This document shows, one piece after another, positions 1-64,000 of a stretch of DNA of 64,000 nt. How positions within the stretch are numbered: the stretch's first letter is position 1; every line of letters begins with the position of its first letter. This DNA is from Ilumatobacteraceae bacterium (lineage in GTDB: Bacteria; Actinomycetota; Acidimicrobiia; Acidimicrobiales; Ilumatobacteraceae): the NCBI GenBank assembly GCA_032118015.1, contig JAULYE010000010.1, positions 5,113-69,112 on the forward strand, in the 5' to 3' direction. The notes under the pieces are model-generated. The model saw only the letters and a program-made list of their open reading frames with translations. It ran no database searches and had not been told where the DNA came from. Made by a program: the position numbers and the translations under genes.

Positions 1-1054
1 CATCGGTAATCCGGGTCCCGGGCTCGAGATATGCGAACGGTCCGATGTGCGCATCGTCTCCGATGACAGCCTCGACGGCCACGGTCGAGTCCACCGTGGT
101 GCGCTGTCCCACTTGGCAGTCGACCAGCCTGGTGTTCGGTCCGATCTCGGATCCTGATCCGATGACGGTTCGGCCCTGCAAGATGGTGCCGGGCAGCAGT
201 GACACGTCCTGGCCGATCTCGACGTCGATATCGATGAAGGTTTGGTGGGGATCGAACATCGTCACACCGTTGAGCAGCCAACGCCGGTTCGTGCGCGACC
301 GTAACTCCTGCTCGGCAAGTGCCAATTGCCAGCGATCGTTGACGCCTTGGGTCTCCTCGATGTCGGCACGCACTGCACCGATGCGATGGCCCATGCCGGC
401 GAGTACAGAGATGACATCGGTGAGGTAGTACTCGGCTTGGGAATTCTGCGGCGAGACATGGCGCAGCGCCGGACCGAGAAGATCGCGGCGAAACGCATAG
501 ATCGACGTATTGATCTCGTGGATCTCGAGTTCCTCACGGGAGGCATCGCGGTGCTCCACGATGCGTACGACACGACCGTCTTTCGCTCGTACGACGCGCC
601 CGTACCCAGTGGCATCATCCATGTGTGACACGAGGACTGTCGCAGCAAGGGCATTCGATTCGTGATGAGTGACGAGATCGTCGATGGTCTCTTTGCGCAA
701 CAGCGGAGTGTCTCCGGGGACAACAACGATCGTCGAGGTGTCGTCGATCTCGTCCTCGACGAGTTCGTCGAGTCGGGCAAGCCCGACGCTCACGGCATCG
801 CCAGTACCGCGCTGAACCCGCTGCTCGGCGAAGCGGATGTCACGACGGTCGGACAGATCGCTCGAGATGCGAGCCGTCACCTGATCGGCACCATGTCCGA
901 CGACCACGATCGTCTGCGTGGGCTGCACGGCATCGAGGGCATGGATCACGTGCAACACCATCGGGCGACCACAGATGGGATGCAGGGGTTTGGGGCGTTG
1001 CGAACGCATCCGAGTCCCCTCTCCAGCAGCCAGAACAATGGCATACAGCGGCAT
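1..1054 (-). CDS. glmU: GlmU, bifunctional GlcNAc-1-P uridyltransferase / GlcN-1-P acetyltransferase (N-terminal ~350 aa; C-terminus runs off the left edge)
   Basis: Absent from the ORF track because there is no stop in the window. Reverse translation from ATG at 1054 gives MPLYAIVLAAGEGTRMRSQRPKPLHPICGRPMV... (LAAGxGTRM motif). Towards nt 1 it continues into hexapeptide left-handed beta-helix repeats (IGSGSEIGPNTRLVDCQVG...). Confidence 0.9.
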   Translation of the reverse strand, partial: MPLYAIVLAAGEGTRMRSQRPKPLHPICGRPMVLHVIHALDAVQPTQTIVVVGHGADQVTARISSDLSDRRDIRFAEQRVQRGTGDAVSVGLARLDELVEDEIDDTSTIVVVPGDTPLLRKETIDDLVTHHESNALAATVLVSHMDDATGYGRVVRAKDGRVVRIVEHRDASREELEIHEINTSIYAFRRDLLGPALRHVSPQNSQAEYYLTDVISVLAGMGHRIGAVRADIEETQGVNDRWQLALAEQELRSRTNRRWLLNGVTMFDPHQTFIDIDVEIGQDVSLLPGTILQGRTVIGSGSEIGPNTRLVDCQVGQRTTVDSTVAVEAVIGDDAHIGPFAYLEPGTRITD

Positions 1055-1094
1055 CGCGATCTCCGTTCGGCGGGGCTTTGACTGGTTGTGTCTG

Positions 1095-1165
1095 CTCCGG
1101 GGAGAGGGCTCGAACCCCTATTCGCGGAATCAAAATCCGCTGTCCTACCATTGGACGACCCCGGA
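1095..1165 (-). tRNA. tRNA-Gln (anticodon UUG)
   Basis: Reverse strand TCCGGGGTCGTCCAATGGTAGGACAGCGGATTTTGATTCCGCGAATAGGGGTTCGAGCCCTCTCCCCGGAG folds as a cloverleaf. Acceptor is TCCGGGG/CCCCGGA, anticodon stem GCGGA/TCCGC, loop TTTTGAT, T-loop TTCGAGC. CCA is not encoded. Confidence 0.85.
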
Positions 1166-1285
1166 ATGGGCGACGACCGAGAGGTGGGACCACCTCTGCG
1201 CTCGTTCTGACGCCTCAAACCTATCGGCGTTGGGACTCACGCCTGCGACTCGCTAGCGTGGGGAGCCTGTCATTGGAGAGGTCCT

Positions 1286-1378
1286 ATGGGTTCGTTGATC
1301 AAGAAGCGTCGTAAGCGGATGCGCAAGAAGAAGCACAAGAAGATGCTCCGACGCACCCGTCACCAGCGTCGCAAGTAG
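1286..1378 (+). CDS. Actinobacterial small ribosomal protein bS22 (30 aa, extremely basic)
   Basis: ATG at 1286 to TAG at 1376-1378 gives MGSLIKKRRKRMRKKKHKKMLRRTRHQRRK. This closely matches the conserved MGSVIKKRRKRM.KKKH.K.LRRTR.QRR peptide of mycobacterial bS22. It is too short for the ORF track. Confidence 0.8.
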   Translation: MGSLIKKRRKRMRKKKHKKMLRRTRHQRRK

Positions 1379-1429
1379 TCGTCCACGGCGTGTTGCCGGG
1401 TGCAATCGCGTCCATCTCGACGGTCGTGA

Positions 1430-3190
1430 TCATGAGTTCGTGCTCATGAGTTCGTGCTCAGTGCCTCGCGTGACGACGACGAGCACTTGTGCGTCGGCAA
1501 GCGCATCGCTCAGCCTCGAGTGATCGCCGGGAACGAACCACGTCGCTCCACTTCCAGCAAGTGTCGGCCGGAGACCGCACGCATCCTGAATGCGGTCTCG
1601 CCAAAGAGCCAAACGTGGCTCGACGTGAATCGCAGCCGGCTCGAGATCATTGCCGTTGTCTCCTGTCGGACCGCCGAGTTCGTCCCAGGCCGCGTAGACC
1701 GCCGGTGTGCTGACTCGCAGCGGCGGAATGATCAAGGTGAACGTTCGGTCCTCATGAGGCAGAGCCTGCACGATCTCACCGATGCCGCTGACGGCGGCCC
1801 GTCCGCCGTGAACACAAAATGGCACATCGGCGCCGATCGCCGCGCTGGCGATCACATCGTCTGAAGTCATACGTCCTGCCCAGCGAAAGATCGCGGCTGC
1901 ATCGGTCGAGCCTCCGCCGAGACCGCCGCCATGAGGGATGTTCTTGGTCACCGTGACATGCGCGGTGCGCCCGAGGAACCTGAGGGCTCGGTGCACGAGA
2001 TTCGTCTCGTCGACATCGATGCCCTCGGCATAGGGACCCTCGATGGCAAGGTGAATCGAGTCGGATGATTCAGATGACGGAGCTGTCGAATCCGATCCGG
2101 GCCGACTTGGCGTCGAGAGATCTGAACGTTCAGCACCTCGTCGCCCACGAATATGGATGTCATCGCACAGATCAAGGCTGACCATCTCGGCATCGATGAG
2201 GTGATATCCATCTGCTCGCACACCTGTGACACGCAGCGACAACGTCAATTTTGCTGGGGCCTCGATCACAACGTGTTCATCATGAACGTCATGAACGTCA
2301 TGAACATCATGAACATCATGAACGTCATGAACGTCATGTTCATCATGAACATCGTCTTCACGTCGTTCTGAACGACCCTCGATGCTCGTCACCAATCGAC
2401 CCCAGGCCTGAACGTCGAGTTCTTCTGGCCGTGCAGTTGGCGCGATACCCGCACGTTCGAAGTCGCCTGTGTCGGCGATGCCGGCCAAGGAACGGCGCAG
2501 CATCTTGCGGCGTTGGCCGAATGCGGTGCGCACGAGCGCGAACAGCGGTCGCGGGTCGACGTCGACAGGGGGTGAATGTCGTCGGGTGATCTCGATGATC
2601 GACGATGTGACCTTGGGTTGGGGCAAGAACACAGTTGGCGGCACATCGCCGAGAATCCGCGCCGTCGCCCAGTAGGCAACCTTGACGCTGACTGCCCCAT
2701 AGTCGGGCGAGCCTGCACCAGCGGCGAGCCGCAGCGCAACTTCGCGTTGCACCATGACGACGAAACGCGAGATCGCAGGCACGTCGTCGAGGAGGTCGGC
2801 GATCAAGGGTGTTGCCACGTTGTAGGGCAAGTTGGCGACCACCACAGCTGTGCGGCCCGTCGGAATCAGTGATTCCCAGTCGATGTCACGTGCATCGGCT
2901 TCGATGACGGTGACATTGGCCCGATCGGCGACAACTGTGCGCAACACGGGGGCAATGCCGTGATCAATTTCGATTGCGATCACATCGGCGCCGGTGTCAG
3001 CCAGAGCCAGTGTCAGCGATCCGAGTCCCGCTCCGATTTCGATCACGAGGTCGTTGGGTCCAACATGTGCCAATCGTGCGATACGTCGCACCGTGTTCGG
3101 ATCCACCACGAAGTTCTGACCGAATGAGCGCCGGGGTGACAACCCTGATTCGGCGAGGAGTCGAGTGATCTCCTGTCGGGAATGCGTCAC
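1430..3190 (-). CDS. rsmA-ispE: In-frame fusion of 16S rRNA dimethyladenosine transferase RsmA/KsgA (N-terminal) and 4-diphosphocytidyl-2-C-methyl-D-erythritol kinase IspE (C-terminal)
   Basis: ORF 1430..3259. The likely start is GTG at 3190 (VTHSRQEITRLL...) because the upstream gene ends at 3213. RsmA motifs: FGQNFVVD, EIGAGLGSLT, VVANLPYNV. After an (HDV)n linker, IspE motifs follow: APAKLTLSLRVTGVRADGYHLI, NIPHGGGLGGGSTDAAA, LAGSGATWF. There is no stop codon between the two halves. Confidence 0.8.
   Translation of the reverse strand: MTHSRQEITRLLAESGLSPRRSFGQNFVVDPNTVRRIARLAHVGPNDLVIEIGAGLGSLTLALADTGADVIAIEIDHGIAPVLRTVVADRANVTVIEADARDIDWESLIPTGRTAVVVANLPYNVATPLIADLLDDVPAISRFVVMVQREVALRLAAGAGSPDYGAVSVKVAYWATARILGDVPPTVFLPQPKVTSSIIEITRRHSPPVDVDPRPLFALVRTAFGQRRKMLRRSLAGIADTGDFERAGIAPTARPEELDVQAWGRLVTSIEGRSERREDDVHDEHDVHDVHDVHDVHDVHDVHDEHVVIEAPAKLTLSLRVTGVRADGYHLIDAEMVSLDLCDDIHIRGRRGAERSDLSTPSRPGSDSTAPSSESSDSIHLAIEGPYAEGIDVDETNLVHRALRFLGRTAHVTVTKNIPHGGGLGGGSTDAAAIFRWAGRMTSDDVIASAAIGADVPFCVHGGRAAVSGIGEIVQALPHEDRTFTLIIPPLRVSTPAVYAAWDELGGPTGDNGNDLEPAAIHVEPRLALWRDRIQDACGLRPTLAGSGATWFVPGDHSRLSDALADAQVLVVVTRGTEHELMSTNS
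1431..1458. repeat. 14-bp tandem duplication (catgagttcgtgct x2) at the ispE stop codon
   Basis: Direct reading: 1431-1444 is identical to 1445-1458. The unit is not a multiple of 3, and the second copy supplies the TGA stop. Confidence 0.9.
2272..2352. repeat. 9-bp tandem repeat (catgaacgt/catgaacat, about 9 units) encoding the (HDV)n linker
   Basis: Direct reading of 2272-2352. It translates on the minus strand as DDVHDEHDVHDVHDVHDVHDVHDVHDEH. Confidence 0.95.
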
Positions 3191-3212
3191 GTGTCGAGCC
3201 TGACGAACACGT

Positions 3213-3686
3213 TCAGAAAATGATGTCCACGGGCAACGGAGCATCCACGAGATCGGCAATCTCGAGAAACAGATCGGTGTGGATCACGATCGAAATGCCA
3301 GCGGCCAATGATTGGATGGACACGTTTTCGCACTTCACCGTACGTCCATTGTTCAGATTGCGAACTTCGATCTTGGCCCCGATGAGCGCCAGGGGAGTCG
3401 CACACGGTCGCAGACCGAACGTCTGGGGCCAGCGAATGAAGGACGCAATGCCCTTGGCGATCACATCTTCTGGTGGAGCCGGAACGTTCACCGTGATGAT
3501 GTCGGGCACGACGGAACTTCCCTGCACGGGCAGGAATGCCGGTGCTGCAGGCTCGTCTTGGGAGGCAACGGGTCTCGGGGTGGTTTGATCCGAGTCCGAG
3601 CCGCCGCCGAACAGCGCGAGTGGAAGCACGAGCACGGTCAGCGCGATGGCGACCACGAGGCGGCGGCGTTCGGCGATCGTCAACAT
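3213..3686 (-). CDS. Membrane-anchored secreted protein with an RlpA-like double-psi beta-barrel C-terminal domain (occupies the rpfB/yabE slot)
   Basis: Start taken at Met43 of ORF 3213..3812 (MLTIAERRRLVVAIALTVLVLPLALFGG = N-terminal TM), because tatD ends at 3700. The C-terminus LIGAKIEVRNLNNGRTVKCENV...IVIHTDLFLEIADL resembles an RlpA/DPBB fold. The domain call is tentative. Confidence 0.5.
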   Translation of the reverse strand: MLTIAERRRLVVAIALTVLVLPLALFGGGSDSDQTTPRPVASQDEPAAPAFLPVQGSSVVPDIITVNVPAPPEDVIAKGIASFIRWPQTFGLRPCATPLALIGAKIEVRNLNNGRTVKCENVSIQSLAAGISIVIHTDLFLEIADLVDAPLPVDIIF

Positions 3687-3699
3687 TGTTGTCGTCAGG

Positions 3700-4521
3700 C
3701 TATGAACCGAGTCCTGGAAAGGCAATGCGGGCATTGTTCGATGTGAGATGTGCGACGCCGCTGGGCTCGGAGTTGCGCAATCGGGCGATGTGGGCACCGA
3801 CGAGAGCGACATTTTCCGGTCGATTCGGCTGGCCGCGCTTGGGAACCGGGGCGAGATACGGGCTGTCGGTCTCGACGAGAAGGCGGTTCTCGGGGCACAT
3901 CACGGCAGCTTCGGCAACGTCAGTCGCGCTCTTGAACGTCACGATGCCCGAGAAACTCAAGAATGCACCAAGATCGAGGCAGCGCCGTGCTTCTTCGGGG
4001 CCTCCGGTGAAGCAGTGGAAGATGGTGCGCTCGGGCACACCCTCGGCGATCAGCACATCGAACGTGTCGTCCCAGGCATCACGGGTGTGGATGATCAGGG
4101 GTAGGTCGAGGTCGTGGGCGATCGCGATCTGCTCTGCGAAGGCGATTTTTTGTACGTCACGCGGCGAGTGGTCGTAGTAGTAGTCGAGGCCGGCTTCACC
4201 GACAGCGATCACTTTCTTCCACGACAACAGATCACGGATCGAGTCCACGCCAAGCGAAGCTTCATGTGGATGTAGCCCGACGGATGCCCACACGTTGTCA
4301 TGGGCAGAAGCAACTTCGATGGCACGCTGTGATGAGGCGCGATCGCAGCCGACGGTGATGAATGCAGTCACTCCTGCTGCGTGTGCTGCGTCGAGAACCT
4401 CGTCGACTGCTCCCATGTCGAGATCGCGCTCACGTGTCGCATCGATCCCTGTCTGGATAGCCGCGCGAGCCGGTTCGCTCGAAACTCGATAATCGAGATG
4501 ACAGTGCGTGTCGGTCCACAT
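3700..4521 (-). CDS. tatD: TatD-family metal-dependent hydrolase (DNase)
   Basis: MWTDTHCHLDY... N-terminus, with HPHEA, GEAGLDYYY and IHTRDA motifs. Position between metG and rsmA matches other Actinobacteria and Firmicutes. Confidence 0.9.
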   Translation of the reverse strand: MWTDTHCHLDYRVSSEPARAAIQTGIDATRERDLDMGAVDEVLDAAHAAGVTAFITVGCDRASSQRAIEVASAHDNVWASVGLHPHEASLGVDSIRDLLSWKKVIAVGEAGLDYYYDHSPRDVQKIAFAEQIAIAHDLDLPLIIHTRDAWDDTFDVLIAEGVPERTIFHCFTGGPEEARRCLDLGAFLSFSGIVTFKSATDVAEAAVMCPENRLLVETDSPYLAPVPKRGQPNRPENVALVGAHIARLRNSEPSGVAHLTSNNARIAFPGLGS

Positions 4522-4526
4522 GATTT

Positions 4527-4571
4527 AGATATTCACAGTCGAGATATTCACAGTCGAGATCTTGACCTGAT
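4527..4571. repeat. 15-bp tandem repeat (agatattcacagtcg x2 plus a degenerate third unit) filling the metG-tatD intergenic gap
   Basis: 4527-4541 is identical to 4542-4556. 4557-4571 is a diverged copy (agatcttgacctgat). Confidence 0.85.
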
Positions 4572-6233
4572 TCACGACACCTGACGTCGCGGAAACAACG
4601 GTTCACCCTTGTCGAGAGGGTGCCCGCCCGTGAATTGACCCCATGTCGCGGCATCGGGCAGACGCTGATCAGCGACGTTGCCCCTCATCCCGATGCGTTC
4701 CCACACGGTTTGTGCTGTCATCGGAATCGCCGGTGACACGAGAATGGCAACGATCCGCAGTGCTTCGAGAGCATCGCCCATGACAGCGTCGACGTGTGCG
4801 CCGGGTTCGGCCTTCCATGGTTCCTTTGTCTCGAGATATGCGTTCGTCGCCCGAATCAACTGCCAGGTCGCTTCGAGTGCTCGACTCGGCTGGACATCGG
4901 CCCAACGTGCCATCGTCTCGGTGACGCTGTCGCTCGCGGCTCGAGCAAGCGGACTGTCCGCACGTGGTGACGGAGCTATGCCATTGCACTTCTTTCCGAC
5001 AACCGTTGTGACGCGGCTCAGCAAATTGCCGAGATTGTTGGCCAGATCCGCGTTGAACCGTCCGATCAGTCCTTCATAGGTGAAGTCACCGTCTGCTCCG
5101 TATGGAGTCTCTGCCAGGACGTAGTAGCGGAAGCCGTCGAGTCCGATGTCGTCGATCAATTCGAGCGGGTTGACAACATTGCCGGTGGTCTTGGACATCT
5201 TCTCGCCACCGACGAGCAGCCACCCACCGACAGCCCATCCGCGTGGCGGTTCGATACCAGCCGACATCAGCATTGCTGGCCAGTACACACAGTGGAAGCG
5301 GATGATGTCCTTGCCGATCAGGTGATAGTCGACCGGCCACAGCGACTCGAATCGCTCGTCGTCGGTGCCATATCCGATAGCAGTGATGTAATTGGCGAGT
5401 GCATCGAACCACACGTATGTGATGTGCTTTTCATCCCACGGCAGGGGGATGCCCCAGGAGAAACTGGTGCGGCTGATGCTGAAGTCGAGCAGGCCCTGTT
5501 TGATGAAGCCGATGACTTCGTTCATGCGATAGTCGGGAACGATGCTCGTGGGGTGGTCTGCGTACCACTGCAGCAATCGGTTCCCGTACCGAGACAGGCG
5601 GAAGAAGTAGTTCTCCTCTTCGACGTGATCGACGGGCTTTTTGTGAATCGGGCAGTTGCCCTCGACGAGGTCGTCATCGACGTAGTACGCCTCACATGCC
5701 ACGCAGTACAAACCGCGATAGGTGTCGAGTTCGATGTCGCCGGCGTCGTAACAGGCTTGCAGAAGCTTCTGAACGCCGAGACGATGCCGTTGTTCAGTGG
5801 TGCGAATGAAGTCGTCGTTGCTGATGTTCAACTTCGACCAGGCGTCTGCGAAGAGCGGAGCAATCGAGTCGGCAAAGGACTGCGGGTCCATACCCGCGGC
5901 ATCGGCAGCCTGTTGGATCTTCAGGCCGTGTTCATCGGTGCCAGTGAGGAAGTGCACAGTTTCCCCGAGTAGCCGGTGCCAGCGGGCAAGAGCGTCACCG
6001 ACGATCGTCGTGTAGGCGTGGCCGAGGTGAGGTTTGGCATTGACGTAATAAATAGGTGTCGTCGCGTAGAACGTGCCGCGAGTCGTCGAGTGTTCGGTCG
6101 ACTGAGTCGTCGAGTGTTCGGTCGACTGAGTCGTCGAGTGTGCTTCGTCACTGGTCACCCGGAGCAGGCTACGACCTCGGGGCAAGAGGCACAGGGATGA
6201 ATTCGCGCTGAAACGCTGCGTTTTGCTAGCCAA
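4572..6233 (-). CDS. metG: Methionyl-tRNA synthetase with an N-terminal repeat extension
   Basis: TPIYYVNAKPHLGHAYT (HIGH-type) and KMSKTTGNVV (KMSKS) motifs. The start is ATG at 6233 or GTG at 6158. Both lie upstream of the STEHSTTQ repeats, which contain no start codon. Confidence 0.9.
   Translation of the reverse strand: MASKTQRFSANSSLCLLPRGRSLLRVTSDEAHSTTQSTEHSTTQSTEHSTTRGTFYATTPIYYVNAKPHLGHAYTTIVGDALARWHRLLGETVHFLTGTDEHGLKIQQAADAAGMDPQSFADSIAPLFADAWSKLNISNDDFIRTTEQRHRLGVQKLLQACYDAGDIELDTYRGLYCVACEAYYVDDDLVEGNCPIHKKPVDHVEEENYFFRLSRYGNRLLQWYADHPTSIVPDYRMNEVIGFIKQGLLDFSISRTSFSWGIPLPWDEKHITYVWFDALANYITAIGYGTDDERFESLWPVDYHLIGKDIIRFHCVYWPAMLMSAGIEPPRGWAVGGWLLVGGEKMSKTTGNVVNPLELIDDIGLDGFRYYVLAETPYGADGDFTYEGLIGRFNADLANNLGNLLSRVTTVVGKKCNGIAPSPRADSPLARAASDSVTETMARWADVQPSRALEATWQLIRATNAYLETKEPWKAEPGAHVDAVMGDALEALRIVAILVSPAIPMTAQTVWERIGMRGNVADQRLPDAATWGQFTGGHPLDKGEPLFPRRQVS
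6081..6143. repeat. 24-bp in-frame tandem repeat (2 full units plus a partial one) inside the metG 5' end
   Basis: agtcgtcgagtgttcggtcgactg at 6081-6104 and 6105-6128, with a partial unit at 6129-6143. It encodes QSTEHSTT QSTEHSTT on the minus strand. Confidence 0.9.
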
Positions 6234-6238
6234 GGTGC

Positions 6239-7150
6239 ATGGGTTCTCGGCCTGCTGACTTCGATTTCGACCGCTCGACGCAGGTCGTTCGCCGTGGGAT
6301 GTCGGCGGGACCAGGGCTTCGTGATCCTGGAGTCACGTCGTTCGATGTCACGTCGTTCGATGTCACGTCGTTCGATGTCACGTCGTTTGATGTAATAGTC
6401 CACGACGGCTGGGACATCATGGGTAACGCCAACGGCGGATACGTGATGGCGATCATTGCTCGGGCTCTCACCGAGGTCACGGGGCGACCCGACTGCATCA
6501 CCGTGACTTGTCATTACCTTGCGCCGTGTCCCGCAGGTCCCGCAGTGGTGGAAGTCGTGCCGGTGCGTGCCGGTCGTCGATTCGCAACTGCGACTGCGAC
6601 CATGTGGCGCGAAGTGGACGGAGTACGCAAAGTCATCGCCCAAGTGATGGCGACGATGGGTGATCTGGAGAAGGACCCTGGCGGTCCGACATCCATGGCC
6701 GGGGGACCGTCTCCCATCCCGTCGTATGAGGAATGTCTGAGTTTTGGTGGGCCGAACGATGCAGCGTCGCCTGCTCTGCACACTCGTTTGGCGACTCGAT
6801 TTCATCCCGACGATGTCGGGTTCCGTGATGGGCATCGCAGTGGGCGGGGATTGATCCGCGGCTGGTTTGCATTTCGTGATGATCGTCCGATCGATGCGCT
6901 TGCGCTGTTGTTGGCCAGCGATGCGTTTCCACCAGCGGTGTTCAATCTGGATGTTGCGACCAACTGGGTGCCGACGGTCGAGTTGACCGTGCACGTACGT
7001 GCCATTCCCGCACCTGGACCGGTGCAGTGCTCGTTCGAGACGCGGTATCTCCAGAACGGTTTGCTCGACGAAGATGGCGAGATCTGGGACTCGGGCGGAG
7101 TGCTGGTTGCCCAGAGCCGACAGCTGGCACTGGCCCCGCGCGCTGGTTGA
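6239..7150 (+). CDS. Thioesterase-like superfamily protein (TesB/4HBT_3-like acyl-CoA thioesterase) with a (VTSFD)4 insert
   Basis: ADFDFDRSTQV...WDIMGNANGGYVMAIIARAL is typical of the N-terminus of double hot-dog thioesterase-like proteins. Length is 303 aa. Confidence 0.6.
   Translation: MGSRPADFDFDRSTQVVRRGMSAGPGLRDPGVTSFDVTSFDVTSFDVTSFDVIVHDGWDIMGNANGGYVMAIIARALTEVTGRPDCITVTCHYLAPCPAGPAVVEVVPVRAGRRFATATATMWREVDGVRKVIAQVMATMGDLEKDPGGPTSMAGGPSPIPSYEECLSFGGPNDAASPALHTRLATRFHPDDVGFRDGHRSGRGLIRGWFAFRDDRPIDALALLLASDAFPPAVFNLDVATNWVPTVELTVHVRAIPAPGPVQCSFETRYLQNGLLDEDGEIWDSGGVLVAQSRQLALAPRAG
6332..6391. repeat. 15-bp in-frame tandem repeat x4 (gtcacgtcgttcgat) encoding VTSFD x4
   Basis: Units at 6332, 6347, 6362 and 6377. 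The last unit has one substitution. Confidence 0.95.
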
Positions 7151-7274
7151 CGGCCTACGGGATGATGCCGAGACAGACCATCTGACGGTGTTCTGACGTT
7201 TGGTCGCTCGTCGTTGCGATGCCGAAATGTAAGTCTCGGTTCTGAGATCTCGCCAGTGTCCTGGTGCCGTGTCG

Positions 7275-8609
7275 TCACACGGATATGTGATTCGGCGGTC
7301 GGGCATCGAGTTGGCGTGAGCCGGCTCTGAGTTTCAGTGTCCAGCCGCCTTCGTGGGCGGCGTGATGATGCCGGGAACACAGCGGAACCATGTTTGCAAG
7401 GTCGGTCGGTCCGCCGGTTTCCCAGTACTCGATGTGGTGGATCTGGCAGGCGTGAAACGCAACTGCACATCCATCGAACGCACACGTGTCGTGCGTTGCT
7501 TCGAGAGCTCGACGCTGGCTCGCCGAGGCGAGTCGTTGGGATCGGCCGATGTCGAGGGGCATTCCGGCACCGTTCAGTACCAACGGAATGATGTTTGCAT
7601 CACAGGCGATGCGGCGGATCGTTTCGACGGGCAGATCGGCTCCGAAGGCTGTGCGGTGAGTCGACGATGCTGACAGTCCGGATGTGAGTGTCTCGAGGTC
7701 GATGTGCACGATCACATCGGCTCGGCAGGAACCACCTGTCCGCGCTGTGCCAGATCGTGAGGGTGATGTGCGTCCGCCGGGCCGGGAGCAGCCATCGAGA
7801 TCGTCGGCACTATCACCGGCGTGATCGTCAGTGACGAGTGCGACCAGCGCGTGTGCCCGACGGAAATCGTTGGCATCCACCCAGGGATGATGCACGACAG
7901 GCACATCTCGGTCACCCGAGTGGAACATGGTCTCCACCTGGGCGTGCAGCCGAGACTGCAACACAGCCCCGATTTCCGGATCGAAGGATCCGCGCACGTT
8001 CACCATTCCGGCCGCGTCGTTCCAGATCTTCAGATACGTCGATCGACGTTGATCTTCGAATACGGACAGCCCGCCGTCGGTGACGACACTCTTGGCTGCC
8101 TTGTTCACGGCATCAGCGAATGCGGGAACCGACATCTCACCAGCTACCTCCACCAAACCAGGCACCAGACCCATGAACGCGTCCCGTGATTCTCCGGCGA
8201 TCTTCAACCCGCGTGAGATCGCATCCACATGCCCAGCCGACAGATCACCTGCCGTCAATGCATCCCCGACAATCGGCGCGTCATCGATGACGTTCACGCG
8301 TTTGAGCACATCCAACGCCTCGCGCCTGGTCATGCCACCATGAGCAACGAGCTCGACCTCGGGAATGCTTCGCTCATGCGTGCCGACTTCTCTCGTGGAT
8401 TCCTCGATCCGACGGACAATGTCCACCACACGCCCGTCCAACGCCGAGCGCATCCGTCGAGCGTCTGCTAGCTCAATGCGCAGCTCTGGGAGCGTCAAGG
8501 AGTCCACGTCACGAAACTCCGGCAATCCGAACACAGCCGACAACGATTCACTGACCGACATCACACACCCCCTCCAACATGCTGGAAGACCAACCGTCAC
8601 CGGGTCCAT
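7275..8609 (-). mobile_element. DUF222 + HNH endonuclease protein (mycobacterial REP13E12-type repeat-element gene)
   Basis: The C-terminus CAFDGCAVAFHACQIHHIEYWETGGPTDLANMVPLCSRHHHAAHEGGW is an HNH nuclease motif. The long helical N-terminal region is DUF222-like. The real start is possibly Met17 (nt 8561, MSVSESLSAVFG). Confidence 0.8.
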
Positions 8610-8657
8610 TGCGAGAACTCATGGACCGAAACGACCGAAGTCGTGCCCCAACCCTGG

Positions 8658-8681
8658 CTAGGGGGTGTGGCAGAGTTTCGA
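8658..8681. repeat. 24-bp direct repeat, copy 1 (ctagggggtgtggcagagtttcga), upstream of the DUF222/HNH gene
   Basis: Identical to 9061-9084. Both copies lie just 5' (minus sense) of a DUF222-type N-terminus. Confidence 0.9.
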
Positions 8682-8801
8682 TGGAATCACCACGACCACC
8701 CGAAACAGATGTACTCAATCTGAATTGGTGAGAGACGGTCATGCCTTGGTGTGGGAGCACCGACCCTGGCCGCGGCGACGTGCGCCGATAAATCTCGGAA
8801 A

Positions 8802-9047
8802 TCATGTCGAACTCTTCTGGCCGAGACCGCAAGCGGGGCGCTTGCTTGTTGCACCGCCATCTCCATCGGTATCGCCATCGGATGTGACATGCGCAGCCAA
8901 CTCTTCGGTGATTGCCTTGTCGAGCAAGTCCAGTTCGGCCCGAGCTCGATGCAGATCGAACAGGCACGAGAGAAGTTCGGGGAGGGAATTGGTGGCACGA
9001 AGCAGGCTCTCGGGAACGGACAACGTGACCATTGCTGATGTACTCAT
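8802..9047 (-). pseudogene. Truncated DUF222 N-terminal remnant (81 codons)
   Basis: MSTSAMVTLSVPESLLRATNSLPELLSCLFDLHRARAELDLLDKAI... parallels the N-terminus of the full-length neighbour (LPELRIELADARRMRSALDGRVVD). It is preceded by the same 24-bp repeat and has no HNH part. Confidence 0.55.
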
Positions 9048-9060
9048 GCGTCAACCGTGC

Positions 9061-9084
9061 CTAGGGGGTGTGGCAGAGTTTCGA
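9061..9084. repeat. 24-bp direct repeat, copy 2
   Basis: Identical to 8658-8681. Confidence 0.9.
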
Positions 9085-9117
9085 GCCATTCGCCCCACTT
9101 TCAGGAATCTCCGACTT

Positions 9118-9951
9118 TCAGGATTCTTTTGCCAGATCCAGAACTCGGGTATAGACGTCCTTCACCACGAGATCGAATTCATCTGCGGCGATCTTGGCGA
9201 TGTCCTTTGTGCGCAACCCGGATGCGATCAGCTCGCGCAAACGAGCATCGATCTGGGAGTCCGTTGCAGGCTCGGCAGGTGGCGCACCTTCGAGCACGAT
9301 GACGAACTCGCCCTTGGGTTCGTGTGCTGTGAGATGTTCACGCGCTTGCCCGAGAGTGCCCCGCCACACATCCTCGTGCATCTTGGTCAACTCACGACAC
9401 AGTGCAACACGACGCGTCGGTCCACATGCCGAGACGAGATCGTCGATGGTGCGCACGATGCGATGCGGCGCCTCGTACATCACCACGGTGTACAGGTGGC
9501 GCGCGATCACGGAGAGTTGCGTCGAACGCTCCTGGCCGCGCCGTTCGAGGAAACCTTCGAACACGAACTTGTCAGCGGGCAGCCCGCTGATGACGAGAGC
9601 CATGATCAGCGCAGCTGGACCGGGAACAGATGACACGGTGAAGCCACTGTCGATCGCTGCTCGCACGAGCCTGAGACCGGGATCGCTGATCCCTGGTGTG
9701 CCTGCATCGCTCACGAGGCACACCGTGCGCCCGTCACGCAGAGCATCGAGAACTCGAGGGATCGCGTCGTGCTCGGCATGTTCATCGACGCGCATCAAGG
9801 TTGCGTCGATACCAAGGTTGTGCAACATGAGACCTGTGCGGCGCGTATCTTCACAGCACACGAGATCGGCTTGGGCGAGGGCGTCACGAGCACGGGAGGA
9901 CAGATCACCCATGTTGCCGATCGGCGTGGCGACGAGAATCAGCGAACTCAT
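9118..9951 (-). CDS. rsmI: 16S rRNA (cytidine1402-2'-O)-methyltransferase RsmI
   Basis: MSSLILVATPIGNMGDLSSRARDALAQADLVCCEDTRRTG is the canonical RsmI N-terminus (tetrapyrrole-methylase fold). Confidence 0.9.
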   Translation of the reverse strand: MSSLILVATPIGNMGDLSSRARDALAQADLVCCEDTRRTGLMLHNLGIDATLMRVDEHAEHDAIPRVLDALRDGRTVCLVSDAGTPGISDPGLRLVRAAIDSGFTVSSVPGPAALIMALVISGLPADKFVFEGFLERRGQERSTQLSVIARHLYTVVMYEAPHRIVRTIDDLVSACGPTRRVALCRELTKMHEDVWRGTLGQAREHLTAHEPKGEFVIVLEGAPPAEPATDSQIDARLRELIASGLRTKDIAKIAADEFDLVVKDVYTRVLDLAKES

Positions 9952-9994
9952 GCGACGTTCACCGCATCGCTCACAACATCTCGCGCATCATGAC

Positions 9995-10384
9995 TCACGA
10001 GCCGGACACATCTGCTGTTCGCACCTCGACGATGTCGCCGACCCGCAATCCCCAGCGATCGAAGGAGCCACGGTGAGCCTCGACGACGGTGGATGCACGC
10101 AACACAGGAGTGCCGACGACGAAGCGGCTCATGGAAGTCTTTTTGAGCACAACTCCTTCTGCATCGAGATACGCCACATCGAGAGGGAATCGGACGCCGA
10201 TCGTGTGAATCCAGTTGCAATCAGGAATGACCAACGCTCCGTCGAAGTCCGTGCGCCCGATCAGCCCATGTCGTTTTTCGCGGCGCGAGACGGCGACCTC
10301 TGCACTGGCCAACACGCGACCGGCACATACCAGCCACGCATGATTCGAGTCACCGTGTCGAGGAGTATTGGTGGCTGCATCCAT
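9995..10384 (-). CDS. DUF192 domain protein
   Basis: REKRHGLIGRTDFDGALVIPDCNWIHTIGVRFPLDVAYLD matches the DUF192 pattern. Confidence 0.65.
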   Translation of the reverse strand: MDAATNTPRHGDSNHAWLVCAGRVLASAEVAVSRREKRHGLIGRTDFDGALVIPDCNWIHTIGVRFPLDVAYLDAEGVVLKKTSMSRFVVGTPVLRASTVVEAHRGSFDRWGLRVGDIVEVRTADVSGS

Positions 10385-10444
10385 GTCCGTATCGACGTCC
10401 TCTCAGTAGTTCTCAGACTCGATTGTTCTCGGGCTTGATCGTTC

Positions 10445-11533
10445 TCAGACGTTGAACCGGAATTCCATCACATCGCCATCCACGGGGTGGTACTCCTTGC
10501 CTTCGACGCGAATCTTGCCGACGTCTTTGGCCTTGGTCCATGAGCCGAGATCGAGGAGTTCGTCCCAGTGAATGACTTCGGCCTTGATGAACCCGCGCTG
10601 GAAGTCACTGTGAATGCGTCCGGCACATTCGGGGGCCGTCGAACCTGCATGGAACGTCCAGGCGCGGGACTCTTTTTCGCCGGTGGTGAAATACGTGCGC
10701 AGTCCGAGCAAGTGGTACGCGCTGCGAACCATGCGGAACAGTGCGCCTTCGCCGAGACCGAAGCCCTCGAGCATCTCGGCTCGTTCGACTGGGTCGGAGA
10801 TGGTGGCTGCTTCGGCTTCGAGTTGCACGCACATGCCGATGACTTCGACGTTCGATCCCGCCGACGAGAATTCGTCACGCACTCGTTGCTCGACTGCAGG
10901 GATCCTGTCGAGTTCGTTCTCACCGACGTTGACGACAGCCAGCACCGGTCGGTTGGTCAACAAGAAGTAGGGCTTGAGCACCTCACGCAGGTCGTCGCTG
11001 AGGCCAGCTCGGTAGATGGGAAGTCCCTGGCCGAGTGCATCACTCGCTGCTTGCAGGGCTTCCAGTTCGCCGGCTGCGGTCTTGTCGAGTTTGGCCTGGC
11101 GCGTTGCCTGAGTGAGGCGCTTGTCAATGGTTTCGAGATCGGCGAGAGCCAATTCGATTTCGACCACGCGGAGATGTTCGAGGGGATCGGACGGTCCCGG
11201 CACGTCATCGTCCTCGAAGGCGCGCAGCACGAACACGATGGCGTCGACTTCGCGAATGTTTGCCAGGAACTTGTTGCCGAGACCTTCGCCCTTGCTGGCG
11301 CCCTCGACGAGTCCGCCGATGTCGACGACCTGCACCGAGGCATGGACGATGTTCTTCGATTTCGACATTTCGCCGAGGCGATCGAGGCGATCATCGGGCA
11401 CCTTGGCGACTCCGACATTGGGGTCCTTGGTGGCAAAGGCATAGGGAGCAGCGAGTGCGCCCCCGCCGGTGAGAGCGTTGTACAGCGAACTCTTGCCCGC
11501 GTTGGGGAGACCGACCAGGCCGAAGCGTTCCAT
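10445..11533 (-). CDS. ychF: Ribosome-binding ATPase YchF
   Basis: GLVGLPNAGKSSLYNALT P-loop, a TGS-like C-terminal end ...GKEYHPVDGDVMEFRFNV, 362 aa. Confidence 0.95.
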   Translation of the reverse strand: MERFGLVGLPNAGKSSLYNALTGGGALAAPYAFATKDPNVGVAKVPDDRLDRLGEMSKSKNIVHASVQVVDIGGLVEGASKGEGLGNKFLANIREVDAIVFVLRAFEDDDVPGPSDPLEHLRVVEIELALADLETIDKRLTQATRQAKLDKTAAGELEALQAASDALGQGLPIYRAGLSDDLREVLKPYFLLTNRPVLAVVNVGENELDRIPAVEQRVRDEFSSAGSNVEVIGMCVQLEAEAATISDPVERAEMLEGFGLGEGALFRMVRSAYHLLGLRTYFTTGEKESRAWTFHAGSTAPECAGRIHSDFQRGFIKAEVIHWDELLDLGSWTKAKDVGKIRVEGKEYHPVDGDVMEFRFNV

Positions 11534-11758
11534 GAGGACGCCAGGCTACCAATGCGCAACTCGGTGGCCGTTTGAGCACACTGCCCGGGTGCCCATTCAG
11601 GCAGATATTCATGGGCACTTGTAACCGACTGGGCGAACGTCAGAAGTGCCCGGTCTTTCCCGGCTCGGACCATGAACCGAGTGCCACCATGACGATCGCT
11701 TTCGAATGGAAGCGGAGTCGCACATGAGCAGGCGATTCTCGACGAGAGGTGAATGGCG

Positions 11759-12655
11759 ATGTTTGGGCAACAACGACGTGGTGGATCTTTGGCGTTGGCG
11801 ACGTCGGTGCTTTTCGTTCTTGGTCTTGGTCTCGCCACAGAGTCACCGGGGCCGGTGTCGGCGGCAGGGACGTGCAGTGCGGCTCCCTACTTGGCACAAG
11901 GTGCATCGACGAGTGTTGCCAACGTGCTCGTGACCGCCACCGTCAACACGGCGAAGTCCGTCGGTGGTCAGCCCACCTATTACCTGCATCAATCGGTTCC
12001 GGCCTCGACAACACCTGCTCTCGATACGACGTGGACGTTCTCGCCAGGCATCTCCGAAGTCCAGTTCACAACCATTTTTCACGCTGATGGCAGTTCGCCT
12101 GAGAACTATGCCTTCACTGCAAAGAACTCATCGGGTGGAACCGTGCGCACCTTCGACATCACCGACGTGGACGGCAGCTTTCGGTATGCGTTTTCTGCTC
12201 CCGTCACCGAGATCGTGACCACCTACACCCCGACGTCGGGCATATTTGGCTCGTACTTGATCATGAGCCTGTCATCGGAGCCGGGTGCGTGCGGCGCGGT
12301 CGACCGTCCGGCAACTGTTCGAGCTCCCTCTGGCACCATGACGGCCGGAGCAACGCCTCCGACACTCACGGCAACTGCGTTCGTGACAGGACCCAATCCG
12401 GAGACGCCGGTGACGTTCATGACTGCGCCAACGTGCGGTCTGGAAGATGGTCTCGGCAACCCGGTCGTGCTCTCGAGATCGACGCCGGTGGGAACGTACG
12501 TCGTCGTCTGTGTCGGTGGCACGGCGACGGGTTTCGAATTGCTCACTTACCTCGACGGAGTGTTCGCGGTGGAGGAATACCGGCGGGGCTTTCCAGAGGA
12601 CTACCTGGAGCGTCGTTTGGCTGCCGAAGCCTCGCTTCTTCCCGATACGCGCTGA
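11759..12655 (+). CDS. Secreted protein A1 with a C-terminal MBG-like module, ending ...LLPDTR-stop
   Basis: Signal peptide MFGQQRRGGSLALATSVLFVLGLGLATESPGPVSAAG. The start at the second ATG is conserved with paralog A2. The C-terminal block TCGLEDGLGNPVVLSRSTPVGTYVVVCVGGTATGFELLTYLDG resembles an MBG domain. The last codons are gat acg cgc tga. Confidence 0.75.
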   Translation: MFGQQRRGGSLALATSVLFVLGLGLATESPGPVSAAGTCSAAPYLAQGASTSVANVLVTATVNTAKSVGGQPTYYLHQSVPASTTPALDTTWTFSPGISEVQFTTIFHADGSSPENYAFTAKNSSGGTVRTFDITDVDGSFRYAFSAPVTEIVTTYTPTSGIFGSYLIMSLSSEPGACGAVDRPATVRAPSGTMTAGATPPTLTATAFVTGPNPETPVTFMTAPTCGLEDGLGNPVVLSRSTPVGTYVVVCVGGTATGFELLTYLDGVFAVEEYRRGFPEDYLERRLAAEASLLPDTR

Positions 12656-12889
12656 ACCCCGTTCCTGATACCTCATCCGGGGTCATGGCGAGGATCGTTG
12701 GTTCGGGGACGACCGTACATTCGAGGTGGTCCTTGAACACGTCGTCGATCGGGGCCCTCAAGCGGATTGGTTTACGCCGGGCAATCGCATATTGGATGCT
12801 TGGAGTGCCATTGCCGGCCATGATACAGTTCAGTAGACGTGTGGTAAGGCGCAATTGAGCAGGCGCCCGTCGACAAGAGGTGAGTGACG

Positions 12890-13807
12890 ATGTTCGGGCA
12901 ACGACGACGTGGCGCGTCTTTTATTGTGACGACCTTGATGACCGTGGGCCTGGTGGCCGTCACGGGAGAGTCAGGGCCGGTGTCGGCCGCTGACGAGGGC
13001 GAGGTTTTGCGGTGCACCCCAGTGGTGTATCTCGCTCAGGGAACATCGGTGACAGTCGAGGGCGTTACGGTCACCGCCACACTAAATACGGCACGTGAAA
13101 GTGTGGCCGGAGCCATCAACCCGTACGCGTATTTCTTGGGAGCCCTGTTTGAGCCGGTTGGGTTCGTGGGCTGGCCGGCATCCTTCGAGACGTCCTGGGA
13201 GTTCGATCCACCGATTCCCGCTGTGCGGTTCGAGACGCAATATCACACTGACGGGATAGGAGAGACGTTCACCTTGACTGCGAGAAACTCGAATCTCGCG
13301 AGCCCTCAGATTTGGACGACCGCGATCGTCGATCAGAACACGACCGTTCAAACCGTATTCTCGTCACCTGCGGACAAGATCGATGCGAGGTTCTCGCCGG
13401 AAGTTGGTCAGTTCGCCTCGTATCTCATCATGTGCATTCCCATCCGATCGGCGACCGTGCAAGCGCCGTCCGGCTCCATGGTCACGGGCGAACAACTGCC
13501 GTCACTCGTTGCGACCGCTTTCGTGACACCAGGGATTGTGTCCACAGCAGCTAACACACCAGTGACATTCGATCAGGAGCCAACGTGCGGTCTGGAAGAT
13601 GGTCTCGGCAACTCGGTCGTGCTCTCGAGCTCGACACCCGCGGGGACATACGCCGTCGTCTGTGTCGGTGGCACGGCGACGGGTTTCGAATTACTCACTT
13701 ACCTCGACGGAGTGTTCGTGGTAGAGGAGTACCGGCGGGGCTTTCCAGAGGACTACCTCGAGCGTCGTTTGGCTGCCGAGGCCTCGCTTCTTCCTGACAC
13801 GCATTGA
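12890..13807 (+). CDS. Secreted protein A2 (tandem paralog of A1), ending ...LLPDTH-stop
   Basis: Signal peptide MFGQRRRGASFIVTTLMTVGLVAVTGESGPVSAA. The last ~80 aa are nearly identical to A1. The last codons are gac acg cat tga. Confidence 0.75.
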   Translation: MFGQRRRGASFIVTTLMTVGLVAVTGESGPVSAADEGEVLRCTPVVYLAQGTSVTVEGVTVTATLNTARESVAGAINPYAYFLGALFEPVGFVGWPASFETSWEFDPPIPAVRFETQYHTDGIGETFTLTARNSNLASPQIWTTAIVDQNTTVQTVFSSPADKIDARFSPEVGQFASYLIMCIPIRSATVQAPSGSMVTGEQLPSLVATAFVTPGIVSTAANTPVTFDQEPTCGLEDGLGNSVVLSSSTPAGTYAVVCVGGTATGFELLTYLDGVFVVEEYRRGFPEDYLERRLAAEASLLPDTH

Positions 13808-13883
13808 TCGAAAACGCCACCTGATTTCCGAAGCCAATCGAGCCTTCAGATGGGCGGGAAAGCCCGCTGTCATGTAAATCGCG

Positions 13884-14906
13884 ATGGGTGTGGTCCCACT
13901 GGCGCTGATCGGCGGAGTTCTCGGCGGATCGCAGACAGCCGGCGCAGGTGCCGCCGTCTTCGGCGTCGACTACTTCATATCCGCGCCGCTGGTACAGGGG
14001 TCGTACGTATCGTTGACGTCTGAATTTATCCAGGAAACATTTGATGGCTATGGCTATGGCTCGGGCCCGTGCCCCAGCTCGTTGGCTAGCGGAGCAATCA
14101 CGGTGACCGCCGGCGTGTGCACAGTCAGCGCATTAAACGAGTACGGGGGAGCGAGTTCCACAGGTGCAACTGCCAACGTGGATGACGCTGGCTGGAACTA
14201 TGCCACGACTGGAGGCACTGGACTGATCGAGTTCACGATGTCGGCTCCACAGAGGTACCTCGGATTTTGGTGGAGTGCTGGTTCGGCCTCGAACGCTGTG
14301 ACGTTCTACAGCGGTGAAACGGAGATCTTGAGTTTGACCACTGCTGAAGTCTTCGCCCTGTTCGGCAGTGCCCCCACGAACCAGGCCACGTACACGGTGG
14401 ACGACGTATCAACTGTTGATGCCATTGACCCGAGCATCGAAGCCACAAACGGATCGGCGTATTTCAAGCATCATTACTTCGGGAATCCACGCGGATACTC
14501 CACGACCTCTCCAACGTGGGCTCAATGGAACTTGCACACCTTGGCAAGATCGGAGCCGTTCGTCTACCTCCACATTTTCAGCAAGGGTGGTCTCTACTTC
14601 GACCGCGTGGTCTTTTCGGGTGGTGGATTCGAATTCGACAACTTCGTCGTCTCGCCGTTGGCCCAGACGCCGAATGGCTCTCTCGTGCCTGTGGGAGGTG
14701 TGGAGGGCACGCCTCCTCCAGACTTCGAACCAGATAGTCGTCCGCGCACTCCGTCGATCGATCTGGATCACTACCTCGTGCGGACGGAGTTGCCTGACAC
14801 CGGCGCTGAGTCTGGTGCCGTTGCGTGGATCGGGGCGTGCCTCGTGCTTGGCGGAGGTGCCATCACGGTCAGGGTTCGTCGATCAAGGGTGCGCCTGACA
14901 GCTTGA
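13884..14906 (+). CDS. LPDTG cell-wall-anchored surface protein, family B member 1
   Basis: The C-terminus TELPDTGAESGAVAWIGACLVLGGGAITVRVRRSRVRLTA is a tripartite sortase signal. Conserved blocks are shared with 19929..20984 and 25746..26699. An in-frame TAA lies at 13875, so the start cannot be further upstream. The signal peptide is weak. Confidence 0.75.
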   Translation: MGVVPLALIGGVLGGSQTAGAGAAVFGVDYFISAPLVQGSYVSLTSEFIQETFDGYGYGSGPCPSSLASGAITVTAGVCTVSALNEYGGASSTGATANVDDAGWNYATTGGTGLIEFTMSAPQRYLGFWWSAGSASNAVTFYSGETEILSLTTAEVFALFGSAPTNQATYTVDDVSTVDAIDPSIEATNGSAYFKHHYFGNPRGYSTTSPTWAQWNLHTLARSEPFVYLHIFSKGGLYFDRVVFSGGGFEFDNFVVSPLAQTPNGSLVPVGGVEGTPPPDFEPDSRPRTPSIDLDHYLVRTELPDTGAESGAVAWIGACLVLGGGAITVRVRRSRVRLTA

Positions 14907-15073
14907 TTGCCCGATCGGGCACATGTCAACGCAACTCCTGCCTGATCATCTGAACTGTTGCCGACAAGACGCCCATCCGCAATCGACCCTCCTACGGTTG
15001 GTCGTGTCGGAAACAGGTTCGCATCGTCGAATCAAGAGCAGAGGATTTCTTTGTGGTGCGTCATTCGAAATCG

Positions 15074-16351
15074 ATGGTCGAGAAGTTGGTAATCAGAGTG
15101 TGTATCGGGGTGGCGGCGGGGTCGGTGCTCGGTCTCGTGGCGCTCGAGAGTCCACTGAGTGCGGCTGGCACTCTTGAGGATTTCGAGTCCGATAGCGAGG
15201 GTGGATATCCAGCGAATTGGACCGTTGTTCAAGAACGTGTCGTTCTCGGTGAAACGTCGCTGGCAGGTTGTACATCGATCGATCAGGCGTCGTACGACAC
15301 CTTGGACAATCTCGATGATCCGTGGCGTTTCTTGTGGAGCCCTGAGAGACCTGGCATCGATAGGTCGCCGACTTTCGGCACGCTCGGTTCTGGTACGCAC
15401 GACGAGTACGGATACTTCCGCGAATGGTTCGCTCCCGGTGAATCGAGTCAGTACCTCGTTGATGGAAGCATTCAGTCCTGGTGGTATGACGGTTACTACG
15501 GCTTCGGTCCAGAGGACGACTATCCGAACAACTTCGACCAACTCACCGTCGATCAACGCGTCGACCTTTTGGTGATGCAGGCCGAGTACCTCAACGACCA
15601 GCCAGCGGATCCTCAATGGAGTACCTACGAGGATCGGTACGACGTCATGGTGCTCGACGGCACCGGCTACGGCATCGGATGGAACAGCCAGGTTCTACAG
15701 CTGTACAGCTGGACGGACTCCTACGAAGGCCATGTCATCCACGGCCCGGCGGTCGTCAGCACTGGTGTCTTCAATGTGACGACCGAGGCAACCGTGAGCT
15801 TCAAGTTTTCGGCGTCACGCGACATGGACTATTTCCACGTCTATGGATATCTCCAGGACATCAATGACTGCACGAAGCAGTATCCCGTCCTGGATGCCAC
15901 CGGAGAAAGTCTTGGTTGGTCGACGTTTACGGCCGATGTGCCAACCGGGGAATATCGCTTCGTCTTCGTTGGCGGCACGTATGACGGCACCTGGGGACAG
16001 TTGGGTGGCGCCTTGCTCTGGATCGACGACATTGGATGTGTCGGGCTGGATGGTGGTTCATGTGCAGTCGTCACCTGCGACGCAGATCCAAACGGTCTGA
16101 GCGACTGCACACCTGAGCCGATTGGACCCGGACTCGAGATCGACGAGATCGAGTTCCTCCCCAATGAAAGTGGACCGACGCGTCCGATCCAGTGGATTCA
16201 GGACGCCCTCGCTGCTGAGACAGTCGAGGAATTGCCTTCGACTGGATCGAATACGAACCTGGTGTCATTAGCCGGAGCACTGACAATTCTCGGCGCAGGG
16301 ATAATGGTGCTGCGCCGTCGTCAGACGATCACAGCGTCCTCACGACGATGA
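15074..16351 (+). CDS. LPSTG cell-wall-anchored surface protein (possible lectin/MAM-like jelly-roll domain)
   Basis: Signal peptide MVEKLVIRVCIGVAAGSVLGLVALESPLSAAG (ATG 15074; GTG 15053 is an alternative). The C-terminus is EELPSTGSNTNLVSLAGALTILGAGIMVLRRRQ. The domain guess from YRFVFVGGTYDGTWGQLGGALLWIDDI is tentative. Confidence 0.7.
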   Translation: MVEKLVIRVCIGVAAGSVLGLVALESPLSAAGTLEDFESDSEGGYPANWTVVQERVVLGETSLAGCTSIDQASYDTLDNLDDPWRFLWSPERPGIDRSPTFGTLGSGTHDEYGYFREWFAPGESSQYLVDGSIQSWWYDGYYGFGPEDDYPNNFDQLTVDQRVDLLVMQAEYLNDQPADPQWSTYEDRYDVMVLDGTGYGIGWNSQVLQLYSWTDSYEGHVIHGPAVVSTGVFNVTTEATVSFKFSASRDMDYFHVYGYLQDINDCTKQYPVLDATGESLGWSTFTADVPTGEYRFVFVGGTYDGTWGQLGGALLWIDDIGCVGLDGGSCAVVTCDADPNGLSDCTPEPIGPGLEIDEIEFLPNESGPTRPIQWIQDALAAETVEELPSTGSNTNLVSLAGALTILGAGIMVLRRRQTITASSRR

Positions 16352-16407
16352 GATCTGGGCGCCAGGATGCCCGGCGCCCAGATACTCGTTTTCCAGGAAT
16401 GCGTCTT

Positions 16408-16902
16408 TCAGCTACAGGGCTTGGAGGCGAGTTCGCCGCCGAGCGCATTCTGCAGAGCTGACAAGATCTCGTCGATCTCCGTCGACTTGTCTGCAGTTGA
16501 CTCGGACAAAGAAAAGGCGCTTGCGGCCCACGTGTCACCGCGCAAATAGCGGATTTCGCCAAGGTGTGAGTCGCTCGTGCACATGATCTCGCTGTCGATC
16601 TCAGATTCGAGAGTCTCGGCATCGGCCCATACGTACGCACTGACTCCGATGGAGGAGAAGGTGTTGCAGATGGCGCGCTCAGCACTGGTCATCGCCATGG
16701 ACTCCGGCTGACAGGTGTAGTCGTTGGCTTCGATCGCCTCGGTCACGTTGCCGAGGACCCCGTCGAACGTCTGCTCGCCGGAGTCGCCGCCGCCAGCCGC
16801 ATCGCTTCCTGACTGGTCCGATGATCCGCCTCCACACGATGTGAGAAGAACGGCTGCTGCTGATAGGGCTAGGAAGGTATGTCGTTGATTTGTCACGGGC
16901 AT
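16408..16902 (-). CDS. Lipoprotein, unknown function
   Basis: Start at Met36 of ORF 16408..17007: MPVTNQRHTFLALSAAAVLLTSCGGGSSD, with lipobox LLTSC. The upstream gene ends at 16952. Confidence 0.65.
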   Translation of the reverse strand: MPVTNQRHTFLALSAAAVLLTSCGGGSSDQSGSDAAGGGDSGEQTFDGVLGNVTEAIEANDYTCQPESMAMTSAERAICNTFSSIGVSAYVWADAETLESEIDSEIMCTSDSHLGEIRYLRGDTWAASAFSLSESTADKSTEIDEILSALQNALGGELASKPCS

Positions 16903-16951
16903 GAAAAATAGTTCATCGGCACATTCGGTTCGTGGATGGCTTGGATGTGGG

Positions 16952-17806
16952 TCAGCGGCAGACGTTGCGCGTGTGTCCGACACCGTCGAGCGTCGACACG
17001 AGGACATCCCCCGGCTTCAAGAACGTCGGCGGCTTGTGCGACATGCCAACTCCACCTGGCGTGCCGGTGTAGATCACATCACCAGGGAGAAGTTCGACGA
17101 TCGTCGACAGGTACGAAATGATCGTCGGCACATCGAAGATCAAGTCGTCGGTGAGCGTGTCTTGCACCGTCTCACCGTTGAGCGTCATCGACAGATGCAT
17201 GCGATCGCGATTGGCGAGATCTGCTGCGTCCATGAGCCAGGGCCCGAATGGCGAGTAACCCCGACGGCTCTTACCGAGGTTGAACTGCGGCGGTTGCGTG
17301 GCGAACTGCAGAGTTCGATCGGAGATGTCTTGACCGACGGCCACGCCGGCGACGTGATCCCACGCCGAAGCGGCGGGAATATCGCGCCCACCAGTCGCGA
17401 TCACGGCGACGAGTTCGACTTCCCAGTCCACTGTCTGTGAACCGAGCGTGATGTCGGCGTTCGGTGCAGCGATCGAACTGGTGAACTTGGTGAACGTCAA
17501 TGGACTCGCCGGAATCGGCATACCGGATTCCTCGGCGTGTGTGCGGTAGTTGAGGCCGATCCCGAACACTTGATACGGCATGGGTGATGGTGCACCGAGT
17601 AGCGACGCATCGATCGATGGTGCCGTGTCGAACGCGCTCGATGGGAGTGATGCGCTGAACGCGCGGAGTGCGTCCCACCGTGCGAAGGCGTCCATCGGTT
17701 CGGGAGAGAATGCTTCGTTGGACGCCGTCTCGAGATCGACGTACCGGGTGCCGTCATCGCTCACGAGAACTGCGCGCCCACCGATGTTCGCGTAGCGAAG
17801 AGTCAT
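16952..17806 (-). CDS. Fumarylacetoacetate hydrolase (FAH) family protein
   Basis: Start at MTLRYANIGG (ATG 17806, ATGA overlap with the MFS stop). Motifs: GIGLNYRTHAEE, DWEVELVAVI, PGDVIYTGTPGGVG. Confidence 0.85.
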   Translation of the reverse strand: MTLRYANIGGRAVLVSDDGTRYVDLETASNEAFSPEPMDAFARWDALRAFSASLPSSAFDTAPSIDASLLGAPSPMPYQVFGIGLNYRTHAEESGMPIPASPLTFTKFTSSIAAPNADITLGSQTVDWEVELVAVIATGGRDIPAASAWDHVAGVAVGQDISDRTLQFATQPPQFNLGKSRRGYSPFGPWLMDAADLANRDRMHLSMTLNGETVQDTLTDDLIFDVPTIISYLSTIVELLPGDVIYTGTPGGVGMSHKPPTFLKPGDVLVSTLDGVGHTRNVCR

Positions 17807-19083
17807 ACGTCGGACTGTACCAGTGCCGATTTTGGAGAAAGCTTGTGAGTAATCGGTCGGTCTCGGTTTTCGCTTCGTGACATGAACAAGAAGGCGAGCG
17901 CACTCAAGGCGCTGACAGTTGCACAGACAGCAATGATCACTCGACCATTCGTCGGATCGAATGTCAGCAAACCGATGAGGAGACCGACGAGGAAGAGAAG
18001 ATTGTGGTTGACGTCGTAGAGAGCGAACTCGCGGCCGCCTGCTCCGGGGATTGCATTCGACTGCACAGTTGCGTCGGAACACAGCCGAATGTTCTGGAAG
18101 ACGAATGTGCTGAAACCGAATCCCAGCAGGTATGCAATTCGCGTGTCGACGATCACCATCAGTGTGAACATGATCGCCGTACTGGTGAATGCGAGGAGGG
18201 TCATCATCCGTCGACTGAAATGCTCATTGACCCATTCGGCGGTGTTGGTGCCGATGAAGGTTCCCAGTCCACTCGCGCCCATCACGGCCGCGAAAGCGAC
18301 GGCCGAATTCGCGTTGGATCCGTCACCGATCAGAGCAACACAGGCGAGTACCACTCCGAGAAGAAGACGATTGAGGCCAGTTGCTGTCATGGCGTAGCGA
18401 AGTTTTGGGACTCGCAAGTGTTCGAGCACTTCGCTCCATCGAGCAATGGTGTGTTCACGCCCACCACCAGTCGACCCGGCAATCGTTCGGATCCACAACG
18501 CTGACATTGCATGTCCGATAGCGACGATCACGAAACCTGTGGGTCCGATCAACCACAACAGTGCGACACCACACCCACCTCCGACCACACCGGCCACCGT
18601 TCCCACTGTCAAGCTCGCTGAGTCTGCGGCTACCAGTTCGTGGTTACGAACCAGGTGGCGAATGGACGCAAGACGCGCTGTGTATAGAACCTTCGAAGTG
18701 CACAACGACACCGCCCAGATGACGAACATGACCGGATCGACATCGAAAAGCGCAGCAAACAGAAGTCCGAGGACGAGGACGACTCGCAACATCTGCCCGT
18801 GGAACATGATCCCTCGTCGAGTGAAGCGATCAGCCATGAATCCGCTCAATGGTCCGGCCAACAAAATGGGAAGAGCTGAGGTCGCGACCATCGTTGCAAT
18901 CTGCGACGTCGCAGGTCCCTTCGGGGTGAGGAACAAGACGAGACCAGCCAGGATGACCGTGCCTGCGGCGTCGCTGGCCTGAGAGGTGAATTGGGACAGA
19001 AGCAGCCGCCTGAAGTCGGAGTAGCGCAGGAGATCGCGACGTCGGACATGCAGAGCATTGTCTGAGCGAGTCAGTGTCGGCAT
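17803..19083 (-). CDS. MFS transporter
   Basis: About 12 hydrophobic segments. The N-terminus LRYSDFRRLLLSQFTSQASDAAG is typical of the enterobactin-exporter-like MFS subfamily. Start taken at Met36 (MPTLTRSD). Confidence 0.8.
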   Translation of the reverse strand: MPTLTRSDNALHVRRRDLLRYSDFRRLLLSQFTSQASDAAGTVILAGLVLFLTPKGPATSQIATMVATSALPILLAGPLSGFMADRFTRRGIMFHGQMLRVVLVLGLLFAALFDVDPVMFVIWAVSLCTSKVLYTARLASIRHLVRNHELVAADSASLTVGTVAGVVGGGCGVALLWLIGPTGFVIVAIGHAMSALWIRTIAGSTGGGREHTIARWSEVLEHLRVPKLRYAMTATGLNRLLLGVVLACVALIGDGSNANSAVAFAAVMGASGLGTFIGTNTAEWVNEHFSRRMMTLLAFTSTAIMFTLMVIVDTRIAYLLGFGFSTFVFQNIRLCSDATVQSNAIPGAGGREFALYDVNHNLLFLVGLLIGLLTFDPTNGRVIIAVCATVSALSALAFLFMSRSENRDRPITHKLSPKSALVQSDV

Positions 19084-19263
19084 CGGGAATTCGTCCACGC
19101 AGACACTCTCCCCAATGGAAATGACGGTGTTGGAAGGTTGCGGTGAACTTTGGCTGAACTTTGACCAGGACCGAGACCTATGAGGCACCTTGTAGGGCGA
19201 GCTTCACCGTTTGGCGATCATCAACCTGCCGCGTCTCCACGAGCGCGACAACAGCGCCGCCGG

Positions 19264-19821
19264 TCAGAGAGTGTCGGGCAGTGCGGAGGTTTCGGATCGA
19301 TCGCGCAGGACGAAGTTCGGTACTTCGATGTCGGGCATCGTGTCGAAGTACCGAACCCTGATCGACGTGCTGCACAACACCGATTGTGGGTTCTCCGATG
19401 GGTCATCGCTCGTCGAGGTGTAGGCCACGTTGATGGTGTAGCCGTCGCCGTCTTCGAGGGGCAGTGAGACGCCGAGGAAGAACTCGAGTGTGTCTTCGAG
19501 ATCGAAGCGAGAGACATCAGCGGTTGTTTCGATGTTGACTGGAGTGAAACCACCGGCCAATTCCTGCCACGGTTCGGAGTCACGAGAGATCCATTGCCAC
19601 ATCGCAGCTGGTGCCACCCATCCAGATGCGGAACCGGAGAAGGTTGCGATGGGCTCGAACCGATTCTGGTCGCCGGCGAGAAGGACGAAACCAGGTTCGT
19701 AGGAGATGTCGCATGTTCCCCCCGAACCAGCCGATGCACTAGAGGTACCGAAGGTGAGTGACGCGAGGGCGATCGCTGCGGCGGACAGCGCACGTGTTCG
19801 GATTGGGTGATTGTGATGCAT
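19264..19821 (-). CDS. Secreted 185-aa protein of unknown function, ending ...ALPDTL-stop
   Basis: Signal peptide MHHNHPIRTRALSAAAIALASLTFGTSSASAGSGG. The last codons on the minus strand are ctg ccc gac act ctc tga. Confidence 0.7.
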   Translation of the reverse strand: MHHNHPIRTRALSAAAIALASLTFGTSSASAGSGGTCDISYEPGFVLLAGDQNRFEPIATFSGSASGWVAPAAMWQWISRDSEPWQELAGGFTPVNIETTADVSRFDLEDTLEFFLGVSLPLEDGDGYTINVAYTSTSDDPSENPQSVLCSTSIRVRYFDTMPDIEVPNFVLRDRSETSALPDTL

Positions 19822-19928
19822 GAGAATTCCCTAAAGTCGGACTGAATAGATACGTCACAGAGAGTAGATCAATCGGGTCTCAGTAGCGCAGTTTTTTAGG
19901 AACATTGTTGGTTTATGGTGAGGACATT

Positions 19929-20984
19929 GTGAGCGGAACAGCAGTTAAGCGCGTCCTATTTTTCGTTGTCCCCCTCCTCACGGTCGGTGGCACCCTTGGC
20001 GGGTCATCGGGGGTGAGCGCCGGAGTGTCCGAGTACGGCGTGGACTACTACATCTCACCACCACTCGTTCAGGGATCGTACGTGCCTGGGCAATCCGAGG
20101 ACTTCAACGATTTTGATACCGCGGCTACTTGTCCGCCGACGATTGCCAATGGAGAGATCGCCGTGACGGGTGCGTGCAAAACTCTGATAGCGGATGGATC
20201 CGGAGGAGCAACTGCGGAAGCAATAGATCCGACTCCCACAGTGGGCGCACCAGGTTCGGATTACGCAAGCACAGACTCTGGGGGAGAGATCACCTTCATC
20301 ATGCCCGAGGCTCAGCGTTATCTGGGTTTCTGGTGGAGCGCAGGTTCCGGCGGCAACATTGTTCGATTCTTTGACGGGGACAACGAGGTGCTCTCGTTGA
20401 ACACCGATGACCTAACGGCTCTTCTCGGGTTAGCGCCAACCAGTGTCGGTGACTTCGGATCGACAGGATTTATCGAGTCCCTGGATACGGCCTCGACCTA
20501 CGTCAGACATCACTATTTTGGTAATCCGCGCGGTGTGTTGGCCAGCGCGGCTGGCAGCCCACCGGTGATGACGGCAGCGCTGTGGGAGGGGAACACAACC
20601 AATTACGTGCCCGTCCCTGGCGGAACCATTTACTCGGAACCCTTCGTCTACCTTCATGTCCTCGGACAGGGAAACTTGAGCTTCGACCGGGTGACCTTTT
20701 CCGGCTTCGGCTTCGAATTCGACAACTTCGTGGTGTCGCCGTTCAGTCAAACACCACAGGGCTCATTGGTTCTTGCTGGTTCCGCCGCCGGAACGCCGCC
20801 GCCGGACTTCGAGCCGCCAGCTGGTGGCGGTCGCACACCGTCGATCGATCTCGGTCATTATCTCGAACGCTCTGAGTTGCCCAACACGGGCCGCCGCAAC
20901 ATGAGTCTCGAGTGGATGGCAGCAACGTTCGTTGCAATCGGAACGATTCTCTTGGGTGCACAGCGACGCATACGTCGCGTGTGA
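19929..20984 (+). CDS. LPNTG cell-wall-anchored surface protein, family B member 2
   Basis: GTG 19929 gives (M)SGTAVKRVLFFVVPLLTVGGTLGG, preceded by ggtgagga. The C-terminus is SELPNTGRRNMSLEWMAATFVAIGTILLGAQRRIRRV. It shares the GVDYYISPPLVQGSYV, QRYLGFWWSAGSGGN, HHYFGNPRG and FEFDNFVVSP blocks. Confidence 0.8.
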   Translation: MSGTAVKRVLFFVVPLLTVGGTLGGSSGVSAGVSEYGVDYYISPPLVQGSYVPGQSEDFNDFDTAATCPPTIANGEIAVTGACKTLIADGSGGATAEAIDPTPTVGAPGSDYASTDSGGEITFIMPEAQRYLGFWWSAGSGGNIVRFFDGDNEVLSLNTDDLTALLGLAPTSVGDFGSTGFIESLDTASTYVRHHYFGNPRGVLASAAGSPPVMTAALWEGNTTNYVPVPGGTIYSEPFVYLHVLGQGNLSFDRVTFSGFGFEFDNFVVSPFSQTPQGSLVLAGSAAGTPPPDFEPPAGGGRTPSIDLGHYLERSELPNTGRRNMSLEWMAATFVAIGTILLGAQRRIRRV

Positions 20985-21163
20985 AAGCTCTCGGTACATC
21001 GTTGACGTTCGCTGTTGTTTCTCGCATGTGACCGAAAGGACACCAGGAGTCGGCACCGAAAGGTCACCTGTTGTTCACTGTGCACCTACTGTCATGGCAT
21101 CGGCATTCGCCGATTCATGACACGACGTTTCGATCCCGAATCGTCCGTTCACAGGAGGAATCA

Positions 21164-21733
21164 ATGCGTAAGCGTTCAATATCCCTCGCCCTGCTTGCAG
21201 CAGGATCGTTGATCTTCACAGCGTGTGGAGAGGACCCGGCCAACACAGCGACCACCCAAGCCCCGGCTGAGGAAAATGGCGAAGCCGAAGCAGGGGGCGA
21301 CATCATTGCTGTCGCCACGGCTGCCGGATCTTTCAACACTCTTGCTGCGGCTCTCGAAGCGGCTGGTCTGATCGAAACCCTTCAGGGTGAAGGTCCATTC
21401 ACAGTGTTCGCACCGACAGATGAAGCGTTCGCTGCACTGCCTGAAGGTCTTCTCGATGCCCTGCTGCTCCCCGAAAATGTGGAGATTCTCACGGCCATCT
21501 TGCTGTTCCATGTGATCTCCGGATCTGAAGTCACTTCCGACATGGTGGCTGCTGGTGATGTCGAGATGGCAAGTGGTGCCATGGCAACGATCGTCGTCGA
21601 TGGCGAGACCATCACGATCGCCGGTGCGCCAATCACAGCGGTGGACGTTCAGGCGTCCAATGGCGTCATTCACGTCCTCAGCAGTGTCATGGTGCCAGCT
21701 GACGTCGACGTCGCAGCACTTCTTGCTGGCTGA
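21164..21733 (+). CDS. Fasciclin (FAS1) domain lipoprotein
   Basis: aggagg SD, then MRKRSISLALLAAGSLIFTACGEDP (lipobox). FAS1 motifs [17 protein letters not shown] and NGVIHVLSSVMVP. Confidence 0.9.
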   Translation: MRKRSISLALLAAGSLIFTACGEDPANTATTQAPAEENGEAEAGGDIIAVATAAGSFNTLAAALEAAGLIETLQGEGPFTVFAPTDEAFAALPEGLLDALLLPENVEILTAILLFHVISGSEVTSDMVAAGDVEMASGAMATIVVDGETITIAGAPITAVDVQASNGVIHVLSSVMVPADVDVAALLAG

Positions 21734-21799
21734 TTTCCTGACGCAGTCACCCAGTGCAATCTGATAGTTGGGGCGAGGTCTTCGGACTTCGCCCCAACT
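21711..21799. repeat. 89-bp direct repeat, copy 1 (last 23 nt of the fasciclin gene plus its terminator)
   Basis: tcgcagcacttcttgctggctgatttcctgacgcagtcac[c]cagtgcaatctgatagttggggcgaggtcttcggacttcgccccaact. It is repeated at 22492-22580 with a single mismatch. Confidence 0.95.
21766..21799 (+). terminator. Stem-loop terminator of the fasciclin gene (15-bp stem with one G.U pair, TTCG loop)
   Basis: agttggggcgaggtc-ttcg-gacttcgccccaact, located 33 nt after the stop codon. No U-tract, as is common in Actinobacteria. Confidence 0.7.
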
Positions 21800-21833
21800 C
21801 GTTGTCCGGTGCTAGTGCACTTGGTCCATGATG

Positions 21834-22283
21834 TCAGGGGAGATTTTGCAAGTCGTCATGATCTTTGGGCCGTCCACTCGCTTGCTTGTTGACCTTGAGA
21901 TCGTTCAATGAAATAACGGGAACCAGTAATCCACTGATTATCCGAGATTCGGAACGTCCGTAACAAGCATCGAATGTGACTCCATCGATGTCCATGAGAA
22001 TCTCGATGCGAATTGGTGCTTCACCCATTCGAACGATGCGGTCAGGGTCTTCGAACAGTGGAGGAGTCAGATCTGGAGTGTCGAACCCAAATTCACGTAG
22101 ACACGCAACAATTCGTTCAGCGTTGGTGCGATTTCTTGCAACCCAGATGTCCAAATCTGCAGTGGCGCGCGGGTAGCCATGAAGTGCAACTGCAAACCCT
22201 CCGACGAGGAGATATTCAACGTTGTGGTCGTTGAGTAATTTCAAGAACTCGGAGAAGTCTTGAGGAAACTCGATCTTGTCCAT
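21834..22283 (-). CDS. Nucleotidyltransferase-fold protein (MNT/AbiEii-like; putative toxin-antitoxin or defence component)
   Basis: FSEFLKLLNDHNVEYLLVGGFAVALHGYPRATADLDIWV is the classic GG...HG..R.T.D.D minimal NTase motif. Confidence 0.7.
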   Translation of the reverse strand: MDKIEFPQDFSEFLKLLNDHNVEYLLVGGFAVALHGYPRATADLDIWVARNRTNAERIVACLREFGFDTPDLTPPLFEDPDRIVRMGEAPIRIEILMDIDGVTFDACYGRSESRIISGLLVPVISLNDLKVNKQASGRPKDHDDLQNLP

Positions 22284-22416
22284 AGTTCATCCTGACCAGT
22301 TCAAGAACGTGTTGAAGACGGGCTTCGGGGGCCTGAGTTGACCAGTACGCCTTATCCAATTCGGTGGCTTCTTGGTGAGTGGCCGAAATGTGCAGCGTTT
22401 TCTCCATCGAGCCCAA
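22216..22416 (-). CDS. Small partner protein of the NTase (66 aa)
   Basis: MGSMEKTLHISATHQEATELDKAYWSTQAPEARLQHVLELVR...RLLRVLEI. It lies immediately upstream of the NTase and overlaps it by 68 nt out of frame. The call is uncertain. Confidence 0.4.
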   Translation of the reverse strand: MGSMEKTLHISATHQEATELDKAYWSTQAPEARLQHVLELVRMNYGQDRVSSRLLRVLEITQRPQR

Positions 22417-22491
22417 ATTCTACCGATCGATGCGAAGAGTTGGAGATAAGACTCCCGTGCTCCTTGGCCCGACTACCCAACGCAATCGTGA

Positions 22492-22580
22492 TCGCAGCAC
22501 TTCTTGCTGGCTGATTTCCTGACGCAGTCACTCAGTGCAATCTGATAGTTGGGGCGAGGTCTTCGGACTTCGCCCCAACT
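22492..22580. repeat. 89-bp direct repeat, copy 2 (orphan fasciclin 3' end plus terminator hairpin at 22547-22580)
   Basis: Identical to 21711-21799 except for one c-to-t change. Confidence 0.95.
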
Positions 22581-22732
22581 ATCTCACCTTCGTTGCGGAG
22601 GCAGTACGCGAGATTCTCCGCCTATCATGAAAAAATGCAAAGACTGAAGAGTTTCATCGCCCCAGTCGTCGTTATCGCCGTCGCCACTGCCGTCTTCATA
22701 GCTAGTGCAGTTCGACTTTGACGTGAGTCGGT

Positions 22733-22957
22733 TTATTTCTTTTCGTCCGGCAAATTATCGATGCCATTACCGATTGCCATGAATGTTGGAGCCCAGAGCC
22801 CAACGAAAATTCCAAAGCGCTCTCCTGATGCTTGAACCTCGCCGTTATCTGTTCCGCCCTGAGTGAACCAGATGACGATGCTCGCAATAACCGACAGGAA
22901 TCCAAGCGCATAGGAAAGATTCGCGCTGTAGCCCCATGATTTCAATTTCCTCAACAT
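22733..22957 (-). CDS. Small two-TM membrane protein (74 aa)
   Basis: A strong aaggag SD lies 5 nt before ATG 22957. MLRKLKSWGYSANLSYALGFLSVIASIVIWF...FGIFVGLWAPTFMAIGNG. It is divergent from the GNAT-AAA gene. Confidence 0.6.
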   Translation of the reverse strand: MLRKLKSWGYSANLSYALGFLSVIASIVIWFTQGGTDNGEVQASGERFGIFVGLWAPTFMAIGNGIDNLPDEKK

Positions 22958-23161
22958 ACGTACTCCTTGTTGCAAATTGAAATGAGCTTTTGCCCACGTG
23001 CGAATTGTCCCACACAGTCAAAGAACCTCACGGGATGCTGGGCGGCGTCCCGGCACGTCCCATTCCTTTGCGTGACTCGATCATTGACAAAGGTTGGAGT
23101 CATCACCAGACTCGAGGCACATCAGAGGCGTCTCGGCCAAAAGGTCGGTAAGAATACAACT

Positions 23162-24430
23162 ATGAGCGTCGTCATTCGGGATCTGCTTCTCACAGACATC
23201 GGCCCTGCTGTGCGTCTCCTGGAGGAATGTCGAAATCTGGCTGATACGAAACCGGCAGATATCGCACAATTCGTGAATGACGTTTCCTCTGGCGCACCAG
23301 GAGTCGTCGCGGTTCTCGGTGAAAAGATCGTGGGAATCATCCAAGCTCGCACCGTCGCTGACGATGCCTGGATCAACGTTGTTGTTATCGATAGTTCCTG
23401 GCGTCATCAAGGACTGGGTTCCAAGATGCTGCAAAGGCTCGAAGAAAAGTTGATGCATCTGGGTGTACGGAAAATCTCTGCTTTGCTGTCGAATTCCCAA
23501 GCAGGAGAAACCGCTTTGGTGAATCGTGGTTTCACCTCCACTCACGATCTCGTGCTGTACGAGAAGTTGGAGCCGATTGCTCCGACTGCGATGCGTATCG
23601 TCGATCAATATGGCGGGGAGATTCTGCCGACAACGCTTTGGGACCGTGTTGCTGGAATGCATGAGGAAAAACGGGTCATTGATGGGCGTGTAGTGGCGCC
23701 CTTGGCCGATCCAACGACTGCTGAGAAAGTGGGAGTCAAGGCTCCAGCAACTGTCTTGCTTTTTGGCCCTCCGGGCACTGGCAAGACAACTTTTGCCAAA
23801 GCCATTGCGGGTCGTCTTGGGTGGCCATTTATTGAACTACTGCCGTCCAAATTGGAAAGCGGAAGTGACTCGATGTCGTCGGAACTTCGAACTGCCATCA
23901 GTGATCTTCTCCAGTTGGATCACGCGGTTGTCTTCATCGATGAATTCGATGAGATCGCCTCGGCCAGGGAACACAATCCAACAACAAAAGGGGTGGTGAA
24001 CGAATTATTGAAAATGATTCCTCTCTATCGATCCACCCCGGGACACTTGTTGGTCTGTGCCACGAATTTCGTAGGAGACATTGACTCGGCTGTGTTGCGT
24101 CCGGGCAGATTTGACTTGGTGATCCCGATCGGCCCGCCCGATCTCGTGGCGCGACGTGCATTGTGGAACGCTGCCCTTTCGTCGCTGGACCACCGTGGCG
24201 TCGAAATTGAAAAGCTCGCGCTTCAAACCGAGGGTTACACACCTGGTGATGTGGAATTGGCGGCCCAAAGGGCTGCAGCTGCTGCCTTTGACCGCATTCG
24301 AGAAGGTGCTGAGCCTCCGCATATTTCCGCAGACGATCTTGATGCGGCTATCGCCCGTACTCGAGCCTCGGTGACGAGTGAAATTCGCCAACGATTCAGC
24401 GAAGAGGCCGATCGATTCGCTCGGGTGTGA
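23162..24430 (+). CDS. GNAT acetyltransferase / AAA+ ATPase fusion protein
   Basis: Start at ATG 23162 (MSVVIRDLL). GNAT motif A is WRHQGLGSKMLQRLEEKL. The AAA+ part has Walker A LLFGPPGTGKTT, Walker B AVVFIDEFDE, NFVGDIDSAVLRPGRFD (second region of homology with Arg finger) and a C-terminal helical lid. Confidence 0.8.
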   Translation: MSVVIRDLLLTDIGPAVRLLEECRNLADTKPADIAQFVNDVSSGAPGVVAVLGEKIVGIIQARTVADDAWINVVVIDSSWRHQGLGSKMLQRLEEKLMHLGVRKISALLSNSQAGETALVNRGFTSTHDLVLYEKLEPIAPTAMRIVDQYGGEILPTTLWDRVAGMHEEKRVIDGRVVAPLADPTTAEKVGVKAPATVLLFGPPGTGKTTFAKAIAGRLGWPFIELLPSKLESGSDSMSSELRTAISDLLQLDHAVVFIDEFDEIASAREHNPTTKGVVNELLKMIPLYRSTPGHLLVCATNFVGDIDSAVLRPGRFDLVIPIGPPDLVARRALWNAALSSLDHRGVEIEKLALQTEGYTPGDVELAAQRAAAAAFDRIREGAEPPHISADDLDAAIARTRASVTSEIRQRFSEEADRFARV

Positions 24431-24495
24431 ATGTCTCAAGGGTTTGATCTCAGCGAGTTCCTCAGTCGTCGGACCGACCTCGAGTCCCGCGTCAC

Positions 24496-24837
24496 GGCGA
24501 GCCGGCCAACACGGCCACCACCGAAGTCACGATAGAAGACAGTGACTCCAGCGAGGAGTTGGGCGACATCGTTTCCGTCGCATCTGCTGCTGGCTCGTTC
24601 TCGACCTTGGCTGCGGCTCTCGAAGCTGCCGGTCTCATTGAGACCCTTCAAGGTGAAGGTCCTTTCACCGTGTTCGCACCCACGGATGAGGCATTCGCTG
24701 CCCTTCCCGATGGGTTGCTCGACGCCCTGCTCCTCCCGGAGAACGTTGAAGTTTTGAAGTCCATCTTGCTGTTCCACGTGATCAGCTCGGTCATGGTTCC
24801 GTCCGATGTGGATGTGGCTGCGCTGCTTGCTGGCTGA
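24496..24837 (+). pseudogene. Fasciclin paralog remnant (no signal peptide or lipobox; ~58-aa internal deletion)
   Basis: [11 protein letters not shown]...[53 protein letters not shown] aligns with 21164..21733. An in-frame TGA lies upstream at 24445. The sequence jumps from LLFHVIS directly to [16 protein letters not shown]. Confidence 0.7.
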
Positions 24838-24865
24838 TTCCAGACGAAAATCGATCAATTCGAAA

Positions 24866-24899
24866 AGTGGGGGTGAGGCTTGCGGGCTTCACCCCCACT
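24866..24899 (+). terminator. Terminator hairpin, variant B copy 1 (14-bp stem with one G.U pair)
   Basis: agtgggggtgaggc-ttgcgg-gcttcacccccact. It has the same architecture as the 21766 hairpin and is repeated at 26817-26850. Confidence 0.7.
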
Positions 24900-24989
24900 C
24901 GTTTGTGGGAGCGAAAGAAAAAGTTTTCCGCTGGGGCCTCTCTTTCGAATTCACCGCTCACGCCTATTCTGTTATCGGTGGATCAAACA

Positions 24990-25583
24990 GTGACAAGTCG
25001 CAAACGATCTCGGGAACCAGAGACGATGGAAAGGATTCTCATCAGCGCCCGCAAAGAGATTGCGGCGAAGGGAATTCTCGGTCTTCGTGTCGCCGATGTT
25101 GCAGAGGGAGCATTTTCCTCTGTGACTCAGATCTACCGCTACTTCGGTGATCGAAACGGACTCTTGGCCCGCGTACTCGGCGATTGGTACGAGGAGTCCC
25201 TTGATCAGAGTCTGACCACTATCCAGAAGCGACTCGACGTAATCGAAAACGTGACGATCGATGACATTGCTGATGCGCTACCCAGTCCGACCGAGGATTG
25301 GGTACGCGTTCACAGTGGCATGCGGCTTCAGATTCTTGCGACATCTGTGACCAATTCAGCGCTTCAGGAACGCCTGAAGGCAATCGCCAGCGTCCATTTG
25401 CTTCGATGGAACGAGTACATCGAACGCGTGGCATCGAGGCTTGGTGACGAAGAAGAGTTGGATGATCGAGTGTTCACGATCATGATCGCGATGCAGATGC
25501 CGTACTACCGGTTCCTACTCGATGACGGCGGTTTCAGTGAATCGGAGTACCGCGATTTTTTACGACAGAAGTTGCGCCGCTGA
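24990..25583 (+). CDS. TetR-family transcriptional regulator
   Basis: SRKRSREPETMERILISARKEIAAKGILGLRVADVAEGAFSSVTQIYRYFGDRNGLL is a TetR N-terminal HTH. The start is GTG 24990 or ATG 25026. Confidence 0.8.
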   Translation: MTSRKRSREPETMERILISARKEIAAKGILGLRVADVAEGAFSSVTQIYRYFGDRNGLLARVLGDWYEESLDQSLTTIQKRLDVIENVTIDDIADALPSPTEDWVRVHSGMRLQILATSVTNSALQERLKAIASVHLLRWNEYIERVASRLGDEEELDDRVFTIMIAMQMPYYRFLLDDGGFSESEYRDFLRQKLRR

Positions 25584-25622
25584 CGCAGGCGCGCTTGGTG
25601 AGTTGATTGTGATGAACTGAAG

Positions 25623-25650
25623 CTTGCGGAAGAAAATTTTCTTCCGCAAG
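25623..25650. promoter_or_regulatory. Perfect 28-bp palindrome (cttgcggaagaaaa/ttttcttccgcaag): candidate TetR operator or bidirectional terminator
   Basis: Verified base by base. It lies 40 nt after the TetR stop and 96 nt before the LPNTG gene start. Confidence 0.5.
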
Positions 25651-25745
25651 TCGGTCATTGTCTCTTTGTTCCCGAGCACATAAACAGGTGGGGCTCACAA
25701 TGTGCATGGCTCTTACGCCCATTACCGAAAGTTGAAGGAACAATC

Positions 25746-26699
25746 ATGAGTTTTCGTCTTCGTGCAGGTACTGCGGCATCCACGGTCGTGTTGGTGGCTG
25801 CCGCCGCTCTGGCACAGGCTGCCCCAGCTGGTGCCATCGGCGCGGTCTTCGGACTCGACTACTACATCAGCGCGCCATTGGTCCAAGGAACACACGTATC
25901 AGGCGGAGTTAAGGAAAATTTCAACTCCTTGGTATCGTGCAGCGGCTCGATCGGAACGGGCAGTGCAATTGCGGTTTCCGGAGATTGCGTGCTGGAGAGT
26001 TCTGCGAATCAATTCGGTGGGGCCGTAACGGACAGCGCGACCCCAACGGCTGGAGGCAGCGGTTCAGCTTTCCCAATTGCTGACAATGATCCAGGAACCA
26101 CCTTCACTCTTTCTGGACCGCAGTGTTATCTCGGCTTTTACTGGACTGCCGGCTCGGGTGGCAACACCGTTGAGTTCTTCAGTGACGGGGAACTGGTTCT
26201 CTCTTTCAACAGTGATCAAATTATTGCAATCCTCAATCCAAGTGAAGTAGCAACACTCGTGTCAGTAGGTGGCACGACGTATCAGAAGGCACTTTGGTAC
26301 GGCAATCCCCGCGGTCACTCGGATATCGATTCCAATGGAATACCCGACGGAACCTCAACCCTCAACGATGGCGAGCCTTATGTCTACCTCAACGTTTATG
26401 GTAAGGGTGGTTTGACGTTCAACTCGGTTCGGTTCTCTGGCCCCAACTTCGAATTCGACAATCTTGCGTTCTCTTCTTCGTGCGAGACGCCCCCGAGTTC
26501 GAGTGTCTATCTTGGCTACGTTGGAGAAGGCGAACCTGAGTCGCCGAACTTGCGGATTAATCCAGACTACCTCACACGAACGACCGAGGAACTTCCGAAC
26601 ACCGGGGCCTCATCAAATACTCTTAACTGGGTCGCTTTGGCCCTCGCCGGAGGAGGCATTTCTCTCCTAAGGATTCGACGAAGACTTGCCGAGTACTGA
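25746..26699 (+). CDS. LPNTG cell-wall-anchored surface protein, family B member 3
   Basis: Signal peptide MSFRLRAGTAASTVVLVAAAALAQAAPAGA. Blocks: GLDYYISAPLVQGTHV, CYLGFYWTAGSGGN, WYGNPRG, EPYVYLN, FEFDNLAFS. The C-terminus is EELPNTGASSNTLNWVALALAGGGISLLRIRRRL. Confidence 0.8.
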   Translation: MSFRLRAGTAASTVVLVAAAALAQAAPAGAIGAVFGLDYYISAPLVQGTHVSGGVKENFNSLVSCSGSIGTGSAIAVSGDCVLESSANQFGGAVTDSATPTAGGSGSAFPIADNDPGTTFTLSGPQCYLGFYWTAGSGGNTVEFFSDGELVLSFNSDQIIAILNPSEVATLVSVGGTTYQKALWYGNPRGHSDIDSNGIPDGTSTLNDGEPYVYLNVYGKGGLTFNSVRFSGPNFEFDNLAFSSSCETPPSSSVYLGYVGEGEPESPNLRINPDYLTRTTEELPNTGASSNTLNWVALALAGGGISLLRIRRRLAEY

Positions 26700-26710
26700 T
26701 CTTTAGAACT

Positions 26711-26788
26711 TCCAACGGCGTGATCCACGTGATCAGCTCGGTCATGGTTCCGTCTGATGTGGATGTGGCTGCTCTTCTTGCTGGCTGA
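26711..26788 (+). pseudogene. Orphan fasciclin 3' fragment ([25 protein letters not shown]-stop)
   Basis: Matches the last 25 codons of the fasciclin genes. It is followed by hairpin B copy 2. Confidence 0.8.
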
Positions 26789-26816
26789 TTCCAGAAGAAG
26801 ATCGAAATCCTCTAAA

Positions 26817-26850
26817 AGTGGGGGTGAGGCTTGCGGGCTTCACCCCCACT
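26817..26850 (+). terminator. Terminator hairpin, variant B copy 2
   Basis: Identical to 24866-24899. Confidence 0.7.
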
Positions 26851-26895
26851 GCATTTTCTGAAGACGGCGCCCGAATTGACTGTCAGACTGTCGCC

Positions 26896-27387
26896 ATGAG
26901 CGTCGTGATTCGAGATTTACTGTCGACCGATATCAGCCCCGCTGTGCGGCTGTTGGAAGAGTGTCGATCCCTACCTGATACGAAACCGGCCGATTTCGCC
27001 CAATTCGTGAGCGATGTGTCATCTGGTGCTCCAGGTGTCGTCGCGGTCGACGCGGCCTAGCGCCACAAAGGAATCGGCTCGGCGATGCTGCAGCGTCTGG
27101 AAGAAAAGTTGATGCATCTGGGTGTACGGAAAATCTCTGCTTTGCTGTCGAATTCCCAAGCAGGAGAAACCGCTTTGGTGAATCGTGGTTTCACCTCCAC
27201 TCACGATCTCGTGCTGTACGAGAAGTTCGAGCCCATTGCTCCGACTGCGATGCGTATCGTCGATCAATATGGTGGCGAGATTCTGTCGGCCGATCTGTGG
27301 GATCGGGTAGCTGGCATGCACGAAGAAAAGAGAATCATCGACGGGCGTGTCGTAGCGCCACTCGCCGACCCGAACAAAGCAGAATAA
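26896..27387 (+). pseudogene. Decayed GNAT/linker half of a second GNAT-AAA+ gene
   Basis: MSVVIRDLLSTDISPAVRLLEEC... parallels copy 1. It has a ~26-codon deletion, an in-frame TAG (27058-27060) before RHKGIGSAMLQRLEEKL, and an in-frame TAA (27385-27387) where copy 1 has Lys. Confidence 0.75.
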
Positions 27388-27393
27388 GTCGGT

Positions 27394-28089
27394 GTGAAGG
27401 CCCCGGCGACGGTGCTGCTCTTTGGCCCTCCAGGAGCCGGGAAGACGACCTTCGCCAAAGCAATAGCCGGCCGTCTGGGATGGCCGTTCATCGAGTTGCT
27501 GCCGTCCAAATTGGAGAGCGGAAGTGATTCGATGTCTTCGGAGTTGCGCACGGCAATGAACGACTTGTTGCAACTGGATCGTGCTGTCGTCTTCATCGAC
27601 GAGTTCGACGAAATCGCATCGGCCAGAGAACGCAACCCCACGACCAAAGGAGTGGTCAACGAATTGCTGAAGATGATTCCGGCGTATCGATCTGCGCCGG
27701 GACATCTCTTGGTGTGCGCCACGAATTTCGTCGGCGAAATCGACTCGGCTGTGTTGCGTCCGGGCAGATTTGACTTGGTGATTCCGATCGGTCCGCCCGA
27801 TCTGACAGCCCGGATTGCTCTGTGGGAAGCAGCGCTCTCACGCCTCGATCAACGCGGAGTCGACATCGACAATCTGGCGAGGAACACCGAGGGTTACACA
27901 CCTGGTGACGTCGAGCTGGCTGCCCAACGAGCAGCAGCTGCCGCATTCGATCGGATTCGCGAAGGGGCAGGACCCTCTTACGTCTCAGCTGACGACCTCG
28001 ACAGGGCGATCGGGCGCACCCGGGCATCGGTCACCAGTGACATTCGCCAGCGGTTCGCCGACGAAGCAGATCGCTTCGCCCGCGTCTAG
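27394..28089 (+). CDS. AAA+ ATPase module of the second copy (possibly still expressed from GTG 27394)
   Basis: Intact Walker A (GPPGAGKTT), Walker B (VVFIDEFDE) and RPGRFD. Most differences from copy 1 appear to be synonymous (by eye). Confidence 0.55.
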   Translation: MKAPATVLLFGPPGAGKTTFAKAIAGRLGWPFIELLPSKLESGSDSMSSELRTAMNDLLQLDRAVVFIDEFDEIASARERNPTTKGVVNELLKMIPAYRSAPGHLLVCATNFVGEIDSAVLRPGRFDLVIPIGPPDLTARIALWEAALSRLDQRGVDIDNLARNTEGYTPGDVELAAQRAAAAAFDRIREGAGPSYVSADDLDRAIGRTRASVTSDIRQRFADEADRFARV

Positions 28090-28193
28090 ACCTCTGAAAC
28101 CAGTGCTTCGGGCAATGGGGAGCCTCTTGTAACCTTGCCGATGGACGTGCCTCATGTGTTTGTGGATTCCGCACCACATTGCGCACCATCCCC

Positions 28194-28266
28194 GCCTCCG
28201 TAGCTCAGTGGATAGAGCAACGGTTTCCTAAACCGCAGGTCGCAAGTTCGATTCTTGCCGGGGGCG
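28194..28266 (+). tRNA. tRNA-Arg (anticodon CCU)
   Basis: GCCTCCG-TA-GCTC-AGTGGATA-GAGC-A-ACGGT-TTCCTAA-ACCGC-AGGTC-GCAAG-TTCGATT-CTTGC-CGGGGGC-G. Cloverleaf with T33, anticodon CCT and A37. CCA is not encoded. Confidence 0.85.
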
Positions 28267-28576
28267 CCGCAGAACACCTTGATACCGCAGGTTTTCTTGG
28301 ATGCGCCATCTCGTGCTGACATCAGTTGTCTGCCGAGTTCTGTATCCATTTCTAGATGAGCCGTGGATGATCATCTACCTCACGTCATGGAGGCAGCTCA
28401 CCTTCTCGCGCCAGCAAACTTCATGCATGTGATTTGAAATTGCGAACGACCACACCGGAATGATTGGTGACATCTGTATGTGGTATTGAAGAGTTCCGAC
28501 GGTAGACCAGTAAGTGGCAACTGTTAGGTGGGTGGTTCTGGCGGATCACGCAGTATTGAGGTGGGAGCACCCTTTC

Positions 28577-31500
28577 ATGTTTATTTGGCTATTGGGGCAA
28601 AGAGGTTCTGGGCATAGGTCGATCATCGTGGGAGCGCCTGCGCGATTGCTTGCCGTCGTGCTCTTGGGCGTTGCGCTGATCCAGGTCTTTGCAAGCGACG
28701 AAGTTGCAGGGGATACGCACTGCGATCTCACCGTTGGTGAGATCGTTGACGTGGACAGCCCCGTACTCGACACCATTCAAAAAGCGATCGATGCAGCTCA
28801 GCCCGGTAACACCGTGTGCATTCCTGCGGGCTCGTATACCGAGAACATCGTCGTCGCAAAGCAGATCACTCTCACAGGAAGCGAAATAGCGGATGATCCA
28901 ACGACAATCAATTCTGGATCTGCCGGAATACCGGTCGTCACCGTCTCAGGGACCGGTAGCCCCGAGGGTGGTCGTCTCGAAATCAGTCACGTGACAGTCA
29001 CTGGCGCACTGGGTACGACGAATATTGGCGCTGGAATTCTCGTCAGTTCGCCTTCAGATCAGACGGGGCTGTCGTTCACCTCTGTGACTTCGACTGGCAA
29101 CGAAGGTGCGGGTATTGCCTTCAATGGCACGCCGTCCATATCTGATGTCGTGATGGACGACGTCACTTCATCCCTAAATGGCGAAGCGGGGATTCGCATC
29201 GCGTCTTCAATTTTGTCCTTCAATGGCCTGACCGTGAACAACTCCACCATCTCCTCAAACGGACACAATGGATTCAGCTTCAACCCGAGTGGATCCAACG
29301 TCGTGGGGACGAATTTCACGTTCACGGACAGCACATTTGAACTGAACAACACCAAGGGAGTGGTCAACTCTCATGATTTGTCGTTCTTCGGCTTCAATGG
29401 AAATGCCACACTCGACACAGTCTCTGTCACTACGGCGAGCGGGACTCCTGCGCATGGCGGATATGGAGTTGTCTTCCTCGGCAAGACTCCCTTCACTGCA
29501 GCAGGCAGTATCCGTCTCGAGAACGTCACCGTAAACGGGGCAGTAGGAAAGGGAGCACTCACATTTCAGCGATACACGGACCTTGCGTCCGTCGTGATGG
29601 TTGACGTGGATGTATCGGGAACCGTGGCCCCTTGGGGCCAGGTGATCGTCGATCACACTGGAGTGACTCCTCTCGACCTCGGCACTACCACAACGAAGAG
29701 CATCGTTCTCTGGAAAAGCGGAGGTGTCGACGCGACCGAAGTCAATCTCCTGACTGCAGCTGGAACCCCGCTCAATCGAAGCTCGCTCGCCGATGGATTC
29801 GATGCCGAAGATCAGATCGGTCACGCTGTTGACTTGGTGGGGCTCGGATTGGTGCGTTGGAAAGAGTCAACCCTCTTCGTCACACCATCGAGCTTCGCCG
29901 CTCCCTCGTCGACATCAGCCAGTATTCAACGCGCGATCAACATCTCAGTTGCTGGGGACACAGTGAATGTTGAAGCGGGTGTGTACCCCGAGGGAATGGT
30001 GAACCTCGACAAGGAGGGACTGACACTTCGAGGAGCTCAGTGGGGCGTTGACGCATTTACCCGAGGGCCATCTGGGATACCAGACAACGAGACGATCCTC
30101 AGTAATTCAGGCAGAATTTTCGACTTGAATGCACCGAACATAACTATTGATGGCTTCGTCTTTTCCAATCTCGGCAACAGAGCATTGGACAGCTATTCGT
30201 ACATAGACGGATTGACGATCAAAAACACCATTTTTGTCGTCACAAGTAACAGTTCTGACAGTGGTGCAATTCAATTCGGTGGTGGAAGTGGAAGCAGTGG
30301 GCCGTACACGGCGAATTATTTCACCTTCGAGCGAAATTATCTCACGGGAACAGGAAGCGGCCCTGTGCTCTACCTCGGACATCAGATGTCCGGTGGAACG
30401 ATCAAGGGCAATGTGTTCAACAGTCGGAGACTCACGTTCGGTCCATTCGGGCAGCCCGACGGTTGGGTCATCGAAGGCAACACTTTTGATGGGAATGTTG
30501 CGGGGGTTGCTTCAATAGCCCCCGGTGGAGCTTCCGGTACCTATGTCGGTTATGGGTTCAACGCTCAATTCGGTGATGCAGTATTCCGAAATAATGTCGT
30601 GTCGAAGATGTATCTCGGCATCGGCCAAATCAGCCTCGTTGATGGTCAAATTATTGGCAACACTTTCGAAGACAACTACGCGGGGGCATTCCAACTCTGG
30701 GGCGGTGAATACGAGTCCCCAGTTTCCCGTGATGTGCTCATCGCCAACAATCTCTTCTCGTACAACGGCACTGACAATACGTCGGATGATGCCGGGTTCT
30801 TATCGCAGGGATTCCGTCTTCGTCCTGGCTGTGATGTGGCTGAACCGTGCTCCGACCCAACGACCCCAAACGCGGCGTTGATTCAAGTTTTCCAAAATCG
30901 ATTCATCGATTTGAATCAAAGCGGTGGCAAGACCCAAGTTTGGGCTGTGCGTAACAATTATCCTGGCGTCGTCGACGCAGAGTTCAATTATTGGGGCTCA
31001 GATGTTGTGACTGTTCTCGAGTCGAAGGTTGGTAAGGGAAGTTCCGACGCGGGCTCGGGGGCGGGTGACGTGTTCCCATGGATTTCGTCGTACACACCTG
31101 ATCCGACCAAGGTAGGTCAGCCAGGATTCTGGCCGATTGATATCCAATCGCGCAGCTTGATCACCGCAGGAGAAGGGGATGAGTCGGTGAGTGGCGATCC
31201 CAGCCTTGGATCGCCGTCGATCTCTTTCGGCTCGGCCCTCGCTGGACCAATCTCGGTGACGTTCTCCTCCATTGTCGCGACACCCGAGACAGCCCTTCTC
31301 TTCGAAAGCCCTCCGTTCAACATGAGCACCGCTGTGCTTGTCGACATATCGATCGACGGGGATGCCGAGCCTCCCTACAAAATTTGTCTCGCACGGTCCG
31401 ACGACTTTGACACGATCTGGCACTTCGAGGATGATGCATGGGTCAACATCACTGACGCAGTTCAGGGCCCCGATGGTTTCCTCTGTGGGACTACAGGGAC

Positions 31501-31612
31501 GTTGTCCCCATTCGCAGTAGCGGAGGCTCTGCCTCCGGAACCAGAGGGACCGGGTTCGAGACCGCCATCTTTTGACTTTGAACTTCCTTTGCTGTTGCCA
31601 GACACGCGCTGA
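28577..31612 (+). CDS. Large secreted right-handed parallel beta-helix (PbH1/pectate-lyase-fold) protein, ending ...LLLPDTR-stop
   Basis: Signal-like MFIWLLGQRGSGHRSIIVGAPARLLAVVLLGVALIQVFASDE (ATG 28577; GTG 28514 is an alternative). There are many N/G/T-rich approximately 22-residue beta-helix coils (ITLTGS..., NGEAGIRIASS..., ISSNGHNGFSF...). The last codons are gac acg cgc tga. Confidence 0.7.
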   Translation: MFIWLLGQRGSGHRSIIVGAPARLLAVVLLGVALIQVFASDEVAGDTHCDLTVGEIVDVDSPVLDTIQKAIDAAQPGNTVCIPAGSYTENIVVAKQITLTGSEIADDPTTINSGSAGIPVVTVSGTGSPEGGRLEISHVTVTGALGTTNIGAGILVSSPSDQTGLSFTSVTSTGNEGAGIAFNGTPSISDVVMDDVTSSLNGEAGIRIASSILSFNGLTVNNSTISSNGHNGFSFNPSGSNVVGTNFTFTDSTFELNNTKGVVNSHDLSFFGFNGNATLDTVSVTTASGTPAHGGYGVVFLGKTPFTAAGSIRLENVTVNGAVGKGALTFQRYTDLASVVMVDVDVSGTVAPWGQVIVDHTGVTPLDLGTTTTKSIVLWKSGGVDATEVNLLTAAGTPLNRSSLADGFDAEDQIGHAVDLVGLGLVRWKESTLFVTPSSFAAPSSTSASIQRAINISVAGDTVNVEAGVYPEGMVNLDKEGLTLRGAQWGVDAFTRGPSGIPDNETILSNSGRIFDLNAPNITIDGFVFSNLGNRALDSYSYIDGLTIKNTIFVVTSNSSDSGAIQFGGGSGSSGPYTANYFTFERNYLTGTGSGPVLYLGHQMSGGTIKGNVFNSRRLTFGPFGQPDGWVIEGNTFDGNVAGVASIAPGGASGTYVGYGFNAQFGDAVFRNNVVSKMYLGIGQISLVDGQIIGNTFEDNYAGAFQLWGGEYESPVSRDVLIANNLFSYNGTDNTSDDAGFLSQGFRLRPGCDVAEPCSDPTTPNAALIQVFQNRFIDLNQSGGKTQVWAVRNNYPGVVDAEFNYWGSDVVTVLESKVGKGSSDAGSGAGDVFPWISSYTPDPTKVGQPGFWPIDIQSRSLITAGEGDESVSGDPSLGSPSISFGSALAGPISVTFSSIVATPETALLFESPPFNMSTAVLVDISIDGDAEPPYKICLARSDDFDTIWHFEDDAWVNITDAVQGPDGFLCGTTGTLSPFAVAEALPPEPEGPGSRPPSFDFELPLLLPDTR

Positions 31613-31995
31613 GAGTTCATCGCTGACGGTGGCATCGGTTGTGCCGGCGTGTGAATGGCCCTCGACCACGTCGTCAGAGAACCGAGCAGAGACACATTGC
31701 GCTTGAAGATCGAGCAGCTGTTTCACGGTCATGATGCCGTTTCCGGGTTCGAGGAGGAAACGGTCGATCAGCCGTCCTCGTGGAGTGAAACCCAGCATGA
31801 TTTGATCCGGGTCACGTCGACTATCGGTGTATTCCTGAGAATGCTTATATGGGGATGCCTATATGGTGTGAAGCGGGCCTAGGGTTTCCGGACCATTGTC
31901 AGAGTTCCTGTGATGTCTCCAGCCGGAATCGAGCGCGTTTCCTGCCCGAATCGGGCCAGCTCTCTTGCCGGAAGCACGTTGGCAGGAACTTCCAC

Positions 31996-32025
31996 TTGAC
32001 AAACCGATACCTAACCGATTAATGA
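31996..32025 (+). promoter_or_regulatory. Candidate sigma-70-type promoter (TTGACA - 18 nt - TAATGA) overlapping the direct repeat AACCGAT..AACCGAT
   Basis: TTGACA at 31996-32001 and taatga at 32020-32025. This is about 47 nt upstream of the cupin gene start, which has an aggagggg SD. Confidence 0.35.
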
Positions 32026-32071
32026 TTAAGTCCTTAGCGGTTTCGGCCGATGTCACATCAGGAGGGGTTCC

Positions 32072-32548
32072 GTGGCCAGGTTCACCAAAGAGCAGTTCGA
32101 GCTCCACACGCAGCGATTGAGCGAAAAGCCCATGGATTGGGGCACGTTTCGCAAACAGGGCGAGTACAAGCGGGAATACGACCGCCCGCACGTGCGAATG
32201 GTCGGTGGCAGTGTCACCCAAGTTCATAACGAAGAGGGATGTGTCCCGGCCGAGGGATTCACCCTGTCGCTGATGATGATGCCGCCGGGAAGCGTCGCCC
32301 CGGCTCACGCTCATGAGGTGGAAGAGGTGTTCTTTTGCCTTCAGGGTCAACTGGTCGCGTTCTGGGAGGACGAGGACGGCACTGTGCTCGAAACCACGCT
32401 CTACCCGAACGACCTCAATCACAGCCCTCCGGGGATCCTTCATGGTCTGCGCAACGATTCGCAGGCTGATGCCTTGGTCCAGGTGATCATCGGGACGGGT
32501 CGGCCACTGCCACCCACCTATATCGATCCCAAACTGGCCAACCTCTGA
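32072..32548 (+). CDS. Cupin domain protein
   Basis: PPGSVAPAHAHEVEEVFFCLQG...PPGILHGLRN is the two-motif cupin signature. Confidence 0.75.
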   Translation: MARFTKEQFELHTQRLSEKPMDWGTFRKQGEYKREYDRPHVRMVGGSVTQVHNEEGCVPAEGFTLSLMMMPPGSVAPAHAHEVEEVFFCLQGQLVAFWEDEDGTVLETTLYPNDLNHSPPGILHGLRNDSQADALVQVIIGTGRPLPPTYIDPKLANL

Positions 32549-32565
32549 GACCGGTCCGTCGTCCG

Positions 32566-33315
32566 TTGTATCTGTCCGACTTCTCATCCAATGGGATCGC
32601 CCAGCGCGTGCGTGCCGGGTCGGTGGGTGTGATCGTGCCTCTCGGTGCCACCGAACAGCATGGCCCACACCTGCCGCTCGACGTCGATTCGACCATCGCC
32701 GTCGCCGTGGCATCGGCGGTCGCAGAACGACTCGGCGCGGCGGGTCATGACTGCATGGTTGCGCCCGTTCTGCCCTTTGGTGACAGCGCACATCACGAGT
32801 CATTCGCCGGCTCTGTGTCCTTGCGGCGACAAGTTGTCGCCGATGTGTTGCACGACCTGTGTGAGTCCTTCTTGCGGACGCCATTCGCGTGGGTGGCTCT
32901 GATCACCGGACATGCAGGCAATTGCTGGGCAATGCGCGACGTCGCTTCTCGACACGCCAATGGCCGGGTCATCTCTGTGGACGACTGGCCAGCAATGCGG
33001 TCAGCCATCCATGATGTCGCTCGTACCGATCTCGGACTCGATCCTGAATACGTGGGCACACATGCCGGACATTTCGAGACCAGCATCATGTTGCACCTGC
33101 GACCCGAGTCCGTGGACATGACAGTGGCTGAGGCTGGTGCGATTGGAGATCCGAATGTTCTCGGAACCCGATTGCGTGACGAAGGGATGCGTACGGTGTC
33201 GCCCAACGGGGTCATCGGTGACCCCACCGAGGCGACAGAGGAAGCCGGAAAGAAGTACCTCGAAGCTTTGATCGGTTACAACACCGCAACGATCCGCATG
33301 TGGCTCACATCATGA
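32566..33315 (+). CDS. Creatininase-family amidohydrolase
   Basis: VIVPLGATEQHGPHLPLDVDS, PVLPFGDSAHH, TGHAGN and THAGHFETS motifs. TTG start. Confidence 0.8.
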   Translation: MYLSDFSSNGIAQRVRAGSVGVIVPLGATEQHGPHLPLDVDSTIAVAVASAVAERLGAAGHDCMVAPVLPFGDSAHHESFAGSVSLRRQVVADVLHDLCESFLRTPFAWVALITGHAGNCWAMRDVASRHANGRVISVDDWPAMRSAIHDVARTDLGLDPEYVGTHAGHFETSIMLHLRPESVDMTVAEAGAIGDPNVLGTRLRDEGMRTVSPNGVIGDPTEATEEAGKKYLEALIGYNTATIRMWLTS

Positions 33316-34313
33316 AGCGATTGGGCGCGCTGAACGTGGGCAAGCTACTCGAAGCGAGTTTCGCGCCGGTGGTCATCGTTGTGTTGACCATCTATATGTG
33401 GCTCACGAGTCCGGTCTTCATGACCTCTGTCAACATCACCAACATTTTGTTGCAGGTGTCGATCCTGGCCATCGTCTCGTTCGGCATGACGTTCGTGATC
33501 ATTGCCGGTCAACTCGATCTGTCTCAGGGGTCTGCCAATGCCCTCATCGGAGTCATCGCCGCGGACGTGATGGTTCGATCGGACAACATCTTCGTTGGCA
33601 TCTTGGTTGGCATCGCACTCGGTGTCGGTGTCGGACTCTTCAACGGATACGTCACGGCGTATCTGAAGGTGCCCTCGTTCATCACGACTCTGGGTGTGCT
33701 GGTCATGGCCCGCGGTCTCGCTCGCGAGGTCACGGCTGGAAACACAGTGGGTGGACTGCAGGAGTCCTTCACCGACTTCATGTCGAAGGAATTGCTCGGC
33801 CTCGGGATGCCGGTTCTCATCGCCGTGGTGTGGGGTGTCGTGATGCACGTCTTGCTCAGTCGCACTCAATTCGGGCTCCACGTGTTCAGTGTCGGTGGTA
33901 ATCCGGAGGCCTCTCACCGCGCAGGAATCAACGTCAAGCGGGTTCTGCTCGCAGTATTCGTCGTCAGCGGAATCTCGATTGCAGTGTCGGGTCTCACGCT
34001 CCTCGGTCGAGTGCGCGCCGGTCAGCCAAATGCATCCACCCTTCTCGAACTGTACGCCGTCGCCGCTGTGATCCTTGGTGGGACACGACTCACCGGTGGC
34101 AAGGGATCGATCCCACGCACAGCAGCAGGTGTGCTTCTCATCGGTCTCATCCAGAACTCCTTGAATCTGAAGAACGTCTCGTCGAATTACCAGCAGGTGG
34201 TTCTCGGCTTGGTGTTCATTCTCGCCATGACGACTGAGTCATTCGGTAATCAGGTTCGAGAAATCGCCCGCCGTCTTCGCAATTGGAGATCCGGCGGACA
34301 ACCAGTGTCGTAA
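33312..34313 (+). CDS. ABC sugar-type transporter permease (RbsC/FrcC-like)
   Basis: ATGA overlap with the upstream stop. MKRLGALNVGKLLE...NITNILLQVSILAIVSFGMTFVIIAGQLDLS is typical of BPD_transp_2 permeases. Confidence 0.85.
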   Translation: MKRLGALNVGKLLEASFAPVVIVVLTIYMWLTSPVFMTSVNITNILLQVSILAIVSFGMTFVIIAGQLDLSQGSANALIGVIAADVMVRSDNIFVGILVGIALGVGVGLFNGYVTAYLKVPSFITTLGVLVMARGLAREVTAGNTVGGLQESFTDFMSKELLGLGMPVLIAVVWGVVMHVLLSRTQFGLHVFSVGGNPEASHRAGINVKRVLLAVFVVSGISIAVSGLTLLGRVRAGQPNASTLLELYAVAAVILGGTRLTGGKGSIPRTAAGVLLIGLIQNSLNLKNVSSNYQQVVLGLVFILAMTTESFGNQVREIARRLRNWRSGGQPVS

Positions 34314-34360
34314 GAAGATTTCTCTTACGGCAGCACCACACACACCTTGACAACGGGGGA

Positions 34361-35383
34361 ATGATGAAAACACGCAAATTGGGTATCGCGGCTGCGGCCG
34401 CGGCCATGCTCTTCGGAGTGACCGCATGTGGAAGTGATGACGGCTCGACGTCGTCTGACGCTTCGAGTGCGCCCACCGAAGAGACAAGTGGCGACTGTGC
34501 CGAGACGTACCAGGTTGGCTGGGCCAACCTCGACGCCGGCATTTTGTACTACCGGGATCTCGAGGCGGGACTCCAGGAATTCGCTGACGCGAACTGCTGG
34601 GAACTCGTCGCTACCGACGCTGCATACGACATCCCGAAGCAAATTGCCCAGATCGAAGACATGATCGTCAAGGGCGTCGATCTCATCATCGCCGCTCCTG
34701 GTGATCGTGACGCTCTGGTGGCCGTGTACGAAAAGGCCAATGAAGCGGGTGTTCCGATGCTGTCGACGGGCAACAACCTGGCCGATGGCAACGAGGCTCT
34801 CGAAATCGGTTTCGTCGGCACCGACTGGGAGGTCGAAGGCGTTCGCCAGACGGAATGGATGGTTTCCAAGCTCTCCGATGGTGACAAAGTCGCTCGAATC
34901 GGTGGCGTGGGTGCCACTCAGTACGTCCAGAAGCGCAAGGCTGGCTTCGAGGCGGTCATGGCCGAGAATCCGGGCATCGAAGTCGTGTTCAATCAGGACG
35001 CGAACGGCTTCAACCAGGAAGAGGGACTGCGTCTTGCACAGGATGCGCTCACAGCAAATCCCGATCTGAAGGCCATTTGGGCCGACAGTGACGCCCTCGC
35101 ACTCGGCGCAGTCCAGGCTCTCAATGAGCGTGGCCTCAGCCAGGCGGACGTTCTCGTACTGGGTAGCGACGGCGAGCCGATCGCTTTCGATCAGATTCGC
35201 TCTGGCGAAGGCGTCGACTACACCATTGCCCTTCGTGGATTGCAGTGGGGTCGTCTCACCGCAGAGGTCGCGCATGCGTACCTGACCACGGGTGCCACGG
35301 GATACGAGTACTTCATTCAGGCACCGACCGAGGGTGTCAGCGCTGACAACATCGCCGACCGCACCAACGAGGACCTTCGCTGA
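34361..35383 (+). CDS. Periplasmic-binding-protein-type sugar-binding lipoprotein
   Basis: MMKTRKLGIAAAAAAMLFGVTACGSDDG (lipobox). Peripla_BP_4-like body (VDLIIAAPGD, VPMLSTGN). Confidence 0.8.
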   Translation: MMKTRKLGIAAAAAAMLFGVTACGSDDGSTSSDASSAPTEETSGDCAETYQVGWANLDAGILYYRDLEAGLQEFADANCWELVATDAAYDIPKQIAQIEDMIVKGVDLIIAAPGDRDALVAVYEKANEAGVPMLSTGNNLADGNEALEIGFVGTDWEVEGVRQTEWMVSKLSDGDKVARIGGVGATQYVQKRKAGFEAVMAENPGIEVVFNQDANGFNQEEGLRLAQDALTANPDLKAIWADSDALALGAVQALNERGLSQADVLVLGSDGEPIAFDQIRSGEGVDYTIALRGLQWGRLTAEVAHAYLTTGATGYEYFIQAPTEGVSADNIADRTNEDLR

Positions 35384-35401
35384 GAAGGATGTGAGCTGAA
35401 C

Positions 35402-37021
35402 GTGTCTGGGAACAAGTACCAAAACACCGATGTGTTGATCATTGGTGCCGGGGCGTCGGGCGGCGTTGTCGCCCGACGCCTCTCCCAGGCAGGTCTCAGC
35501 GTGCGCATCCTCGAGCAAGGGCAGTGGCCCGACCGTGGAGCGTTCCGCGGCGCCGAGGATGACTGGGAACTCACATATCGCAAGCAATGGTCTGCCGATC
35601 CGTGTATTCGTCAGCGACCAGAGGACTATCCGATCAACTCCGACGATGCCGACATCACACCGCTGATGTTCAACGGTGTCGGAGGCGGAACAATCATCTA
35701 CAACGGCACGTGGCCGCGAATGCTGCCGTCGGATTTCCGAACGCGGTCTCTCGACGGCGTCGGCGACGATTGGCCTGTCACATACGACGAACTCAAACCG
35801 TTCTACGACCGGACCGATGCCGATTTCGGCGTGTCCGGTCTTGGGGGAGATCCGTTCTTCCCCGACGACATCGACTATCCGTTGCCGCCGCTGCCGCTGG
35901 GCAAGGCGGGCCGCAAGGTTGCAGAGGGTCACAACCAGCTCGGATGGCACTGGTGGTTGGAGCCCAATGCCATCCTTTCACGGGCCTACAACGGACGCCG
36001 GCCGTGCGTGCAGCGAGGAACATGCACCTCTGGATGCGGAGAAGGCGCGAAAGCATCCACCGATCTCACTCACTTTCCGCAGGCCATCGACGATGGAGCC
36101 GAACTCGTCACCGGCGCACGAGTCGTGCGCATCGAACACGACGCCAAGGGCCTCGCTACTGGCGCAACGTATCTCACATCCGATGGAGCGGAGCATTTCG
36201 CTGGCGCGAGCATTGTGATCCTTGCAGCCAACGCGATCGGCACGCCACGACTGTTACTCATGTCCGCATCGAACGCGTTTCCTGATGGGCTGGCCAATCG
36301 GTCGGGCCTCGTCGGCAAGCGACTGATGATGCACACGTTCTCTGTCGTGACTGGATACTTCGAGGAATCCCTCGGAACGTGGCAGGGTCACTTTGGAGCG
36401 AGCATCACCTCCTATGAGTTCTACGAAACCGACCCCAAGCGCGGGTTCGCCCGTGGAGCGAAGTGGGCGTTGTCGCCTGTGGGTGGTCCGCTCGGGCACG
36501 TGTTGCCCCAACGTGCGGGTCAAGCAGTGTGGGGTCCTGCCCATCACGTCGACATGCTCGAGCGGTTCGGAAGAGGGGCTTCATGGGCGATCTTCGGAGA
36601 GGACCTTCCCGAAGAGACCAACTTCGTGTCCCTCGATCCGTCGCTCACTGACAGCAGCGGTCTGCCTGCGCCCAAGGTGACCTACACATTGGCAAAGAAC
36701 TCGATCGACCTCACACACTTCCACGTCGACCGTGCAGTCGAATCAATGGAAGCAGCGGGCGCACGCGCCGTCACCAGCGACGTACTTCTGCCACATTCGG
36801 GATGGCACTTGATGGGCACAGCTCGTATGGGCGACGATCCCAAGACGTCGGTGGTCAACCGTTGGTCGCAGAGCCACGACGTCGCCAATCTGTTCATTGT
36901 CGACGCCAGCCAGTTCGTGACCTCGAGTGGTGTCAACCCGACGAGCACCATTGCCGCCCTCGCATTGCGCGCTGCTGATCACATCGTGTCCTCTCGATCA
37001 GAGATCCAGGTGCCGGCATGA
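35402..37021 (+). CDS. GMC-family FAD-dependent oxidoreductase (gluconate 2-dehydrogenase flavoprotein-like)
   Basis: DVLIIGAGASGGVVARRLSQAGLSVRILEQG (FAD Rossmann). The C-terminus HLMGTARMGDDPKTSVVN...NLFIVDASQFVTS. Confidence 0.85.
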   Translation: MSGNKYQNTDVLIIGAGASGGVVARRLSQAGLSVRILEQGQWPDRGAFRGAEDDWELTYRKQWSADPCIRQRPEDYPINSDDADITPLMFNGVGGGTIIYNGTWPRMLPSDFRTRSLDGVGDDWPVTYDELKPFYDRTDADFGVSGLGGDPFFPDDIDYPLPPLPLGKAGRKVAEGHNQLGWHWWLEPNAILSRAYNGRRPCVQRGTCTSGCGEGAKASTDLTHFPQAIDDGAELVTGARVVRIEHDAKGLATGATYLTSDGAEHFAGASIVILAANAIGTPRLLLMSASNAFPDGLANRSGLVGKRLMMHTFSVVTGYFEESLGTWQGHFGASITSYEFYETDPKRGFARGAKWALSPVGGPLGHVLPQRAGQAVWGPAHHVDMLERFGRGASWAIFGEDLPEETNFVSLDPSLTDSSGLPAPKVTYTLAKNSIDLTHFHVDRAVESMEAAGARAVTSDVLLPHSGWHLMGTARMGDDPKTSVVNRWSQSHDVANLFIVDASQFVTSSGVNPTSTIAALALRAADHIVSSRSEIQVPA

Positions 37022-37428
37022 GTTCTGCACTGATGTCTCGCCTTCTCGATATTGCAGAGCGTCTCGTTCCGACCACCGACACGATGGTCGGAGCCGGAAG
37101 TGTTCCTGAGGCGGAGAAGTTCATCAAGCGTGCGCTCGAGTCGCGTCCCGATCTCGGCGACGGTCTCGAGGACGCAGTCGGTGAGTGCACCGACCAGGTG
37201 ATCGATGCTGCGGTGCGTGGCGAGTCCATCGATTCACAGGCCTTCGAACAGGTCGCAACATTGGTGATCGGCGCTTACTACATGAATCCCGTCGCCCGAC
37301 GCCAGATCGGATATCCGGGTCAGCTCGCTCTCGAGTACGACCCGATGGAGTACGTCACGTGGGTCGACGAAGGCCTACTTGACCAGGTGATGAGCCGGGG
37401 CCCCCGGTTTCGAGAGGTGACTCAATGA
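37018..37428 (+). CDS. Gluconate 2-dehydrogenase subunit 3-like small subunit
   Basis: 136 aa, ATGA-coupled to the GMC gene. The IGAYYMNPVARRQIGYPG motif resembles that family. Tentative call. Confidence 0.5.
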   Translation: MSSALMSRLLDIAERLVPTTDTMVGAGSVPEAEKFIKRALESRPDLGDGLEDAVGECTDQVIDAAVRGESIDSQAFEQVATLVIGAYYMNPVARRQIGYPGQLALEYDPMEYVTWVDEGLLDQVMSRGPRFREVTQ

Positions 37429-38549
37429 AAAGCAGTCGTTCCGTCGTGCTGACGGACTATGCCCTTGGCCCGTCGGTGGTCGAGTTGGAAGTGCCTGCGC
37501 TGCGACCGGGTGAAATCCTCGTCGAGGTCAGTGCCGCCACGGTTTGTGGTACCGACGTGCACATCGCCACAGGGAACTTCCCGCAGTTGGCAACCCTCCC
37601 TTTGGTCATGGGCCATGAGGGAACGGGCATTGTCGTTGCCACGAGTGGCCGTACCGTCGACGTCAATGGACGCAACTTGGATATCGGATCCTCGATCGTC
37701 TGGGCGCATCCGTGGTGCGGTCACTGCTTCAGCTGTGCGATTGCTGAGGAGCCGACGATCTGTGAGAACACTGCCGGGTATGGCTGGGGACCTTCGCCTC
37801 GGGGGAGTTTGAACGGCACGTTTTCGGAGTACTTCATCGTCTCTCCAGAGTCCAAGGTTTTGCGCGTCTCGGATCGTCTCGACCCGGCCTTGGTATCGTC
37901 AGCGACGTGTGCATTGCGCACCGTGATGCATGCTTTGACGCGCATCCCGCGCATCCGCTTCAGCGATCATGTCGTCGTTCTCGGCTCGGGTCCCGTGGGC
38001 TTGTATGCCGCTGCGGTCGCGGCTGCCAGTGGGGCAGCTGGTGTGCACATGATCGGAGGACCGTCCGAGCGTTTGACGATTACCGATGACTGGGGTCTGA
38101 CCACATGCTTTGACATCTTCTCCTCGACACATGAGGAACGGATGGCCGAAATCCTCGACCGAACCGGTGGACGCGGTGCCGATGTGGTCATCGAATGTGC
38201 AGGTCCAGCAGTGGCCTTCAATGAAGGCCTCGACGTACTGCGACGCGGCGGTTCCTATCTCATTTTAGGACAGGCCCATCGTGAAACGGTTCCGGTGAAC
38301 ACAACGGGACTCAAGGTGCGCCAGCAGAACGTGGTGACGTCGCTGTCAGCTGAGATCGTCCACTTCCACGAAGCCATGGCCTTTCTCGAGCGCTATGCCG
38401 AGAGATTCAGTCTCGCTCGGATGGTCGACACCCATGCGTTCTCACTCGATGACGTTTCTTCGGCACTTGGCGTCATGAAGTCCGGCGAAGCGATGAAGCC
38501 AGTGATCGATCCCAGAAACAACTCCCCTCGCAAAGGAACACCCTCGTGA
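37425..38549 (+). CDS. Zn-dependent alcohol dehydrogenase (MDR family)
   Basis: CGTDVHI, GHEGTGIVV, CGHCFSC (structural Zn), LGSGPVGL (NAD). Confidence 0.85.
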   Translation: MKSSRSVVLTDYALGPSVVELEVPALRPGEILVEVSAATVCGTDVHIATGNFPQLATLPLVMGHEGTGIVVATSGRTVDVNGRNLDIGSSIVWAHPWCGHCFSCAIAEEPTICENTAGYGWGPSPRGSLNGTFSEYFIVSPESKVLRVSDRLDPALVSSATCALRTVMHALTRIPRIRFSDHVVVLGSGPVGLYAAAVAAASGAAGVHMIGGPSERLTITDDWGLTTCFDIFSSTHEERMAEILDRTGGRGADVVIECAGPAVAFNEGLDVLRRGGSYLILGQAHRETVPVNTTGLKVRQQNVVTSLSAEIVHFHEAMAFLERYAERFSLARMVDTHAFSLDDVSSALGVMKSGEAMKPVIDPRNNSPRKGTPS

Positions 38550-40030
38550 ACGATCTGTCAACCCTCGGCATTCAGAGCTCGTACGGCATCCAGATCGGTC
38601 ATGCTGAACGTGCCGGCAGCGGTGGCACCATGCCGGTCTACGACCCGAGTACTGGACAGCAGGTGTCGCAAGTTCCTATCGCCTCAGCACAAGATGTCGA
38701 CGATGCGGTCTCGGCGGCCAAGTCGGCCTTCCCGTCGTGGCGGGCGTTGAGTGTGGCCGAACGCGGCGACTACTTGCGCCGGCTCGCCGACGCCATGCGC
38801 GCCAACCGGGATCGGCTCGCAGCGATCGATGCACTCGATAGTGGGAATCCCTACGAGGCGATGAAGCGGGATCTCGATTACGCCGCTCAGTCTCTCGACT
38901 ACTTCGCTGGCATCGCCCGCGAACTTGGAGGACGCACACTGTCGGCTTCGCCGGACGGGCTGCACATGACGTTGACCGAGCCCTACGGCGTCGTGGCGCG
39001 CATCATTCCTTTCAACCATCCGCTGATGTTCAGCGCCTATCACATCGCTGCACCTCTGGTGGCGGGCAACACGGTGGTGCTCAAGGCCCCTGATCAGACG
39101 CCGATCGCACCACTCGAGTTCGGTCGACTAGCGAGCACCATCCTCCCAGATGGAGTGCTCTCGGTTCTCACTGGTGATGGACGGACCACGGGGGAGGCGG
39201 TCGTTGCCCATCCCGATATTCGTCGCATCGGTTTCACTGGCCGACGCGAGACGGGCTTGCGAGTGATCGAAGCTGCAGCTCAGAGCGGACATCTGAAGAA
39301 CGTCACAGTTGAGCTTGGCGGAAAGAATCCGATGATCGTGTTCCCGGACGCAGATCCCGCTTTCGTTGCAGAGCAGGCCGTTGCAGCGATGAACTTCGAG
39401 TCCTCTCAAGGCCAGAGTTGTGGTTCCACCTCCCGACTGCTCGTGCACGAATCATTGCGTGCCGAAGTCGTCGAGGCGCTGCACGCCCGCATGAGTTCGA
39501 TCATCGTCGGACCGGCTCTCGCGCCGACGACGACAATGGGACCACTCGTTTCGAGTGCCCAGGCCGAACGGGTCATGGAATTCATCGAAGAGGGTCGACG
39601 CACGGCTCGGCTGGTGCTCGGAGGAGGCCGCACTGATGCGGTTCGGGAACATGGCGGCTACTACGTGGCGCCCACACTCTTCGACGACGTGACTCCAGAT
39701 CATCTCATTGCGCGCGAGGAGATTTTCGGACCCGTGCTGTCTGTGATGTCCTGGAAGAAGTTCGACGATGTGATGACGATCGCCAACCACACCAACTACG
39801 GACTCACGGCCAACGTCATCACCAACAACTACGGCTGGGCGCTCGATGCTGCCCGCAAGGTGGAAGCTGGGTGCGTCTGGATCAACGGGCGCGGTCAGCA
39901 CTACCTGGATACTCCGTTCGGCGGCTACAAAGACAGCGGCCTCGGATCTGAAGGATCCATGGAGTCCTTGCGGAGTTACACCCGAACCAAGGCTTTGCAC
40001 ATGCTCAATATCACCCCCTATCAGGATTGA
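38546..40030 (+). CDS. NAD(P)-dependent aldehyde dehydrogenase
   Basis: VTVELGGKNP, ESSQGQSCGSTSRL (catalytic Cys), EEIFGPV, 494 aa. Confidence 0.9.
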   Translation: MNDLSTLGIQSSYGIQIGHAERAGSGGTMPVYDPSTGQQVSQVPIASAQDVDDAVSAAKSAFPSWRALSVAERGDYLRRLADAMRANRDRLAAIDALDSGNPYEAMKRDLDYAAQSLDYFAGIARELGGRTLSASPDGLHMTLTEPYGVVARIIPFNHPLMFSAYHIAAPLVAGNTVVLKAPDQTPIAPLEFGRLASTILPDGVLSVLTGDGRTTGEAVVAHPDIRRIGFTGRRETGLRVIEAAAQSGHLKNVTVELGGKNPMIVFPDADPAFVAEQAVAAMNFESSQGQSCGSTSRLLVHESLRAEVVEALHARMSSIIVGPALAPTTTMGPLVSSAQAERVMEFIEEGRRTARLVLGGGRTDAVREHGGYYVAPTLFDDVTPDHLIAREEIFGPVLSVMSWKKFDDVMTIANHTNYGLTANVITNNYGWALDAARKVEAGCVWINGRGQHYLDTPFGGYKDSGLGSEGSMESLRSYTRTKALHMLNITPYQD

Positions 40031-40045
40031 ACAGGAGACAGTTAC

Positions 40046-40768
40046 ATGACCACCATTGATGTCACAAGCGCAGAGGTCCTCGCTGCCAAGCAAGACGTTG
40101 CCGATGCCACGCGCATCTTGGCCCGAGAAAAGTTGATCGGTCCATTCGGACATCCGAGCGTGCGTATCGCTGGCACGAACCTCGTTGCCATCTTGGGAGA
40201 CACGCACTTTGCGGTGAAGTTGTTGACAGAGGTCGGGCCTGAAGACGTCGCGATCATCGACATGGACGGAGAGCCACTCGATCCGTCGATCAGCGGACCG
40301 GGAGAGCGTTTCATCCACACCGAGATCTACAAGGCTCGACCCGACGTCAATGCGATCGTTCACGCTCACCCGGCTAACTGCATTGCCTTCAGCGTGTCGG
40401 ATCGCCCGTTGCAGCCGCTGTGGCACCTTTGCACCGAGGTGTCCCAGGGTGTTCCAGTGCACATGAAGTCGATCCAGATCGACACCCCTGAGCTAGCCGC
40501 CGACCTCGCCGCCACGATGGGCTACCGCCCCTTCGTCTTGTTGCACGGGCACGGCAGTGTCGCTGTGGGCGATTGCATGGCGACGGCCTGCGTCCGCCAG
40601 ATCAGCCTCGAGCGGGCGGCCAAACTGCAAGCCACGGTCGACGCCATGGGTGGTAGCACCCCGATCGCAGCTGATGAGATCAAGTCCGATGGGCTGAGTG
40701 TGGGTCTCACGCAGGAAGAAATCAACGCGCAGTGGGATTACTGGCGTCTCGAGATTTCGCGCCTGTGA
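40046..40768 (+). CDS. Class II aldolase/adducin family protein
   Basis: GHPSVRI...ERFIHTEIYKARPDVNAIVHAHP...LLHGHGSV. Confidence 0.8.
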   Translation: MTTIDVTSAEVLAAKQDVADATRILAREKLIGPFGHPSVRIAGTNLVAILGDTHFAVKLLTEVGPEDVAIIDMDGEPLDPSISGPGERFIHTEIYKARPDVNAIVHAHPANCIAFSVSDRPLQPLWHLCTEVSQGVPVHMKSIQIDTPELAADLAATMGYRPFVLLHGHGSVAVGDCMATACVRQISLERAAKLQATVDAMGGSTPIAADEIKSDGLSVGLTQEEINAQWDYWRLEISRL

Positions 40769-40787
40769 TCGACTCAAGGCCCACTTC

Positions 40788-41633
40788 GTGAAACCTGCGC
40801 CACTCCATTTCGTGCGAGCGTCGAGTTACGACGACGTGTGGCGTGCTTTCGCGGAGTCCGGCGGGGACGCGAAGGTGATCGCTGGGGGTCAGAGTTTGGT
40901 CGCGCTCCTCAATTTGCGTTTGGCAACTCCGGGAACGGTGGTCGACGTGAGTGGAATCGATGATCTTCGCCACATGTCCGTATCGCCGTCGGAGATCCGA
41001 ATCGGAGCGATGGTGGCTCAGTGGACCGTTGAGCATGATCCGGAGATTCAGCAGATTCTGCCGGTCCTGTCCCGAGCGGTGTCACATATCGGTCATCCTC
41101 AGATTCGCAGTCGGGGAACTGTGGGCGGAAACGTCGCCCACGCAGATCCTTCATCGGAATTGCCCGCGCTCATGGTCGTCATGGAGGCAACGATGGAAGT
41201 TCTGGGACCGAGTGGACTACGGAGGGTTCCCGCTGCGGATTTCTTCTTGGGCCCGTATACGACAGCTCTCGACGATGATGAAATCCTTGTGCACATCGTG
41301 ATCGGTCGTGAGGCGATCGAGCGACGGTACGGTTTCCATGAGATTGCCCGATGCCGTGGGGCGTTCGCCATGACTGGAGCTGTGGGGTCGATGAAACGTG
41401 GACCGGAGAGTCTTCGTCTTGCGTTGTTCGGTGTGGCGTCGGCACCGGTGCAGATCGATCTCGGATCACTCGACGTGATGTCGGCGTGGCCCACCGAGGA
41501 ATTCGATCGTCTGCTGTCTGGACATTTCGCCGAGATGCTGGCACCCAATGACGACTTCCAGGCAACAGCAGATCAGCGCCGGTCGTATGCGGTGGTGTGC
41601 ACGAAGAAGGTGCTGCATGAACTTCTCGGCTGA
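40788..41633 (+). CDS. FAD-binding medium subunit of a xanthine dehydrogenase/CoxM-type molybdoenzyme
   Basis: GTG 40788. KVIAGGQSLVALLNLRLATP, IRSRGTVGGNVAHADP. Confidence 0.8.
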   Translation: MKPAPLHFVRASSYDDVWRAFAESGGDAKVIAGGQSLVALLNLRLATPGTVVDVSGIDDLRHMSVSPSEIRIGAMVAQWTVEHDPEIQQILPVLSRAVSHIGHPQIRSRGTVGGNVAHADPSSELPALMVVMEATMEVLGPSGLRRVPAADFFLGPYTTALDDDEILVHIVIGREAIERRYGFHEIARCRGAFAMTGAVGSMKRGPESLRLALFGVASAPVQIDLGSLDVMSAWPTEEFDRLLSGHFAEMLAPNDDFQATADQRRSYAVVCTKKVLHELLG

Positions 41634-42111
41634 AACTGACATGCATCTCGATGTCGAAGTGACCGTCAATGGCGTTCGTGTTCGGCGCAGCATCGATGCC
41701 CGTATGCTGTTGATCGATTTTCTTCGCGTCGAACTCGGTCTCACTGGCACGCACAACGGCTGTTCGTACGGCGTGTGCGGAGCCTGCTCAGTCCTTGTGG
41801 ACGGAGTGCCGGCGCGGTCGTGTTTGGCTTTGGCCGTACAACTCGACGGAGCGACGATCGAGACCATCGAGTCTGTGTCACAAACTCAGCGCGGCTCGGA
41901 GATTTTGGAAACCTTCAGTCGATGTCGCGGACTGCAGTGCGGGTTCTGCACACCGGGCATCGTCATGAGTCTCGTCGAACTCGATCGACGATCCCCGTCC
42001 CCATCACCCGATGAGATCGAGGACACGATTGACGGACACTTGTGTCGATGTACGGGATATGTCGCCATCAAACGTGCGGCACATGAGATTTTGGGAGACG
42101 TCGAGCCATGA
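41617..42111 (+). CDS. [2Fe-2S]-binding small subunit (CoxS-type)
   Basis: GCSYGVCGACSVLVDG and CGFCTPGIVMS...CRCTGY cysteine clusters. Confidence 0.9.
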   Translation: MNFSAETDMHLDVEVTVNGVRVRRSIDARMLLIDFLRVELGLTGTHNGCSYGVCGACSVLVDGVPARSCLALAVQLDGATIETIESVSQTQRGSEILETFSRCRGLQCGFCTPGIVMSLVELDRRSPSPSPDEIEDTIDGHLCRCTGYVAIKRAAHEILGDVEP

Positions 42112-44435
42112 GGTTCGTACGCCGAGAGGACGATCGACTCCTTACCGGTCAGGGTCGATTCCTGGACGACATCGAGGGGCCGAATCAGGTGCACGTTCGT
42201 TTCGTGCGTTCCCAGGTGGCACACGGTCGCCTCGATCTCGTCGATGTCGAGCAGGCTCGGGCACTTCGCGGCGTGTTCGCAGTGTGGACCGGTCCCGACA
42301 TCATCGACCAGGTGCGCCCACTTGGTCCGTCCAAGGCAGATGGCGGCGTCTTCGAAGATCCGCTGTTCGCAGTCTTGGGACCCGAGGCAGGATTCATTCG
42401 CCACGCTCTGCGACCCATCCTCGCAGTGGACACCGTGCGGTATGTCGGCGAGCCGATTGTGGCGATCGCTGCGTGCGACCCGTACGTAGCAGAGGATGCT
42501 GCAGCGCTTGTCGATGTGATCATCGATGAACTACCCGCTCTGAGTGACCCGTTCGCAGCCCTGGCCGATGATGCGGTGCGACTCTACGACTGGCCGGACA
42601 ATGTCTGTCTCGATCTCAAGGTGTCGACAGGTGACGTGAACACCGCCTTCGCGATGGCTGCGCATCGCACGCGGCGAACACTGCATTCGGCGCGGTTGTC
42701 GTGCAGCCCACTCGAAGGGCGTGGTGTGGTGGCGATTCCGGATGCCGTTGGTGGGGGCATCACCGTCTATTCATCCACCCAGATTCCACACATGGTGCGT
42801 GATGCCATTGCTGACGGACTCGGCTGGCCCCAGCACAGTGTGCGTGTCGTCGCCCCTGATGTGGGTGGCGGATTCGGTGCCAAAGCAATTCCCTACCCTG
42901 AAGAACTCTTCGTTCCGTGGGTGGCACGAACCTTGGGCCGGCCTGCGAAGTGGGTCGAGGATCGCTACGAACATTTCGTGAGTGCCATTGGTTCGCGCGA
43001 TCAGATCCACGACATCGAGATCGCGCTCGACCGTGACGGCACAATTCTCGGTGTTCGGGATCATTTCGTCAGTGATGTTGGCGCGTTCAGTCCGCTCGGA
43101 GTGGTGCAGCCGTACAACACGGCAGCGCACCTGGCCGGCTGTTACCGGGTACCAAATCTTTCGATTCATATGACGTCGGTGGTGACGAACAAGCCACCGT
43201 TGTCTCCGTATCGCGGTGCCGGCCGACCTGAGGCAGTGTTCGCGATGGAGCGCATCATCGACATTGCCTGTCGCGAGCACGGTTTCGATCCCTCAGATGT
43301 GCGTCGGTCCAACGCGATCACCCGGGACGAGATCCCCTACTCAGTGGGAATTCCGTACCGAGATGGGCGACCTATCGTGTACGACTCGGGTGACTTCGCC
43401 GGATGTCTCGGCACGGCACTCGATCTCGCAGCGGTGGAATCGGATCCGCAGCCCAATCGAGGACGACCCGTGGGGTTCGGCATTGCGTGTTACGTGGAGG
43501 GAACGGGAATCGGTCCCTTCGAAAGTGCTGAGATCGACATGCTTGAGGATGGAACGGTGATCGTCGCGACCGGAGCTTGTTCGCAGGGACAATCTCATGA
43601 GACGGTTTTTGCGCGTCTGGCTGCCGACGTCCTTGGTATATCCGCTGATCGCGTGATCCTGGTCGGGGGCGATACCGCGGCGACATCGTTCGGTTGGGGG
43701 ACGTTGGCCTCGCGCAGTGCGGTGAATGCGGGTAGTGCGATTCGTCGCGCAAGTGAGAACATCGCGCGCCAGGTGACCGACGAGCTGTGCTCGCTGTGGG
43801 AAGTTGCACCAGAGGACATCGTGTTCGCTGACAACCGCGTGTCAGTTGCTGGTACTCCCAGTATCTCGATGTCATGGGTCGATGTGATCGCGCGATTCTC
43901 ACCCAAGTTCGGCACTCCCGACGCCACTCGAAACGGATTGTCAGCTTCGGCTCATTTCGTGCCCGAGACGGTGACGTTCGCAAATGGAGCACATGTCGCA
44001 AAGGTGGCGGTGGACACCGAGACTGGACAGGTGGAGATCCTCGACTACGTCGTGGTTCACGACTGCGGTCCTCTTTTAGATGAAGAGGTCGTGAATGGTC
44101 AGATCGAAGGCGGAGTGGCCCAAGGTCTCGGAGCTGCGTTATTTGAAGACTTGGCCTACGACGACAACGCGCAACCACTCAACCCGAACTTCATCGACTA
44201 CATCCTTCCCCCTGCCTCTGAGATGCCCGACGTGCGAATCCATCATGTGGAGACGCGCAGTCCACTCAATCCGCTCGGTATCAAAGGTGTGGGGGAGGCG
44301 GGCACGATCCCCGTAGCTGCAGCGGTCCTCAATGCGATCGATCACGCCCTGAGGGACCAAGGAGTCGAAGTGCACCGCACTCCTGCGAGTCCGAAGATGA
44401 TCACAGCACTTCTAGCGAAGGGACGACAATCATGA
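42108..44435 (+). CDS. Molybdopterin-binding large subunit (form-II CoxL / xanthine dehydrogenase family)
   Basis: RREDDRLLTGQGRFLDD N-terminus. The active-site loop is PYRGAGRPEA (AYRGAGR type, not the AYxCSFR of true CO dehydrogenases). GVGEAGT is present near the C-terminus. Confidence 0.85.
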   Translation: MRFVRREDDRLLTGQGRFLDDIEGPNQVHVRFVRSQVAHGRLDLVDVEQARALRGVFAVWTGPDIIDQVRPLGPSKADGGVFEDPLFAVLGPEAGFIRHALRPILAVDTVRYVGEPIVAIAACDPYVAEDAAALVDVIIDELPALSDPFAALADDAVRLYDWPDNVCLDLKVSTGDVNTAFAMAAHRTRRTLHSARLSCSPLEGRGVVAIPDAVGGGITVYSSTQIPHMVRDAIADGLGWPQHSVRVVAPDVGGGFGAKAIPYPEELFVPWVARTLGRPAKWVEDRYEHFVSAIGSRDQIHDIEIALDRDGTILGVRDHFVSDVGAFSPLGVVQPYNTAAHLAGCYRVPNLSIHMTSVVTNKPPLSPYRGAGRPEAVFAMERIIDIACREHGFDPSDVRRSNAITRDEIPYSVGIPYRDGRPIVYDSGDFAGCLGTALDLAAVESDPQPNRGRPVGFGIACYVEGTGIGPFESAEIDMLEDGTVIVATGACSQGQSHETVFARLAADVLGISADRVILVGGDTAATSFGWGTLASRSAVNAGSAIRRASENIARQVTDELCSLWEVAPEDIVFADNRVSVAGTPSISMSWVDVIARFSPKFGTPDATRNGLSASAHFVPETVTFANGAHVAKVAVDTETGQVEILDYVVVHDCGPLLDEEVVNGQIEGGVAQGLGAALFEDLAYDDNAQPLNPNFIDYILPPASEMPDVRIHHVETRSPLNPLGIKGVGEAGTIPVAAAVLNAIDHALRDQGVEVHRTPASPKMITALLAKGRQS

Positions 44436-45193
44436 CCGACCATGCAACACTCGAAGTGAGGAATCTGTCGAAGAACTATGGTGGCATCTTCGCTCTTGCT
44501 GACGTCTCTTTGTCGTTCCGCGCGGGCGAAGTCACCGCGATCGTGGGTGACAACGGTGCGGGGAAGTCGACGCTTCTCAAGGCCATGTGCGGAGCGCTCA
44601 CCCCCGACACGGGGAAGATCATCGTGGAGGGCCGCGAATTCGAATTCCGAGGTCCCAATGATGCTCGTCAGGCCGGCATCGAGACGGTGCATCAGGACCT
44701 GGCCCTTGCCAACAATTTGTCGGTGGCGCAGAACATGTTCCTCGGGCGTGAGGAAGTTACTGGATTCTGGCCATTCAAGTTCTTGAAGACGCGATCAATG
44801 AACCAGAAGGCGTATGAGACGATCAATGGTCTGTCTGTCAACGTTCCCTCACCCCAGGCTGTTGTCGAGGAATTGAGTGGCGGACAACGACAGGCCATTG
44901 CGATCGCGCGCGCGACCACCTGGGGCAATTACGTCGTTCTGATGGATGAGCCAACCGCAGCGCTTGGAGTCACCGAGACAGCTCGCGTCGAGCAGCTGAT
45001 CGCGACCTTGCGCGATCGGGGTCTGTGCGTGGTCATCGTCAGCCACGACCTGGGCCAGGTCGTTCGGGTCTCCGATCGCGTCGCTGTCATGAGACAAGGT
45101 CGTCTTGCAGCCCATTTGTTGACGTCTCAGACCTCTGGAGACGAAATACTTGCTCTCATCACCGGACTCAAAGAAGAATCCAGGCGTGGATAG
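44432..45193 (+). CDS. Single-NBD sugar ABC transporter ATP-binding protein (FrcA-like)
   Basis: GDNGAGKST Walker A, LSGGQRQ signature, VLMDEPTAALG Walker B, 253 aa. Confidence 0.85.
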   Translation: MTDHATLEVRNLSKNYGGIFALADVSLSFRAGEVTAIVGDNGAGKSTLLKAMCGALTPDTGKIIVEGREFEFRGPNDARQAGIETVHQDLALANNLSVAQNMFLGREEVTGFWPFKFLKTRSMNQKAYETINGLSVNVPSPQAVVEELSGGQRQAIAIARATTWGNYVVLMDEPTAALGVTETARVEQLIATLRDRGLCVVIVSHDLGQVVRVSDRVAVMRQGRLAAHLLTSQTSGDEILALITGLKEESRRG

Positions 45194-45725
45194 TCACCTG
45201 AATCACATCACCAATCCCCGAGTAGATGCAGTCGACCGAATCGTCGACGGCTGGGTCCGGCAGGTGCCGGACTTCGATTCCGGTCCCATCCAAGTGCTCG
45301 GTCGTCTCAATCGTGTGGCGCGACTGCTGGACAACAACTTGCGGTCCTTCTTCCAAGTTCATGGACTGGGGATCGGTGACTACGACTTGATGGCTGCACT
45401 GTTCCGTATGGGCCCCCCGTACATGGCTCGGCCTTCATCGATCGCTCGCACTTCACTGCTCACCTCTGCCGGCGTCACGTTGCGAGTCGACCGCATGGTC
45501 AAAATGGGTATGGTCAAGCGTGTCGACGACCTCGATGATCGTCGCGGTGTGTACGTCCAGCTCACTGACGAAGGCGTAGATGTGGTCGGTCGTGTGGCCT
45601 TGATCAACAGGGAACGTCAGCGGCGCATGTTGAACTCGTTGACACCCGAGGAGTCCGCCATCCTCGAATCTGCGTTCCGCAAGCTCGAGCAATCACTCGT
45701 GAGTCCTGGTTGGCCCGATCAATGA
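45186..45725 (+). CDS. MarR-family transcriptional regulator
   Basis: GDYDLMAALFRMGPPYMARPSSIARTSLLTSAGVTLRVDRMVKMGMVKRVDDLDDRRGVYVQLTDEG is a winged HTH. GTG 45186 overlaps the upstream stop. Confidence 0.8.
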   Translation: MDSHLNHITNPRVDAVDRIVDGWVRQVPDFDSGPIQVLGRLNRVARLLDNNLRSFFQVHGLGIGDYDLMAALFRMGPPYMARPSSIARTSLLTSAGVTLRVDRMVKMGMVKRVDDLDDRRGVYVQLTDEGVDVVGRVALINRERQRRMLNSLTPEESAILESAFRKLEQSLVSPGWPDQ

Positions 45726-46525
45726 CGACAACGTCAGCGAACCATTCCCATCGAGTCGGCCTGATCGGATCGGGTGCTCTTGGCAACCTGATTCAAGGGC
45801 AGCTCGAAACTGGTGCGGTTCCTGGAGTCACATTGACCTCGGTGTTCAGCCTCGAGCTGGGCTCACTCGATCATGTGCTGGAGAATTGCGACATCGTCGT
45901 CGAGGCAGCTGGCCAAGCTGCTCTTCGAGCCCATGGCCCCGCGATCGTGGCCTCAGGTCGGACGCTGGTGGCACTCAGCAACGGGGTGCTGGCAGATGAC
46001 GAGATGGCACGCGTCTTGACGTCTGGTCCCGGCAGATTCGTTCCGAGTGCTGGTGCCATCGGCGGATTCGATCTGATCGATGCGTTGAGAATTTCTGGAC
46101 AGCTCACCGACGTCTCGTTGCACACCGTCAAGTCTCCGCCGAGTCTCGTTCAGCAGTGGATGAGCGATGACGAACGTGCCGTTCTCGAGGCAGGTTCCAC
46201 CTTCGTCAACGTGTTCACCGGTAGTGCCCGTGATGCAACGCGCCTGTTCCCCGCCAACGCCAATGTGGCGGCAACGCTGGGTGTGCGCTCGATCGGCCTC
46301 GACCGGACACGGGTCATCATCGATGCGGATCCGCAGGCGCCCAGCACGCGCCATACCGTCGTTCTCGAGTCGACGCTCGGCCGATACGAGTTGACGTTCG
46401 CCAACACGCCGTCGATCTCGAATCCGAAGTCGAGCGAACTGGCAGCGTTCTCCGTTCTGCACGATCTCCAACAGTTGACCGCCCCCAATGTCGTGATGTG
46501 TGAGCCTCCAGGAGTGAATCGATGA
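45722..46525 (+). CDS. Aspartate dehydrogenase (NadX)-like NAD-binding protein
   Basis: RVGLIGSGALGN, DIVVEAAGQAALR, SAGAIGGFDLIDA. ATGA coupling at both ends. Confidence 0.65.
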   Translation: MTTTSANHSHRVGLIGSGALGNLIQGQLETGAVPGVTLTSVFSLELGSLDHVLENCDIVVEAAGQAALRAHGPAIVASGRTLVALSNGVLADDEMARVLTSGPGRFVPSAGAIGGFDLIDALRISGQLTDVSLHTVKSPPSLVQQWMSDDERAVLEAGSTFVNVFTGSARDATRLFPANANVAATLGVRSIGLDRTRVIIDADPQAPSTRHTVVLESTLGRYELTFANTPSISNPKSSELAAFSVLHDLQQLTAPNVVMCEPPGVNR

Positions 46526-48801
46526 GCCTTCTCGGTCGTGCCGTGACCCGTGTGGAAGATCATCGCTTCCTCACCGGTCGTGGTCGTTATGTCTACAACA
46601 CACCGAGCGCTGATACGACGACGTATTGGCTCTCGTTCGTGCGTTCTCCCGTGGCTCATGGTCGACTTCTCGGTATCGATGTGTCAGCGGCTCTCGACGT
46701 GGATGGGGTGATCGAGGTCATCACCGGTAGCGACGTCGATCTGCCACCGATTCCTCCGGTGTTCGGCAGTCTCACTCATCCATTGATGGTGCGCCCGATC
46801 GTGGCCACTGACCGGGTGCGCTTCGTCGGGGAGATCATTGCGGTCGTTGTGGCAACGAGTGAATCGGCTGCGGTGGATGGAGCCAATGTCGTCATCGAAG
46901 ACATCGATCCATTGGATGTGGTGATCGACCCAATGGATGCCGTGTCGTCGTCGGTTCATCTGTTCGAAGGTGCAGGCACCAACGTCACCTATTCCGGATC
47001 GCTTTCGTCGACAGGAGTGGACGAATCAACAGACTTGTTCGCCGGATGCGATGTGGTCGTGGAGCAAGTCATCGTCAATCAACGCCTCGCTCCGTGCCCT
47101 CTGGAACCCCGTGCCGCTGTCGTCGTGCCCGAGGGAGAGCGTCTGCACTGTTATCTCACCACGCAAACACCCCAGTTGGCCCGCGACACGATTGCCACCC
47201 AGTTGATGGTGTCGGTCGACATGATTCACGTGATTGCAGGCCCCGACGTGGGTGGAGGGTTCGGACCCAAGGACGGCTGGTATCCCGAGGACATCCTGAC
47301 TGCCTGGGTTGCTCGTCGTCACGGCCGGACGACCCGTTGGCACGAGACGCGTTCGGAGAGCATGCTCGGTCTGTATCACGGACGGGCGCAGGTACAGACA
47401 CTGCGCATCGGAGGCAGTCGTGAAGGTGATGTCCAGGCCTACGAGATGGTCATCGTTCAGGATGCAGGCGCGTATCCGAGTCTTGGTGCGTGGTTGCCGG
47501 ATCTCACGATGATGATGGCTCCAGGAACGTACGACATCCCTCGGGTGCGCACGCGGTCGCAATCAGTGGTGACCAATTCGACGCCCGTCAATGCCTACCG
47601 AGGTGCGGGTCGTCCCGAAGCCACAGCTGCGATCGAGCGCATGATCGATCTGTTCTCCCGGCGTATCGGCCTCGATTCGATCGATGTGCGCCGTCGCAAT
47701 CTGATCGCTCCATTCGCGTCGGCGCGTCCCAATGCCATGGGGACGATCTACGACTCAGGTGACTATCCAGCTGCGCTCGAGGCTCTTGTGCAACACGTCG
47801 ACATCGCATCATTGCGCGCAGATCAAGATCGACGGCGAGCGTCGGGGGATCCTGTCCAACTGGGCATTGGCATCAGCACCTATGTCGAGGTCACGGGCGG
47901 TCCCTCAGCGGGGAGCGAGCACGCTCGCGTGTCTCTTGGTGCCGACGGCTCGGTGACCGTCTTCACTGGTACATCCCCACATGGGCAGGGTCACGAGACG
48001 TCATGGGCGATGTTGGCTGCGAGCGAACTCGGCGTGGACATGTCGAGTGTGACTGTCATGCACGGTGACACCGATCTCGTTCCCGAGGGTGTGGGAACGT
48101 ACGGATCGCGTTCTTTGCAGTTAGGAGGGAGCGCGGTTGTCAAAGTGAGTCGGGATCTGATCGACGAAGCCAAGCGCATCGCGGCCCGCCATTTCGAAGC
48201 GGCTGAAGGGGATATCGAATTCGATGTCGACAGGGCGATGTTCCACGTTGCGGGAACGCCATCGAAGACATTGTCGTGGACCGATGTCGCTACGGTTGCA
48301 GATGCGCCTGTCACGTCGTACGGCAAGTACGAAGCAGCGAGTCCTACATTCCCCTCCGGAGCGCACTTGGCCGTTGTCGAGGTGGATGTGGAGACGGGGC
48401 ACACTCGACTGCAGAGATTCATCTCCGCCGACGATGCAGGCCGCATTATCAACCCGTTGATCGCTCACGGTCAACGCCATGGGGGCATTGCTCAGGGCAT
48501 TGCACAGGCCCTTTTCGAGGAGTTCTCGTATGACGATTTCGGGAATCCCCAAGGTGGCAACTTGGCTGAGTACGCGTTTCCGAGTGCTGCAGAAATGCCC
48601 CTTTTCGAATTGCTCGACGTCACGACGTCCACAGATGCCAATGTGATCGGCGTCAAAGGCATTGGCGAATCGGGCACGATCGGCTCGACGCCGGCAGTGC
48701 ACAACGCCGTTCTCGATGCGCTTGCCCATCTCGGGGTAGATCACATCGACATGCCTTTGACGCCGTTCAAAGTCTGGTCTGCTGTTCACCAGATGTCATA
48801 G
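46522..48801 (+). CDS. Second molybdopterin-binding large subunit (form-II CoxL-like)
   Basis: RVEDHRFLTGRGRYV, NAYRGAGRPEATAAIE, GIGESGTIGS. No cognate S or M subunit genes are adjacent. Confidence 0.85.
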   Translation: MSLLGRAVTRVEDHRFLTGRGRYVYNTPSADTTTYWLSFVRSPVAHGRLLGIDVSAALDVDGVIEVITGSDVDLPPIPPVFGSLTHPLMVRPIVATDRVRFVGEIIAVVVATSESAAVDGANVVIEDIDPLDVVIDPMDAVSSSVHLFEGAGTNVTYSGSLSSTGVDESTDLFAGCDVVVEQVIVNQRLAPCPLEPRAAVVVPEGERLHCYLTTQTPQLARDTIATQLMVSVDMIHVIAGPDVGGGFGPKDGWYPEDILTAWVARRHGRTTRWHETRSESMLGLYHGRAQVQTLRIGGSREGDVQAYEMVIVQDAGAYPSLGAWLPDLTMMMAPGTYDIPRVRTRSQSVVTNSTPVNAYRGAGRPEATAAIERMIDLFSRRIGLDSIDVRRRNLIAPFASARPNAMGTIYDSGDYPAALEALVQHVDIASLRADQDRRRASGDPVQLGIGISTYVEVTGGPSAGSEHARVSLGADGSVTVFTGTSPHGQGHETSWAMLAASELGVDMSSVTVMHGDTDLVPEGVGTYGSRSLQLGGSAVVKVSRDLIDEAKRIAARHFEAAEGDIEFDVDRAMFHVAGTPSKTLSWTDVATVADAPVTSYGKYEAASPTFPSGAHLAVVEVDVETGHTRLQRFISADDAGRIINPLIAHGQRHGGIAQGIAQALFEEFSYDDFGNPQGGNLAEYAFPSAAEMPLFELLDVTTSTDANVIGVKGIGESGTIGSTPAVHNAVLDALAHLGVDHIDMPLTPFKVWSAVHQMS

Positions 48802-48878
48802 TCATTACGTCATAATCATCACGTCATAATCATCACGTCATAATCATCACGTCATAATCGTTACGTCATAGTCATTCG
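48795..48878. repeat. 14-bp tandem repeat x6 (gtcataatcatcac consensus) starting inside the stop codon of the molybdoenzyme gene
   Basis: Units at 48795, 48809, 48823, 48837, 48851 and 48865. The three inner units are identical and the outer units are symmetric variants (gtcatagtcatt...). Confidence 0.95.
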
Positions 48879-48922
48879 CATATCGGACTCAATCCGATCA
48901 TCATCACAGAGAGGTTTTAGTC

Positions 48923-49522
48923 ATGGAGAAACTGCACAACGAATTCATCGTCCACCGTGACATCCGCACCGCCTTCGAGGTCCTCACCGATCTCGAAGCT
49001 ATTGCCCCGTGCTTGCCGGGTGCAACCCTCGAAGGTCGTGAGGGCGACAATTTCATCGGCTCAGTGAAAGTGAAGTTGGGGGCGATTGCTGTCAATTTCG
49101 GAGGAACCGTCCACATCGTCGAGAAGAACGAGAGTGACTACACCGTCTCGTTGTTAGCCAAGGGACGCGAGAAGAGCGGTCGTGGTATGGCTGAAGCGGC
49201 TATCGCTGCACGTCTCGAGGAGATGTCTGCCACCGAGACCAGGGTCGTGGTGGACACGGATTTGAAGATCATGGGCAAAATCGCTCAGTTCGGCCGAGGA
49301 ATCATCAACGATGTCAGCAAACAGTTGATCGATCAGTTCGCTGGAAACCTGGATCGCCTGATGTCGGCGCCGTCCGAAGCCGGAGAGGAAGTCGCTGCCG
49401 CTCCGGCCCAGGAGAACGTTCTCGAATTGGGATCACTGCTGTCTGGTGTCTTGCTCAAGCGCCTCGTGCCAGTTGCGGTAGCCATTGCTGCGGTGATCGT
49501 GGTGCTGGTCCTCGTTCTCTGA
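48923..49522 (+). CDS. CoxG-family SRPBCC protein with a C-terminal TM helix
   Basis: FEVLTDLEAIAPCLPGATLEGREGDNFIGSVKVKLGAIAVNFGGT is a CoxG signature. The hydrophobic tail is LVPVAVAIAAVIVVLVLVL. Confidence 0.8.
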   Translation: MEKLHNEFIVHRDIRTAFEVLTDLEAIAPCLPGATLEGREGDNFIGSVKVKLGAIAVNFGGTVHIVEKNESDYTVSLLAKGREKSGRGMAEAAIAARLEEMSATETRVVVDTDLKIMGKIAQFGRGIINDVSKQLIDQFAGNLDRLMSAPSEAGEEVAAAPAQENVLELGSLLSGVLLKRLVPVAVAIAAVIVVLVLVL

Positions 49523-49719
49523 TCGGACCCAAGGCATTTCGTCACGAGACTCGTGGCTATGTCGCGCATCTTGTCACGTAGCGCCATCGAGGAGGTGATC
49601 GACGATGAGAGTCCTGGTCCCTCTGGCCGCAGCGATTCATGACTGGTAAGTCAGCAAAACGAATGTTCATGTTCATGTTCATGGCAATTCCTATGGCTAG
49701 GTCAAGATCGGTTCCCTGA

Positions 49720-50556
49720 TCAACTCTGCCGGTACAAAGATGCCGGCAACACCACCGGCGGTTTCGACGTGTTGTCGCAGTCGAGCCGGTGTGGAAACTG
49801 CGAACAGTACCCCCTGGTCTGCGCTCGGTCTTTTCGCAGCAGGGTCATCTCCAGCACCTGGGGAATCTCCATCCCGTTGCTGACGACGTTTCTGCCGTCA
49901 TTGTTGGGGTGGAGATGCACACACACGAAGTCCTCAAGGAGTCGACTCAGAACGGGTGCACGCAGATGGAACTGCTGCCAATAGTGGAGCGAATCGAGTG
50001 CGTGCAATTCGACGACGATGATCCGGAATCTCAGCAAGTTGCGGTGAGAGATATTGGCCAAGGCCAGCCACTCGGCACCTTCGATGTCCATCTGGAGGAT
50101 GAAGTCATCTTCGGACGGAGACACCGATGAGTCGATCCACGAGTCGAGGGAAATGAATTCATCGGTATCGACCAGACCGATGTACTTGTCGAGAAAATTG
50201 AAATTCGGATTGTCCGATGAGGGCCCCTCCACCGAGCGATCAGCCATGAACACACGCATCCCGCGTCGAGCACAATCTTCTTCGAAGGCCGAGACATCAC
50301 CCACTCCGGGGGAGAAACACGTCGTAATGCCTACAAGATCATCGGGCACCAAATACCCACCGTCACCCTCTGGTCCGAGCCGGATGAGTGGATATTGCGT
50401 TTCGACTGGGTGCAAGGAGTGCAGCAGAGATGACAGCGCGCCCTGCCCAGAGGCATGAATTTTGACGTATCCGAAGCGAATGACGAGGGGATGGATCAGC
50501 CATCGCCCCAGTCGAACCTTGACGAATCGCGGCAACCATCGGATAGGTCGTGTCAC
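49720..50556 (-). CDS. FkbM-family methyltransferase-like protein
   Basis: LQMDIEGAEWLALANIS resembles the FkbM K.D.EG.E motif. Lower-GC gene. Confidence 0.5.
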   Translation of the reverse strand: MTRPIRWLPRFVKVRLGRWLIHPLVIRFGYVKIHASGQGALSSLLHSLHPVETQYPLIRLGPEGDGGYLVPDDLVGITTCFSPGVGDVSAFEEDCARRGMRVFMADRSVEGPSSDNPNFNFLDKYIGLVDTDEFISLDSWIDSSVSPSEDDFILQMDIEGAEWLALANISHRNLLRFRIIVVELHALDSLHYWQQFHLRAPVLSRLLEDFVCVHLHPNNDGRNVVSNGMEIPQVLEMTLLRKDRAQTRGYCSQFPHRLDCDNTSKPPVVLPASLYRQS

Positions 50557-50580
50557 GAAAATCTCTCTCGGCTGTCGACG

Positions 50581-51141
50581 TCAGCGATTCATGAACGCGT
50601 CGACAGCGACACCGATGGCTGCCCCAACACGCATGTCGAGAGCATCATCCTCGACACGAATCTCGTACGTGTCCTTGATCTTGAAGTTCGCCCGGTTGAC
50701 ATGACCGACCTGGTTGCCATTCGCGTCGAGGATGCTGAACTGCACACGGAAGAGCCACGGAATATCTGCCACGAGTCCGATGACGCGGCGGGCAATCGCT
50801 TTGGCCTGACTGGTTTCAGTGACTGTCCATTGTCCGCTCGGCGTCTCGACACGGTAGGTCGAACGTCCCAGTGACGACTTGAAATCCTTAGTCATCACCC
50901 CGAGAGAGACACCGCTGCCATCGGTGATGTCATATGTGGCAGCGAGCTCGACGATGCTGCGCGCCTTGATGGTGAACCAGGTGCTCGTGTCATCAGGTCC
51001 TGTGCACGTGACTTCCTCTTTCAACTTCATACGGGCCTGTTGGATGGTGCCGAGCGGTGTGTCTTGGCCGTCGATGCGCGACAGATGCCAGATGTTCTTG
51101 ATCACCGTCAGTTTTTGTGCGAGCTGCAGCGTGTAGGTCAT
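50581..51141 (-). CDS. LURP-one-related / scramblase-like (tubby C-terminal-like fold) protein
   Basis: Start taken at MTYTLQ (ATG 51141; 51165 is an alternative). The C-terminus KIKDTYEIRVEDDALDMRVGAAIGVAVDAF matches the LOR-family end pattern. Tentative call. Confidence 0.45.
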   Translation of the reverse strand: MTYTLQLAQKLTVIKNIWHLSRIDGQDTPLGTIQQARMKLKEEVTCTGPDDTSTWFTIKARSIVELAATYDITDGSGVSLGVMTKDFKSSLGRSTYRVETPSGQWTVTETSQAKAIARRVIGLVADIPWLFRVQFSILDANGNQVGHVNRANFKIKDTYEIRVEDDALDMRVGAAIGVAVDAFMNR

Positions 51142-51256
51142 GGTCCGAGTGTAGGGAACGATCATCGACTGTGAGGGGCGAGTCGATGGGTCGATCGCTG
51201 GTCCTTCAAAGTCATCTCTGAGGGAGTTTGGGGCATAAAGGCCGAATATCCTTGCG

Positions 51257-52879
51257 ATGATGAAAGGTCGAGTGATTGCACTGTGGCTCGATGGGTTCGA
51301 CATGGATCGGGCCGATGCGTGGCAACTACCGAATCTGGCCCGTCTGGCTCAGCAAGGAGCCGTGGCAACTCTGCACAACGGGACGGCGCATTACACGGGT
51401 CTGACAGGTGAGCATCTGTCGACGGGATTGGATCCGACAGATGCCCGCCGTGAGAGTGGCATTCACTTCGATCCTCAGACCTACGAATGCATCCAGGACG
51501 GAGTTGTACACAAGCCCATGATTGGTGGTGTTCCCACCGTCATCTTCGACGTGTGTTACTTCGACTTGGACAAAACGGGCAACGAAGTTGTGGGCATCAC
51601 CGACTGGGGTGCGCACGATCCCGGAGGTCCATGCCAGTCCAGGCCCGGGACTTTGGCCGAAGAGATCCACGAGCGATTCGGAGTGGACCCTGCTCGAGCA
51701 TGGATCTATGTCACTCCATGGGCATCGCGTGCAGCGTGCACACAGATGGGTCGTGCATTGAGCCAAGCAGTGGGTATCCGCAGTCGGATCGCACAGTGGC
51801 TGCTGACCGAACGATTCACCGATTGGAAACTGGCTGTCATTGGCTTTTCTGAATCACACAGCGCAAGCGAGGGACTGTTCCACGGTGCTGACGCAACGTC
51901 TCCATGGGCTCGTCTGAGATCAGCGCCCCAGGCTGGCAAAGCTCTGCGTTCGGTGTATGCCGCAGTCGATCGAGAAGTTGGGGAGATCGTCAACGCATTC
52001 CCGAATGACACAGTGGTTCTGTTCTCTATGCACGGCATGGGACTGAACAACAGTGACGCGCCGAGCATGGTGCTTTTGGGAGATCTCCTGGCCAGGTGGT
52101 GTGATATTCCTCACAAGCCGGTCAGGTCATTCCCGCTCGACCGTCGCGGTATACCGAAATTGTTATCGTCGCAATCATGGGTGTCGGAAATTCTTGGCGC
52201 ACATAGCAGCGGTCGAGTACCAAGTCTGCGGCGTGTGGCGAGGTCGGTCCGCCGACGCTTGCCCAAGCGTGTGCAGCATCTCATCGCCCGTGTGCGTCGA
52301 CAGGCGGTCACTGGCACGCGTCCCGTCAGGCCGAATCTGAAACCGGGACAGTTGTCGCTCGACTGGATGCCGATCATGCGATTGCGAAATCAATGGTCGG
52401 GTATGAAGGCGTTCGCTGTGCCGTCGTTCTATGACGGACGGATACGCCTCAACGTGCAGGGTCGTGAGGCCCACGGAGTCGTGAACGTGGACGAGTACGA
52501 CGCAGTGATTGACGAGATCGAGACGTTGATCATGGCGTGTACGGAATCGCGCACCGGCAAGTCGGTGGTGAGAAAGATCGAGCGCCGCACCGGCGATCCA
52601 CTGCAACGAGCCAATGACGATGTCGATCTCATTGTGTATTGGGCTGACGATGTGCTTGGGTTCTCTCACCCTGATCTCGGTGTCATCGGCCCGGTTCCGC
52701 CGCGCCGCACCGGTGGTCACGTCAGTCCGATCGGGAGGTGTGTCATCGTTGGACCGGACACAAAGCCCACGAGCCTCGGCATGTGGAGCTCGTTTGATGT
52801 GATGCCGACCATCCTGGGTCTCGCGGGAGTAACAGTGACGACTCCGATATCCGGCAATGTCAAACTGCCTGTGGGATGA
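51257..52879 (+). CDS. Alkaline-phosphatase-superfamily protein (type I phosphodiesterase / nucleotide pyrophosphatase-like)
   Basis: VIALWLDGFDMD N-terminus, FSESHSASEG, LFSMHGM, GGHVSPIG. Family call made by eye. Confidence 0.5.
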   Translation: MMKGRVIALWLDGFDMDRADAWQLPNLARLAQQGAVATLHNGTAHYTGLTGEHLSTGLDPTDARRESGIHFDPQTYECIQDGVVHKPMIGGVPTVIFDVCYFDLDKTGNEVVGITDWGAHDPGGPCQSRPGTLAEEIHERFGVDPARAWIYVTPWASRAACTQMGRALSQAVGIRSRIAQWLLTERFTDWKLAVIGFSESHSASEGLFHGADATSPWARLRSAPQAGKALRSVYAAVDREVGEIVNAFPNDTVVLFSMHGMGLNNSDAPSMVLLGDLLARWCDIPHKPVRSFPLDRRGIPKLLSSQSWVSEILGAHSSGRVPSLRRVARSVRRRLPKRVQHLIARVRRQAVTGTRPVRPNLKPGQLSLDWMPIMRLRNQWSGMKAFAVPSFYDGRIRLNVQGREAHGVVNVDEYDAVIDEIETLIMACTESRTGKSVVRKIERRTGDPLQRANDDVDLIVYWADDVLGFSHPDLGVIGPVPPRRTGGHVSPIGRCVIVGPDTKPTSLGMWSSFDVMPTILGLAGVTVTTPISGNVKLPVG

Positions 52880-53805
52880 CATCACCGTTACGTTCTGCTC
52901 AACCAATCGCAGGTGGACGACCGATGGCCTCTGTCGTGATCCCTGTGCACAATGGCGCGGCAACGATCGGTCTGCAACTCAATGCACTCCTGGCACAGGA
53001 TGTCGCGACCTCATGGGAGATCGTGATTGCTGACAATGGCTCTACGGATGGCACCCGTTCTGTCGTCGAGTCACATCGGATCACGAACAGGGTTCCCATC
53101 CGCATCGTCGAGGCCTCTCAGGTTCGTGGCGCCAATCATGCTCGAAATCGTGGTGTCGAGGAAGCGCGAGCGGATGTGATCGTTTTCTGTGACTGTGATG
53201 ACGAGGTGCGCCCAGGCTGGCTTGCTGCACATATCGACGCCTTGTCAATCACCCGCAGTGCCATCACTGCAGGGCCCGTCGTGATCGATCGGATCAACAG
53301 TCTGCAGGCACAACGTCAGTCCAACGGACTCGTTGCTCCGGGTATTGCCGGCGATGTGCAGTTCGGTTGGGGTGCAAACTTCGGCTTTCATCGCAGCGTC
53401 TGGGAGCGCTGCGGACGATTTGACCCGGATTTCCTCTACGGGTTCGATGAGATCGAATTCATGGTGCGGGCACAGAGATCTGGTGCGCAGTTCGTCTGGC
53501 TCGAAGACGCCATCGTCGACTACAGGATTCCGAGTTCTGTGTGGAACGTGATCCGGAAATACTTTCGACAGGGTCAGATGTATCCACGCATCACCACTCT
53601 GCATCCAGATGTCTTCACGCCTCTGACGCTGTGGGGTGCGCTGATGAATGTACGTCGCGCAGGCGTGCGCATTGTCAAATCGGTGCTCCGGGCTCGACGT
53701 CATAACGCAATTGCAACGTTTGCTTACCACTACGGGATCTTTGTTGGGATCCTTGGTTCACGAATTCGACGCCGAACACGGCACAAGCTTTTACCACGTC
53801 ACTGA
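52876..53805 (+). CDS. Family 2 glycosyltransferase
   Basis: ASVVIPVHNGAATIGLQLNALLAQ...EIVIADNGSTDGT...VIVFCDCDDEV (DxD). Confidence 0.85.
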   Translation: MTSPLRSAQPIAGGRPMASVVIPVHNGAATIGLQLNALLAQDVATSWEIVIADNGSTDGTRSVVESHRITNRVPIRIVEASQVRGANHARNRGVEEARADVIVFCDCDDEVRPGWLAAHIDALSITRSAITAGPVVIDRINSLQAQRQSNGLVAPGIAGDVQFGWGANFGFHRSVWERCGRFDPDFLYGFDEIEFMVRAQRSGAQFVWLEDAIVDYRIPSSVWNVIRKYFRQGQMYPRITTLHPDVFTPLTLWGALMNVRRAGVRIVKSVLRARRHNAIATFAYHYGIFVGILGSRIRRRTRHKLLPRH

Positions 53806-53824
53806 TAGTTGAGTGTGAAGCGCA

Positions 53825-55939
53825 TCAGCTCGGCGTGATGAACGACCACACGCCGCCACCTGCATCAGTTCGACCAGTTGCGTTGACGGCTCGAACCTGC
53901 CAGTAGTAGCGAGTGTTGGCGCGTAACACAGGTGTGGTGTAATAGGTGCCTGTCACGCTCGTCCATGATCGGCAGCGGCTCGATGTCGACAGGCATACTT
54001 CATAGCGGTCTGCGTACGGCGAGGCATCCCATTCGAGTGTGTAGGTCGGTCCATTGAGGGTTGTCGCAGCAGCGATCGGCACAGACTTGCTGAACACGCC
54101 CGGCATCGGAGGAGTGAATCGCAGTGACACTGTGGTCGAGACCGTTCCGCCACCCGCATCCATCAGGGTGACCGTGACAGGGAACGTCCCAAAGACGGTG
54201 GGAACACCACGAATGGCATTTCCCACCAACGTGAGTCCGTCGGGAAGCGCTGTCGAGGTCCATGTGTATGGCTGCACACCACCACGACCCGACAGGGACA
54301 GAGCGAAGTTCGTCATCGCTCGCTGGGGTCGCGGTGCTCGAACAGATAGTGACGGTAATGAGACGCGCATCGACCATGTGCTACCAGCGTTGGCGAGTGT
54401 CGTACCGACGGAGTTGCCCGCGCGCACCTGCCAGTAGTAGCGGCTGTTGTTGCGCAGAAGGGGTGTCACGTAGCTGGTGTCGGTGACTCGCACCCACGAC
54501 GAACAACGCGATGAGGTCGCGAAGCACACCTCATACCATTGAGCACCCGTCGAGGCATTCCAAGTCAACGTGACTCGGGATTGGGAGACCGTTGCGCCGC
54601 TCGATGCCGGGTTTGTCTTGCCGAAGGCTGCTGGCGGGGTCGGTGGCGGCGGCGGAAGCGTCTCGGTGGGAACGACGAGAAGTTTGTTTGGTGAATTCGT
54701 TCCCGCATTCGTGACGAGACCAGTCGAGGCACTCGTGGTCAACGACTGGACGATCTGTGCTGGGGTTGCCGTGGGATTGGCGCCAAGGATGAGAGCTACG
54801 ACACCGGCCACATGTGGTGATGCCATCGACGTTCCGCTCAGCGTCTCTGTTGCAGTCGCTGAGTAGGGGTAGGCCGCTTCGATGGCCTGTCCGGGCGCAA
54901 AGATATCGACACACGATCCGTAGTTCGAGAAACCGGTACGTGCATCTGACGAGGTTGTCGCTCCAACTGCCACTGCTAGGGCAGATGACGATGGTGTGTA
55001 CTCGCAGGCGTCGTCATTTTCGTTTCCTGCGGCCACGACGACTGTCACACCAGAGGCGACCAAGTTATTGATCGCAGTGTCGAGGATCTCGCTCGTTCCT
55101 TCTGCTCCCAAACTCATGTTGACGACAGACGGACCAGAGGCCTGTGATGCAATCCAGTTGAGACCGGCGACGACATCAGAGAGGTATCCGCCGCCGCCAC
55201 AGCCGAGAACACGCACGGGCACGAGCGTTGCCAACTTGGCAACTCCCCATGTGGTACCTGCAGCGGAACTCGCAACGTGTGTGCCATGGCCGTTGCAGTC
55301 ATTGGTTCCCCAACCGTCGTACACAGTCGTGAACCCGGACGCCATGCGATTGGCGAAATCGACGTGCCATCCGTAGATGCCAGTGTCGACGATGTACACA
55401 TCCACACCCTCACCTGCGGTGTCCGGGTAGGTGAAACTCGAGTTCAAGGGCAGATTCGGCTGATCGATACGGTCGAGGTTCCACGGGGGACTGGATTGGG
55501 AGGCAGCCACGGTGAACATGCGGTTGGGTTCGACGGCCAGGACGCTCGGATCCTGGGCGATCTCGATCGCCTCTGTTGCGGTGGCTTCAACGGTGAGGGC
55601 GGGCACGACGTCGGTGAAGACCTCCGTCACCTCCACGTCGTCGACAACCACGAGTTCACGGGTTTCAGCGGCGACGTTCGTGCCCGGTTCGTAGAGAACC
55701 ACATATTCGGACGTCGCAGTCGGACCGACCTCGGGAGCCGGTTCCGGGGGAAGCGTGGTGTCGAGCGGGGGCGCTGATGAAGCGACGGGCGCGACCGTGG
55801 ACTCGGTGACGTTAGGGGATTCGACGAGGACAGAGGTCTCTGTCGGGGTCGATGTGTCCGTCGGGACAGCAGCCGAGGCCATCTGGGGAACGAACATCAT
55901 GATGGCTAGCGCCGGAATCGCCCAGTGTGACCTTTTCAT
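53825..55939 (-). CDS. Secreted S8 (subtilisin-family) serine peptidase with an I9-like propeptide and a C-terminal Fn3-like / Ig-like extension
   Basis: Signal peptide MKRSHWAIPALAIMMFVPQMASA. Catalytic triad contexts are YIVDTGI, HGTHVASS and SGTSMASPHVAG. The C-terminus carries two copies of a ...YEVC..TSSRC.SW..VT...Y.TP.LR.N.RYYWQVRA module flanking an Ig-like segment (YTWTSTALPDGLTL). Confidence 0.9.
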   Translation of the reverse strand: MKRSHWAIPALAIMMFVPQMASAAVPTDTSTPTETSVLVESPNVTESTVAPVASSAPPLDTTLPPEPAPEVGPTATSEYVVLYEPGTNVAAETRELVVVDDVEVTEVFTDVVPALTVEATATEAIEIAQDPSVLAVEPNRMFTVAASQSSPPWNLDRIDQPNLPLNSSFTYPDTAGEGVDVYIVDTGIYGWHVDFANRMASGFTTVYDGWGTNDCNGHGTHVASSAAGTTWGVAKLATLVPVRVLGCGGGGYLSDVVAGLNWIASQASGPSVVNMSLGAEGTSEILDTAINNLVASGVTVVVAAGNENDDACEYTPSSSALAVAVGATTSSDARTGFSNYGSCVDIFAPGQAIEAAYPYSATATETLSGTSMASPHVAGVVALILGANPTATPAQIVQSLTTSASTGLVTNAGTNSPNKLLVVPTETLPPPPPTPPAAFGKTNPASSGATVSQSRVTLTWNASTGAQWYEVCFATSSRCSSWVRVTDTSYVTPLLRNNSRYYWQVRAGNSVGTTLANAGSTWSMRVSLPSLSVRAPRPQRAMTNFALSLSGRGGVQPYTWTSTALPDGLTLVGNAIRGVPTVFGTFPVTVTLMDAGGGTVSTTVSLRFTPPMPGVFSKSVPIAAATTLNGPTYTLEWDASPYADRYEVCLSTSSRCRSWTSVTGTYYTTPVLRANTRYYWQVRAVNATGRTDAGGGVWSFITPS

Positions 55940-56060
55940 GGACCGAAGCCTATTCCTTGAAGTCGGTCATAACGATATGACAAGCGTCCAATTTCGACAG
56001 TCTCTGACCAGGCTCGGAGACCGCTGACGGTTCGCTCGGGGTTCCGCCCTCAGAGGCCTG

Positions 56061-56597
56061 TCACCGGGTGAGGCGTTGCCGCAGGATCAAAAGTTGCCTG
56101 CGGAGCATGATCCCGTCGCCTGGTCCGAGTAGGCAACGGTCGACAGCGGCGCCGCCGGGCACGGATACCCGCGAGCGCATCCGGGTCACCAGGCGTGTGC
56201 CGGCCGGATCGTCCCACAACTCATAGGCGAGAGTGAAACACAGGCGATGTGCCAAACGGCCCTTCGGTACGACGCGCAACACGAACGCCCGTGGCGGCTC
56301 GACAATCACGGCTTCGAAGTCGATCGGCCCACCGGGTACGGAGGATCCGCTGTGGACGTCCTGCCATTCGGGGTTGATCGTGCGAGCGCTCCGACGGCCC
56401 AGGTTGTCAATCCAGTCGTAGCTGTACCAGCCGGCCCGGCCGAACCCCATCTGGCGAATCCACGGGAAGACGTCCTGGGCAGGTGCAGGCAACGTGATGC
56501 AGCGGGTCGCAACAACACGCGCATCAGGGCACAGGTCGTCGCCGACTACAGGCCCTGCGATCTCGTCGGGCGTCGCGCCCCAGTGCTGGAGAATCAC
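56061..56597 (-). CDS. SRPBCC-family (polyketide cyclase/dehydrase-like) protein
   Basis: APAQDVFPWIRQMGFGRAGWYSYDWIDNLG pattern. 4-nt overlap with the upstream gene. Confidence 0.6.
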   Translation of the reverse strand: MILQHWGATPDEIAGPVVGDDLCPDARVVATRCITLPAPAQDVFPWIRQMGFGRAGWYSYDWIDNLGRRSARTINPEWQDVHSGSSVPGGPIDFEAVIVEPPRAFVLRVVPKGRLAHRLCFTLAYELWDDPAGTRLVTRMRSRVSVPGGAAVDRCLLGPGDGIMLRRQLLILRQRLTR

Positions 56598-57109
56598 GCG
56601 GACTGATCCAGGGAGCGATCAGCTGTTCGCGGCCATATCAGCCACAGAATCCACGCGGCCATCACGCCACGCACAGTCCAGGCCAAGGTGCGCACCAAGT
56701 TCGCCGTCATCAGGCGATCGTGCACGGCGGCATCGTAACCATCGGCGAGGTCACCGTGCGCCGGAGCAGACCAGAATCCGCTGATCACGAGGACGACGGC
56801 CATTGCCGCGGCACCAATCAGCACAGGTATCTGCAGGTCATGGCGCCCTCCGAGGAAGGCCAACCACATCAGAGCCAACAGAGTGAGACCTTCGATGAGC
56901 CAGGGCACAGCCAGAAGCGGTCCGATGCGGTCGACGTGCGCTGCCTGGTACTGCGCATAGGTGTCGGCGCCGACTTCAGCGAACAGCGGGTAGTGAACCG
57001 TGTGGATGGTCCAGATCATCCCGACCATGAACCATGTCGCCACCACGTGGGTTATGACGAGGATTCGTTCCTGGGCAGGAGAGATCTGGACAGGAGAACG
57101 TGACCTCAT
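56594..57109 (-). CDS. DUF1772-like integral membrane protein
   Basis: Start at ATG 57109 (MRSRSPVQ). There are four TM segments. VHYPLFAEVGADTYAQYQAAH resembles the DUF1772 / anthrone-oxygenase family. Confidence 0.55.
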   Translation of the reverse strand: MRSRSPVQISPAQERILVITHVVATWFMVGMIWTIHTVHYPLFAEVGADTYAQYQAAHVDRIGPLLAVPWLIEGLTLLALMWLAFLGGRHDLQIPVLIGAAAMAVVLVISGFWSAPAHGDLADGYDAAVHDRLMTANLVRTLAWTVRGVMAAWILWLIWPRTADRSLDQSA

Positions 57110-57125
57110 GGGGCAGAGTTGAACG

Positions 57126-57160
57126 TCGACATGGTGAGAATCGACATGGTGATCATCGAT
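57126..57160. repeat. 15-bp tandem repeat (tcgacatggtgagaa / tcgacatggtgatca plus a partial unit) in an intergenic gap
   Basis: tcgacatggtga occurs at 57126 and 57141, followed by tcgat. Confidence 0.8.
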
Positions 57161-57234
57161 TCCTTCGGTGCGGCTCATCAGCGACAGCGTAGGTTTGTCG
57201 TCGACAGCCAAAACAACTGCCGAGGCCCGAGCTG

Positions 57235-58233
57235 TCAGCGGCTTTCGATGGCTTCGATGGCCAAGTTGGTTAGTGTCGTGTCGTCGAGATCCCGAGGACC
57301 GCAGGCCGCAACCACGGCGCTTCGTCCGTCGAAGTCGACGTAGGCCGTGCGACCGCACGGGTACACACCGATCGAGTGGCGGGCACCATCGACGATCACT
57401 GGCTGTGTCGTGACGTCACCAGGCTCGGCGAGTCGGGCGGTGAGGACACGATTGGCCACAGTGTTCGAGAACACGTCGACCCACAAGAAAGCATCTTCAC
57501 CTTCGAGATTTTGAGGGGAGGGTTCGTAGTTGATGGTCCACTGACAATTGCCATCGTCGTATGTCAGAGCGACAACAGAGTCGTACTGTTCGATCGGGAA
57601 ACCATAAGAGCTTGCGATCGACGCGTTGGGCAGAAGATCCGAGCACCCGTCCTCGTCGGTCAGCGGAAACACTCCGCATTTCACACCGTCGGCTCGAAAG
57701 CGTGGAGTCTCGCCGGCTAGGCGGGCAAAGTACGTGCTGCCGAGAAGGTCGGTGAGGTTGGCAGAAGCCGACGCCAGACTCTCCGGGTTGGTGTCGGGCT
57801 GCAATACATCCGCGAGGCGCGAGTTTTCGTCCATCTCGAATATCCGCAATTGTTCGATGACGACATCCGAATAGCCCATGGTGCTCTTCAGCTGCTGCTC
57901 ACCGAGATCGAAGTTGTCCTTCAGCAACTCGAGCAGCAGCTTGGTTTCAGATGGGGCAACTCCGATGAGAAGGTCGAGAGTGGCGGCCAGGCTCGGCGAA
58001 AGATGCAGGATCAAGTTGGCGAATGTTCCTTCGCGCAAGCCCGCGAATTGCGCGCCGGCAATGTCGCCCATCATCGTTCCCATACCGTCGCAGTAGGCCT
58101 CATTCACGCCGTCATCGGAGTACGACCGAATGATGCCCAATGTTGCGGCGACCGCCGCCAATGTTGCAACCACGGCAACAGCGACCCTGCGACGGTGGTT
58201 GTTGGACCCAGGTGTCGTTGATGTGGGGGTCAT
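57235..58233 (-). CDS. N-terminally membrane-anchored extracytoplasmic protein, unknown function
   Basis: NNHRRRVAVAVVATLAAVAATLGII signal anchor. ATGA-coupled to the giant upstream gene. Confidence 0.6.
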   Translation of the reverse strand: MTPTSTTPGSNNHRRRVAVAVVATLAAVAATLGIIRSYSDDGVNEAYCDGMGTMMGDIAGAQFAGLREGTFANLILHLSPSLAATLDLLIGVAPSETKLLLELLKDNFDLGEQQLKSTMGYSDVVIEQLRIFEMDENSRLADVLQPDTNPESLASASANLTDLLGSTYFARLAGETPRFRADGVKCGVFPLTDEDGCSDLLPNASIASSYGFPIEQYDSVVALTYDDGNCQWTINYEPSPQNLEGEDAFLWVDVFSNTVANRVLTARLAEPGDVTTQPVIVDGARHSIGVYPCGRTAYVDFDGRSAVVAACGPRDLDDTTLTNLAIEAIESR

Positions 58234-61200
58234 GATTCAGTGACGGGCGCGCAGGGGAATGGGGTACGGGCACAGTAGGTCTGCACGCCATCGACGCCGT
58301 TCTGGCGAACCCAGTTGGAAAAGCGCGGCCGCTGCGCCTCGACACGAGCCCAGGCGATGTTGACCATCTCATCGAACGACTTGCGCATGTAGTACTCGTC
58401 GCCTTGAGGCCCGGTCGAAATGTCGCTCAACTTGAGTGGCAGTCCAACGTCGTTCCCATCTTTGTCGAGACCTGGCGTGGAGAGTGGATTCTCACGACAC
58501 TCGATCGAGATGTTGGGAACGATGTTGCTTTCGAGGGCGAGCGCTGCGAGAAGTTGCTCAGTGTTCAACGACTCGTAGGTGGGAAGCTCGGCGCAGTCGA
58601 ACAACACCACGACGAGGTTCTCAATGTCCGTCAGGACAGTGTTCTTCCCAATGCTGAATTCACGCTCCACGAATTTGTAGAAGGTGTCGTCGCCCGGACC
58701 TCCGGAGATTTCGCCACCGGCAGCGGTGCCAGAGACGATCTTGTCGTCACCACCACCACCACTGATCTTGTTATTGCCCTGGAACGAGACGAGCTCGTCA
58801 TCACCTTCGCCACCGTCCATCTCGTCATCTCCATCACCGCTGTCGATGCGGTCGGCACCGTCGCCGCCATTGACCTTGTCGCCGCCAGCACCCGAGGACA
58901 CGATGTCGTCTCCGCCACCGGTGTTGATCTCCTTGCCACCTTCTGGGACATCGACAATGTCGTCGTTGTCGGTGGTTTCGATGACTTCCAGCTCGCCATC
59001 TTGTTGTTCAGCAGGCGTACTGGCGACTTCTACAAGCACTCCACCACCAGGCAGGGTGGTCGTGGTCGACGTCGTCGTGGGCGACGGCGCCAAACCAGGC
59101 TCCGTCGTTGTCGGAGCAGACGTCGTCGGTGCTGTCGTCGGGGAACTCGTGGTCGACGTCACCGTCGGAGTCACCGTCAACGTTCCAGCGACGAACGTGA
59201 TCGTGTAGTTGGTCGACGTCGGCCCTGTCGCCGAACAGGTGATCTGGTAAGTCCCGGCAGCAGCATCTGCACCAACGGTCGAACACGCCACTCCAGAAAT
59301 CAGAGCAGGATCCACGCCTGTGACTGTGAAGTCGAGGAAGGGGTTCGGGGAACCCTGTGGGCGCCTGTAGGAGTCGGCTCGGATCGTCACCGGCACGGGT
59401 GTGATGGTCAACGTGCCGGGGCGGTACTCGACTCTTTTGTAGTTGACGCTCGTCTGACCGCTACACACGATCTGGTTGGCGTACGTGCCAATCGGGGTGG
59501 TGCGCGATGCGCCGGTACAACGTAGGGTTCCGTTCATATTGGCCGAAAGGTTCTCGACCTCACCCACGAGTTGCGTCGGGAAAGCGGTCGAGACGGTGCC
59601 GTAACTACGCGTCACAGGCTCTGCTACAACGCGCATACGCCGGGTGATGATCAGCGTTTGGTCAGTCTTCGGCGAGTTGTTGGAACGATCTGAAATGACC
59701 TCGATGTTGAAGGGGATCGACTCTGGAATGAGATCCGATCGATGCAACGTACGAACGACCAGCGTGCGGGTCACGACTCCTGAGCCAGTGCCATCTTCAG
59801 TGGGGACGATGATGTCGACGAGGTCGGAGTTGGGGGCTTGGCCATCGACGTTGAATCTGTATTCGATTCCCTCATCCAATTTGTCTAGAAGTCCAGAGCC
59901 GGTGACACGCAGGGTCACCGTTGCAGCCGCACGTGGTGACGTGTTTTGGAGAACCACATCGAATTCGCGCTCGACGTATTCAGGTGCTGCGCCAGTTGTG
60001 CCTGGCTCAGCGGGGTCCTTGAACAGCTCGACCGTACGGGTGGTGCGACCAGAAATCTCCACGAGAGGGGGGCAGAGGCGCTCGAAGACTTTTGACGAGA
60101 TGGACACGGCCCCAGCGTCGGTAGCTCGTGTCAGTGTGGCCTTGTAATAACGATCACGGTCGGTTTCAGTCACCGGCCAGGTGATCTGACCAAGACCGTC
60201 TGCGACAACGGGGACATTGTCATGGAGAACGACTTCGTCGTTGCCACTCCACGATGAATAGACCGACAATAGATACGTCGCTCCAGGAAGGAGATTCCAA
60301 GCTTCGACGACCGGATCACAGACTTTGGGGCTGTTGCTCGGCTGCATCCACAGGATCTCCGAATCGTAGAAGTCACGCATCTGGAGGACACCCCGGCTGT
60401 CCTTGGCCACGTTGGCCGTCACCGTTGCGGTCGTCTTGGTCGAGCCAACAGTCAGCTCGACGGTGAAGGTGTCCGTTGTGGCGGTGTTGCCCGAACCCCT
60501 GCCATCGTGGGTGTACGTCAAGTTACGTCCAGATGTCGTGGCGTCACCCGCCTTGGCTCCTGAAGCACGTAGTGACCACCCGTCCTCACAGAGGCTCTTG
60601 CCGTCGATAGTGGAAGGAAGGATTTCCACGGTCGCAGAACCAGCAAAATCGACGTTGAAACTGAGATTGGAGATGGTCGGGACGGAACACGTGGGAGCCA
60701 CGTCGATCGTGATGCTCACCGACTTGGTGACCGATGCACCAGTGCGCGAGTCAGTGACGGTGTAGCTGAAAGTGACGGTCTTGGTTGCGGTCACCGACTC
60801 AGAGGGGCGGAACTCGAGATTACGGGAATTACTGGCATTCACCTGAACGGCCCCGTCAGCGCCAGACCAGTTGTGGGTCACTGAAACGGTGGCGCCAGTC
60901 GGCACCTTCAGATCCTTTGCGATGTCGATATCGAAGACACCATCGATCGCAACGGAACCGGAGATGTCAGAGGCCTCGAGGTCGTCAGCGAGGACGTCGA
61001 CAGTGCGGCTCGTGGCGGTACCGAGGTTGTAGTTCCCACTTTCGTTGTTGGGCCTGGAAATCGAGATAGTGAACGACGTGTCAGCAGCAGCGAACGTCGT
61101 GTTTTCACAGGTGGTGGCCGTGAACGTGACCTGACTCTGACCGTTCGGAATGGTGACGGCACCACCGGAGACATTGTCCAGTTTTGCGACAGCGCTACCC

Positions 61201-61907
61201 GTGCAGTTTCCGCTCAAACCGCCGACGTTCACCTTGGCTGAGGCTGTGAGTGTGCGCGATGCCTTCACCGTGAACGTGATGGTGTTGCCGGTCAAGTCGC
61301 CTTCGTTGACCGAGCTCCCCGATGCTTCGAGAGTAATGACCGGAGTAGGTGGCAATGTGGTGGTTGTCGTCGTCGTGGTGGGTGCGACAGTTGTGGTGGT
61401 AGTCGTCGTCGTGGTAGTCGTTGTTGTGGTGGTCGTTGTCGGTGGCGCAACGTCATCGTTGGTGATCGTGAACGTTGCTGATGACCCTGCGGTGTACGAG
61501 TCGTTGTTCTTTGCCGTCACTGCGATGGTGATGGTCTCATCGGACTCGACGACCGAGTCATCGCAGATGGTGAGGTTGAATGGACGAGAAGTGTGATTGT
61601 CGAAGGTCACCGATCCAGGTGTGATGTAGTCGACACCGGAGGTGCACGAAGAGCCTCCGGTTGCGCCGCTGACCGAAAGGGTGACGTCGGCTGTGATGGC
61701 GGCCGCAGCCGTCAAGGTGAATGTTCGGGTGCCCGCACTTGCTTCAGATGCAGAGTTTCCCGAAGGACTGACACTGACAGCCGGGTCTCCCGCTTTCGCA
61801 TCGACCGAGACGACATCGCCGACCCACAGAGTCGTGACAGCCATCGCCGCAATCACGCTCGATGCAATTGTTCGCTTCCGCCGAATACTCGCCACTGGAT
61901 GATTCAC
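58230..61907 (-). CDS. 1225-aa secreted multidomain surface protein (Calx-beta-like, poly-Thr linker, Ig/cadherin-like, MBG domains, RTX Ca2+-binding nonapeptides)
   Basis: Signal peptide (GTG) NHPVASIRRKRTIASSVIAAMAVTTLWV. Calx-beta-like: GVDYITPGSVTFDNHTSRPFNLTICDDSVVESDETITIAV. T15 run. MBG-like: YG...GTYANQIVCSG...YRPGTLTITP and GTYQITCSATG...FVAGTLTVTP. RTX: GGGDDIVSSGAGGDKVNGGDGADRIDSGDGDDEMDGGEGDDEL. Confidence 0.85.
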   Translation of the reverse strand: MNHPVASIRRKRTIASSVIAAMAVTTLWVGDVVSVDAKAGDPAVSVSPSGNSASEASAGTRTFTLTAAAAITADVTLSVSGATGGSSCTSGVDYITPGSVTFDNHTSRPFNLTICDDSVVESDETITIAVTAKNNDSYTAGSSATFTITNDDVAPPTTTTTTTTTTTTTTTTTVAPTTTTTTTTLPPTPVITLEASGSSVNEGDLTGNTITFTVKASRTLTASAKVNVGGLSGNCTGSAVAKLDNVSGGAVTIPNGQSQVTFTATTCENTTFAAADTSFTISISRPNNESGNYNLGTATSRTVDVLADDLEASDISGSVAIDGVFDIDIAKDLKVPTGATVSVTHNWSGADGAVQVNASNSRNLEFRPSESVTATKTVTFSYTVTDSRTGASVTKSVSITIDVAPTCSVPTISNLSFNVDFAGSATVEILPSTIDGKSLCEDGWSLRASGAKAGDATTSGRNLTYTHDGRGSGNTATTDTFTVELTVGSTKTTATVTANVAKDSRGVLQMRDFYDSEILWMQPSNSPKVCDPVVEAWNLLPGATYLLSVYSSWSGNDEVVLHDNVPVVADGLGQITWPVTETDRDRYYKATLTRATDAGAVSISSKVFERLCPPLVEISGRTTRTVELFKDPAEPGTTGAAPEYVEREFDVVLQNTSPRAAATVTLRVTGSGLLDKLDEGIEYRFNVDGQAPNSDLVDIIVPTEDGTGSGVVTRTLVVRTLHRSDLIPESIPFNIEVISDRSNNSPKTDQTLIITRRMRVVAEPVTRSYGTVSTAFPTQLVGEVENLSANMNGTLRCTGASRTTPIGTYANQIVCSGQTSVNYKRVEYRPGTLTITPVPVTIRADSYRRPQGSPNPFLDFTVTGVDPALISGVACSTVGADAAAGTYQITCSATGPTSTNYTITFVAGTLTVTPTVTSTTSSPTTAPTTSAPTTTEPGLAPSPTTTSTTTTLPGGGVLVEVASTPAEQQDGELEVIETTDNDDIVDVPEGGKEINTGGGDDIVSSGAGGDKVNGGDGADRIDSGDGDDEMDGGEGDDELVSFQGNNKISGGGGDDKIVSGTAAGGEISGGPGDDTFYKFVEREFSIGKNTVLTDIENLVVVLFDCAELPTYESLNTEQLLAALALESNIVPNISIECRENPLSTPGLDKDGNDVGLPLKLSDISTGPQGDEYYMRKSFDEMVNIAWARVEAQRPRFSNWVRQNGVDGVQTYCARTPFPCAPVTES

Positions 61908-62221
61908 ATTCCCACCTTTTAGCGGTGGAGAGAGCTCGCCCTCCCATTCGCTATGACAAACTCTTCCAGTGGATTGTACGGACGGTTCATCTTGCTATTT
62001 TCCTGACATAATCGTGATCGGCGTAACGTTTTAGTACTCAACAGGCAGTGTCGATGGTGGTCGTCAGTTCGACAACGACGCTTTGGATGTGTGGAATAAG
62101 GGAATAGTGCGGTTCCCGACCAGGCAATCGGAAGGAGAACCCTGAGCTCCTAACTGTGCAACATACATAATGATGGAAGAAATTTTCATGAAATGTACAT
62201 TCGGGCACCTTCATAGACCCC

Positions 62222-63469
62222 TCAGGCAGGGTCGATGCGCTTGAGACCACCGTCGAGCGACAGCGTGTACAACTCGCCATCGGGACCCTCAGCGAAGGAC
62301 GTCAGCACATTGCCCTTCTCGGTGATGGTCAGCCGTTGCAGTCCGTCATTGCCCATCGCATGAATCGGCCCGGTCATGTCACCAACGAGCAAGGCGCCAC
62401 GCAACTGTGGAATGTTCATTCCGTGATACACGTACCCGGCGATGATCGCGATCCAGCCTGGATGTTCGAACTGGTACAGCGGTTCGGTGAACGTCAGATC
62501 CCGCCCGCCCGGTGAACGGCGACCAAATCCTTCCATGAAGTACCAGCCGAAATTCTGGCCACTCGTGCCGGGAGGAATGCGATTCAATTCCTCCCAATTG
62601 TTCTCGCCGACATCGCCGATGTAGATCTCTCCGTTCGCACGGTTCAACGTGAAGCGATGCGGCTGACGCAAACCTTTGGCGAACAGCTCGGGCCGCTTGT
62701 CTGGATCGTTCACGAAGGGATTGTCCGCCGGCACCGTGTAGCCGTCGCTATCAGCGTTGGGAGTAATGCGCAGAATGCCGCCGAGCAGTGACTGATAATC
62801 CTGTGAGGTGCGACCGGCGTTGCCGCCACCATCGCCGAAGGACGCGTACAGCGTGCCGGCATCGTCGAACACCAGCATGCCTGCTTTGTGACTGAGACCG
62901 GGCTGTTCAGCGAACAGCACCTCACGTCGTGACGCTGGATCGGGCATGCCGTCGACGATCGCAAACGACACGATGTGGCTGTCGTTGTTCAAGTCGGTGA
63001 AGTTGAGGAACACGCGGCCGTCGATCGGGTTGACGGCGATGCCGAGCATGCCGCGCTCGGATCCGTAGACGAACGGCGACACTTCGGCCGTGAGGTCGAG
63101 CACCAGTTCCGATGTCGAGAAATCCTGCGGTGCGCGATACACGTGCCCGTCCTGGGTGATGAGGTAGAAGAACTGCGCCTTCTGACTCCAGGCCATGCCG
63201 AGGAGATGTTCGATCTGCAGCAGCGGCGTGAGAGTCAACTGCAGATCAGCGAGCTGCGCGATCGGCGGCAGGGGAATGTCCTCAGGGACGGGCAGCACTC
63301 CCGAGGGCTCGGTCGTTGTAGTCGTTGTCTCGGGTGCTGCCGTGGTCGACGGGGCGATGGTGGTCGTCGTGAGTGCGACCGTCGTGGTCGACTCGGTGGC
63401 TGCTCCTCCACCGCATGCGGGCAATGCAAGCAACGCTGCCATGATCAAAGCGAACGGTGATCGACGCAT
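62222..63469 (-). CDS. PQQ-dependent sugar (glucose/sorbosone) dehydrogenase-like beta-propeller lipoprotein
   Basis: MRRSPFALIMAALLALPACGGG lipobox. GMLGIAVNP, SFGDGGG, GLRQPHRFTLNRANGEIYIGDVGENNWEELN, QNFGWYFMEG. Confidence 0.8.
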   Translation of the reverse strand: MRRSPFALIMAALLALPACGGGAATESTTTVALTTTTIAPSTTAAPETTTTTTEPSGVLPVPEDIPLPPIAQLADLQLTLTPLLQIEHLLGMAWSQKAQFFYLITQDGHVYRAPQDFSTSELVLDLTAEVSPFVYGSERGMLGIAVNPIDGRVFLNFTDLNNDSHIVSFAIVDGMPDPASRREVLFAEQPGLSHKAGMLVFDDAGTLYASFGDGGGNAGRTSQDYQSLLGGILRITPNADSDGYTVPADNPFVNDPDKRPELFAKGLRQPHRFTLNRANGEIYIGDVGENNWEELNRIPPGTSGQNFGWYFMEGFGRRSPGGRDLTFTEPLYQFEHPGWIAIIAGYVYHGMNIPQLRGALLVGDMTGPIHAMGNDGLQRLTITEKGNVLTSFAEGPDGELYTLSLDGGLKRIDPA

Positions 63470-63571
63470 GTTCTGTGCCTCCAGGTGTTGTCGACACTGT
63501 ACTTCGGGCCCAAGATGACACCTCTAGGCTGAGCGCTGGAGTCGATGGGTGGGTCGACGAAAGGGGAGAAC

Positions 63572-64000
63572 GTGCAGATCGAGGATGCGTTGAGCAGAAT
63601 CCGCGACCGCTCAGCTCGTGTGGCCGTGGTCGGTCAGGGCTACGTCGGCCTGCCGGTGGCAATGCGCGCTGCACATGTGGGCTTTGATGTGCTCGGCTAC
63701 GACGCGTCGCCGGAACGTGTGAAATCCCTGCAAGCCGGTTCGAGTTATATCGGCGATGTCTCCGATACCGAACTGCAGGCGGCGCTCGATCGCGGATACA
63801 CCGCGACCTCTGATCCGACCGACCTTGTGGGATTCGATGTTGCGGTGATTTCAGTGCCGACACCGCTGCGTGACGGTCTTCCCGATCTTGGCTACATCGA
63901 AGCTGCTGGCCGTGACCTGGCGGCGCATCTGCGTCCAGGAGCGTGTGTGATTCTCGAATCCACCACCTATCCAGGCACGACGACAGAACTGCTCGGCCCA
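63572..64000 (+). CDS. Nucleotide-sugar dehydrogenase (UDP-glucose/GDP-mannose dehydrogenase family), N-terminal part; runs off the right edge
   Basis: aaaggggag SD, then GTG 63572. VQIEDALSRIRDRSARVAVVGQGYVGLPVAMRAAHVGFDVLGYD...VISVPTPL...ESTTYPGTT. Absent from the ORF track because there is no stop in the window. Confidence 0.8.
   Translation, partial: MQIEDALSRIRDRSARVAVVGQGYVGLPVAMRAAHVGFDVLGYDASPERVKSLQAGSSYIGDVSDTELQAALDRGYTATSDPTDLVGFDVAVISVPTPLRDGLPDLGYIEAAGRDLAAHLRPGACVILESTTYPGTTTELLGP

Follow-up and report, generated by a model that had tools for sequence, protein, structure and literature searches.

How can a secreted protein carry the core of a sortase signal at its extreme C-terminus, followed by one residue and nothing else? 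The question is raised by four genes in a 64,000-nucleotide stretch of DNA from an Ilumatobacteraceae bacterium (the window). To our knowledge, a short C-terminal sorting domain, whether a sortase signal or any other yet described, consists of a motif, a membrane helix and a basic tail. The current view is that the helix and tail are needed to keep the substrate membrane-bound for its enzyme. The form analysed here lacks both helix and basic tail, and yet is conserved across unrelated families. A full-text literature search found no description of a tail-less LPxT-X signal class, in agreement with an earlier note on this DNA, which knew of none.

Four secreted proteins end one residue after LPDT

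Translation of the coding sequences and reading of their last codons gave four predicted secreted proteins (A to D) that terminate in LPDT, then Arg, His or Leu, then a stop. The coding sequences and final codons reported in the earlier note agree at every codon.

11759..12655, + strand: protein A, 298 aa; signal peptide, CBM/adhesin-like β-sandwich, Ig-like domain, short helix and flexible tail; terminus ...SLLPDTR (GAT ACG CGC TGA)
12596-12631, + strand: short helix of protein A, EDYLERRLAAEA
12638-12655, + strand: LLPDTR-stop of protein A (motif and stop)
12890..13807, + strand: protein B, 305 aa, paralogue of A; terminus ...SLLPDTH (GAC ACG CAT TGA), LLPDTH-stop at 13790-13807
19264..19821, − strand: protein C, 185 aa, small secreted protein of a family unrelated to A; terminus ...SALPDTL (GAC ACT CTC TGA), SALPDTL-stop at 19264-19281
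28577..31612, + strand: protein D, 1011 aa, right-handed β-helix surface protein (PF13229); terminus ...LLLPDTR (GAC ACG CGC TGA), LLLPDTR-stop at 31595-31612

The final 252 nt of B are 89% identical to A. Pfam did not confirm the ‘MBG-type’ label previously attached to this pair, though the structural model of A does show a second, Ig-like β domain; in the same model the residues ahead of the motif form a helix, followed by a flexible tail. The model of C (pLDDT 48) was too poor for use. A and C both carry G-T-C after the signal peptide, but distant homology between them was rejected, as hhalign returned a probability of 3% with the match confined to the signal peptide. With D being a β-helix protein, the four ends thus represent three unrelated families, and common descent of the tail cannot account for the pattern, as had been argued before. 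Nor does a 3′ DNA cassette spreading among families, since A/B, C and D have just the motif codons in common and the 252-nt repeat links only A and B. The β-helix module of D is found elsewhere with T9SS or RTX tails.

A signal peptide was predicted for all 15 full-length tail-less proteins (those of the window and the homologues described below) by a heuristic that looks for Lys/Arg, a hydrophobic core and an AxA-like site; 2-7 K/R precede a 12-residue core (Kyte-Doolittle 2.1-3.3). At the other end, the tail-less proteins have no C-terminal hydrophobic segment (best 15-residue Kyte-Doolittle mean ≤0.88, against 1.8-2.25 in the four canonical proteins below) and no basic cluster (at most one Arg or His), and A to D gave no match to TIGR01167 or PF00746 at E ≤ 0.1.

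A six-frame scan of the whole window found four LPxT ends at +1, four at +31 to +35, and nothing between. The latter, with 31-35 residues after LPxTG that include a hydrophobic helix and an Arg cluster, are canonical anchored proteins.

13884..14906, + strand: E1; Npun_F0296 domain, then HYLVRTELPDTG, TM helix and Arg-rich tail
15053..16351 (alternative start 15074), + strand: E2; EELPSTG, TM helix and RRR tail
19905..20984 (alternative start 19929), + strand: E3; Npun_F0296 domain, then HYLERSELPNTG, TM helix and RR tail
25746..26699, + strand: E4; Npun_F0296 domain, then DYLTRTTEELPNTG, TM helix and RRRR tail
28194..28268, + strand: tRNA-Arg(CCT), immediately upstream of D

Three of the four (E1, E2, E4) make the TIGR01167 cut-off, E2 that of PF00746 as well; the tail of E3, which adjoins C divergently, was read from the sequence since neither model matched. 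Sequence and scan together bear out the four neighbours with E-LP[DSN]TG, TM helix and Arg signal that the earlier note had listed. The same note had found the window free of sortase genes, and we likewise found no TLxTC motif in a suitable ORF, and no sortase in any ORF that was run against Pfam or inspected visually. The four predicted canonical substrates imply that a sortase exists. The tRNA marks the edge of a lower-GC, rearranged accessory segment (20-32 kb). Scans for regulatory RNAs, promoters and terminators returned nothing informative.

The ends are not due to chance and are confined to a narrow clade

From composition, about 0.075 LPxT+1 ends are expected among the 253 long ORFs, against four observed. 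Since A and B are paralogues these count as three independent cases (Poisson P ~7e-5). Among 5441 ORFs of related Ilumatobacteraceae (1.07 Mb, 80 species) there were none (Fisher P ~4e-6), so the enrichment of terminal LPxT-X is real across the material scanned, and a chance origin of the four ends is excluded. Synteny around ychF in the 80 species recovered neither the block nor an LPxT+1 end in any of them. A-family loci were absent from GTDB representative genomes, and a metagenome contig collection held one short locus. The tail-less ends are confined to a narrow, genus-level clade rather than being spread across the family.

The stop position is conserved in homologues

Including the window, 20 tail-less instances were collected from independent ENA, JGI, Logan and NCBI assemblies of this clade (YchF ~94-99% identical): 16 in the A superfamily and two in each of families C and D. 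This distribution, with only one additional homologue for each of C and D, counts against the explanation favoured below. The closest homologues of A, C and D, at 50-67% identity and from separate metagenomes, still stop at +1. In the A family the +1 stop is kept in P0002-P0010, and the C homologue P0040 ends ALPNTL-stop. For D, a second search with its C-terminal half found P0033, which ends AELPDTR-stop and is 67% identical over that half, with a different domain layout. Full-length D homologues share the first β-helix module alone and come from other phyla with other tails, and are therefore uninformative on the C-terminus.

The linkers just upstream of LPxT cannot be aligned among the tail-less homologues. 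Within the motif, Leu and Pro are invariant (20/20) and Thr is present in 19 of the 20, the exception being P0002 (LPDLR), which may be a decaying motif. The x position is D, H, N or S, and the last residue is Arg in 12, Leu in seven and His in one, never Gly, Ala, Asn or Ser. Variation at x and at the last residue, where Arg and Leu are chemically unlike, fits a leaving group rather than a recognised C-terminal residue. At the level of sequence comparison, the tail-less end is shown to be under purifying selection across ~50% sequence divergence.

The earlier note had considered that orthologues might continue into a normal tail, in which case the stops would be assembly errors or nonsense mutations particular to the strain. 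Instead, LPxT-X-stop is kept by the closest homologues of A, C and D, which come from independent assemblies. Some more distant A and C members do run on into Gly, TM helix and Arg, from which we conclude that the tail-less and canonical forms interconvert; the class is not thereby refuted.

Tail-less and canonical signals interchange in register

Canonical members with LPxTG, TM helix and RRR occur in the A family (P0011/L085a) and in the C family (P0041 and P0042). The C-family alignment is in register, with the final Leu of the tail-less form falling in the P1′ Gly column, and at locus L085 two tail-less proteins have a canonical paralogue as their immediate neighbour. Tail-less and canonical E-LP[DSN]TG proteins share gene clusters, pre-motif and the spectrum of x residues, which in both are mostly acidic or polar (D, N, S, H). 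The pre-motif is a short aromatic/amphipathic stretch ahead of LPxT with the consensus D/H/N-Y/F-L/V/I-x-R; this DYLxR-type element is found in 14 of 19 tail-less proteins and four of seven canonical proteins of the clade, and in 0 of 21 canonical proteins of other Ilumatobacteraceae, whose signals are LP[RK]TG after Pro-rich linkers.

These alignments show derivation of the tail-less ends from predicted canonical LPxTG, TM and Arg signals in at least two, and probably three, unrelated families. The conserved +1 stop and the canonical tails in register in the A and C families together argue for a selected derivative of a sortase signal with more than one origin.

Alternative explanations

That the ends reflect sequencing or assembly error, recent nonsense or frameshift mutation, or a bypass of the stop yielding a downstream TM helix and Arg tail, is scarcely credible. 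Such a reading could appeal to the −1 frame, which after the stop of A, and of A only, runs for 67 codons into a hydrophobic stretch and RRVVRRN (12656-12858) and which in C reads LTGGAVVALV, and to the stops in the window all being TGA. However, the same ends recur in assemblies that are independent and differ in sample and source, and the extension after A is kept solely in the same species (L084), with B, C and D lacking it; a tail hidden by recoding was rejected as unconserved. Across 14 stops, neither readthrough nor the −1 or +1 frame gives a recurrent helix and Arg tail, and the pseudogene reading fails on the +1 stop kept in homologues 50-67% identical with no recurrent downstream relic. 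TGA-specific decoding was rejected because two of the 14 instances use TAG (12 use TGA). A nucleotide constraint on the last codon, which begins with C throughout the window, was also rejected, as Leu is encoded by TTG elsewhere as well as by CTC. The artefact and recoding readings are thus largely refuted.

In classical sorting-signal work, a protein deprived of its hydrophobic helix and charged tail is secreted rather than anchored, and the tail-less proteins might be release (shedding) variants of this kind: anchor-less alleles, freely secreted, with no enzyme acting on the C-terminus and LPxT kept for another reason, for example to bind anchored paralogues together with the pre-motif. Long and short chaplins of Streptomyces and the premature-stop InlA of Listeria provide anchored and unanchored forms within one family, which are released or, as with short unanchored chaplins and their long sortase-anchored partners, co-assemble. 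In those cases the unanchored forms lack LPxTG/LAxTG or have variable stops upstream, whereas here the motif is kept and the stop is fixed at +1. The adjacency of tail-less and canonical paralogues, at L085 and in the window, would fit anchored and soluble forms dividing the work between them, and P0002 would be a possible case of motif decay. Yet a simple release allele could stop anywhere past the last domain, and the real stops lie exactly at +1 in three unrelated families and 20 instances, with L, P and T conserved though the adjacent linker has diverged beyond alignment. Moreover, a change of Gly GGA to TGA, the simplest way to truncate, would leave a bare LPxT-stop, of which there were none in the window and none in the relatives. 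We regard release as rather unlikely. A tag for a different partner, with LPxT-X-COOH read by a processing protease or carboxypeptidase, a C-terminus-binding PDZ-type domain or a non-catalytic surface receptor (a non-covalent interaction), seems improbable, although recognition of this kind typically involves an extreme C-terminal position with a free carboxylate and the window holds no nearby sortase gene. Readers of C-termini usually fix the last residue; here Arg and Leu alternate while L, P and T (−4, −3 and −1) are fixed, the motif is identical to canonical LPxT and swappable with it in register in the same families and loci, and no gene for a candidate enzyme adjoins. A PDZ class III reading of D-T-L would be incompatible with Arg or His ends and with H, N or S at x. 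One biochemical point favours both release and a different partner over sortase cleavage: the best-studied sortase, S. aureus SrtA, does not accept as substrate a P1′ residue with a free carboxylate (PMC9126251).

A tail-less derivative of the LPxTG signal

The explanation we favour, tentatively and with slightly less than even confidence, is that the proteins genuinely end here, and that their ends are a tail-less derivative of the LPxTG sorting signal, conserved and read by a sortase. The layout would be signal peptide, passenger domains, pre-motif and LPxT, closed by a single R, L or H whose carboxylate is free. Short and canonical forms would be recognised by one and the same enzyme reading LPxT, a sortase whose gene would lie elsewhere in the genome; in the short form the T-X bond would be attacked and the terminal residue would leave as a free amino acid. 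The protein could then be linked to the wall, or to a partner protein that is anchored, with no need to be retained in the membrane first, and a fixed tail of this kind may permit passenger domains to be exchanged rapidly in a hypervariable hotspot of surface proteins. We infer the sortase dependence from sequence; at P1′, sortase substrates normally have Gly or Ala rather than Arg or Leu. In living S. aureus, SrtA incorporates soluble LPETG peptides lacking a TM segment into the wall (PMC3929722), which makes the chemistry plausible.

A more specific version, possible but doubtful, is that a dedicated actinobacterial sortase uses LPxT-X-COOH as a natural minimal donor signal, requiring no membrane-tethered substrate and no P1′ Gly and releasing a single free amino acid, owing to which the transfer would be effectively irreversible. 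Of the sortase classes A-F, it is E and F that are typical of Actinomycetota.

Comparison with known systems

Like the canonical LPXTG signal (TIGR01167/PF00746), the tail-less end is C-terminal, has several carriers per genome in unrelated proteins with signal peptides and surface-type passengers, and has an L-P-x-T core with the same fixed and free positions, interchanging with it in register in the same families and loci. Unlike it, the tail-less end has R, L or H in place of P1′ Gly, no helix and no basic cluster, and stops at +1; canonical HMMs do not match A-D. Haft's criteria for sorting signals are a C-terminal place, several copies per genome, at least three invariant residues, signal peptides, unrelated carriers, a TM helix and a basic cluster (10.1101/2023.06.07.544157). 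The tail-less ends, with four carriers in 20 kb, show all of these save the TM helix and basic cluster. PEP-CTERM/exosortase, PGF-CTERM, GlyGly-CTERM and MYXO-CTERM domains, which are cut by intramembrane enzymes, have a signature motif, TM helix and Arg cluster (10.1101/2023.06.07.544157), the last two of which the tail-less ends lack. A ‘choice-of-anchor’ logic is in common, and LPXTG anchors are fused here to Npun_F0296, a domain whose name calls it exosortase-dependent.

By analogy only, the closest precedent for a working tail-less transpeptidase signal may be that of butelase-1, a peptidyl asparaginyl ligase acting on substrates that end in Asx-His-Val; this cysteine transpeptidase removes 1-2 residues and ligates the new C-terminus (PMC9126251). 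Its signal, too, is a very short motif, placed at the extreme C-terminus and lacking a membrane segment, but the enzyme is an unrelated, legumain-like plant protein with another motif and small cyclic peptide targets.

Implications

Current HMM and regex searches miss tail-less LPxT-X proteins entirely. If the ends are sortase-dependent, the definition of a sortase substrate changes, and the enzyme would have an unusual tolerance of P1′ residue and carboxylate that is of practical interest for protein ligation. If the minimal-donor reading is true, secreted proteins would become covalently bound to wall or anchored partners after they leave the membrane, and the signal would be the first natural exception to three-part sortase signals and a ready-made one-residue ligation tag. 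If the ends are not sortase-dependent, they would represent a new C-terminal tag with a reader other than sortase. Either way, they offer a concrete and testable way into the surface biology of Acidimicrobiia that are abundant in freshwater and uncultured.

LPxT ends of the window proteins

A six-frame scan identified eight LPxT ends in the window and no others. Four proteins, here called tail-less (A to D), stop one residue after the Thr (+1), and four canonical neighbours (E1 to E4) place the motif at +31 to +35. The last codons of A to D match exactly those read in the earlier note.

LPxT-ending proteins of the window and the neighbouring tRNA gene
11759-12655, + strand, tail-less protein A, C-terminus SLLPDTR
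12890-13807, + strand, tail-less protein B, C-terminus SLLPDTH
19264-19821, - strand, tail-less protein C, C-terminus SALPDTL
28577-31612, + strand, tail-less protein D, C-terminus LLLPDTR
13884-14906, 15053-16351, 19905-20984 and 25746-26699, canonical neighbours E1, E2, E3 and E4 in that order, each with E-LP[DSN]TG and then 31-35 residues that include a hydrophobic helix and a cluster of Arg
28194-28268, tRNA-Arg(CCT), just upstream of D

E1, E2 and E4 reach the TIGR01167 cut-off, and E2 also that of PF00746. E3 matches neither TIGR01167 nor PF00746, though its tail is plain from the sequence. E1, E3 and E4 carry the Npun_F0296 domain (NCBIfam NF050191). It is named as an exosortase-dependent (PEP-CTERM) surface domain, and in this actinobacterium its fusion partner is an LPXTG anchor, which illustrates ‘choice of anchor’.

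As judged heuristically, all full-length tail-less proteins begin with a signal-peptide-like stretch, and none has a C-terminal hydrophobic segment. D is a beta-helix protein whose module is joined in other phyla to T9SS or RTX tails, and the first domain of A weakly resembles carbohydrate-binding and adhesin beta-sandwiches. Two large secreted proteins end without LPxT, so the motif is not general among the exported proteins of this organism. One is a subtilisin-like protease bearing a signal peptide (53825-55939, - strand). The other is adhesin-like and 1225 aa long, and combines a Thr-rich linker with an RTX-like region rich in Gly and Asp (58230-61907, - strand). The domains of both were assigned by eye, not by HMM.

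Conservation of the +1 stop

The decisive evidence is the conservation of the tail-less end. Homologues of A with 50-57% identity end ELPDLR, ELPHTR, ELPHTL, ALPDTR, ALPDTL, ALPDTL, ELPHTL, SLPNTR and LLPDTR, and the 20-30 residues upstream of the motif are unalignable. Further A paralogues on the contigs of these homologues end GLPSTR, GLPDTR, ALPDTL, DLPSTR and DLPSTR. The closest relative of the C-terminal half of D (P0033, 67% identity), which has a different domain layout, ends AELPDTR, while the closest relative of C (P0040, 59% identity) ends ALPNTL. By this check, which the earlier note proposed, the +1 stop is kept in the closest relatives of A, C and D.

A is unrelated to C (hhalign probability 3%) and D has a beta-helix architecture, which gives three independent families with 20 tail-less instances and bears out the claim that the pattern spans unrelated proteins. 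The A superfamily accounts for 16 of the 20, and families C and D each consist of the window protein and one homologue. Leu and Pro are invariant in all 20 instances and Thr is kept in 19; the x position accepts D, H, N or S, and the proteins end in Arg (12), Leu (seven) or His (one). The clade with these ends is narrow and known from metagenomes alone.

From amino-acid composition, 0.075 LPxT+1 ends would be expected in the 253 long window ORFs, against four observed. As A and B are paralogous, the independent cases number three, for which the Poisson P is about 7e-5. The earlier note proposed a test for enrichment, and relative to other species such ends are enriched in the window, with 4/253 window ORFs ending in this way compared with 0/5441 long ORFs in 1.07 Mb from 80 related species (Fisher P about 4e-6). 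The same 1.07 Mb do contain the canonical cluster, at +31 to +37. Neither the window nor these 1.07 Mb contain an end directly after the Thr, and a single ORF, from the related loci, ends two residues after it.

It is extremely improbable that the tail-less ends reflect artefact or recoding, and neither explains them. Against artefact, the same ends are seen again in independent ENA, JGI, Logan and NCBI assemblies. Against recoding, the 14 instances with DNA sequence use TGA (12) or TAG (two) as the stop, their terminal Leu codon varies between CTC and TTG, and a recurrent helix with an Arg tail is absent from their readthrough, -1 and +1 frames.

Downstream of A, the -1 frame relative to it (12656-12858, + strand) is open for 67 codons after the stop and ends AIAYWMLGVPLPAMIQFSRRVVRRN, which resembles a membrane helix with a basic tail. 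This extension is confined to this species, including the same-species contig L084, is missing after B, C and D, and may be a relic or a coincidence.

Relation to canonical LPxTG signals

Full signals occur within the same families: QLPATGG+TM+RRR in P0011 of the A family, and LPNTG+TM+RRR and LPETG+TM+RRR in P0041 and P0042 of the C family. The C-family alignment places the motifs in register, with the terminal Leu in the column of the P1' Gly. On contig L085, a canonical paralogue directly adjoins two tail-less ones. The canonical state is probably the ancestral one, given that the most distant member of the C family shows it, and the short form arose from it repeatedly.

The x residues are mostly acidic or polar in both canonical and tail-less proteins of the clade. 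Many clade proteins, including A, B, C, E1, E3 and E4, also carry an aromatic pre-motif, D/H/N-Y/F-L/V/I-x-R, 4-16 residues before LPxT. It is common to unrelated tail-less (14/19) and canonical (4/7) clade proteins, as against 0/21 canonical proteins of other Ilumatobacteraceae, in which Pro-rich linkers precede LP[RK]TG. The AlphaFold model of A has a mean pLDDT of 77 and shows the pre-motif as a short helix (residues 282-293) that links the last beta domain to the flexible SLLPDTR tail.

Genomic context

The window, part of an Ilumatobacteraceae genome (Acidimicrobiia), encodes a YchF with 95% identity to its counterpart in a freshwater MAG. In L001, the locus of the closest species representative (YchF 95%), ychF directly adjoins the lipoprotein and FAA-hydrolase genes that lie at 16.4-18 kb in the window, and all that separates them is a degraded remnant (region considered: L001 4663-5118):
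L001 ORF 4707-5183, - strand, A-like remnant, RAPSGAMIFGDDPPALVPTV

As L001 lacks the intervening genes, the block with A, B, E1 and E2 (11.7-16.4 kb) is accessory, an insertion/deletion hotspot. Other tail-less loci occupy the same hotspot, beside ychF or the FAA hydrolase gene.

L084 is 99.4-99.5% identical to the window in its flanks at the nucleotide level, and its A allele is a divergent, shorter one (171-204 aa) that lacks the second beta domain (regions compared: window 12590-13425; L084 2604-3549 with window 11553-12589). Identity returns about 66 nt before the stop of A, and the 3' tail-encoding end, the intergenic region and gene B are unchanged, which means that the passenger was exchanged on a fixed tail.

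The 20-32 kb segment has a GC content of 0.545-0.555, compared with about 0.60 in the flanks, and contains several segmental duplications. Its low GC and the tRNA-Arg gene suggest an island or a recombination-prone segment. Within it, segmental duplications form a patchwork at 21071-28089. The 3' end of a fasciclin gene (21071-21733) is repeated at 24499-24839, 26711-26790 and 22492-22580, the last with 99% identity over 89 nt, hairpin included. A GNAT+AAA ATPase gene (22967-24430) has a partial duplicate at 26868-28089, of which the AAA half alone is intact (27394-28089). As the earlier note stated for sortases, no sortase gene was found within the window, nor any other obvious processing enzyme.

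Discussion

Of the criteria that Haft gives for a C-terminal sorting signal (10.1101/2023.06.07.544157), the tail-less end agrees with those on location, multiplicity, invariant residues, signal peptides and unrelated carriers. It shares the motif logic of LPXTG sorting signals but lacks their TM helix and basic cluster, and LPXTG HMMs do not detect it. For these reasons we place it outside the canonical LPXTG domain family, as a variant of the LPXTG-type signal. The earlier note knew of no such class, and full-text searches likewise turned up no account of a natural LPxT-X-COOH class, though their incomplete coverage makes this absence of evidence only.

The tail-less end would be read by the same LPxT-recognising enzyme as the canonical form. 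This is favoured by its sortase-like conservation, with L, P and T fixed and x free, and by the unlike last residues, which suit a leaving group and not a recognised C-terminal residue; that the C-terminus is read by something different seems quite unlikely. Removal of the helix and tail normally results in secretion, which counts against a sortase donor, and we hold it somewhat unlikely that the tail-less proteins are simple release variants with the motif retained.

A sortase-ligation review also counts against a donor, stating that molecules with a free carboxylate on the P1' residue do not serve as sortase substrates (PMC9126251, section 2.1). A soluble donor is nevertheless plausible, given that S. 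aureus SrtA puts TM-less LPETG peptides into the wall in vivo (PMC3929722). Weighing the conservation pattern and leaving-group logic against the carboxylate rule and secretion, we place a role as sortase donor just short of an even chance. The tail-less end is shown to be a selected C-terminal element that derives from the LPxTG signal and is interchangeable with that signal.

Follow-up and report, generated by a model that had tools for sequence, protein, structure and literature searches.

Three neighbouring paralogous genes inside 13 kb of a small freshwater actinobacterial genome, all of them intact ORFs, probably encode accessory surface proteins that are displayed by sortase and carry at their N-terminus a portable, putatively ligand-binding beta-sandwich module of the NCBIfam NF050191 type. 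In the window, by which we mean the whole 64,000-nucleotide stretch of DNA analysed here, copy 1 (340 aa) occupies 13884..14906, copy 2 (351 aa, counted from the GTG at 19929; an alternative TTG start at 19905 would give 359 aa) 19929..20984 and copy 3 (317 aa) 25746..26699, these genes and all the features located below being on the + strand. The three share one layout: a putative signal peptide is followed by a domain of ~230 aa, a short linker and the pre-anchor motif IDLDHYLxR, and the protein closes with LPxTG, a hydrophobic stretch and an RR tail. In copy 1 a putative signal peptide can be read directly from the sequence at residues ~1-23, and the Npun_F0296-type domain (13953-14699), the TPPPDFEP linker (14709-14732), the pre-anchor motif IDLDHYLVR (14757-14783) and LPDTG (14790-14804) with its hydrophobic stretch and RVRRSRVR tail follow in succession. 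The corresponding parts of copy 2 are the domain (20043-20801), TPPPDFEP (20793-20816), IDLGHYLER (20844-20870) and LPNTG (20877-20891) with a hydrophobic stretch and a QRRIRR tail; those of copy 3, the most divergent of the three and the one with a deviant GC3 (0.55), are the domain (25836-26528), INPDYLTR (26556-26579) and LPNTG (26592-26606) with a hydrophobic stretch and a RIRRR tail.

The paralogy of the three copies is far beyond chance. As an earlier reading made from the sequence only had claimed, the three ORFs align over their whole length, with MAFFT identities to copy 1 of 51% and 39%, and pairwise BLASTP comparison gives 47%, 35% and 36% identity with E-values of 2.8e-91, 6.2e-53 and 3.1e-50; a profile of the family scores the three at 220-240 bits. 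Most of the blocks which that reading had listed as invariant are indeed found in all three copies (G[VL]DY[FY]IS[AP]PLVQG, YLGF[WY]W[ST]AGS..N, (F)GNPRG, EP[FY]VYL[HN] and FEFDN[FL]), the exception being TPPPDFEP, which is confined to copies 1 and 2 and is replaced in copy 3 by GEGEPESPN.

The earlier reading could not place the domain in a known family, but a curated model exists. NF050191 ("Npun_F0296 family exosortase-dependent surface protein"), with a model length of 158 positions and a curated cut-off of 29 bits, matches copies 1-3 at 75.7, 70.2 and 80.1 bits, and the match is near complete: copy 1 aligns to positions 10-157 and copy 3 to 5-158, and copy 2 aligns in two stretches. When the whole genome was scanned with the model, the three copies were the sole matches, at 51.6-76.7 bits. 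The link to PEP-CTERM proteins that the sequence-only reading had suggested was correct; NF050191 was built on such proteins from Gram-negatives. The family itself is functionally uncharacterised, and what the search returned is therefore not a well-characterised family; nor is the domain confined to this genome, since a profile search with a threshold of E<=1e-3 recovered 1797 protein clusters across several phyla (359 when the threshold was set to E<=1e-30), the family being common to freshwater Actinomycetota, cyanobacteria, Bacteroidota, Burkholderiales and Verrucomicrobiota. Among 59 aligned domain sequences 10 columns are invariant, including the E and D of the FEFDN block (E250/D252, copy 1 numbering). 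Pfam has no family matching copies 1-3 or any of the 59 aligned domains, and the domain profile found nothing among PDB sequences (best E 0.76). The domain is the actinobacterial form of the NF050191 "Npun_F0296" domain, and the window proteins are a modest extension of a known, functionally unstudied family. The only experimental link is to Npun_F0296 itself, a PEP-CTERM protein induced in the motile hormogonia of Nostoc punctiforme (PMC12188702).

Irrespective of the name of the model, the window proteins carry sortase signals. That they are LPxTG surface proteins, as was claimed from the sequence, agrees with the LP[DN]TG, hydrophobic stretch and R-rich tail at the C-terminus of all three. 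The sorting-signal model TIGR01167 exceeds its cut-off of 15.9 for copy 1 (22.6 bits) and copy 3 (24.7 bits) and stays below it for copy 2 (12.7 bits), whose LPNTG, hydrophobic stretch and QRRIRR are nonetheless plain on direct reading. The putative signal peptides, also read directly, look typical in copies 2 and 3 and poor in copy 1, which has a hydrophobic segment without a basic n-region. The genome encodes a class E sortase (182.4 bits against a cut-off of 160, contig C140) and a second, divergent sortase-family gene on contig C112, and no match to the exosortase family PF09721 was found in this genome, which is 90.8% complete. The exosortase dependence implied by the name of NF050191 does not apply to the window proteins. 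We picture the class E sortase processing the three secreted proteins and attaching them covalently to the cell wall, so that they would be exposed at the surface with the ~230-aa beta-sandwich domain of each held at the wall-distal N-terminus.

Relatives in other genomes have this domain ahead of quite different C-terminal parts, and the guess that it would be of the "choice-of-anchor" type, a term explained in bioRxiv 10.1101/2023.03.06.531300, was a good one. The domain is followed by LPXTG or LAXTG in Actinomycetota relatives, by PEP-CTERM in relative L066 (TIGR02595, 23.5 bits against 16), by IPTL-CTERM in L057 (TIGR04174, 34.9 against 20.5) and by a T9SS type B sorting domain in L058 (TIGR04131, 60.7 against 35), while in P0098 an OmpA-like domain provides a further mode of attachment; in the relatives with such other C-terminal parts the domain itself scores 54-157 bits against NF050191. 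The Npun_F0296-type domain is thus combined with three or more distinct C-terminal sorting signals, and we regard it as a portable surface module which the various phyla would fuse to whichever attachment signal they use.

What the domain does can be approached from its predicted fold and its position. An AF2 model of the copy 1 domain is a beta-sandwich (pLDDT 90.7, pTM 0.90). Foldseek searches of PDB and BFVD returned weak, generic beta-sandwich matches, none at E<=0.001, the best in PDB being to EngBF, the gingipain cleaved-adhesin domain, CBM6/29/51 and the meprin MAM domain (best E 1.4e-3, TM 0.34 normalised to the query). The domain begins no later than residue 70 in 139/150 relatives, and stalk-like repeats often come after it (PF09479 Flg_new, tandem-95, internalin-like), as is usual in adhesins that carry their binding domain at the distal end. 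The fold class and the position of the domain are the two grounds on which we suggest that it might be a binding module, either adhesin or glycan-binding. The gene neighbourhoods of the relatives vary (MBL-fold + GT2, Germane/Gmad2 + DUF998, nitrilase + GNAT) and contain no conserved arrangement hinting at a function.

The distribution marks the family genes as accessory in this genome: the domain is carried by 0/24 congeneric species, 0/16 other families of the order and 2/401 genomes of the class, and the class E sortase is present in 26/26 genomes of the genus. Our tree joins copy 1 to copy 2 (SH-aLRT 82) and copy 3 to relative L014 (96*) as sister sequences; the diderm sequences of this sample form one clade (98*), outside of which the window copies fall together with other actinobacterial sequences. 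The family was probably gained by horizontal transfer before it expanded, with copies 1 and 2 arising by duplication within the lineage and copy 3 being an older paralogue. That the genes are live is supported by intact alleles, 94% and 97.5% identical, in independent metagenomes; on each of the two contigs concerned (P0001 and P0006) there is a gene also found next to the matching copy in the window. Copy 1 compared with close alleles gives a dN/dS of ~1.2 (21 non-synonymous and 6 synonymous differences), a value compatible with diversifying selection and also with relaxed constraint, and among near-identical alleles of copy 1, 14/19 substitutions are located within the loop insertion specific to actinobacteria (residues 167-222). 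Copy 3 lies, as had been described, in an accessory mosaic behind a TetR gene: the regulator gene (24867..25583; PF00440, 29.5 bits) is directly upstream of it, and the two share a cassette bracketed by 130-nt direct repeats of 91% identity, of which the left copy (24770..24899) comprises the 3' end of a fasciclin gene and downstream sequence and the right copy (26721..26850) begins 22 nt past the copy 3 stop codon.

This variability raises the thought that the proteins might form a protective or decoy surface coat, variable and lacking any specific ligand, which would alter the surface met by phages or grazers. The strictly accessory distribution, the presence of three diverged copies in 13 kb, the concentration of copy 1 substitutions in the loop together with the dN/dS of ~1.2, and the location of copy 3 inside a repeat-bracketed cassette would all suit such a role. 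The core of the domain, however, is strongly conserved across phyla, and the 10 invariant columns argue for something more than variability, namely a conserved molecular function; as the complete account we consider a coat unlikely, although it is not exclusive of a binding function and both might hold. We give about half as much credence to the idea that the domain is an enzyme tethered to the wall, such as a jelly-roll glycoside hydrolase, a lyase or a transglycosylase with extracellular polysaccharide as its substrate. The invariant E and D of the FEFDN block, beside conserved aromatics (YLGFWW), could be imagined as catalytic, some Foldseek matches lie in glycoside-hydrolase-associated domains, and the BFVD matches include ConA-like lectin/glucanase entries. 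Against this, no catalytic family was matched in Pfam, NCBIfam or PDB, the PDB matches are weak and are to accessory or binding modules rather than to catalytic domains, and binding domains typically sit where this one does, at the tip of long proteins rich in repeats.

A more trivial explanation would be that the ORFs are lineage-specific filler, decaying genes or part of a contaminating contig from another organism. The genome is a 219-contig MAG, the genes occur in no congener and the GC3 of copy 3 is out of line, all of which might arouse such a suspicion. It is largely refuted, and in our estimate almost certainly wrong, considering that the ORFs are intact, the relatives number well over a thousand clusters in several phyla, housekeeping-type genes lie on the same contig, near-identical alleles with matching neighbour genes recur in independent metagenomes, and the anchors fit the sortase of the genome. 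We read the three as sortase-displayed, putatively binding proteins.

We note a separate peculiarity of protein ends in this genome. Some ~17 of its proteins stop a single residue (R, L or H) after a terminal LPxT and have no membrane tail. L014, the closest relative of copy 3, ends ELPNTR-stop, whereas copy 3 ends in LPNTG plus a tail. TGA recoding or read-through was considered for the tail-less LPDT-x termini and discarded: the downstream frames encode no hydrophobic tail, two tail-less cases end in TAG, and canonical members also stop at TGA. A literature search for LPDTL, LPDTR, LPNTL and LPNTR turned up nothing relevant. It is conceivable, and we put it forward tentatively as somewhat short of an even chance, that the three window proteins belong to a species-specific surface set in which one pre-anchor module (IDLDHYLxR ... 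LPxT) is combined with two endings, either G and a membrane tail or a single residue and a stop, and that the tail-less ending is an undescribed sorting or processing signal, free of a membrane-retention segment, that is read by the class E or the second, divergent sortase. Copy 3 and L014 provide a natural matched pair for comparing the two endings, and this link is a more surprising lead than the domain itself.

There are also consequences for annotation. Pipelines based on NF050191 would presumably attach the label "exosortase-dependent" to the actinobacterial proteins described here, an error in a monoderm genome that has a sortase but lacks an exosortase, and the description of the model should state that the domain takes several anchors. 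This is a large domain family (1797 clusters) without a Pfam entry or a solved structure; given its near-constant position at the distal tip of surface proteins, the domain is a strong candidate for a binding function that aquatic bacteria have in common, and the model organism Nostoc punctiforme, which has the name-giving gene, could be used to find the function of the domain.

Lastly, we need to set the window proteins beside the systems they resemble. With cyanobacterial, verrucomicrobial, acidobacterial and proteobacterial members of the NF050191 family they share the YLGFWWSAG..N and FE.DN blocks; they differ in ending in LPXTG sortase signals rather than PEP-CTERM, in a genome without exosortase, in the loop insertion of 30-60 residues that flanks YFGNPRG on both sides and the conserved Cys pair of the actinobacterial form, and in scoring well below most of the tested diderm members on the model (70-80 against 79-157 bits). 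Like the NCBIfam choice-of-anchor domains (A to X; e.g. choice-of-anchor A, PF20597), theirs is an extracellular domain ahead of alternative sorting signals (LPXTG, PEP-CTERM, T9SS), but copies 1-3 match none of those named models at E<=1 and NF050191 is not labelled as one of them. In general fold class, as seen in the AF2 model, and in their extracellular setting they agree with CBM6, CBM29, CBM51, the EngBF domain and the gingipain K2 cleaved-adhesin domain, from which they are set apart by weak structural similarity (E >= 1.4e-3, TM 0.3-0.5), no sequence similarity and no binding residues that could be mapped. With the substrates of actinobacterial class E (housekeeping) sortases they have in common a putative signal peptide and an LPxTG with its hydrophobic stretch and basic tail, and a class E sortase is encoded in the genome. 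Class E sortases, however, usually prefer LAXTG, and the window proteins carry LPXTG in its place, with a lineage-specific IDLDHYLxR ahead of the anchor.

The three paralogous genes, all on the forward strand, are intact ORFs encoding 340 aa (copy 1, 13884-14906), 359 or 351 aa by the start chosen (copy 2, 19905/19929-20984) and 317 aa (copy 3, 25746-26699). The sequence-only reading had them aligning over their whole length, and they do so both in an end-to-end MAFFT alignment, in which the other two are 51% and 39% identical to copy 1, and by BLASTP (pairwise E of 2.8e-91, 6.2e-53 and 3.1e-50). Each begins with a hydrophobic, signal-peptide-like N-terminus, continues with a conserved domain of ~230 aa and a short Pro-rich linker, carries a pre-anchor motif (IDLDHYLVR in copy 1, IDLGHYLER in copy 2, INPDYLTR in copy 3), and closes with LPDTG or LPNTG, ~20 hydrophobic residues and an Arg-rich tail. 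The conserved blocks listed in that reading are present in all three copies except for TPPPDFEP, which is confined to copies 1 and 2. Within copy 1, an N-terminal strand motif, FGVDYFISAPLVQGS (13959-14002), is similar to a C-terminal one, FEFDNFVVSPLAQTP (14628-14671); the likeness, 66% at the DNA level, is also seen in copies 2 and 3 and might come from an edge strand that was duplicated internally, or from chance. Directly after copy 1 lies a fourth canonical LPXTG protein (LPSTG, 432 aa, 15053-16351), in which no Pfam or NCBIfam domain was found apart from the anchor.

The domain had been considered not placeable in a known family, although one block was likened to a PEP-CTERM protein motif. 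The former view needs revision: the NCBIfam model NF050191 ("Npun_F0296 family exosortase-dependent surface protein"), built on PEP-CTERM proteins, matches copies 1, 2 and 3 at 75.7, 70.2 and 80.1 bits (cut-off 29), and the suggested PEP-CTERM link was therefore right. This model is the sole curated resource for the domain. A Pfam scan of the three copies gave a weak anchor match and nothing else, none of 59 aligned domain sequences (0/59) matched a Pfam family, their profile found no match among PDB sequences, and the named NCBIfam choice-of-anchor models did not match copies 1-3. A literature search on the domain turned up a single mention: in Nostoc punctiforme hormogonia, five PEP-CTERM genes, Npun_F0296 among them, are induced in a SigJ-dependent manner (PMC12188702).

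The family is large and has many homologues outside this genome. Searched against 1.84 billion cluster representatives, the domain-only 59-sequence profile matched 1797 proteins at E<=1e-3, a number that falls to 994 with a threshold of E<=1e-10 and to 359 with E<=1e-30. Among the best 150 of these, the domain starts within 70 residues of the N-terminus in 139 (median 34), directly behind the signal peptide and at the far end from the anchor. An AlphaFold2 model built on the same alignment (pLDDT 90.7, pTM 0.90) predicts a beta-sandwich that includes some short helices; just one piece is poorly predicted, residues 151-156 within an actinobacteria-specific insertion. Foldseek returned no PDB match at E<=0.001; the top ones, at TM 0.3-0.5, were EngBF domains, the gingipain K2 cleaved-adhesin domain, meprin MAM, CBM6, CBM29, CBM51 and CBMs of pectate lyases, and a BFVD structure search gave nothing better. 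Given its type of fold and its place far from the anchor, we infer that the domain may be a binding module. Invariant columns (G66, Y102, G104, W107, G110, N114, F226, E227, D229 and N230 of the domain, across the 59 sequences) mark the YLGFWWSAG..N and FEFDN blocks, which are likely to form the functional or structural core, and the E, D and N residues might make up a structural Ca2+ site.

The guess of a "choice-of-anchor" domain, an NCBIfam coinage explained in bioRxiv 10.1101/2023.03.06.531300, proved apt, since one and the same domain precedes several sorting signals. A word-indexed search gave 38 relatives, of which nearly all complete ones carry LPXTG/LAXTG-type C-terminal signals (read by eye), many with PF09479 (Flg_new) repeats separating the domain from the anchor. 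A scan in which each species was represented by one genome yielded 72 loci, whose full ORFs were extracted for anchor reading. Here the Actinomycetota members (Rhodoluna, Aurantimicrobium, Pontimonas, other Microbacteriaceae and Ilumatobacteraceae) mostly end in LAxTG or LPxTG, a transmembrane segment and a basic tail; those of Cyanobacteria, Solibacteraceae and Opitutaceae have PEP-CTERM-like ends, one Burkholderiales protein ends in IPTLSEWG, Chitinophagaceae/Sediminibacterium members of >2000 aa have a gliding-type C-terminal domain, and VPLPA-like and VPDTG-like ends occur in Rhodobacterales and Verrucomicrobiales. Downstream of the domain, IPTL-CTERM (34.9 bits, cut-off 20.5), T9SS type B (60.7, cut-off 35) and PEP-CTERM (23.5, cut-off 16) exceed the curated NCBIfam cut-offs, and one protein, P0098, combines the domain with an OmpA-like peptidoglycan-binding domain; NF050191 scores 54-157 bits in the proteins with these four kinds of end. 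The best 150 of the 1797 comprise 47 LPXTG/LAXTG ends with a transmembrane segment, 11 IPTL-like, 10 PEP-CTERM-like and 19 OmpA-like or "RRVxI" ends, P0098 being the sole one of the last group checked by HMM; the remainder have unrecognised ends or are fragments. A locus labelled Pseudomonas sp. (SKFV01000164.1), a 3.5-kb contig encoding a member with an LAATG anchor, is probably mis-binned, because its closest neighbour in the tree, joined to it by short branches (100*), is a sequence from Microbacteriaceae with the same isolate-name prefix, CSBr16.

The genome is a MAG (2.18 Mb, 219 contigs) and has no copy beyond these three. Searches with NF050191 and with the more sensitive 59-sequence profile gave no match in 24 congeneric species or across 16 further families of the order, and in the class it occurs in 2 of 401 genomes, this one and one of a different genus in the same family. 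Class E sortase is present in 26/26 genomes of the genus; thus the anchoring machinery is core and its three predicted substrates are accessory. A tree of the 59 domains unites the diderm sequences in a single well-supported clade (98*), and copies 1-3 fall within an actinobacterial group, copies 1 and 2 as sisters (support 82) and copy 3 as sister to L014, a locus of another actinobacterial MAG (96*). This pattern would fit a patchy family that spread horizontally, in whichever direction, and was duplicated locally. Copy 3, placed earlier with a TetR gene in an accessory mosaic, indeed shares a segment with that gene, bracketed by 130-nt direct repeats of 91% identity (24770-24899 and 26721-26850), both derived from the 3' end of a fasciclin gene; its GC3 is 0.55, lower than the others' 0.67 and 0.63. 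Fasciclin-gene fragments (21233-21735, 24499-24839, 26711-26790) and a duplicated GNAT-AAA+ gene (22967-24430 versus 26868-28089) lie around it, and these multi-copy, partly decayed sequences mark a segmentally duplicated mosaic.

Copies 1 and 2 have near-identical alleles in independent metagenomes: P0001 is 94% identical to copy 1, P0006 97.5% to copy 2. On the contig of P0001 lies the start of the LPSTG-protein gene that follows copy 1, and on that of P0006 the family gene is followed by a fasciclin gene, matching the order after copy 2. Between these alleles, and on small counts, copy 1 has a gene-wide dN/dS of ~1.2, from 21 non-synonymous and 6 synonymous differences, and copy 2 one of ~0.57 (10 and 6). 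Because 14 of 19 copy 1 substitutions fall within residues 167-222 (14382-14549), the actinobacteria-specific loop insertion around YFGNPRG, this part would seem to be an exposed, fast-changing loop.

Two sortase-family proteins are encoded in the genome, a class E sortase at 182.4 bits (cut-off 160) and a divergent one that reaches 79.9 bits on the same model; no exosortase was found in this 90.8% complete assembly. The second sortase gene lies on contig C112 (15898-16314, minus strand), ~15 kb from an ORF (75-506) for a tail-less protein with IDLDHYL...LPDTL. A tail-less ending is shared by ~17 ORFs of the genome, which stop after LP[DNT]T and a single further residue (R, L, H or N), lack a hydrophobic tail and in several cases have a signal-peptide-like N-terminus. 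Four are in the window (11753-12655, 12884-13807 and 28514-31612 on the plus strand, 19264-19821 on the minus strand) and others on contigs C40, C53, C85, C94, C110, C112, C129, C156 (two), C160, C204 and C212; just ~6 or 7 ORFs have the canonical LPXTG with tail, four of them in the window. The IDLDHYLxR motif ahead of the anchor is common to copies 1-3 and several tail-less proteins, one of which also contains a choice-of-anchor Q domain. The ending matches no NCBIfam model, and a literature search found nothing on it.

Several observations are evidence that selection may keep this ending. Relatives of a 300-aa tail-less protein, ~50-57% identical, retain it (ELPHTR, ALPDTL, ELPHTL, SLPNTR etc.), one having LPATG with a tail in its place; the LPDT-x-TGA DNA pattern occurs 16 times here, against 0-2 times in 24 congeners and 5 in one; and the closest relative of copy 3 found, L014 (JBDLRO010000285.1, 1109-2071), ends ELPNTR-stop, with a convergent GNAT gene directly after. 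Both kinds of ending, classical and tail-less, therefore occur in the Npun_F0296 family; P0026 and P0059 go with L014 for the latter. The paralogues at 11753-12655 and 12884-13807 are 89% identical over their 3' 252 nt (12404-12655 and 13556-13807) and far more diverged in their 5' parts; either gene conversion or a strongly constrained C-terminal module might account for this.

The first observation was real and its interpretation essentially right. The domain itself is of modest interest, and the tail-less ending that occurs among these proteins is the more interesting lead. Copies 1-3 are accessory, predicted sortase-anchored members of a large surface-domain family that is structurally and functionally unstudied; they are a putatively sortase-dependent form of a family already captured by one NCBIfam model, for which the name "exosortase-dependent" is too narrow.

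What the first reader, a model, noticed from the sequence alone, without database searches (positions are those of the whole stretch)
21711..26850. Cassette-like mosaic delimited by four copies of a fasciclin-gene 3' end plus terminator hairpin
The module [last codons ...[14 protein letters not shown]-stop + GC-rich hairpin] occurs four times. Variant A is at 21711-21799, attached to the intact gene, and again at 22492-22580 (89 bp, one mismatch). Variant B is at about 24790-24899, attached to a truncated and internally deleted paralog, and again at 26711-26850. Different cargo lies between the copies: an NTase pair; a 2-TM protein plus a GNAT-AAA+ fusion; and a TetR regulator plus an LPNTG surface protein. 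A second GNAT-AAA+ copy and tRNA-Arg follow. The arrangement resembles serial insertion at, or recombination between, a gene 3' end that is regenerated each time, as at attachment sites of integrative elements or integron-like cassette boundaries. No integrase is present within the array. The region is visibly more AT-rich than its flanks (not computed).
Basis: partly seen in the sequence, partly recalled or inferred. Interest (0 to 1): 0.65.

Follow-up and report, generated by a model that had tools for sequence, protein, structure and literature searches.

The report
Repeated gene-end scars in island
In a freshwater actinobacterium, the last codons and terminator hairpin of a fasciclin gene occur four times because extra DNA was twice added right behind that gene by recombination that copied the gene's end; this is an integrase-less variant of how genomic islands are known to grow.

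Summary
Module A/A' (21711-21799 / 22492-22580) is 89 nt with 1 mismatch. Module B/B' (24770-24899 / 26721-26850) is about 91% identical. Both pairs end exactly at the 3' foot of a 14-18 bp hairpin, and there are no other copies in the window.

The hairpin is the native terminator of the fasciclin gene. It follows every ortholog I could fetch and shows compensatory changes.

The fasciclin gene and tRNA-Arg(CCT) border a hypervariable island in Ilumatobacteraceae (acIV). In this genome the island holds one intact gene set (fas1, GNAT-AAA1) and decayed duplicates (fas2, the B' tail, GNAT-AAA2 with two in-frame stops). GNAT-AAA1 is closer to another MAG's ortholog than to copy 2, so this is not a recent in-situ duplication.

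A' and B' lie at the far ends of two small cargos: a DUF6036 nucleotidyltransferase pair, and TetR plus an LPXTG protein.

Two independent assemblies carry the A cassette with no differences inside it, about 1% divergent flanks, and the A/A' SNP swapped.

No integrase was found in the window, and the hairpins lack attC features. Related genomes show analogous scars: a duplicated tRNA-Arg flank and a duplicated esterase 3' end.

Best reading: single-crossover (Campbell-type) additive recombination at the gene end, enzyme unknown. Interest is moderate.

The parts
19905..20984 (+). LPNTG1, an LPXTG-type surface protein (359 aa). It is a paralog of 13884-14906 (47% aa) and of LPNTG2 (35% aa).
21161..21733 (+). 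fas1, an intact fasciclin lipoprotein gene (190 aa)
   Evidence: Pfam PF02469 E=1.6e-30; orthologs at 74-90% aa
21711..21799 (+). Module A: the last 25 nt of fas1, a 30-nt spacer and the hairpin (21766-21799)
21800..22491 (-). Cargo A: NTase (21834-22283) plus a small upstream ORF (22216-22416), with its own -10-like box (TAGAAT) conserved with L008/L009
   Evidence: 0 differences from L001/L002
22492..22580 (+). Module A': a detached copy of A. Its stem is extended to 18 bp by the right flank (GAT..ATC).
22635..22721 (+). Hydrophobic ORF of 28 aa (MQRLKSFIAPVVVIAVATAVFIASAVRL); status unknown
22733..22975 (-). 2-TM small protein (TM2). In relatives it is usually on the same strand as GNAT-AAA, either downstream or upstream of it.
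23162..24430 (+). GNAT-AAA1, intact (422 aa). Its C-terminal 231 aa are 96% identical to the ortholog in L033 and 88% to copy 2.
24485..24837 (+). fas2 pseudogene. It starts just after the lipobox position with no start codon or signal peptide, and has a 153-nt internal slippage deletion. It is 75% nt identical to fas1.
24770..24899 (+). Module B: the fas2 tail, spacer and hairpin (24866-24899)
24900..26710 (+). Cargo B: TetR (25026-25583) plus LPNTG2 (25746-26699)
26711..26850 (+). Module B': 78 nt of fasciclin 3' coding sequence, a spacer and the hairpin (26817-26850), followed by a U-rich tract. It differs from B by 3 synonymous changes in the coding part. The hairpin is 34/34 identical and the spacer is diverged.
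26896..28089 (+). GNAT-AAA2 pseudogene, with stops at 27058-27060 and 27385-27387 and a 25-codon deletion. It sits at the position next to the tRNA that is also seen in L014.
28194..28268 (+). tRNA-Arg(CCT), the other border of the island

Best explanation
The module is the normal 3' end and terminator hairpin of a fasciclin gene. That gene forms one border of a hypervariable island; the other border is tRNA-Arg(CCT).

Twice, a small piece of foreign or circularised DNA that carried its own copy of the fasciclin 3' end recombined with the resident copy by a single crossover (Campbell-type insertion). This placed the cargo directly behind the terminator and left a second, partial copy of the gene end at the far side of the cargo:
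- A-cargo-A' is recent.
- B-cargo-B' is older, or came from a more diverged donor.

The same island also took up a second, xenologous set of the resident genes (LPNTG1?-fas1...GNAT-AAA1). That set is joined illegitimately inside fas2. Afterwards the redundant copies (fas2, GNAT-AAA2) decayed.

The retained hairpins still serve as terminators: for LPNTG2 in the sense direction, and for TM2 and the NTase operon in antisense.

Shown:
- the anatomy and the nature of the hairpin;
- the variability of the island;
- the xenology and decay of the duplicated genes;
- exchange at A/A' between strains.

Inferred:
- the single-crossover topology;
- a circular or otherwise end-joined intermediate;
- the enzyme, which could be host RecA acting on 90-130 bp of homology or a site-specific recombinase encoded elsewhere.
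For: 1. The repeats directly flank discrete cargo and share the same right boundary at the hairpin foot, while their left boundaries differ (25 versus 78 nt of coding sequence).
2. The copies attached to genes (A, B) keep 6-7 nt of post-hairpin sequence (CGTTGT / CGTTTGT) that resembles the GTTGYGC found after ortholog hairpins. The right flanks of A' and B' complete a longer stem (A') or a U-tract terminator (B').
3. The hairpin follows all fetched orthologs. 98% of cells are paired and 10 of 15 pairs show double changes; G-U pairs appear only on the sense strand.
4. In the P0054 group, fas and tRNA-Arg(CCT) are about 60 nt apart. In the P0056 contig fas is followed by Gmad2 and GNAT-AAA. In L014 GNAT-AAA is followed by tRNA-Arg. 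So the interval is a variable island.
5. L001/L002 versus the window: 14 (10) flank mismatches, 0 in the 780 nt between the two SNP positions (Poisson P about 4e-4), and the A/A' SNP is swapped. This is what crossovers on different sides of the SNP would give.
6. L177 is a mosaic fas allele. Its last 300 nt are 95-100% identical to fas1, but the 3' UTR is unrelated from the stop codon onward.
7. Analogous scars occur in relatives with no integrase in the cassettes. In L008 an NTase cassette lies between two 127-nt copies of the tRNA-Arg 5' flank. L042 has an array of such copies ending in the real tRNA. In L069 the last 150 nt of an esterase gene are repeated behind a cargo that includes GNAT-AAA, and 16 of 16 coding differences are synonymous. 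The second copy therefore came from a functional allele and not from a staggered-cut target duplication.
8. GNAT-AAA1 is 96% identical to L033 and 88% to copy 2; copy 2 and fas2 are pseudogenes.
Against: - No empty site, circular junction or presence/absence polymorphism was found. Only 2-3 short contigs of this population are on record.
- The module pattern has no hit in the metagenome or viral collections.
- The swapped SNP could also arise from gene conversion plus inter-strain recombination, or from a parallel mutation (my estimate p about 0.005).
- B' lies 11 nt after LPNTG2, and LPNTG1 also precedes fas1. B' could therefore simply be what a deletion left of a full fasciclin gene behind LPNTG2.
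- How a circle carrying a fasciclin 3' end would first arise is not explained.
- The B and B' hairpins are 34/34 identical although the spacer differs at about 8 of 28 positions. That needs selection or gene conversion in addition to the model.
Confidence: 0.5

Rival explanations
1. Decay only. The island once held three or four complete fasciclin paralogs, acquired as parts of larger duplicated or transferred segments. A' and B' are what deletions left of two of them. The shared right boundary merely marks the end of the conserved gene unit, and no insertion at the gene end ever took place.
For: - fas2 and GNAT-AAA2 are clearly decaying duplicates.
- An LPNTG gene precedes a fasciclin sequence twice.
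- Homology among orthologous fas units also ends a few nt after the hairpin.
- Slippage deletions occur here, such as the 153-nt deletion between 10-nt repeats.
- Gene conversion between neighbouring paralog ends occurs in this window: 12427-12650 versus 13579-13802 is 93% identical within genes that are 52% identical at the amino-acid level.
Against: - A' is 99% identical to A, but only over 89 nt, with no trace of fasciclin upstream. The cargo would have to have sat between two nearly identical fas1 copies, and several deletions would be needed.
- The swapped SNP with identical cargo is not produced by deletion or by unequal crossing-over.
- The same DR-cargo-DR pattern occurs with other border sequences in relatives.
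Confidence: 0.25
2. Site-specific accretion. An integrase encoded outside the window (or since lost) recognises the fasciclin 3' end or hairpin as attB. The two cargos are integrase-less remnants (CIME-like) flanked by attL/attR and can be mobilised in trans.
For: [quoted passage not shown]
- This matches published descriptions of decayed elements that retain attL/attR and of tandem accretion at the 3' end of target genes (PMC5704250), and of partial tRNA copies scattered in islands (bioRxiv 10.1101/2020.12.28.424599).
- L012 shows a classical 63-nt, 100% identical partial tRNA-Arg(TCT) copy bracketing a single gene.
Against: - No tyrosine or serine recombinase was found in any ORF tested across the window, nor in the analogous cassettes of relatives.
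- The repeat lengths differ (89 versus 130-140 nt).
- A-type and B-type sites differ by 25-30%, including 6 hairpin positions.
- Different relatives use unrelated duplicated sequences, which would need many different specificities.
- The cargo is very small.
Confidence: 0.17
3. An integron-like cassette array in which the hairpin acts as an attC site.
For: Hairpin-bounded small cargos, including a toxin-antitoxin-like pair. The A hairpin contains GTTGGGG..CCCCAAC.
Against: - No IntI, attI or Pc.
- The stems are perfect, with no extrahelical bases.
- The GTT/AAC order is the reverse of attC and is absent from B (AGTGGGGG..CCCCCACT).
- The repeat extends into coding sequence.
- The cargo has its own promoter, opposite orientation or two genes.
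- The hairpin is the terminator of orthologs that have no cassettes.
Confidence: 0.02
4. An assembly artefact: strain variants stitched in series, or collapsed or duplicated reads.
For: The source is evidently a metagenome-type contig. Many related contigs break near the fasciclin gene or the tRNA.
Against: - Three other assemblies reproduce the junctions around A, A' and GNAT-AAA1/fas2.
- The copies are diverged (B/B' 91%) and lie in unique contexts.
- The pseudogene features are internally consistent.
Confidence: 0.03

Closest known systems
Tandem accretion of ICE/IME/CIME elements at the 3' end of a protein-coding gene (for example ICESt1/ICESt3 and CIMEs at fda in Streptococcus thermophilus; review PMC5704250)
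   Same: [quoted passage not shown]
- An internal copy separates successive units.
- The units may lack integrase and transfer genes.
- The target gene stays intact (fas1).
   Different: - No integrase anywhere in the 64 kb.
- The units are only 0.7 and 1.8 kb.
- The repeats are 89-140 nt with unequal left ends.
- The two pairs are different sequence variants, and one sits on a pseudogene copy of the target.
- No conjugation or mobilisation genes.
tRNA-associated flexible genomic islands with scattered partial tRNA copies (tycheposons in Prochlorococcus; bioRxiv 10.1101/2020.12.28.424599)
   Same: - A streamlined aquatic bacterium.
- An island at a fixed place next to a tRNA.
- Successive additions push older ones inward.
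- Partial copies of the border remain as scars, and decayed remnants are present.
   Different: - In the window the repeated border is a protein gene's 3' end and terminator, not the tRNA.
- In relatives it is the 5' flank of tRNA-Arg(CCT) plus its first 8 nt, not the usual 3' part.
- No tyrosine recombinase, replication or packaging genes were seen.
Homology-facilitated illegitimate recombination / Campbell-type single-crossover integration (from my own knowledge; not tested here)
   Same: - One homologous anchor (the fasciclin 3' end) plus non-homologous joints.
- The anchor is duplicated.
- Patchy microhomology occurs at the L069 joint.
- The GNAT-AAA1|fas2 joint lies inside a gene.
   Different: These processes are known mainly from laboratory transformation. 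Natural arrays that repeatedly reuse the same gene end have not, to my knowledge, been described for Acidimicrobiia.
Integron gene cassettes (attC)
   Same: Small cargo bounded by imperfect palindromes; a toxin-antitoxin-like cargo.
   Different: See the membership test. The defining features tested are not met.
Intrinsic (factor-independent) terminators
   Same: - A G+C-rich 14-18 bp stem with a tetraloop, 30-55 nt after the stop codon.
- Covariation across orthologs.
- A U-tract after B' and after the L177 hairpin.
   Different: A, A' and B lack a U-tract. Termination was not measured.

Membership tests
Integron cassette array | IntI-type tyrosine recombinase with attI and Pc next to the array | tested here: not met
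   No recombinase domain in any ORF tested across the window.
Integron cassette array | attC with R''/L''-L'/R' boxes (RYYYAAC...GTTRRRY), extrahelical bases and an unpaired centre | tested here: not met
   Perfect stems with a 4-nt loop. A has GTTGGGG...CCCCAAC in the reverse order. B has no GTT/AAC.
Integron cassette array | Mostly promoterless single-ORF cassettes in one orientation | tested here: not met
   Cargo A is on the minus strand with a conserved -10-like box. Cargo B has two genes.
Site-specific accretion (ICE/IME/CIME) at a gene 3' end | Direct repeats containing the target gene's 3' end flank each unit | tested here: met
   A/A' and B/B'.
Site-specific accretion (ICE/IME/CIME) at a gene 3' end | A cognate integrase in one of the units or elsewhere in the genome | tested here: inconclusive
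   None found in the 64-kb window. The rest of the genome is not available.
Site-specific accretion (ICE/IME/CIME) at a gene 3' end | The same core sequence in all att copies | tested here: inconclusive
   The right boundary is the same. However, the A and B cores differ (6 hairpin positions; 69-79% identity overall) and the left ends differ.
Site-specific accretion (ICE/IME/CIME) at a gene 3' end | Excision / empty-site evidence | tested here: inconclusive
   Swapped SNP with identical cargo, but no empty site or circle was found.
Flexible genomic island at a conserved location | The same bordering genes with different content in related genomes | tested here: met
   The fas-to-tRNA-Arg(CCT) interval ranges from about 60 nt to several kb. 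GNAT-AAA neighbourhoods differ in 80 MAG loci.
Flexible genomic island at a conserved location | Deviating composition and surface or accessory genes | tested here: met
   G+C 0.51-0.55 against 0.59-0.60; lower GC3; LPXTG proteins, a TA-like pair and TetR.
Recent in-situ tandem duplication | Paralogs closer to each other than to orthologs elsewhere, with uniform divergence | tested here: not met
   GNAT-AAA1 is 96% identical to L033 and 88% to copy 2. fas1/fas2 are 75% nt identical, and LPNTG1/2 are 35% aa identical.
Transposon-type insertion with target-site duplication | Copies identical at birth; the non-functional copy then drifts at all codon positions | tested here: not met
   In L069, 16 of 16 coding differences are synonymous. 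In B/B', 3 of 3 are synonymous. No transposase and no terminal inverted repeats were found.
Intrinsic terminator | A stable hairpin just after the stop codon, conserved by covariation; a U-tract | tested here: met
   dG -34 to -40 kcal/mol, z -3.3 to -7.5. 10 of 15 pairs show double changes. The U-tract is present only at B' and L177.

The most novel reading that the evidence does not exclude
Genome-streamlined freshwater Acidimicrobiia may gain genes by an integrase-less cassette-accretion process. In it, the ends of resident genes are reused as docking sites: terminator hairpins, the tRNA-Arg 5' flank, or an esterase 3' end. Small cargos (the NTase pair; segments ending just after GNAT-AAA) would move between strains carrying a functional copy of the docking gene's end. 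A trans-acting factor might be involved. Candidates seen here are the DUF222-HNH protein at 7275-8609 and the ever-present GNAT-AAA+ protein whose 3' end repeatedly forms the cargo edge.
Probability: 0.12. Interest if true: 0.75.

Novelty: new variant of a known kind. Interest (0 to 1): 0.4.

Why it matters
acIV/Ilumatobacteraceae are abundant, uncultured freshwater bacteria with small genomes and few recognisable mobile elements. How their flexible islands turn over is poorly understood.

This locus gives a readable record of that turnover:
- border-gene ends duplicated at each addition;
- redundant genes decaying;
- a cassette that is identical between strains whose flanks have diverged.

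If the process needs no dedicated integrase, it would be a simple general route for additive gene gain in streamlined plankton. If a trans-acting recombinase exists, the repeats define its sites.

Tried and rejected
- Exact-pattern scans for the module found nothing in the metagenome collection or the viral collection.
- A protein scan of the metagenome collection with fas1 gave only relatives at 62% identity or less. These were of no use for context.
- An NTase scan of viral contigs found nothing.
- Exact look-ups of fas1 and LPNTG2 found no record.
- The contigs for P0056 and P0122 came without DNA. The fas-Gmad2-GNAT-AAA arrangement and the LPNTG2-ortholog context are therefore known only as gene tables.
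- Rfam has no family for the hairpin or for the tRNA-flank repeat. The repeat is not recognisable as a tRNA beyond its first 8 nt.
- I suspected that the ends of cargo A carry vestiges of the relatives' tRNA-flank repeat. Local alignments against shuffles were not significant, except for the shared -10 box, so I rejected this.
- I considered a staggered-cut long target duplication made by the NTase cassette. I rejected it because duplicated coding ends differ only synonymously.
- The NTase is a widespread DUF6036-type accessory gene on plasmids of many phyla. It has no known link to mobility.
- No tail remnants or module copies occur in the 80 GNAT-AAA loci of other species.

Full report
**Observation**

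- A (21711-21799) and A' (22492-22580) are 89 nt with one mismatch.
- B (24770-24899) and B' (26721-26850) are about 91% identical. Weaker fasciclin homology in B' starts at 26711.
- A-type and B-type copies are 69-79% alike.
- A hairpin pattern and a tail pattern each match only these four places in 64 kb, with none expected by chance.
- Reading the sequence shows that both pairs stop being alike exactly at the 3' foot of the hairpin. Their left ends differ: 25 nt of coding sequence in A' and 78 nt in B'.

Pfam confirms the genes: fasciclin, a DUF6036/DUF2204-type nucleotidyltransferase, GNAT+AAA, TetR and an LPXTG anchor. tRNA-Arg(CCT) lies at 28194-28268. G+C is 0.51-0.55 in the cargo against 0.59-0.60 in the flanks.

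**Not an artefact**

Two contigs from other assemblies (L001 from ENA, L002 from JGI) are 99.3% identical to 20998/21530-23177 and contain A, the cargo and A'. A third contig spans NTase-TM2-GNAT-AAA1-fas2.

**What the hairpin is**

The organism is a freshwater Ilumatobacteraceae (acIV); the best GNAT-AAA orthologs are in such MAGs. Fasciclin orthologs at 74-90% identity exist on many contigs. Every one I could fetch has a homologous hairpin (GGGGCGGG-CTTCGG-CCCGCCCC and variants) 30-55 nt after the stop.

On an alignment of 11 tails:
- 98% of cells pair;
- 10 of 15 pairs show changes on both sides;
- slid controls collapse to 40-59% paired.

G-U pairs occur only on the sense strand. The folds are very stable. 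B' and the L177 hairpin are followed by U-rich tracts. Rfam has no match. The hairpin is therefore the gene's own terminator and not a dedicated recombination site.

**The setting**

The left 11.5 kb of the window is core sequence (metG, tatD, ychF and others) and is syntenic with L163, where ychF lies 4 kb from the fasciclin gene. From 11.7 to 21 kb lie several LPXTG surface-protein paralogs.

In the P0054 group the fasciclin hairpin is followed about 60 nt later by tRNA-Arg(CCT) on the other strand, and 6 of 7 contigs break inside that tRNA. In the P0056 contig the order is fas, Gmad2, GNAT-AAA. In L014 GNAT-AAA is followed by tRNA-Arg(CCT), exactly as for GNAT-AAA2 in the window.

Around GNAT-AAA, which is single-copy in all 80 MAG loci, the neighbours differ from genome to genome. 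The interval between the fasciclin gene and tRNA-Arg(CCT) is thus a flexible island.

**Duplicated gene sets and decay**

- fas2 begins just after the lipobox position with no start codon or signal peptide. It is joined about 55 nt after the GNAT-AAA1 stop. It lacks 153 nt between two CCACGTGATC repeats.
- GNAT-AAA2 has two in-frame stops and a 25-codon deletion in the GNAT core.
- The copies are not recent duplicates. GNAT-AAA1 is 96% identical to the L033 ortholog over its C-terminal 231 aa but 88% to copy 2. fas1/fas2 are 75% identical in DNA. LPNTG1/2 are 35% identical in protein.

Hence a second, xenologous gene set was added, and the redundant copies are decaying.

**The two detached copies**

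A' and B' each sit at the far end of a discrete cargo that begins right behind a complete fasciclin 3' unit.
- A and B keep 6-7 nt after the hairpin (CGTTGT, CGTTTGT) that resemble the GTTGYGC seen after ortholog hairpins.
- The right flank of A' extends the stem to 18 bp, and the right flank of B' supplies a U-tract.

This is the layout expected if a molecule carrying [fas 3' end - hairpin - cargo] recombined once with the resident 3' end.

**Population evidence**

Against L001/L002 the window has 14 (10) mismatches in 1.4 kb of flanks but none in the 780 nt between positions 21751 and 22532 (Poisson P about 4e-4). The only A/A' difference is swapped: the window has C then T, and the other strains have T then C.
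- Excision and re-integration, or independent integrations, with crossovers on different sides of the SNP give this directly.
- Unequal crossing-over or simple gene conversion do not.
- A multi-step route (conversion plus inter-strain crossover) or a parallel mutation cannot be excluded.

A co-occurring allele (L177) is 95-100% identical to fas1 over the last 300 nt of the gene but has an unrelated 3' UTR from the stop codon onward. The gene end is therefore a recombination breakpoint in the population.

**Recombinase search**

No integrase, transposase or resolvase domain was found in the array or in the other ORFs tested across the window. The only mobile-type gene is a DUF222-HNH protein at 7275-8609.

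The hairpins fail the attC criteria:
- the stems are perfect;
- the GTT/AAC order is reversed in A, and the motif is absent in B;
- the repeat reaches into coding sequence.

**Analogues in relatives**

A self-comparison of 1.05 Mb of fetched loci shows that segments of 0.8-5 kb flanked by 55-160-nt direct repeats are common.
- **L008:** the homologous NTase cassette lies between two 127-nt copies (80% identical) of a sequence that is the 5' flank of tRNA-Arg(CCT) plus its first 8 nt. Copies of this sequence recur in L005, L009, L014, L034 and others.
- **L042:** two such copies precede the real flank plus tRNA, forming an array.
- **L012:** one gene lies between tRNA-Arg(TCT) and a 63-nt identical partial copy.
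- **L069:** the last 150 nt of an esterase gene recur 23 nt behind GNAT-AAA. All 16 coding differences are synonymous. The detached copy therefore evolved as part of a working gene, as expected for a donor-borne copy that regenerates the gene end and not for a staggered-cut target duplication. B/B' show the same pattern (3 of 3 differences synonymous).

None of the cassettes tested encodes a recombinase. GNAT-AAA is bracketed by such repeats in five loci, where I estimate about 0.8 would be expected by chance.

**Verdict**

The finding is real. Its core idea, additions at a gene end that is regenerated each time, is partly supported. The integron analogy is not supported.

The most likely mechanism is single-crossover additive recombination at the border of a flexible island, followed by decay of redundant copies (confidence 0.5). 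Whether host homologous recombination or an unseen site-specific enzyme does it remains open.

The main rival is pure decay of tandem paralogs (0.25).

This is a variant of known island accretion, notable for three features: the border is a protein gene's terminator, the units are tiny, and no integrase is present.

Noticed in passing
window 26896-28089: The GNAT-AAA copy next to tRNA-Arg is a pseudogene (stops at 27058 and 27385, 25-codon deletion). The intact copy 3.7 kb upstream is closer to another MAG's ortholog (96%) than to this copy (88%).
   Followed up: yes
window 21751 and 22532; L001, L002: The single A/A' SNP is swapped in two other strains, while the 780 nt between the two positions are identical and the flanks differ by about 1%.
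   Followed up: partly
L008 14636-14762 and 15388-15514; also L005 15960-16140, L009 3879-4015, L014 9800-9960: A repeat made of the 5' flank of tRNA-Arg(CCT), the first 8 nt of the tRNA and a palindrome (ATTTCGCACCA..TGGTGCGAAAT). In L008 it brackets the homologous NTase cassette. In several MAGs it precedes GNAT-AAA.
   Followed up: partly
L042 11309-11441, 12793-13039, 15861-16080: An array of two degenerate flank-plus-tRNA copies and the real tRNA-Arg(CCT), separating 1.4- and 2.8-kb cargos downstream of GNAT-AAA. No Pfam families were found in the cargo ORFs.
   Followed up: partly
L069 8886-9041 and 11284-11439: The last 150 nt of a 343-aa esterase gene are repeated 23 nt behind GNAT-AAA. 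All 16 coding differences are synonymous. There is patchy microhomology at the joint.
   Followed up: partly
L012 51-125 and 2106-2168: tRNA-Arg(TCT) and a 100% identical 63-nt partial 3' copy bracket a single 603-aa ORF with no Pfam hit. No integrase is present.
   Followed up: partly
L011 2307-2374/3697-3762; L070 9637-9734/11360-11458; L036 2812-2880/7777-7845: GNAT-AAA is tightly bracketed by direct repeats of unrelated local sequence in several genomes. The cargo edge lies 15-100 nt after its stop codon.
   Followed up: partly
window 7275-8609 (-), 8641-8681 and 9044-9084, 8802-9047 (-): A DUF222-HNH (13E12-type) gene that is absent from the syntenic L163 region. A 41-nt direct repeat lies upstream of both this gene and an 81-aa ORF that, by eye only, looks like the N-terminus of a DUF222 protein (no search was run). 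This is the only mobile-type gene in the window.
   Followed up: partly
window 11753-12655 and 12884-13807: Tandem surface-protein paralogs that are 52% identical overall but 93% identical over their last 224 nt, and 80% identical upstream. This suggests gene conversion or shared modules.
   Followed up: no
L177 599-1282: A mosaic fasciclin allele from the same sample as L002. The ends are 93-100% identical to fas1 and the middle 63-77%. The 3' UTR and hairpin are unrelated from the stop codon onward.
   Followed up: yes
window 22635-22721: A 28-aa hydrophobic ORF directly after A', convergent with TM2. It is not conserved at the DNA level next to TM2 in relatives.
   Followed up: partly
window 20985-21160 and the ortholog loci: A conserved fasciclin 5' leader (ATTTACCACTAA..GTGAACAC..AAGGAG) of about 130-150 nt. 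Upstream of it the neighbours differ in every lineage, so the promoter-to-terminator unit behaves as a self-contained block.
   Followed up: partly
window 28514-31612: A 1032-aa beta-helix protein with low G+C (0.51-0.55) immediately 3' of tRNA-Arg. It is probably another island segment.
   Followed up: no
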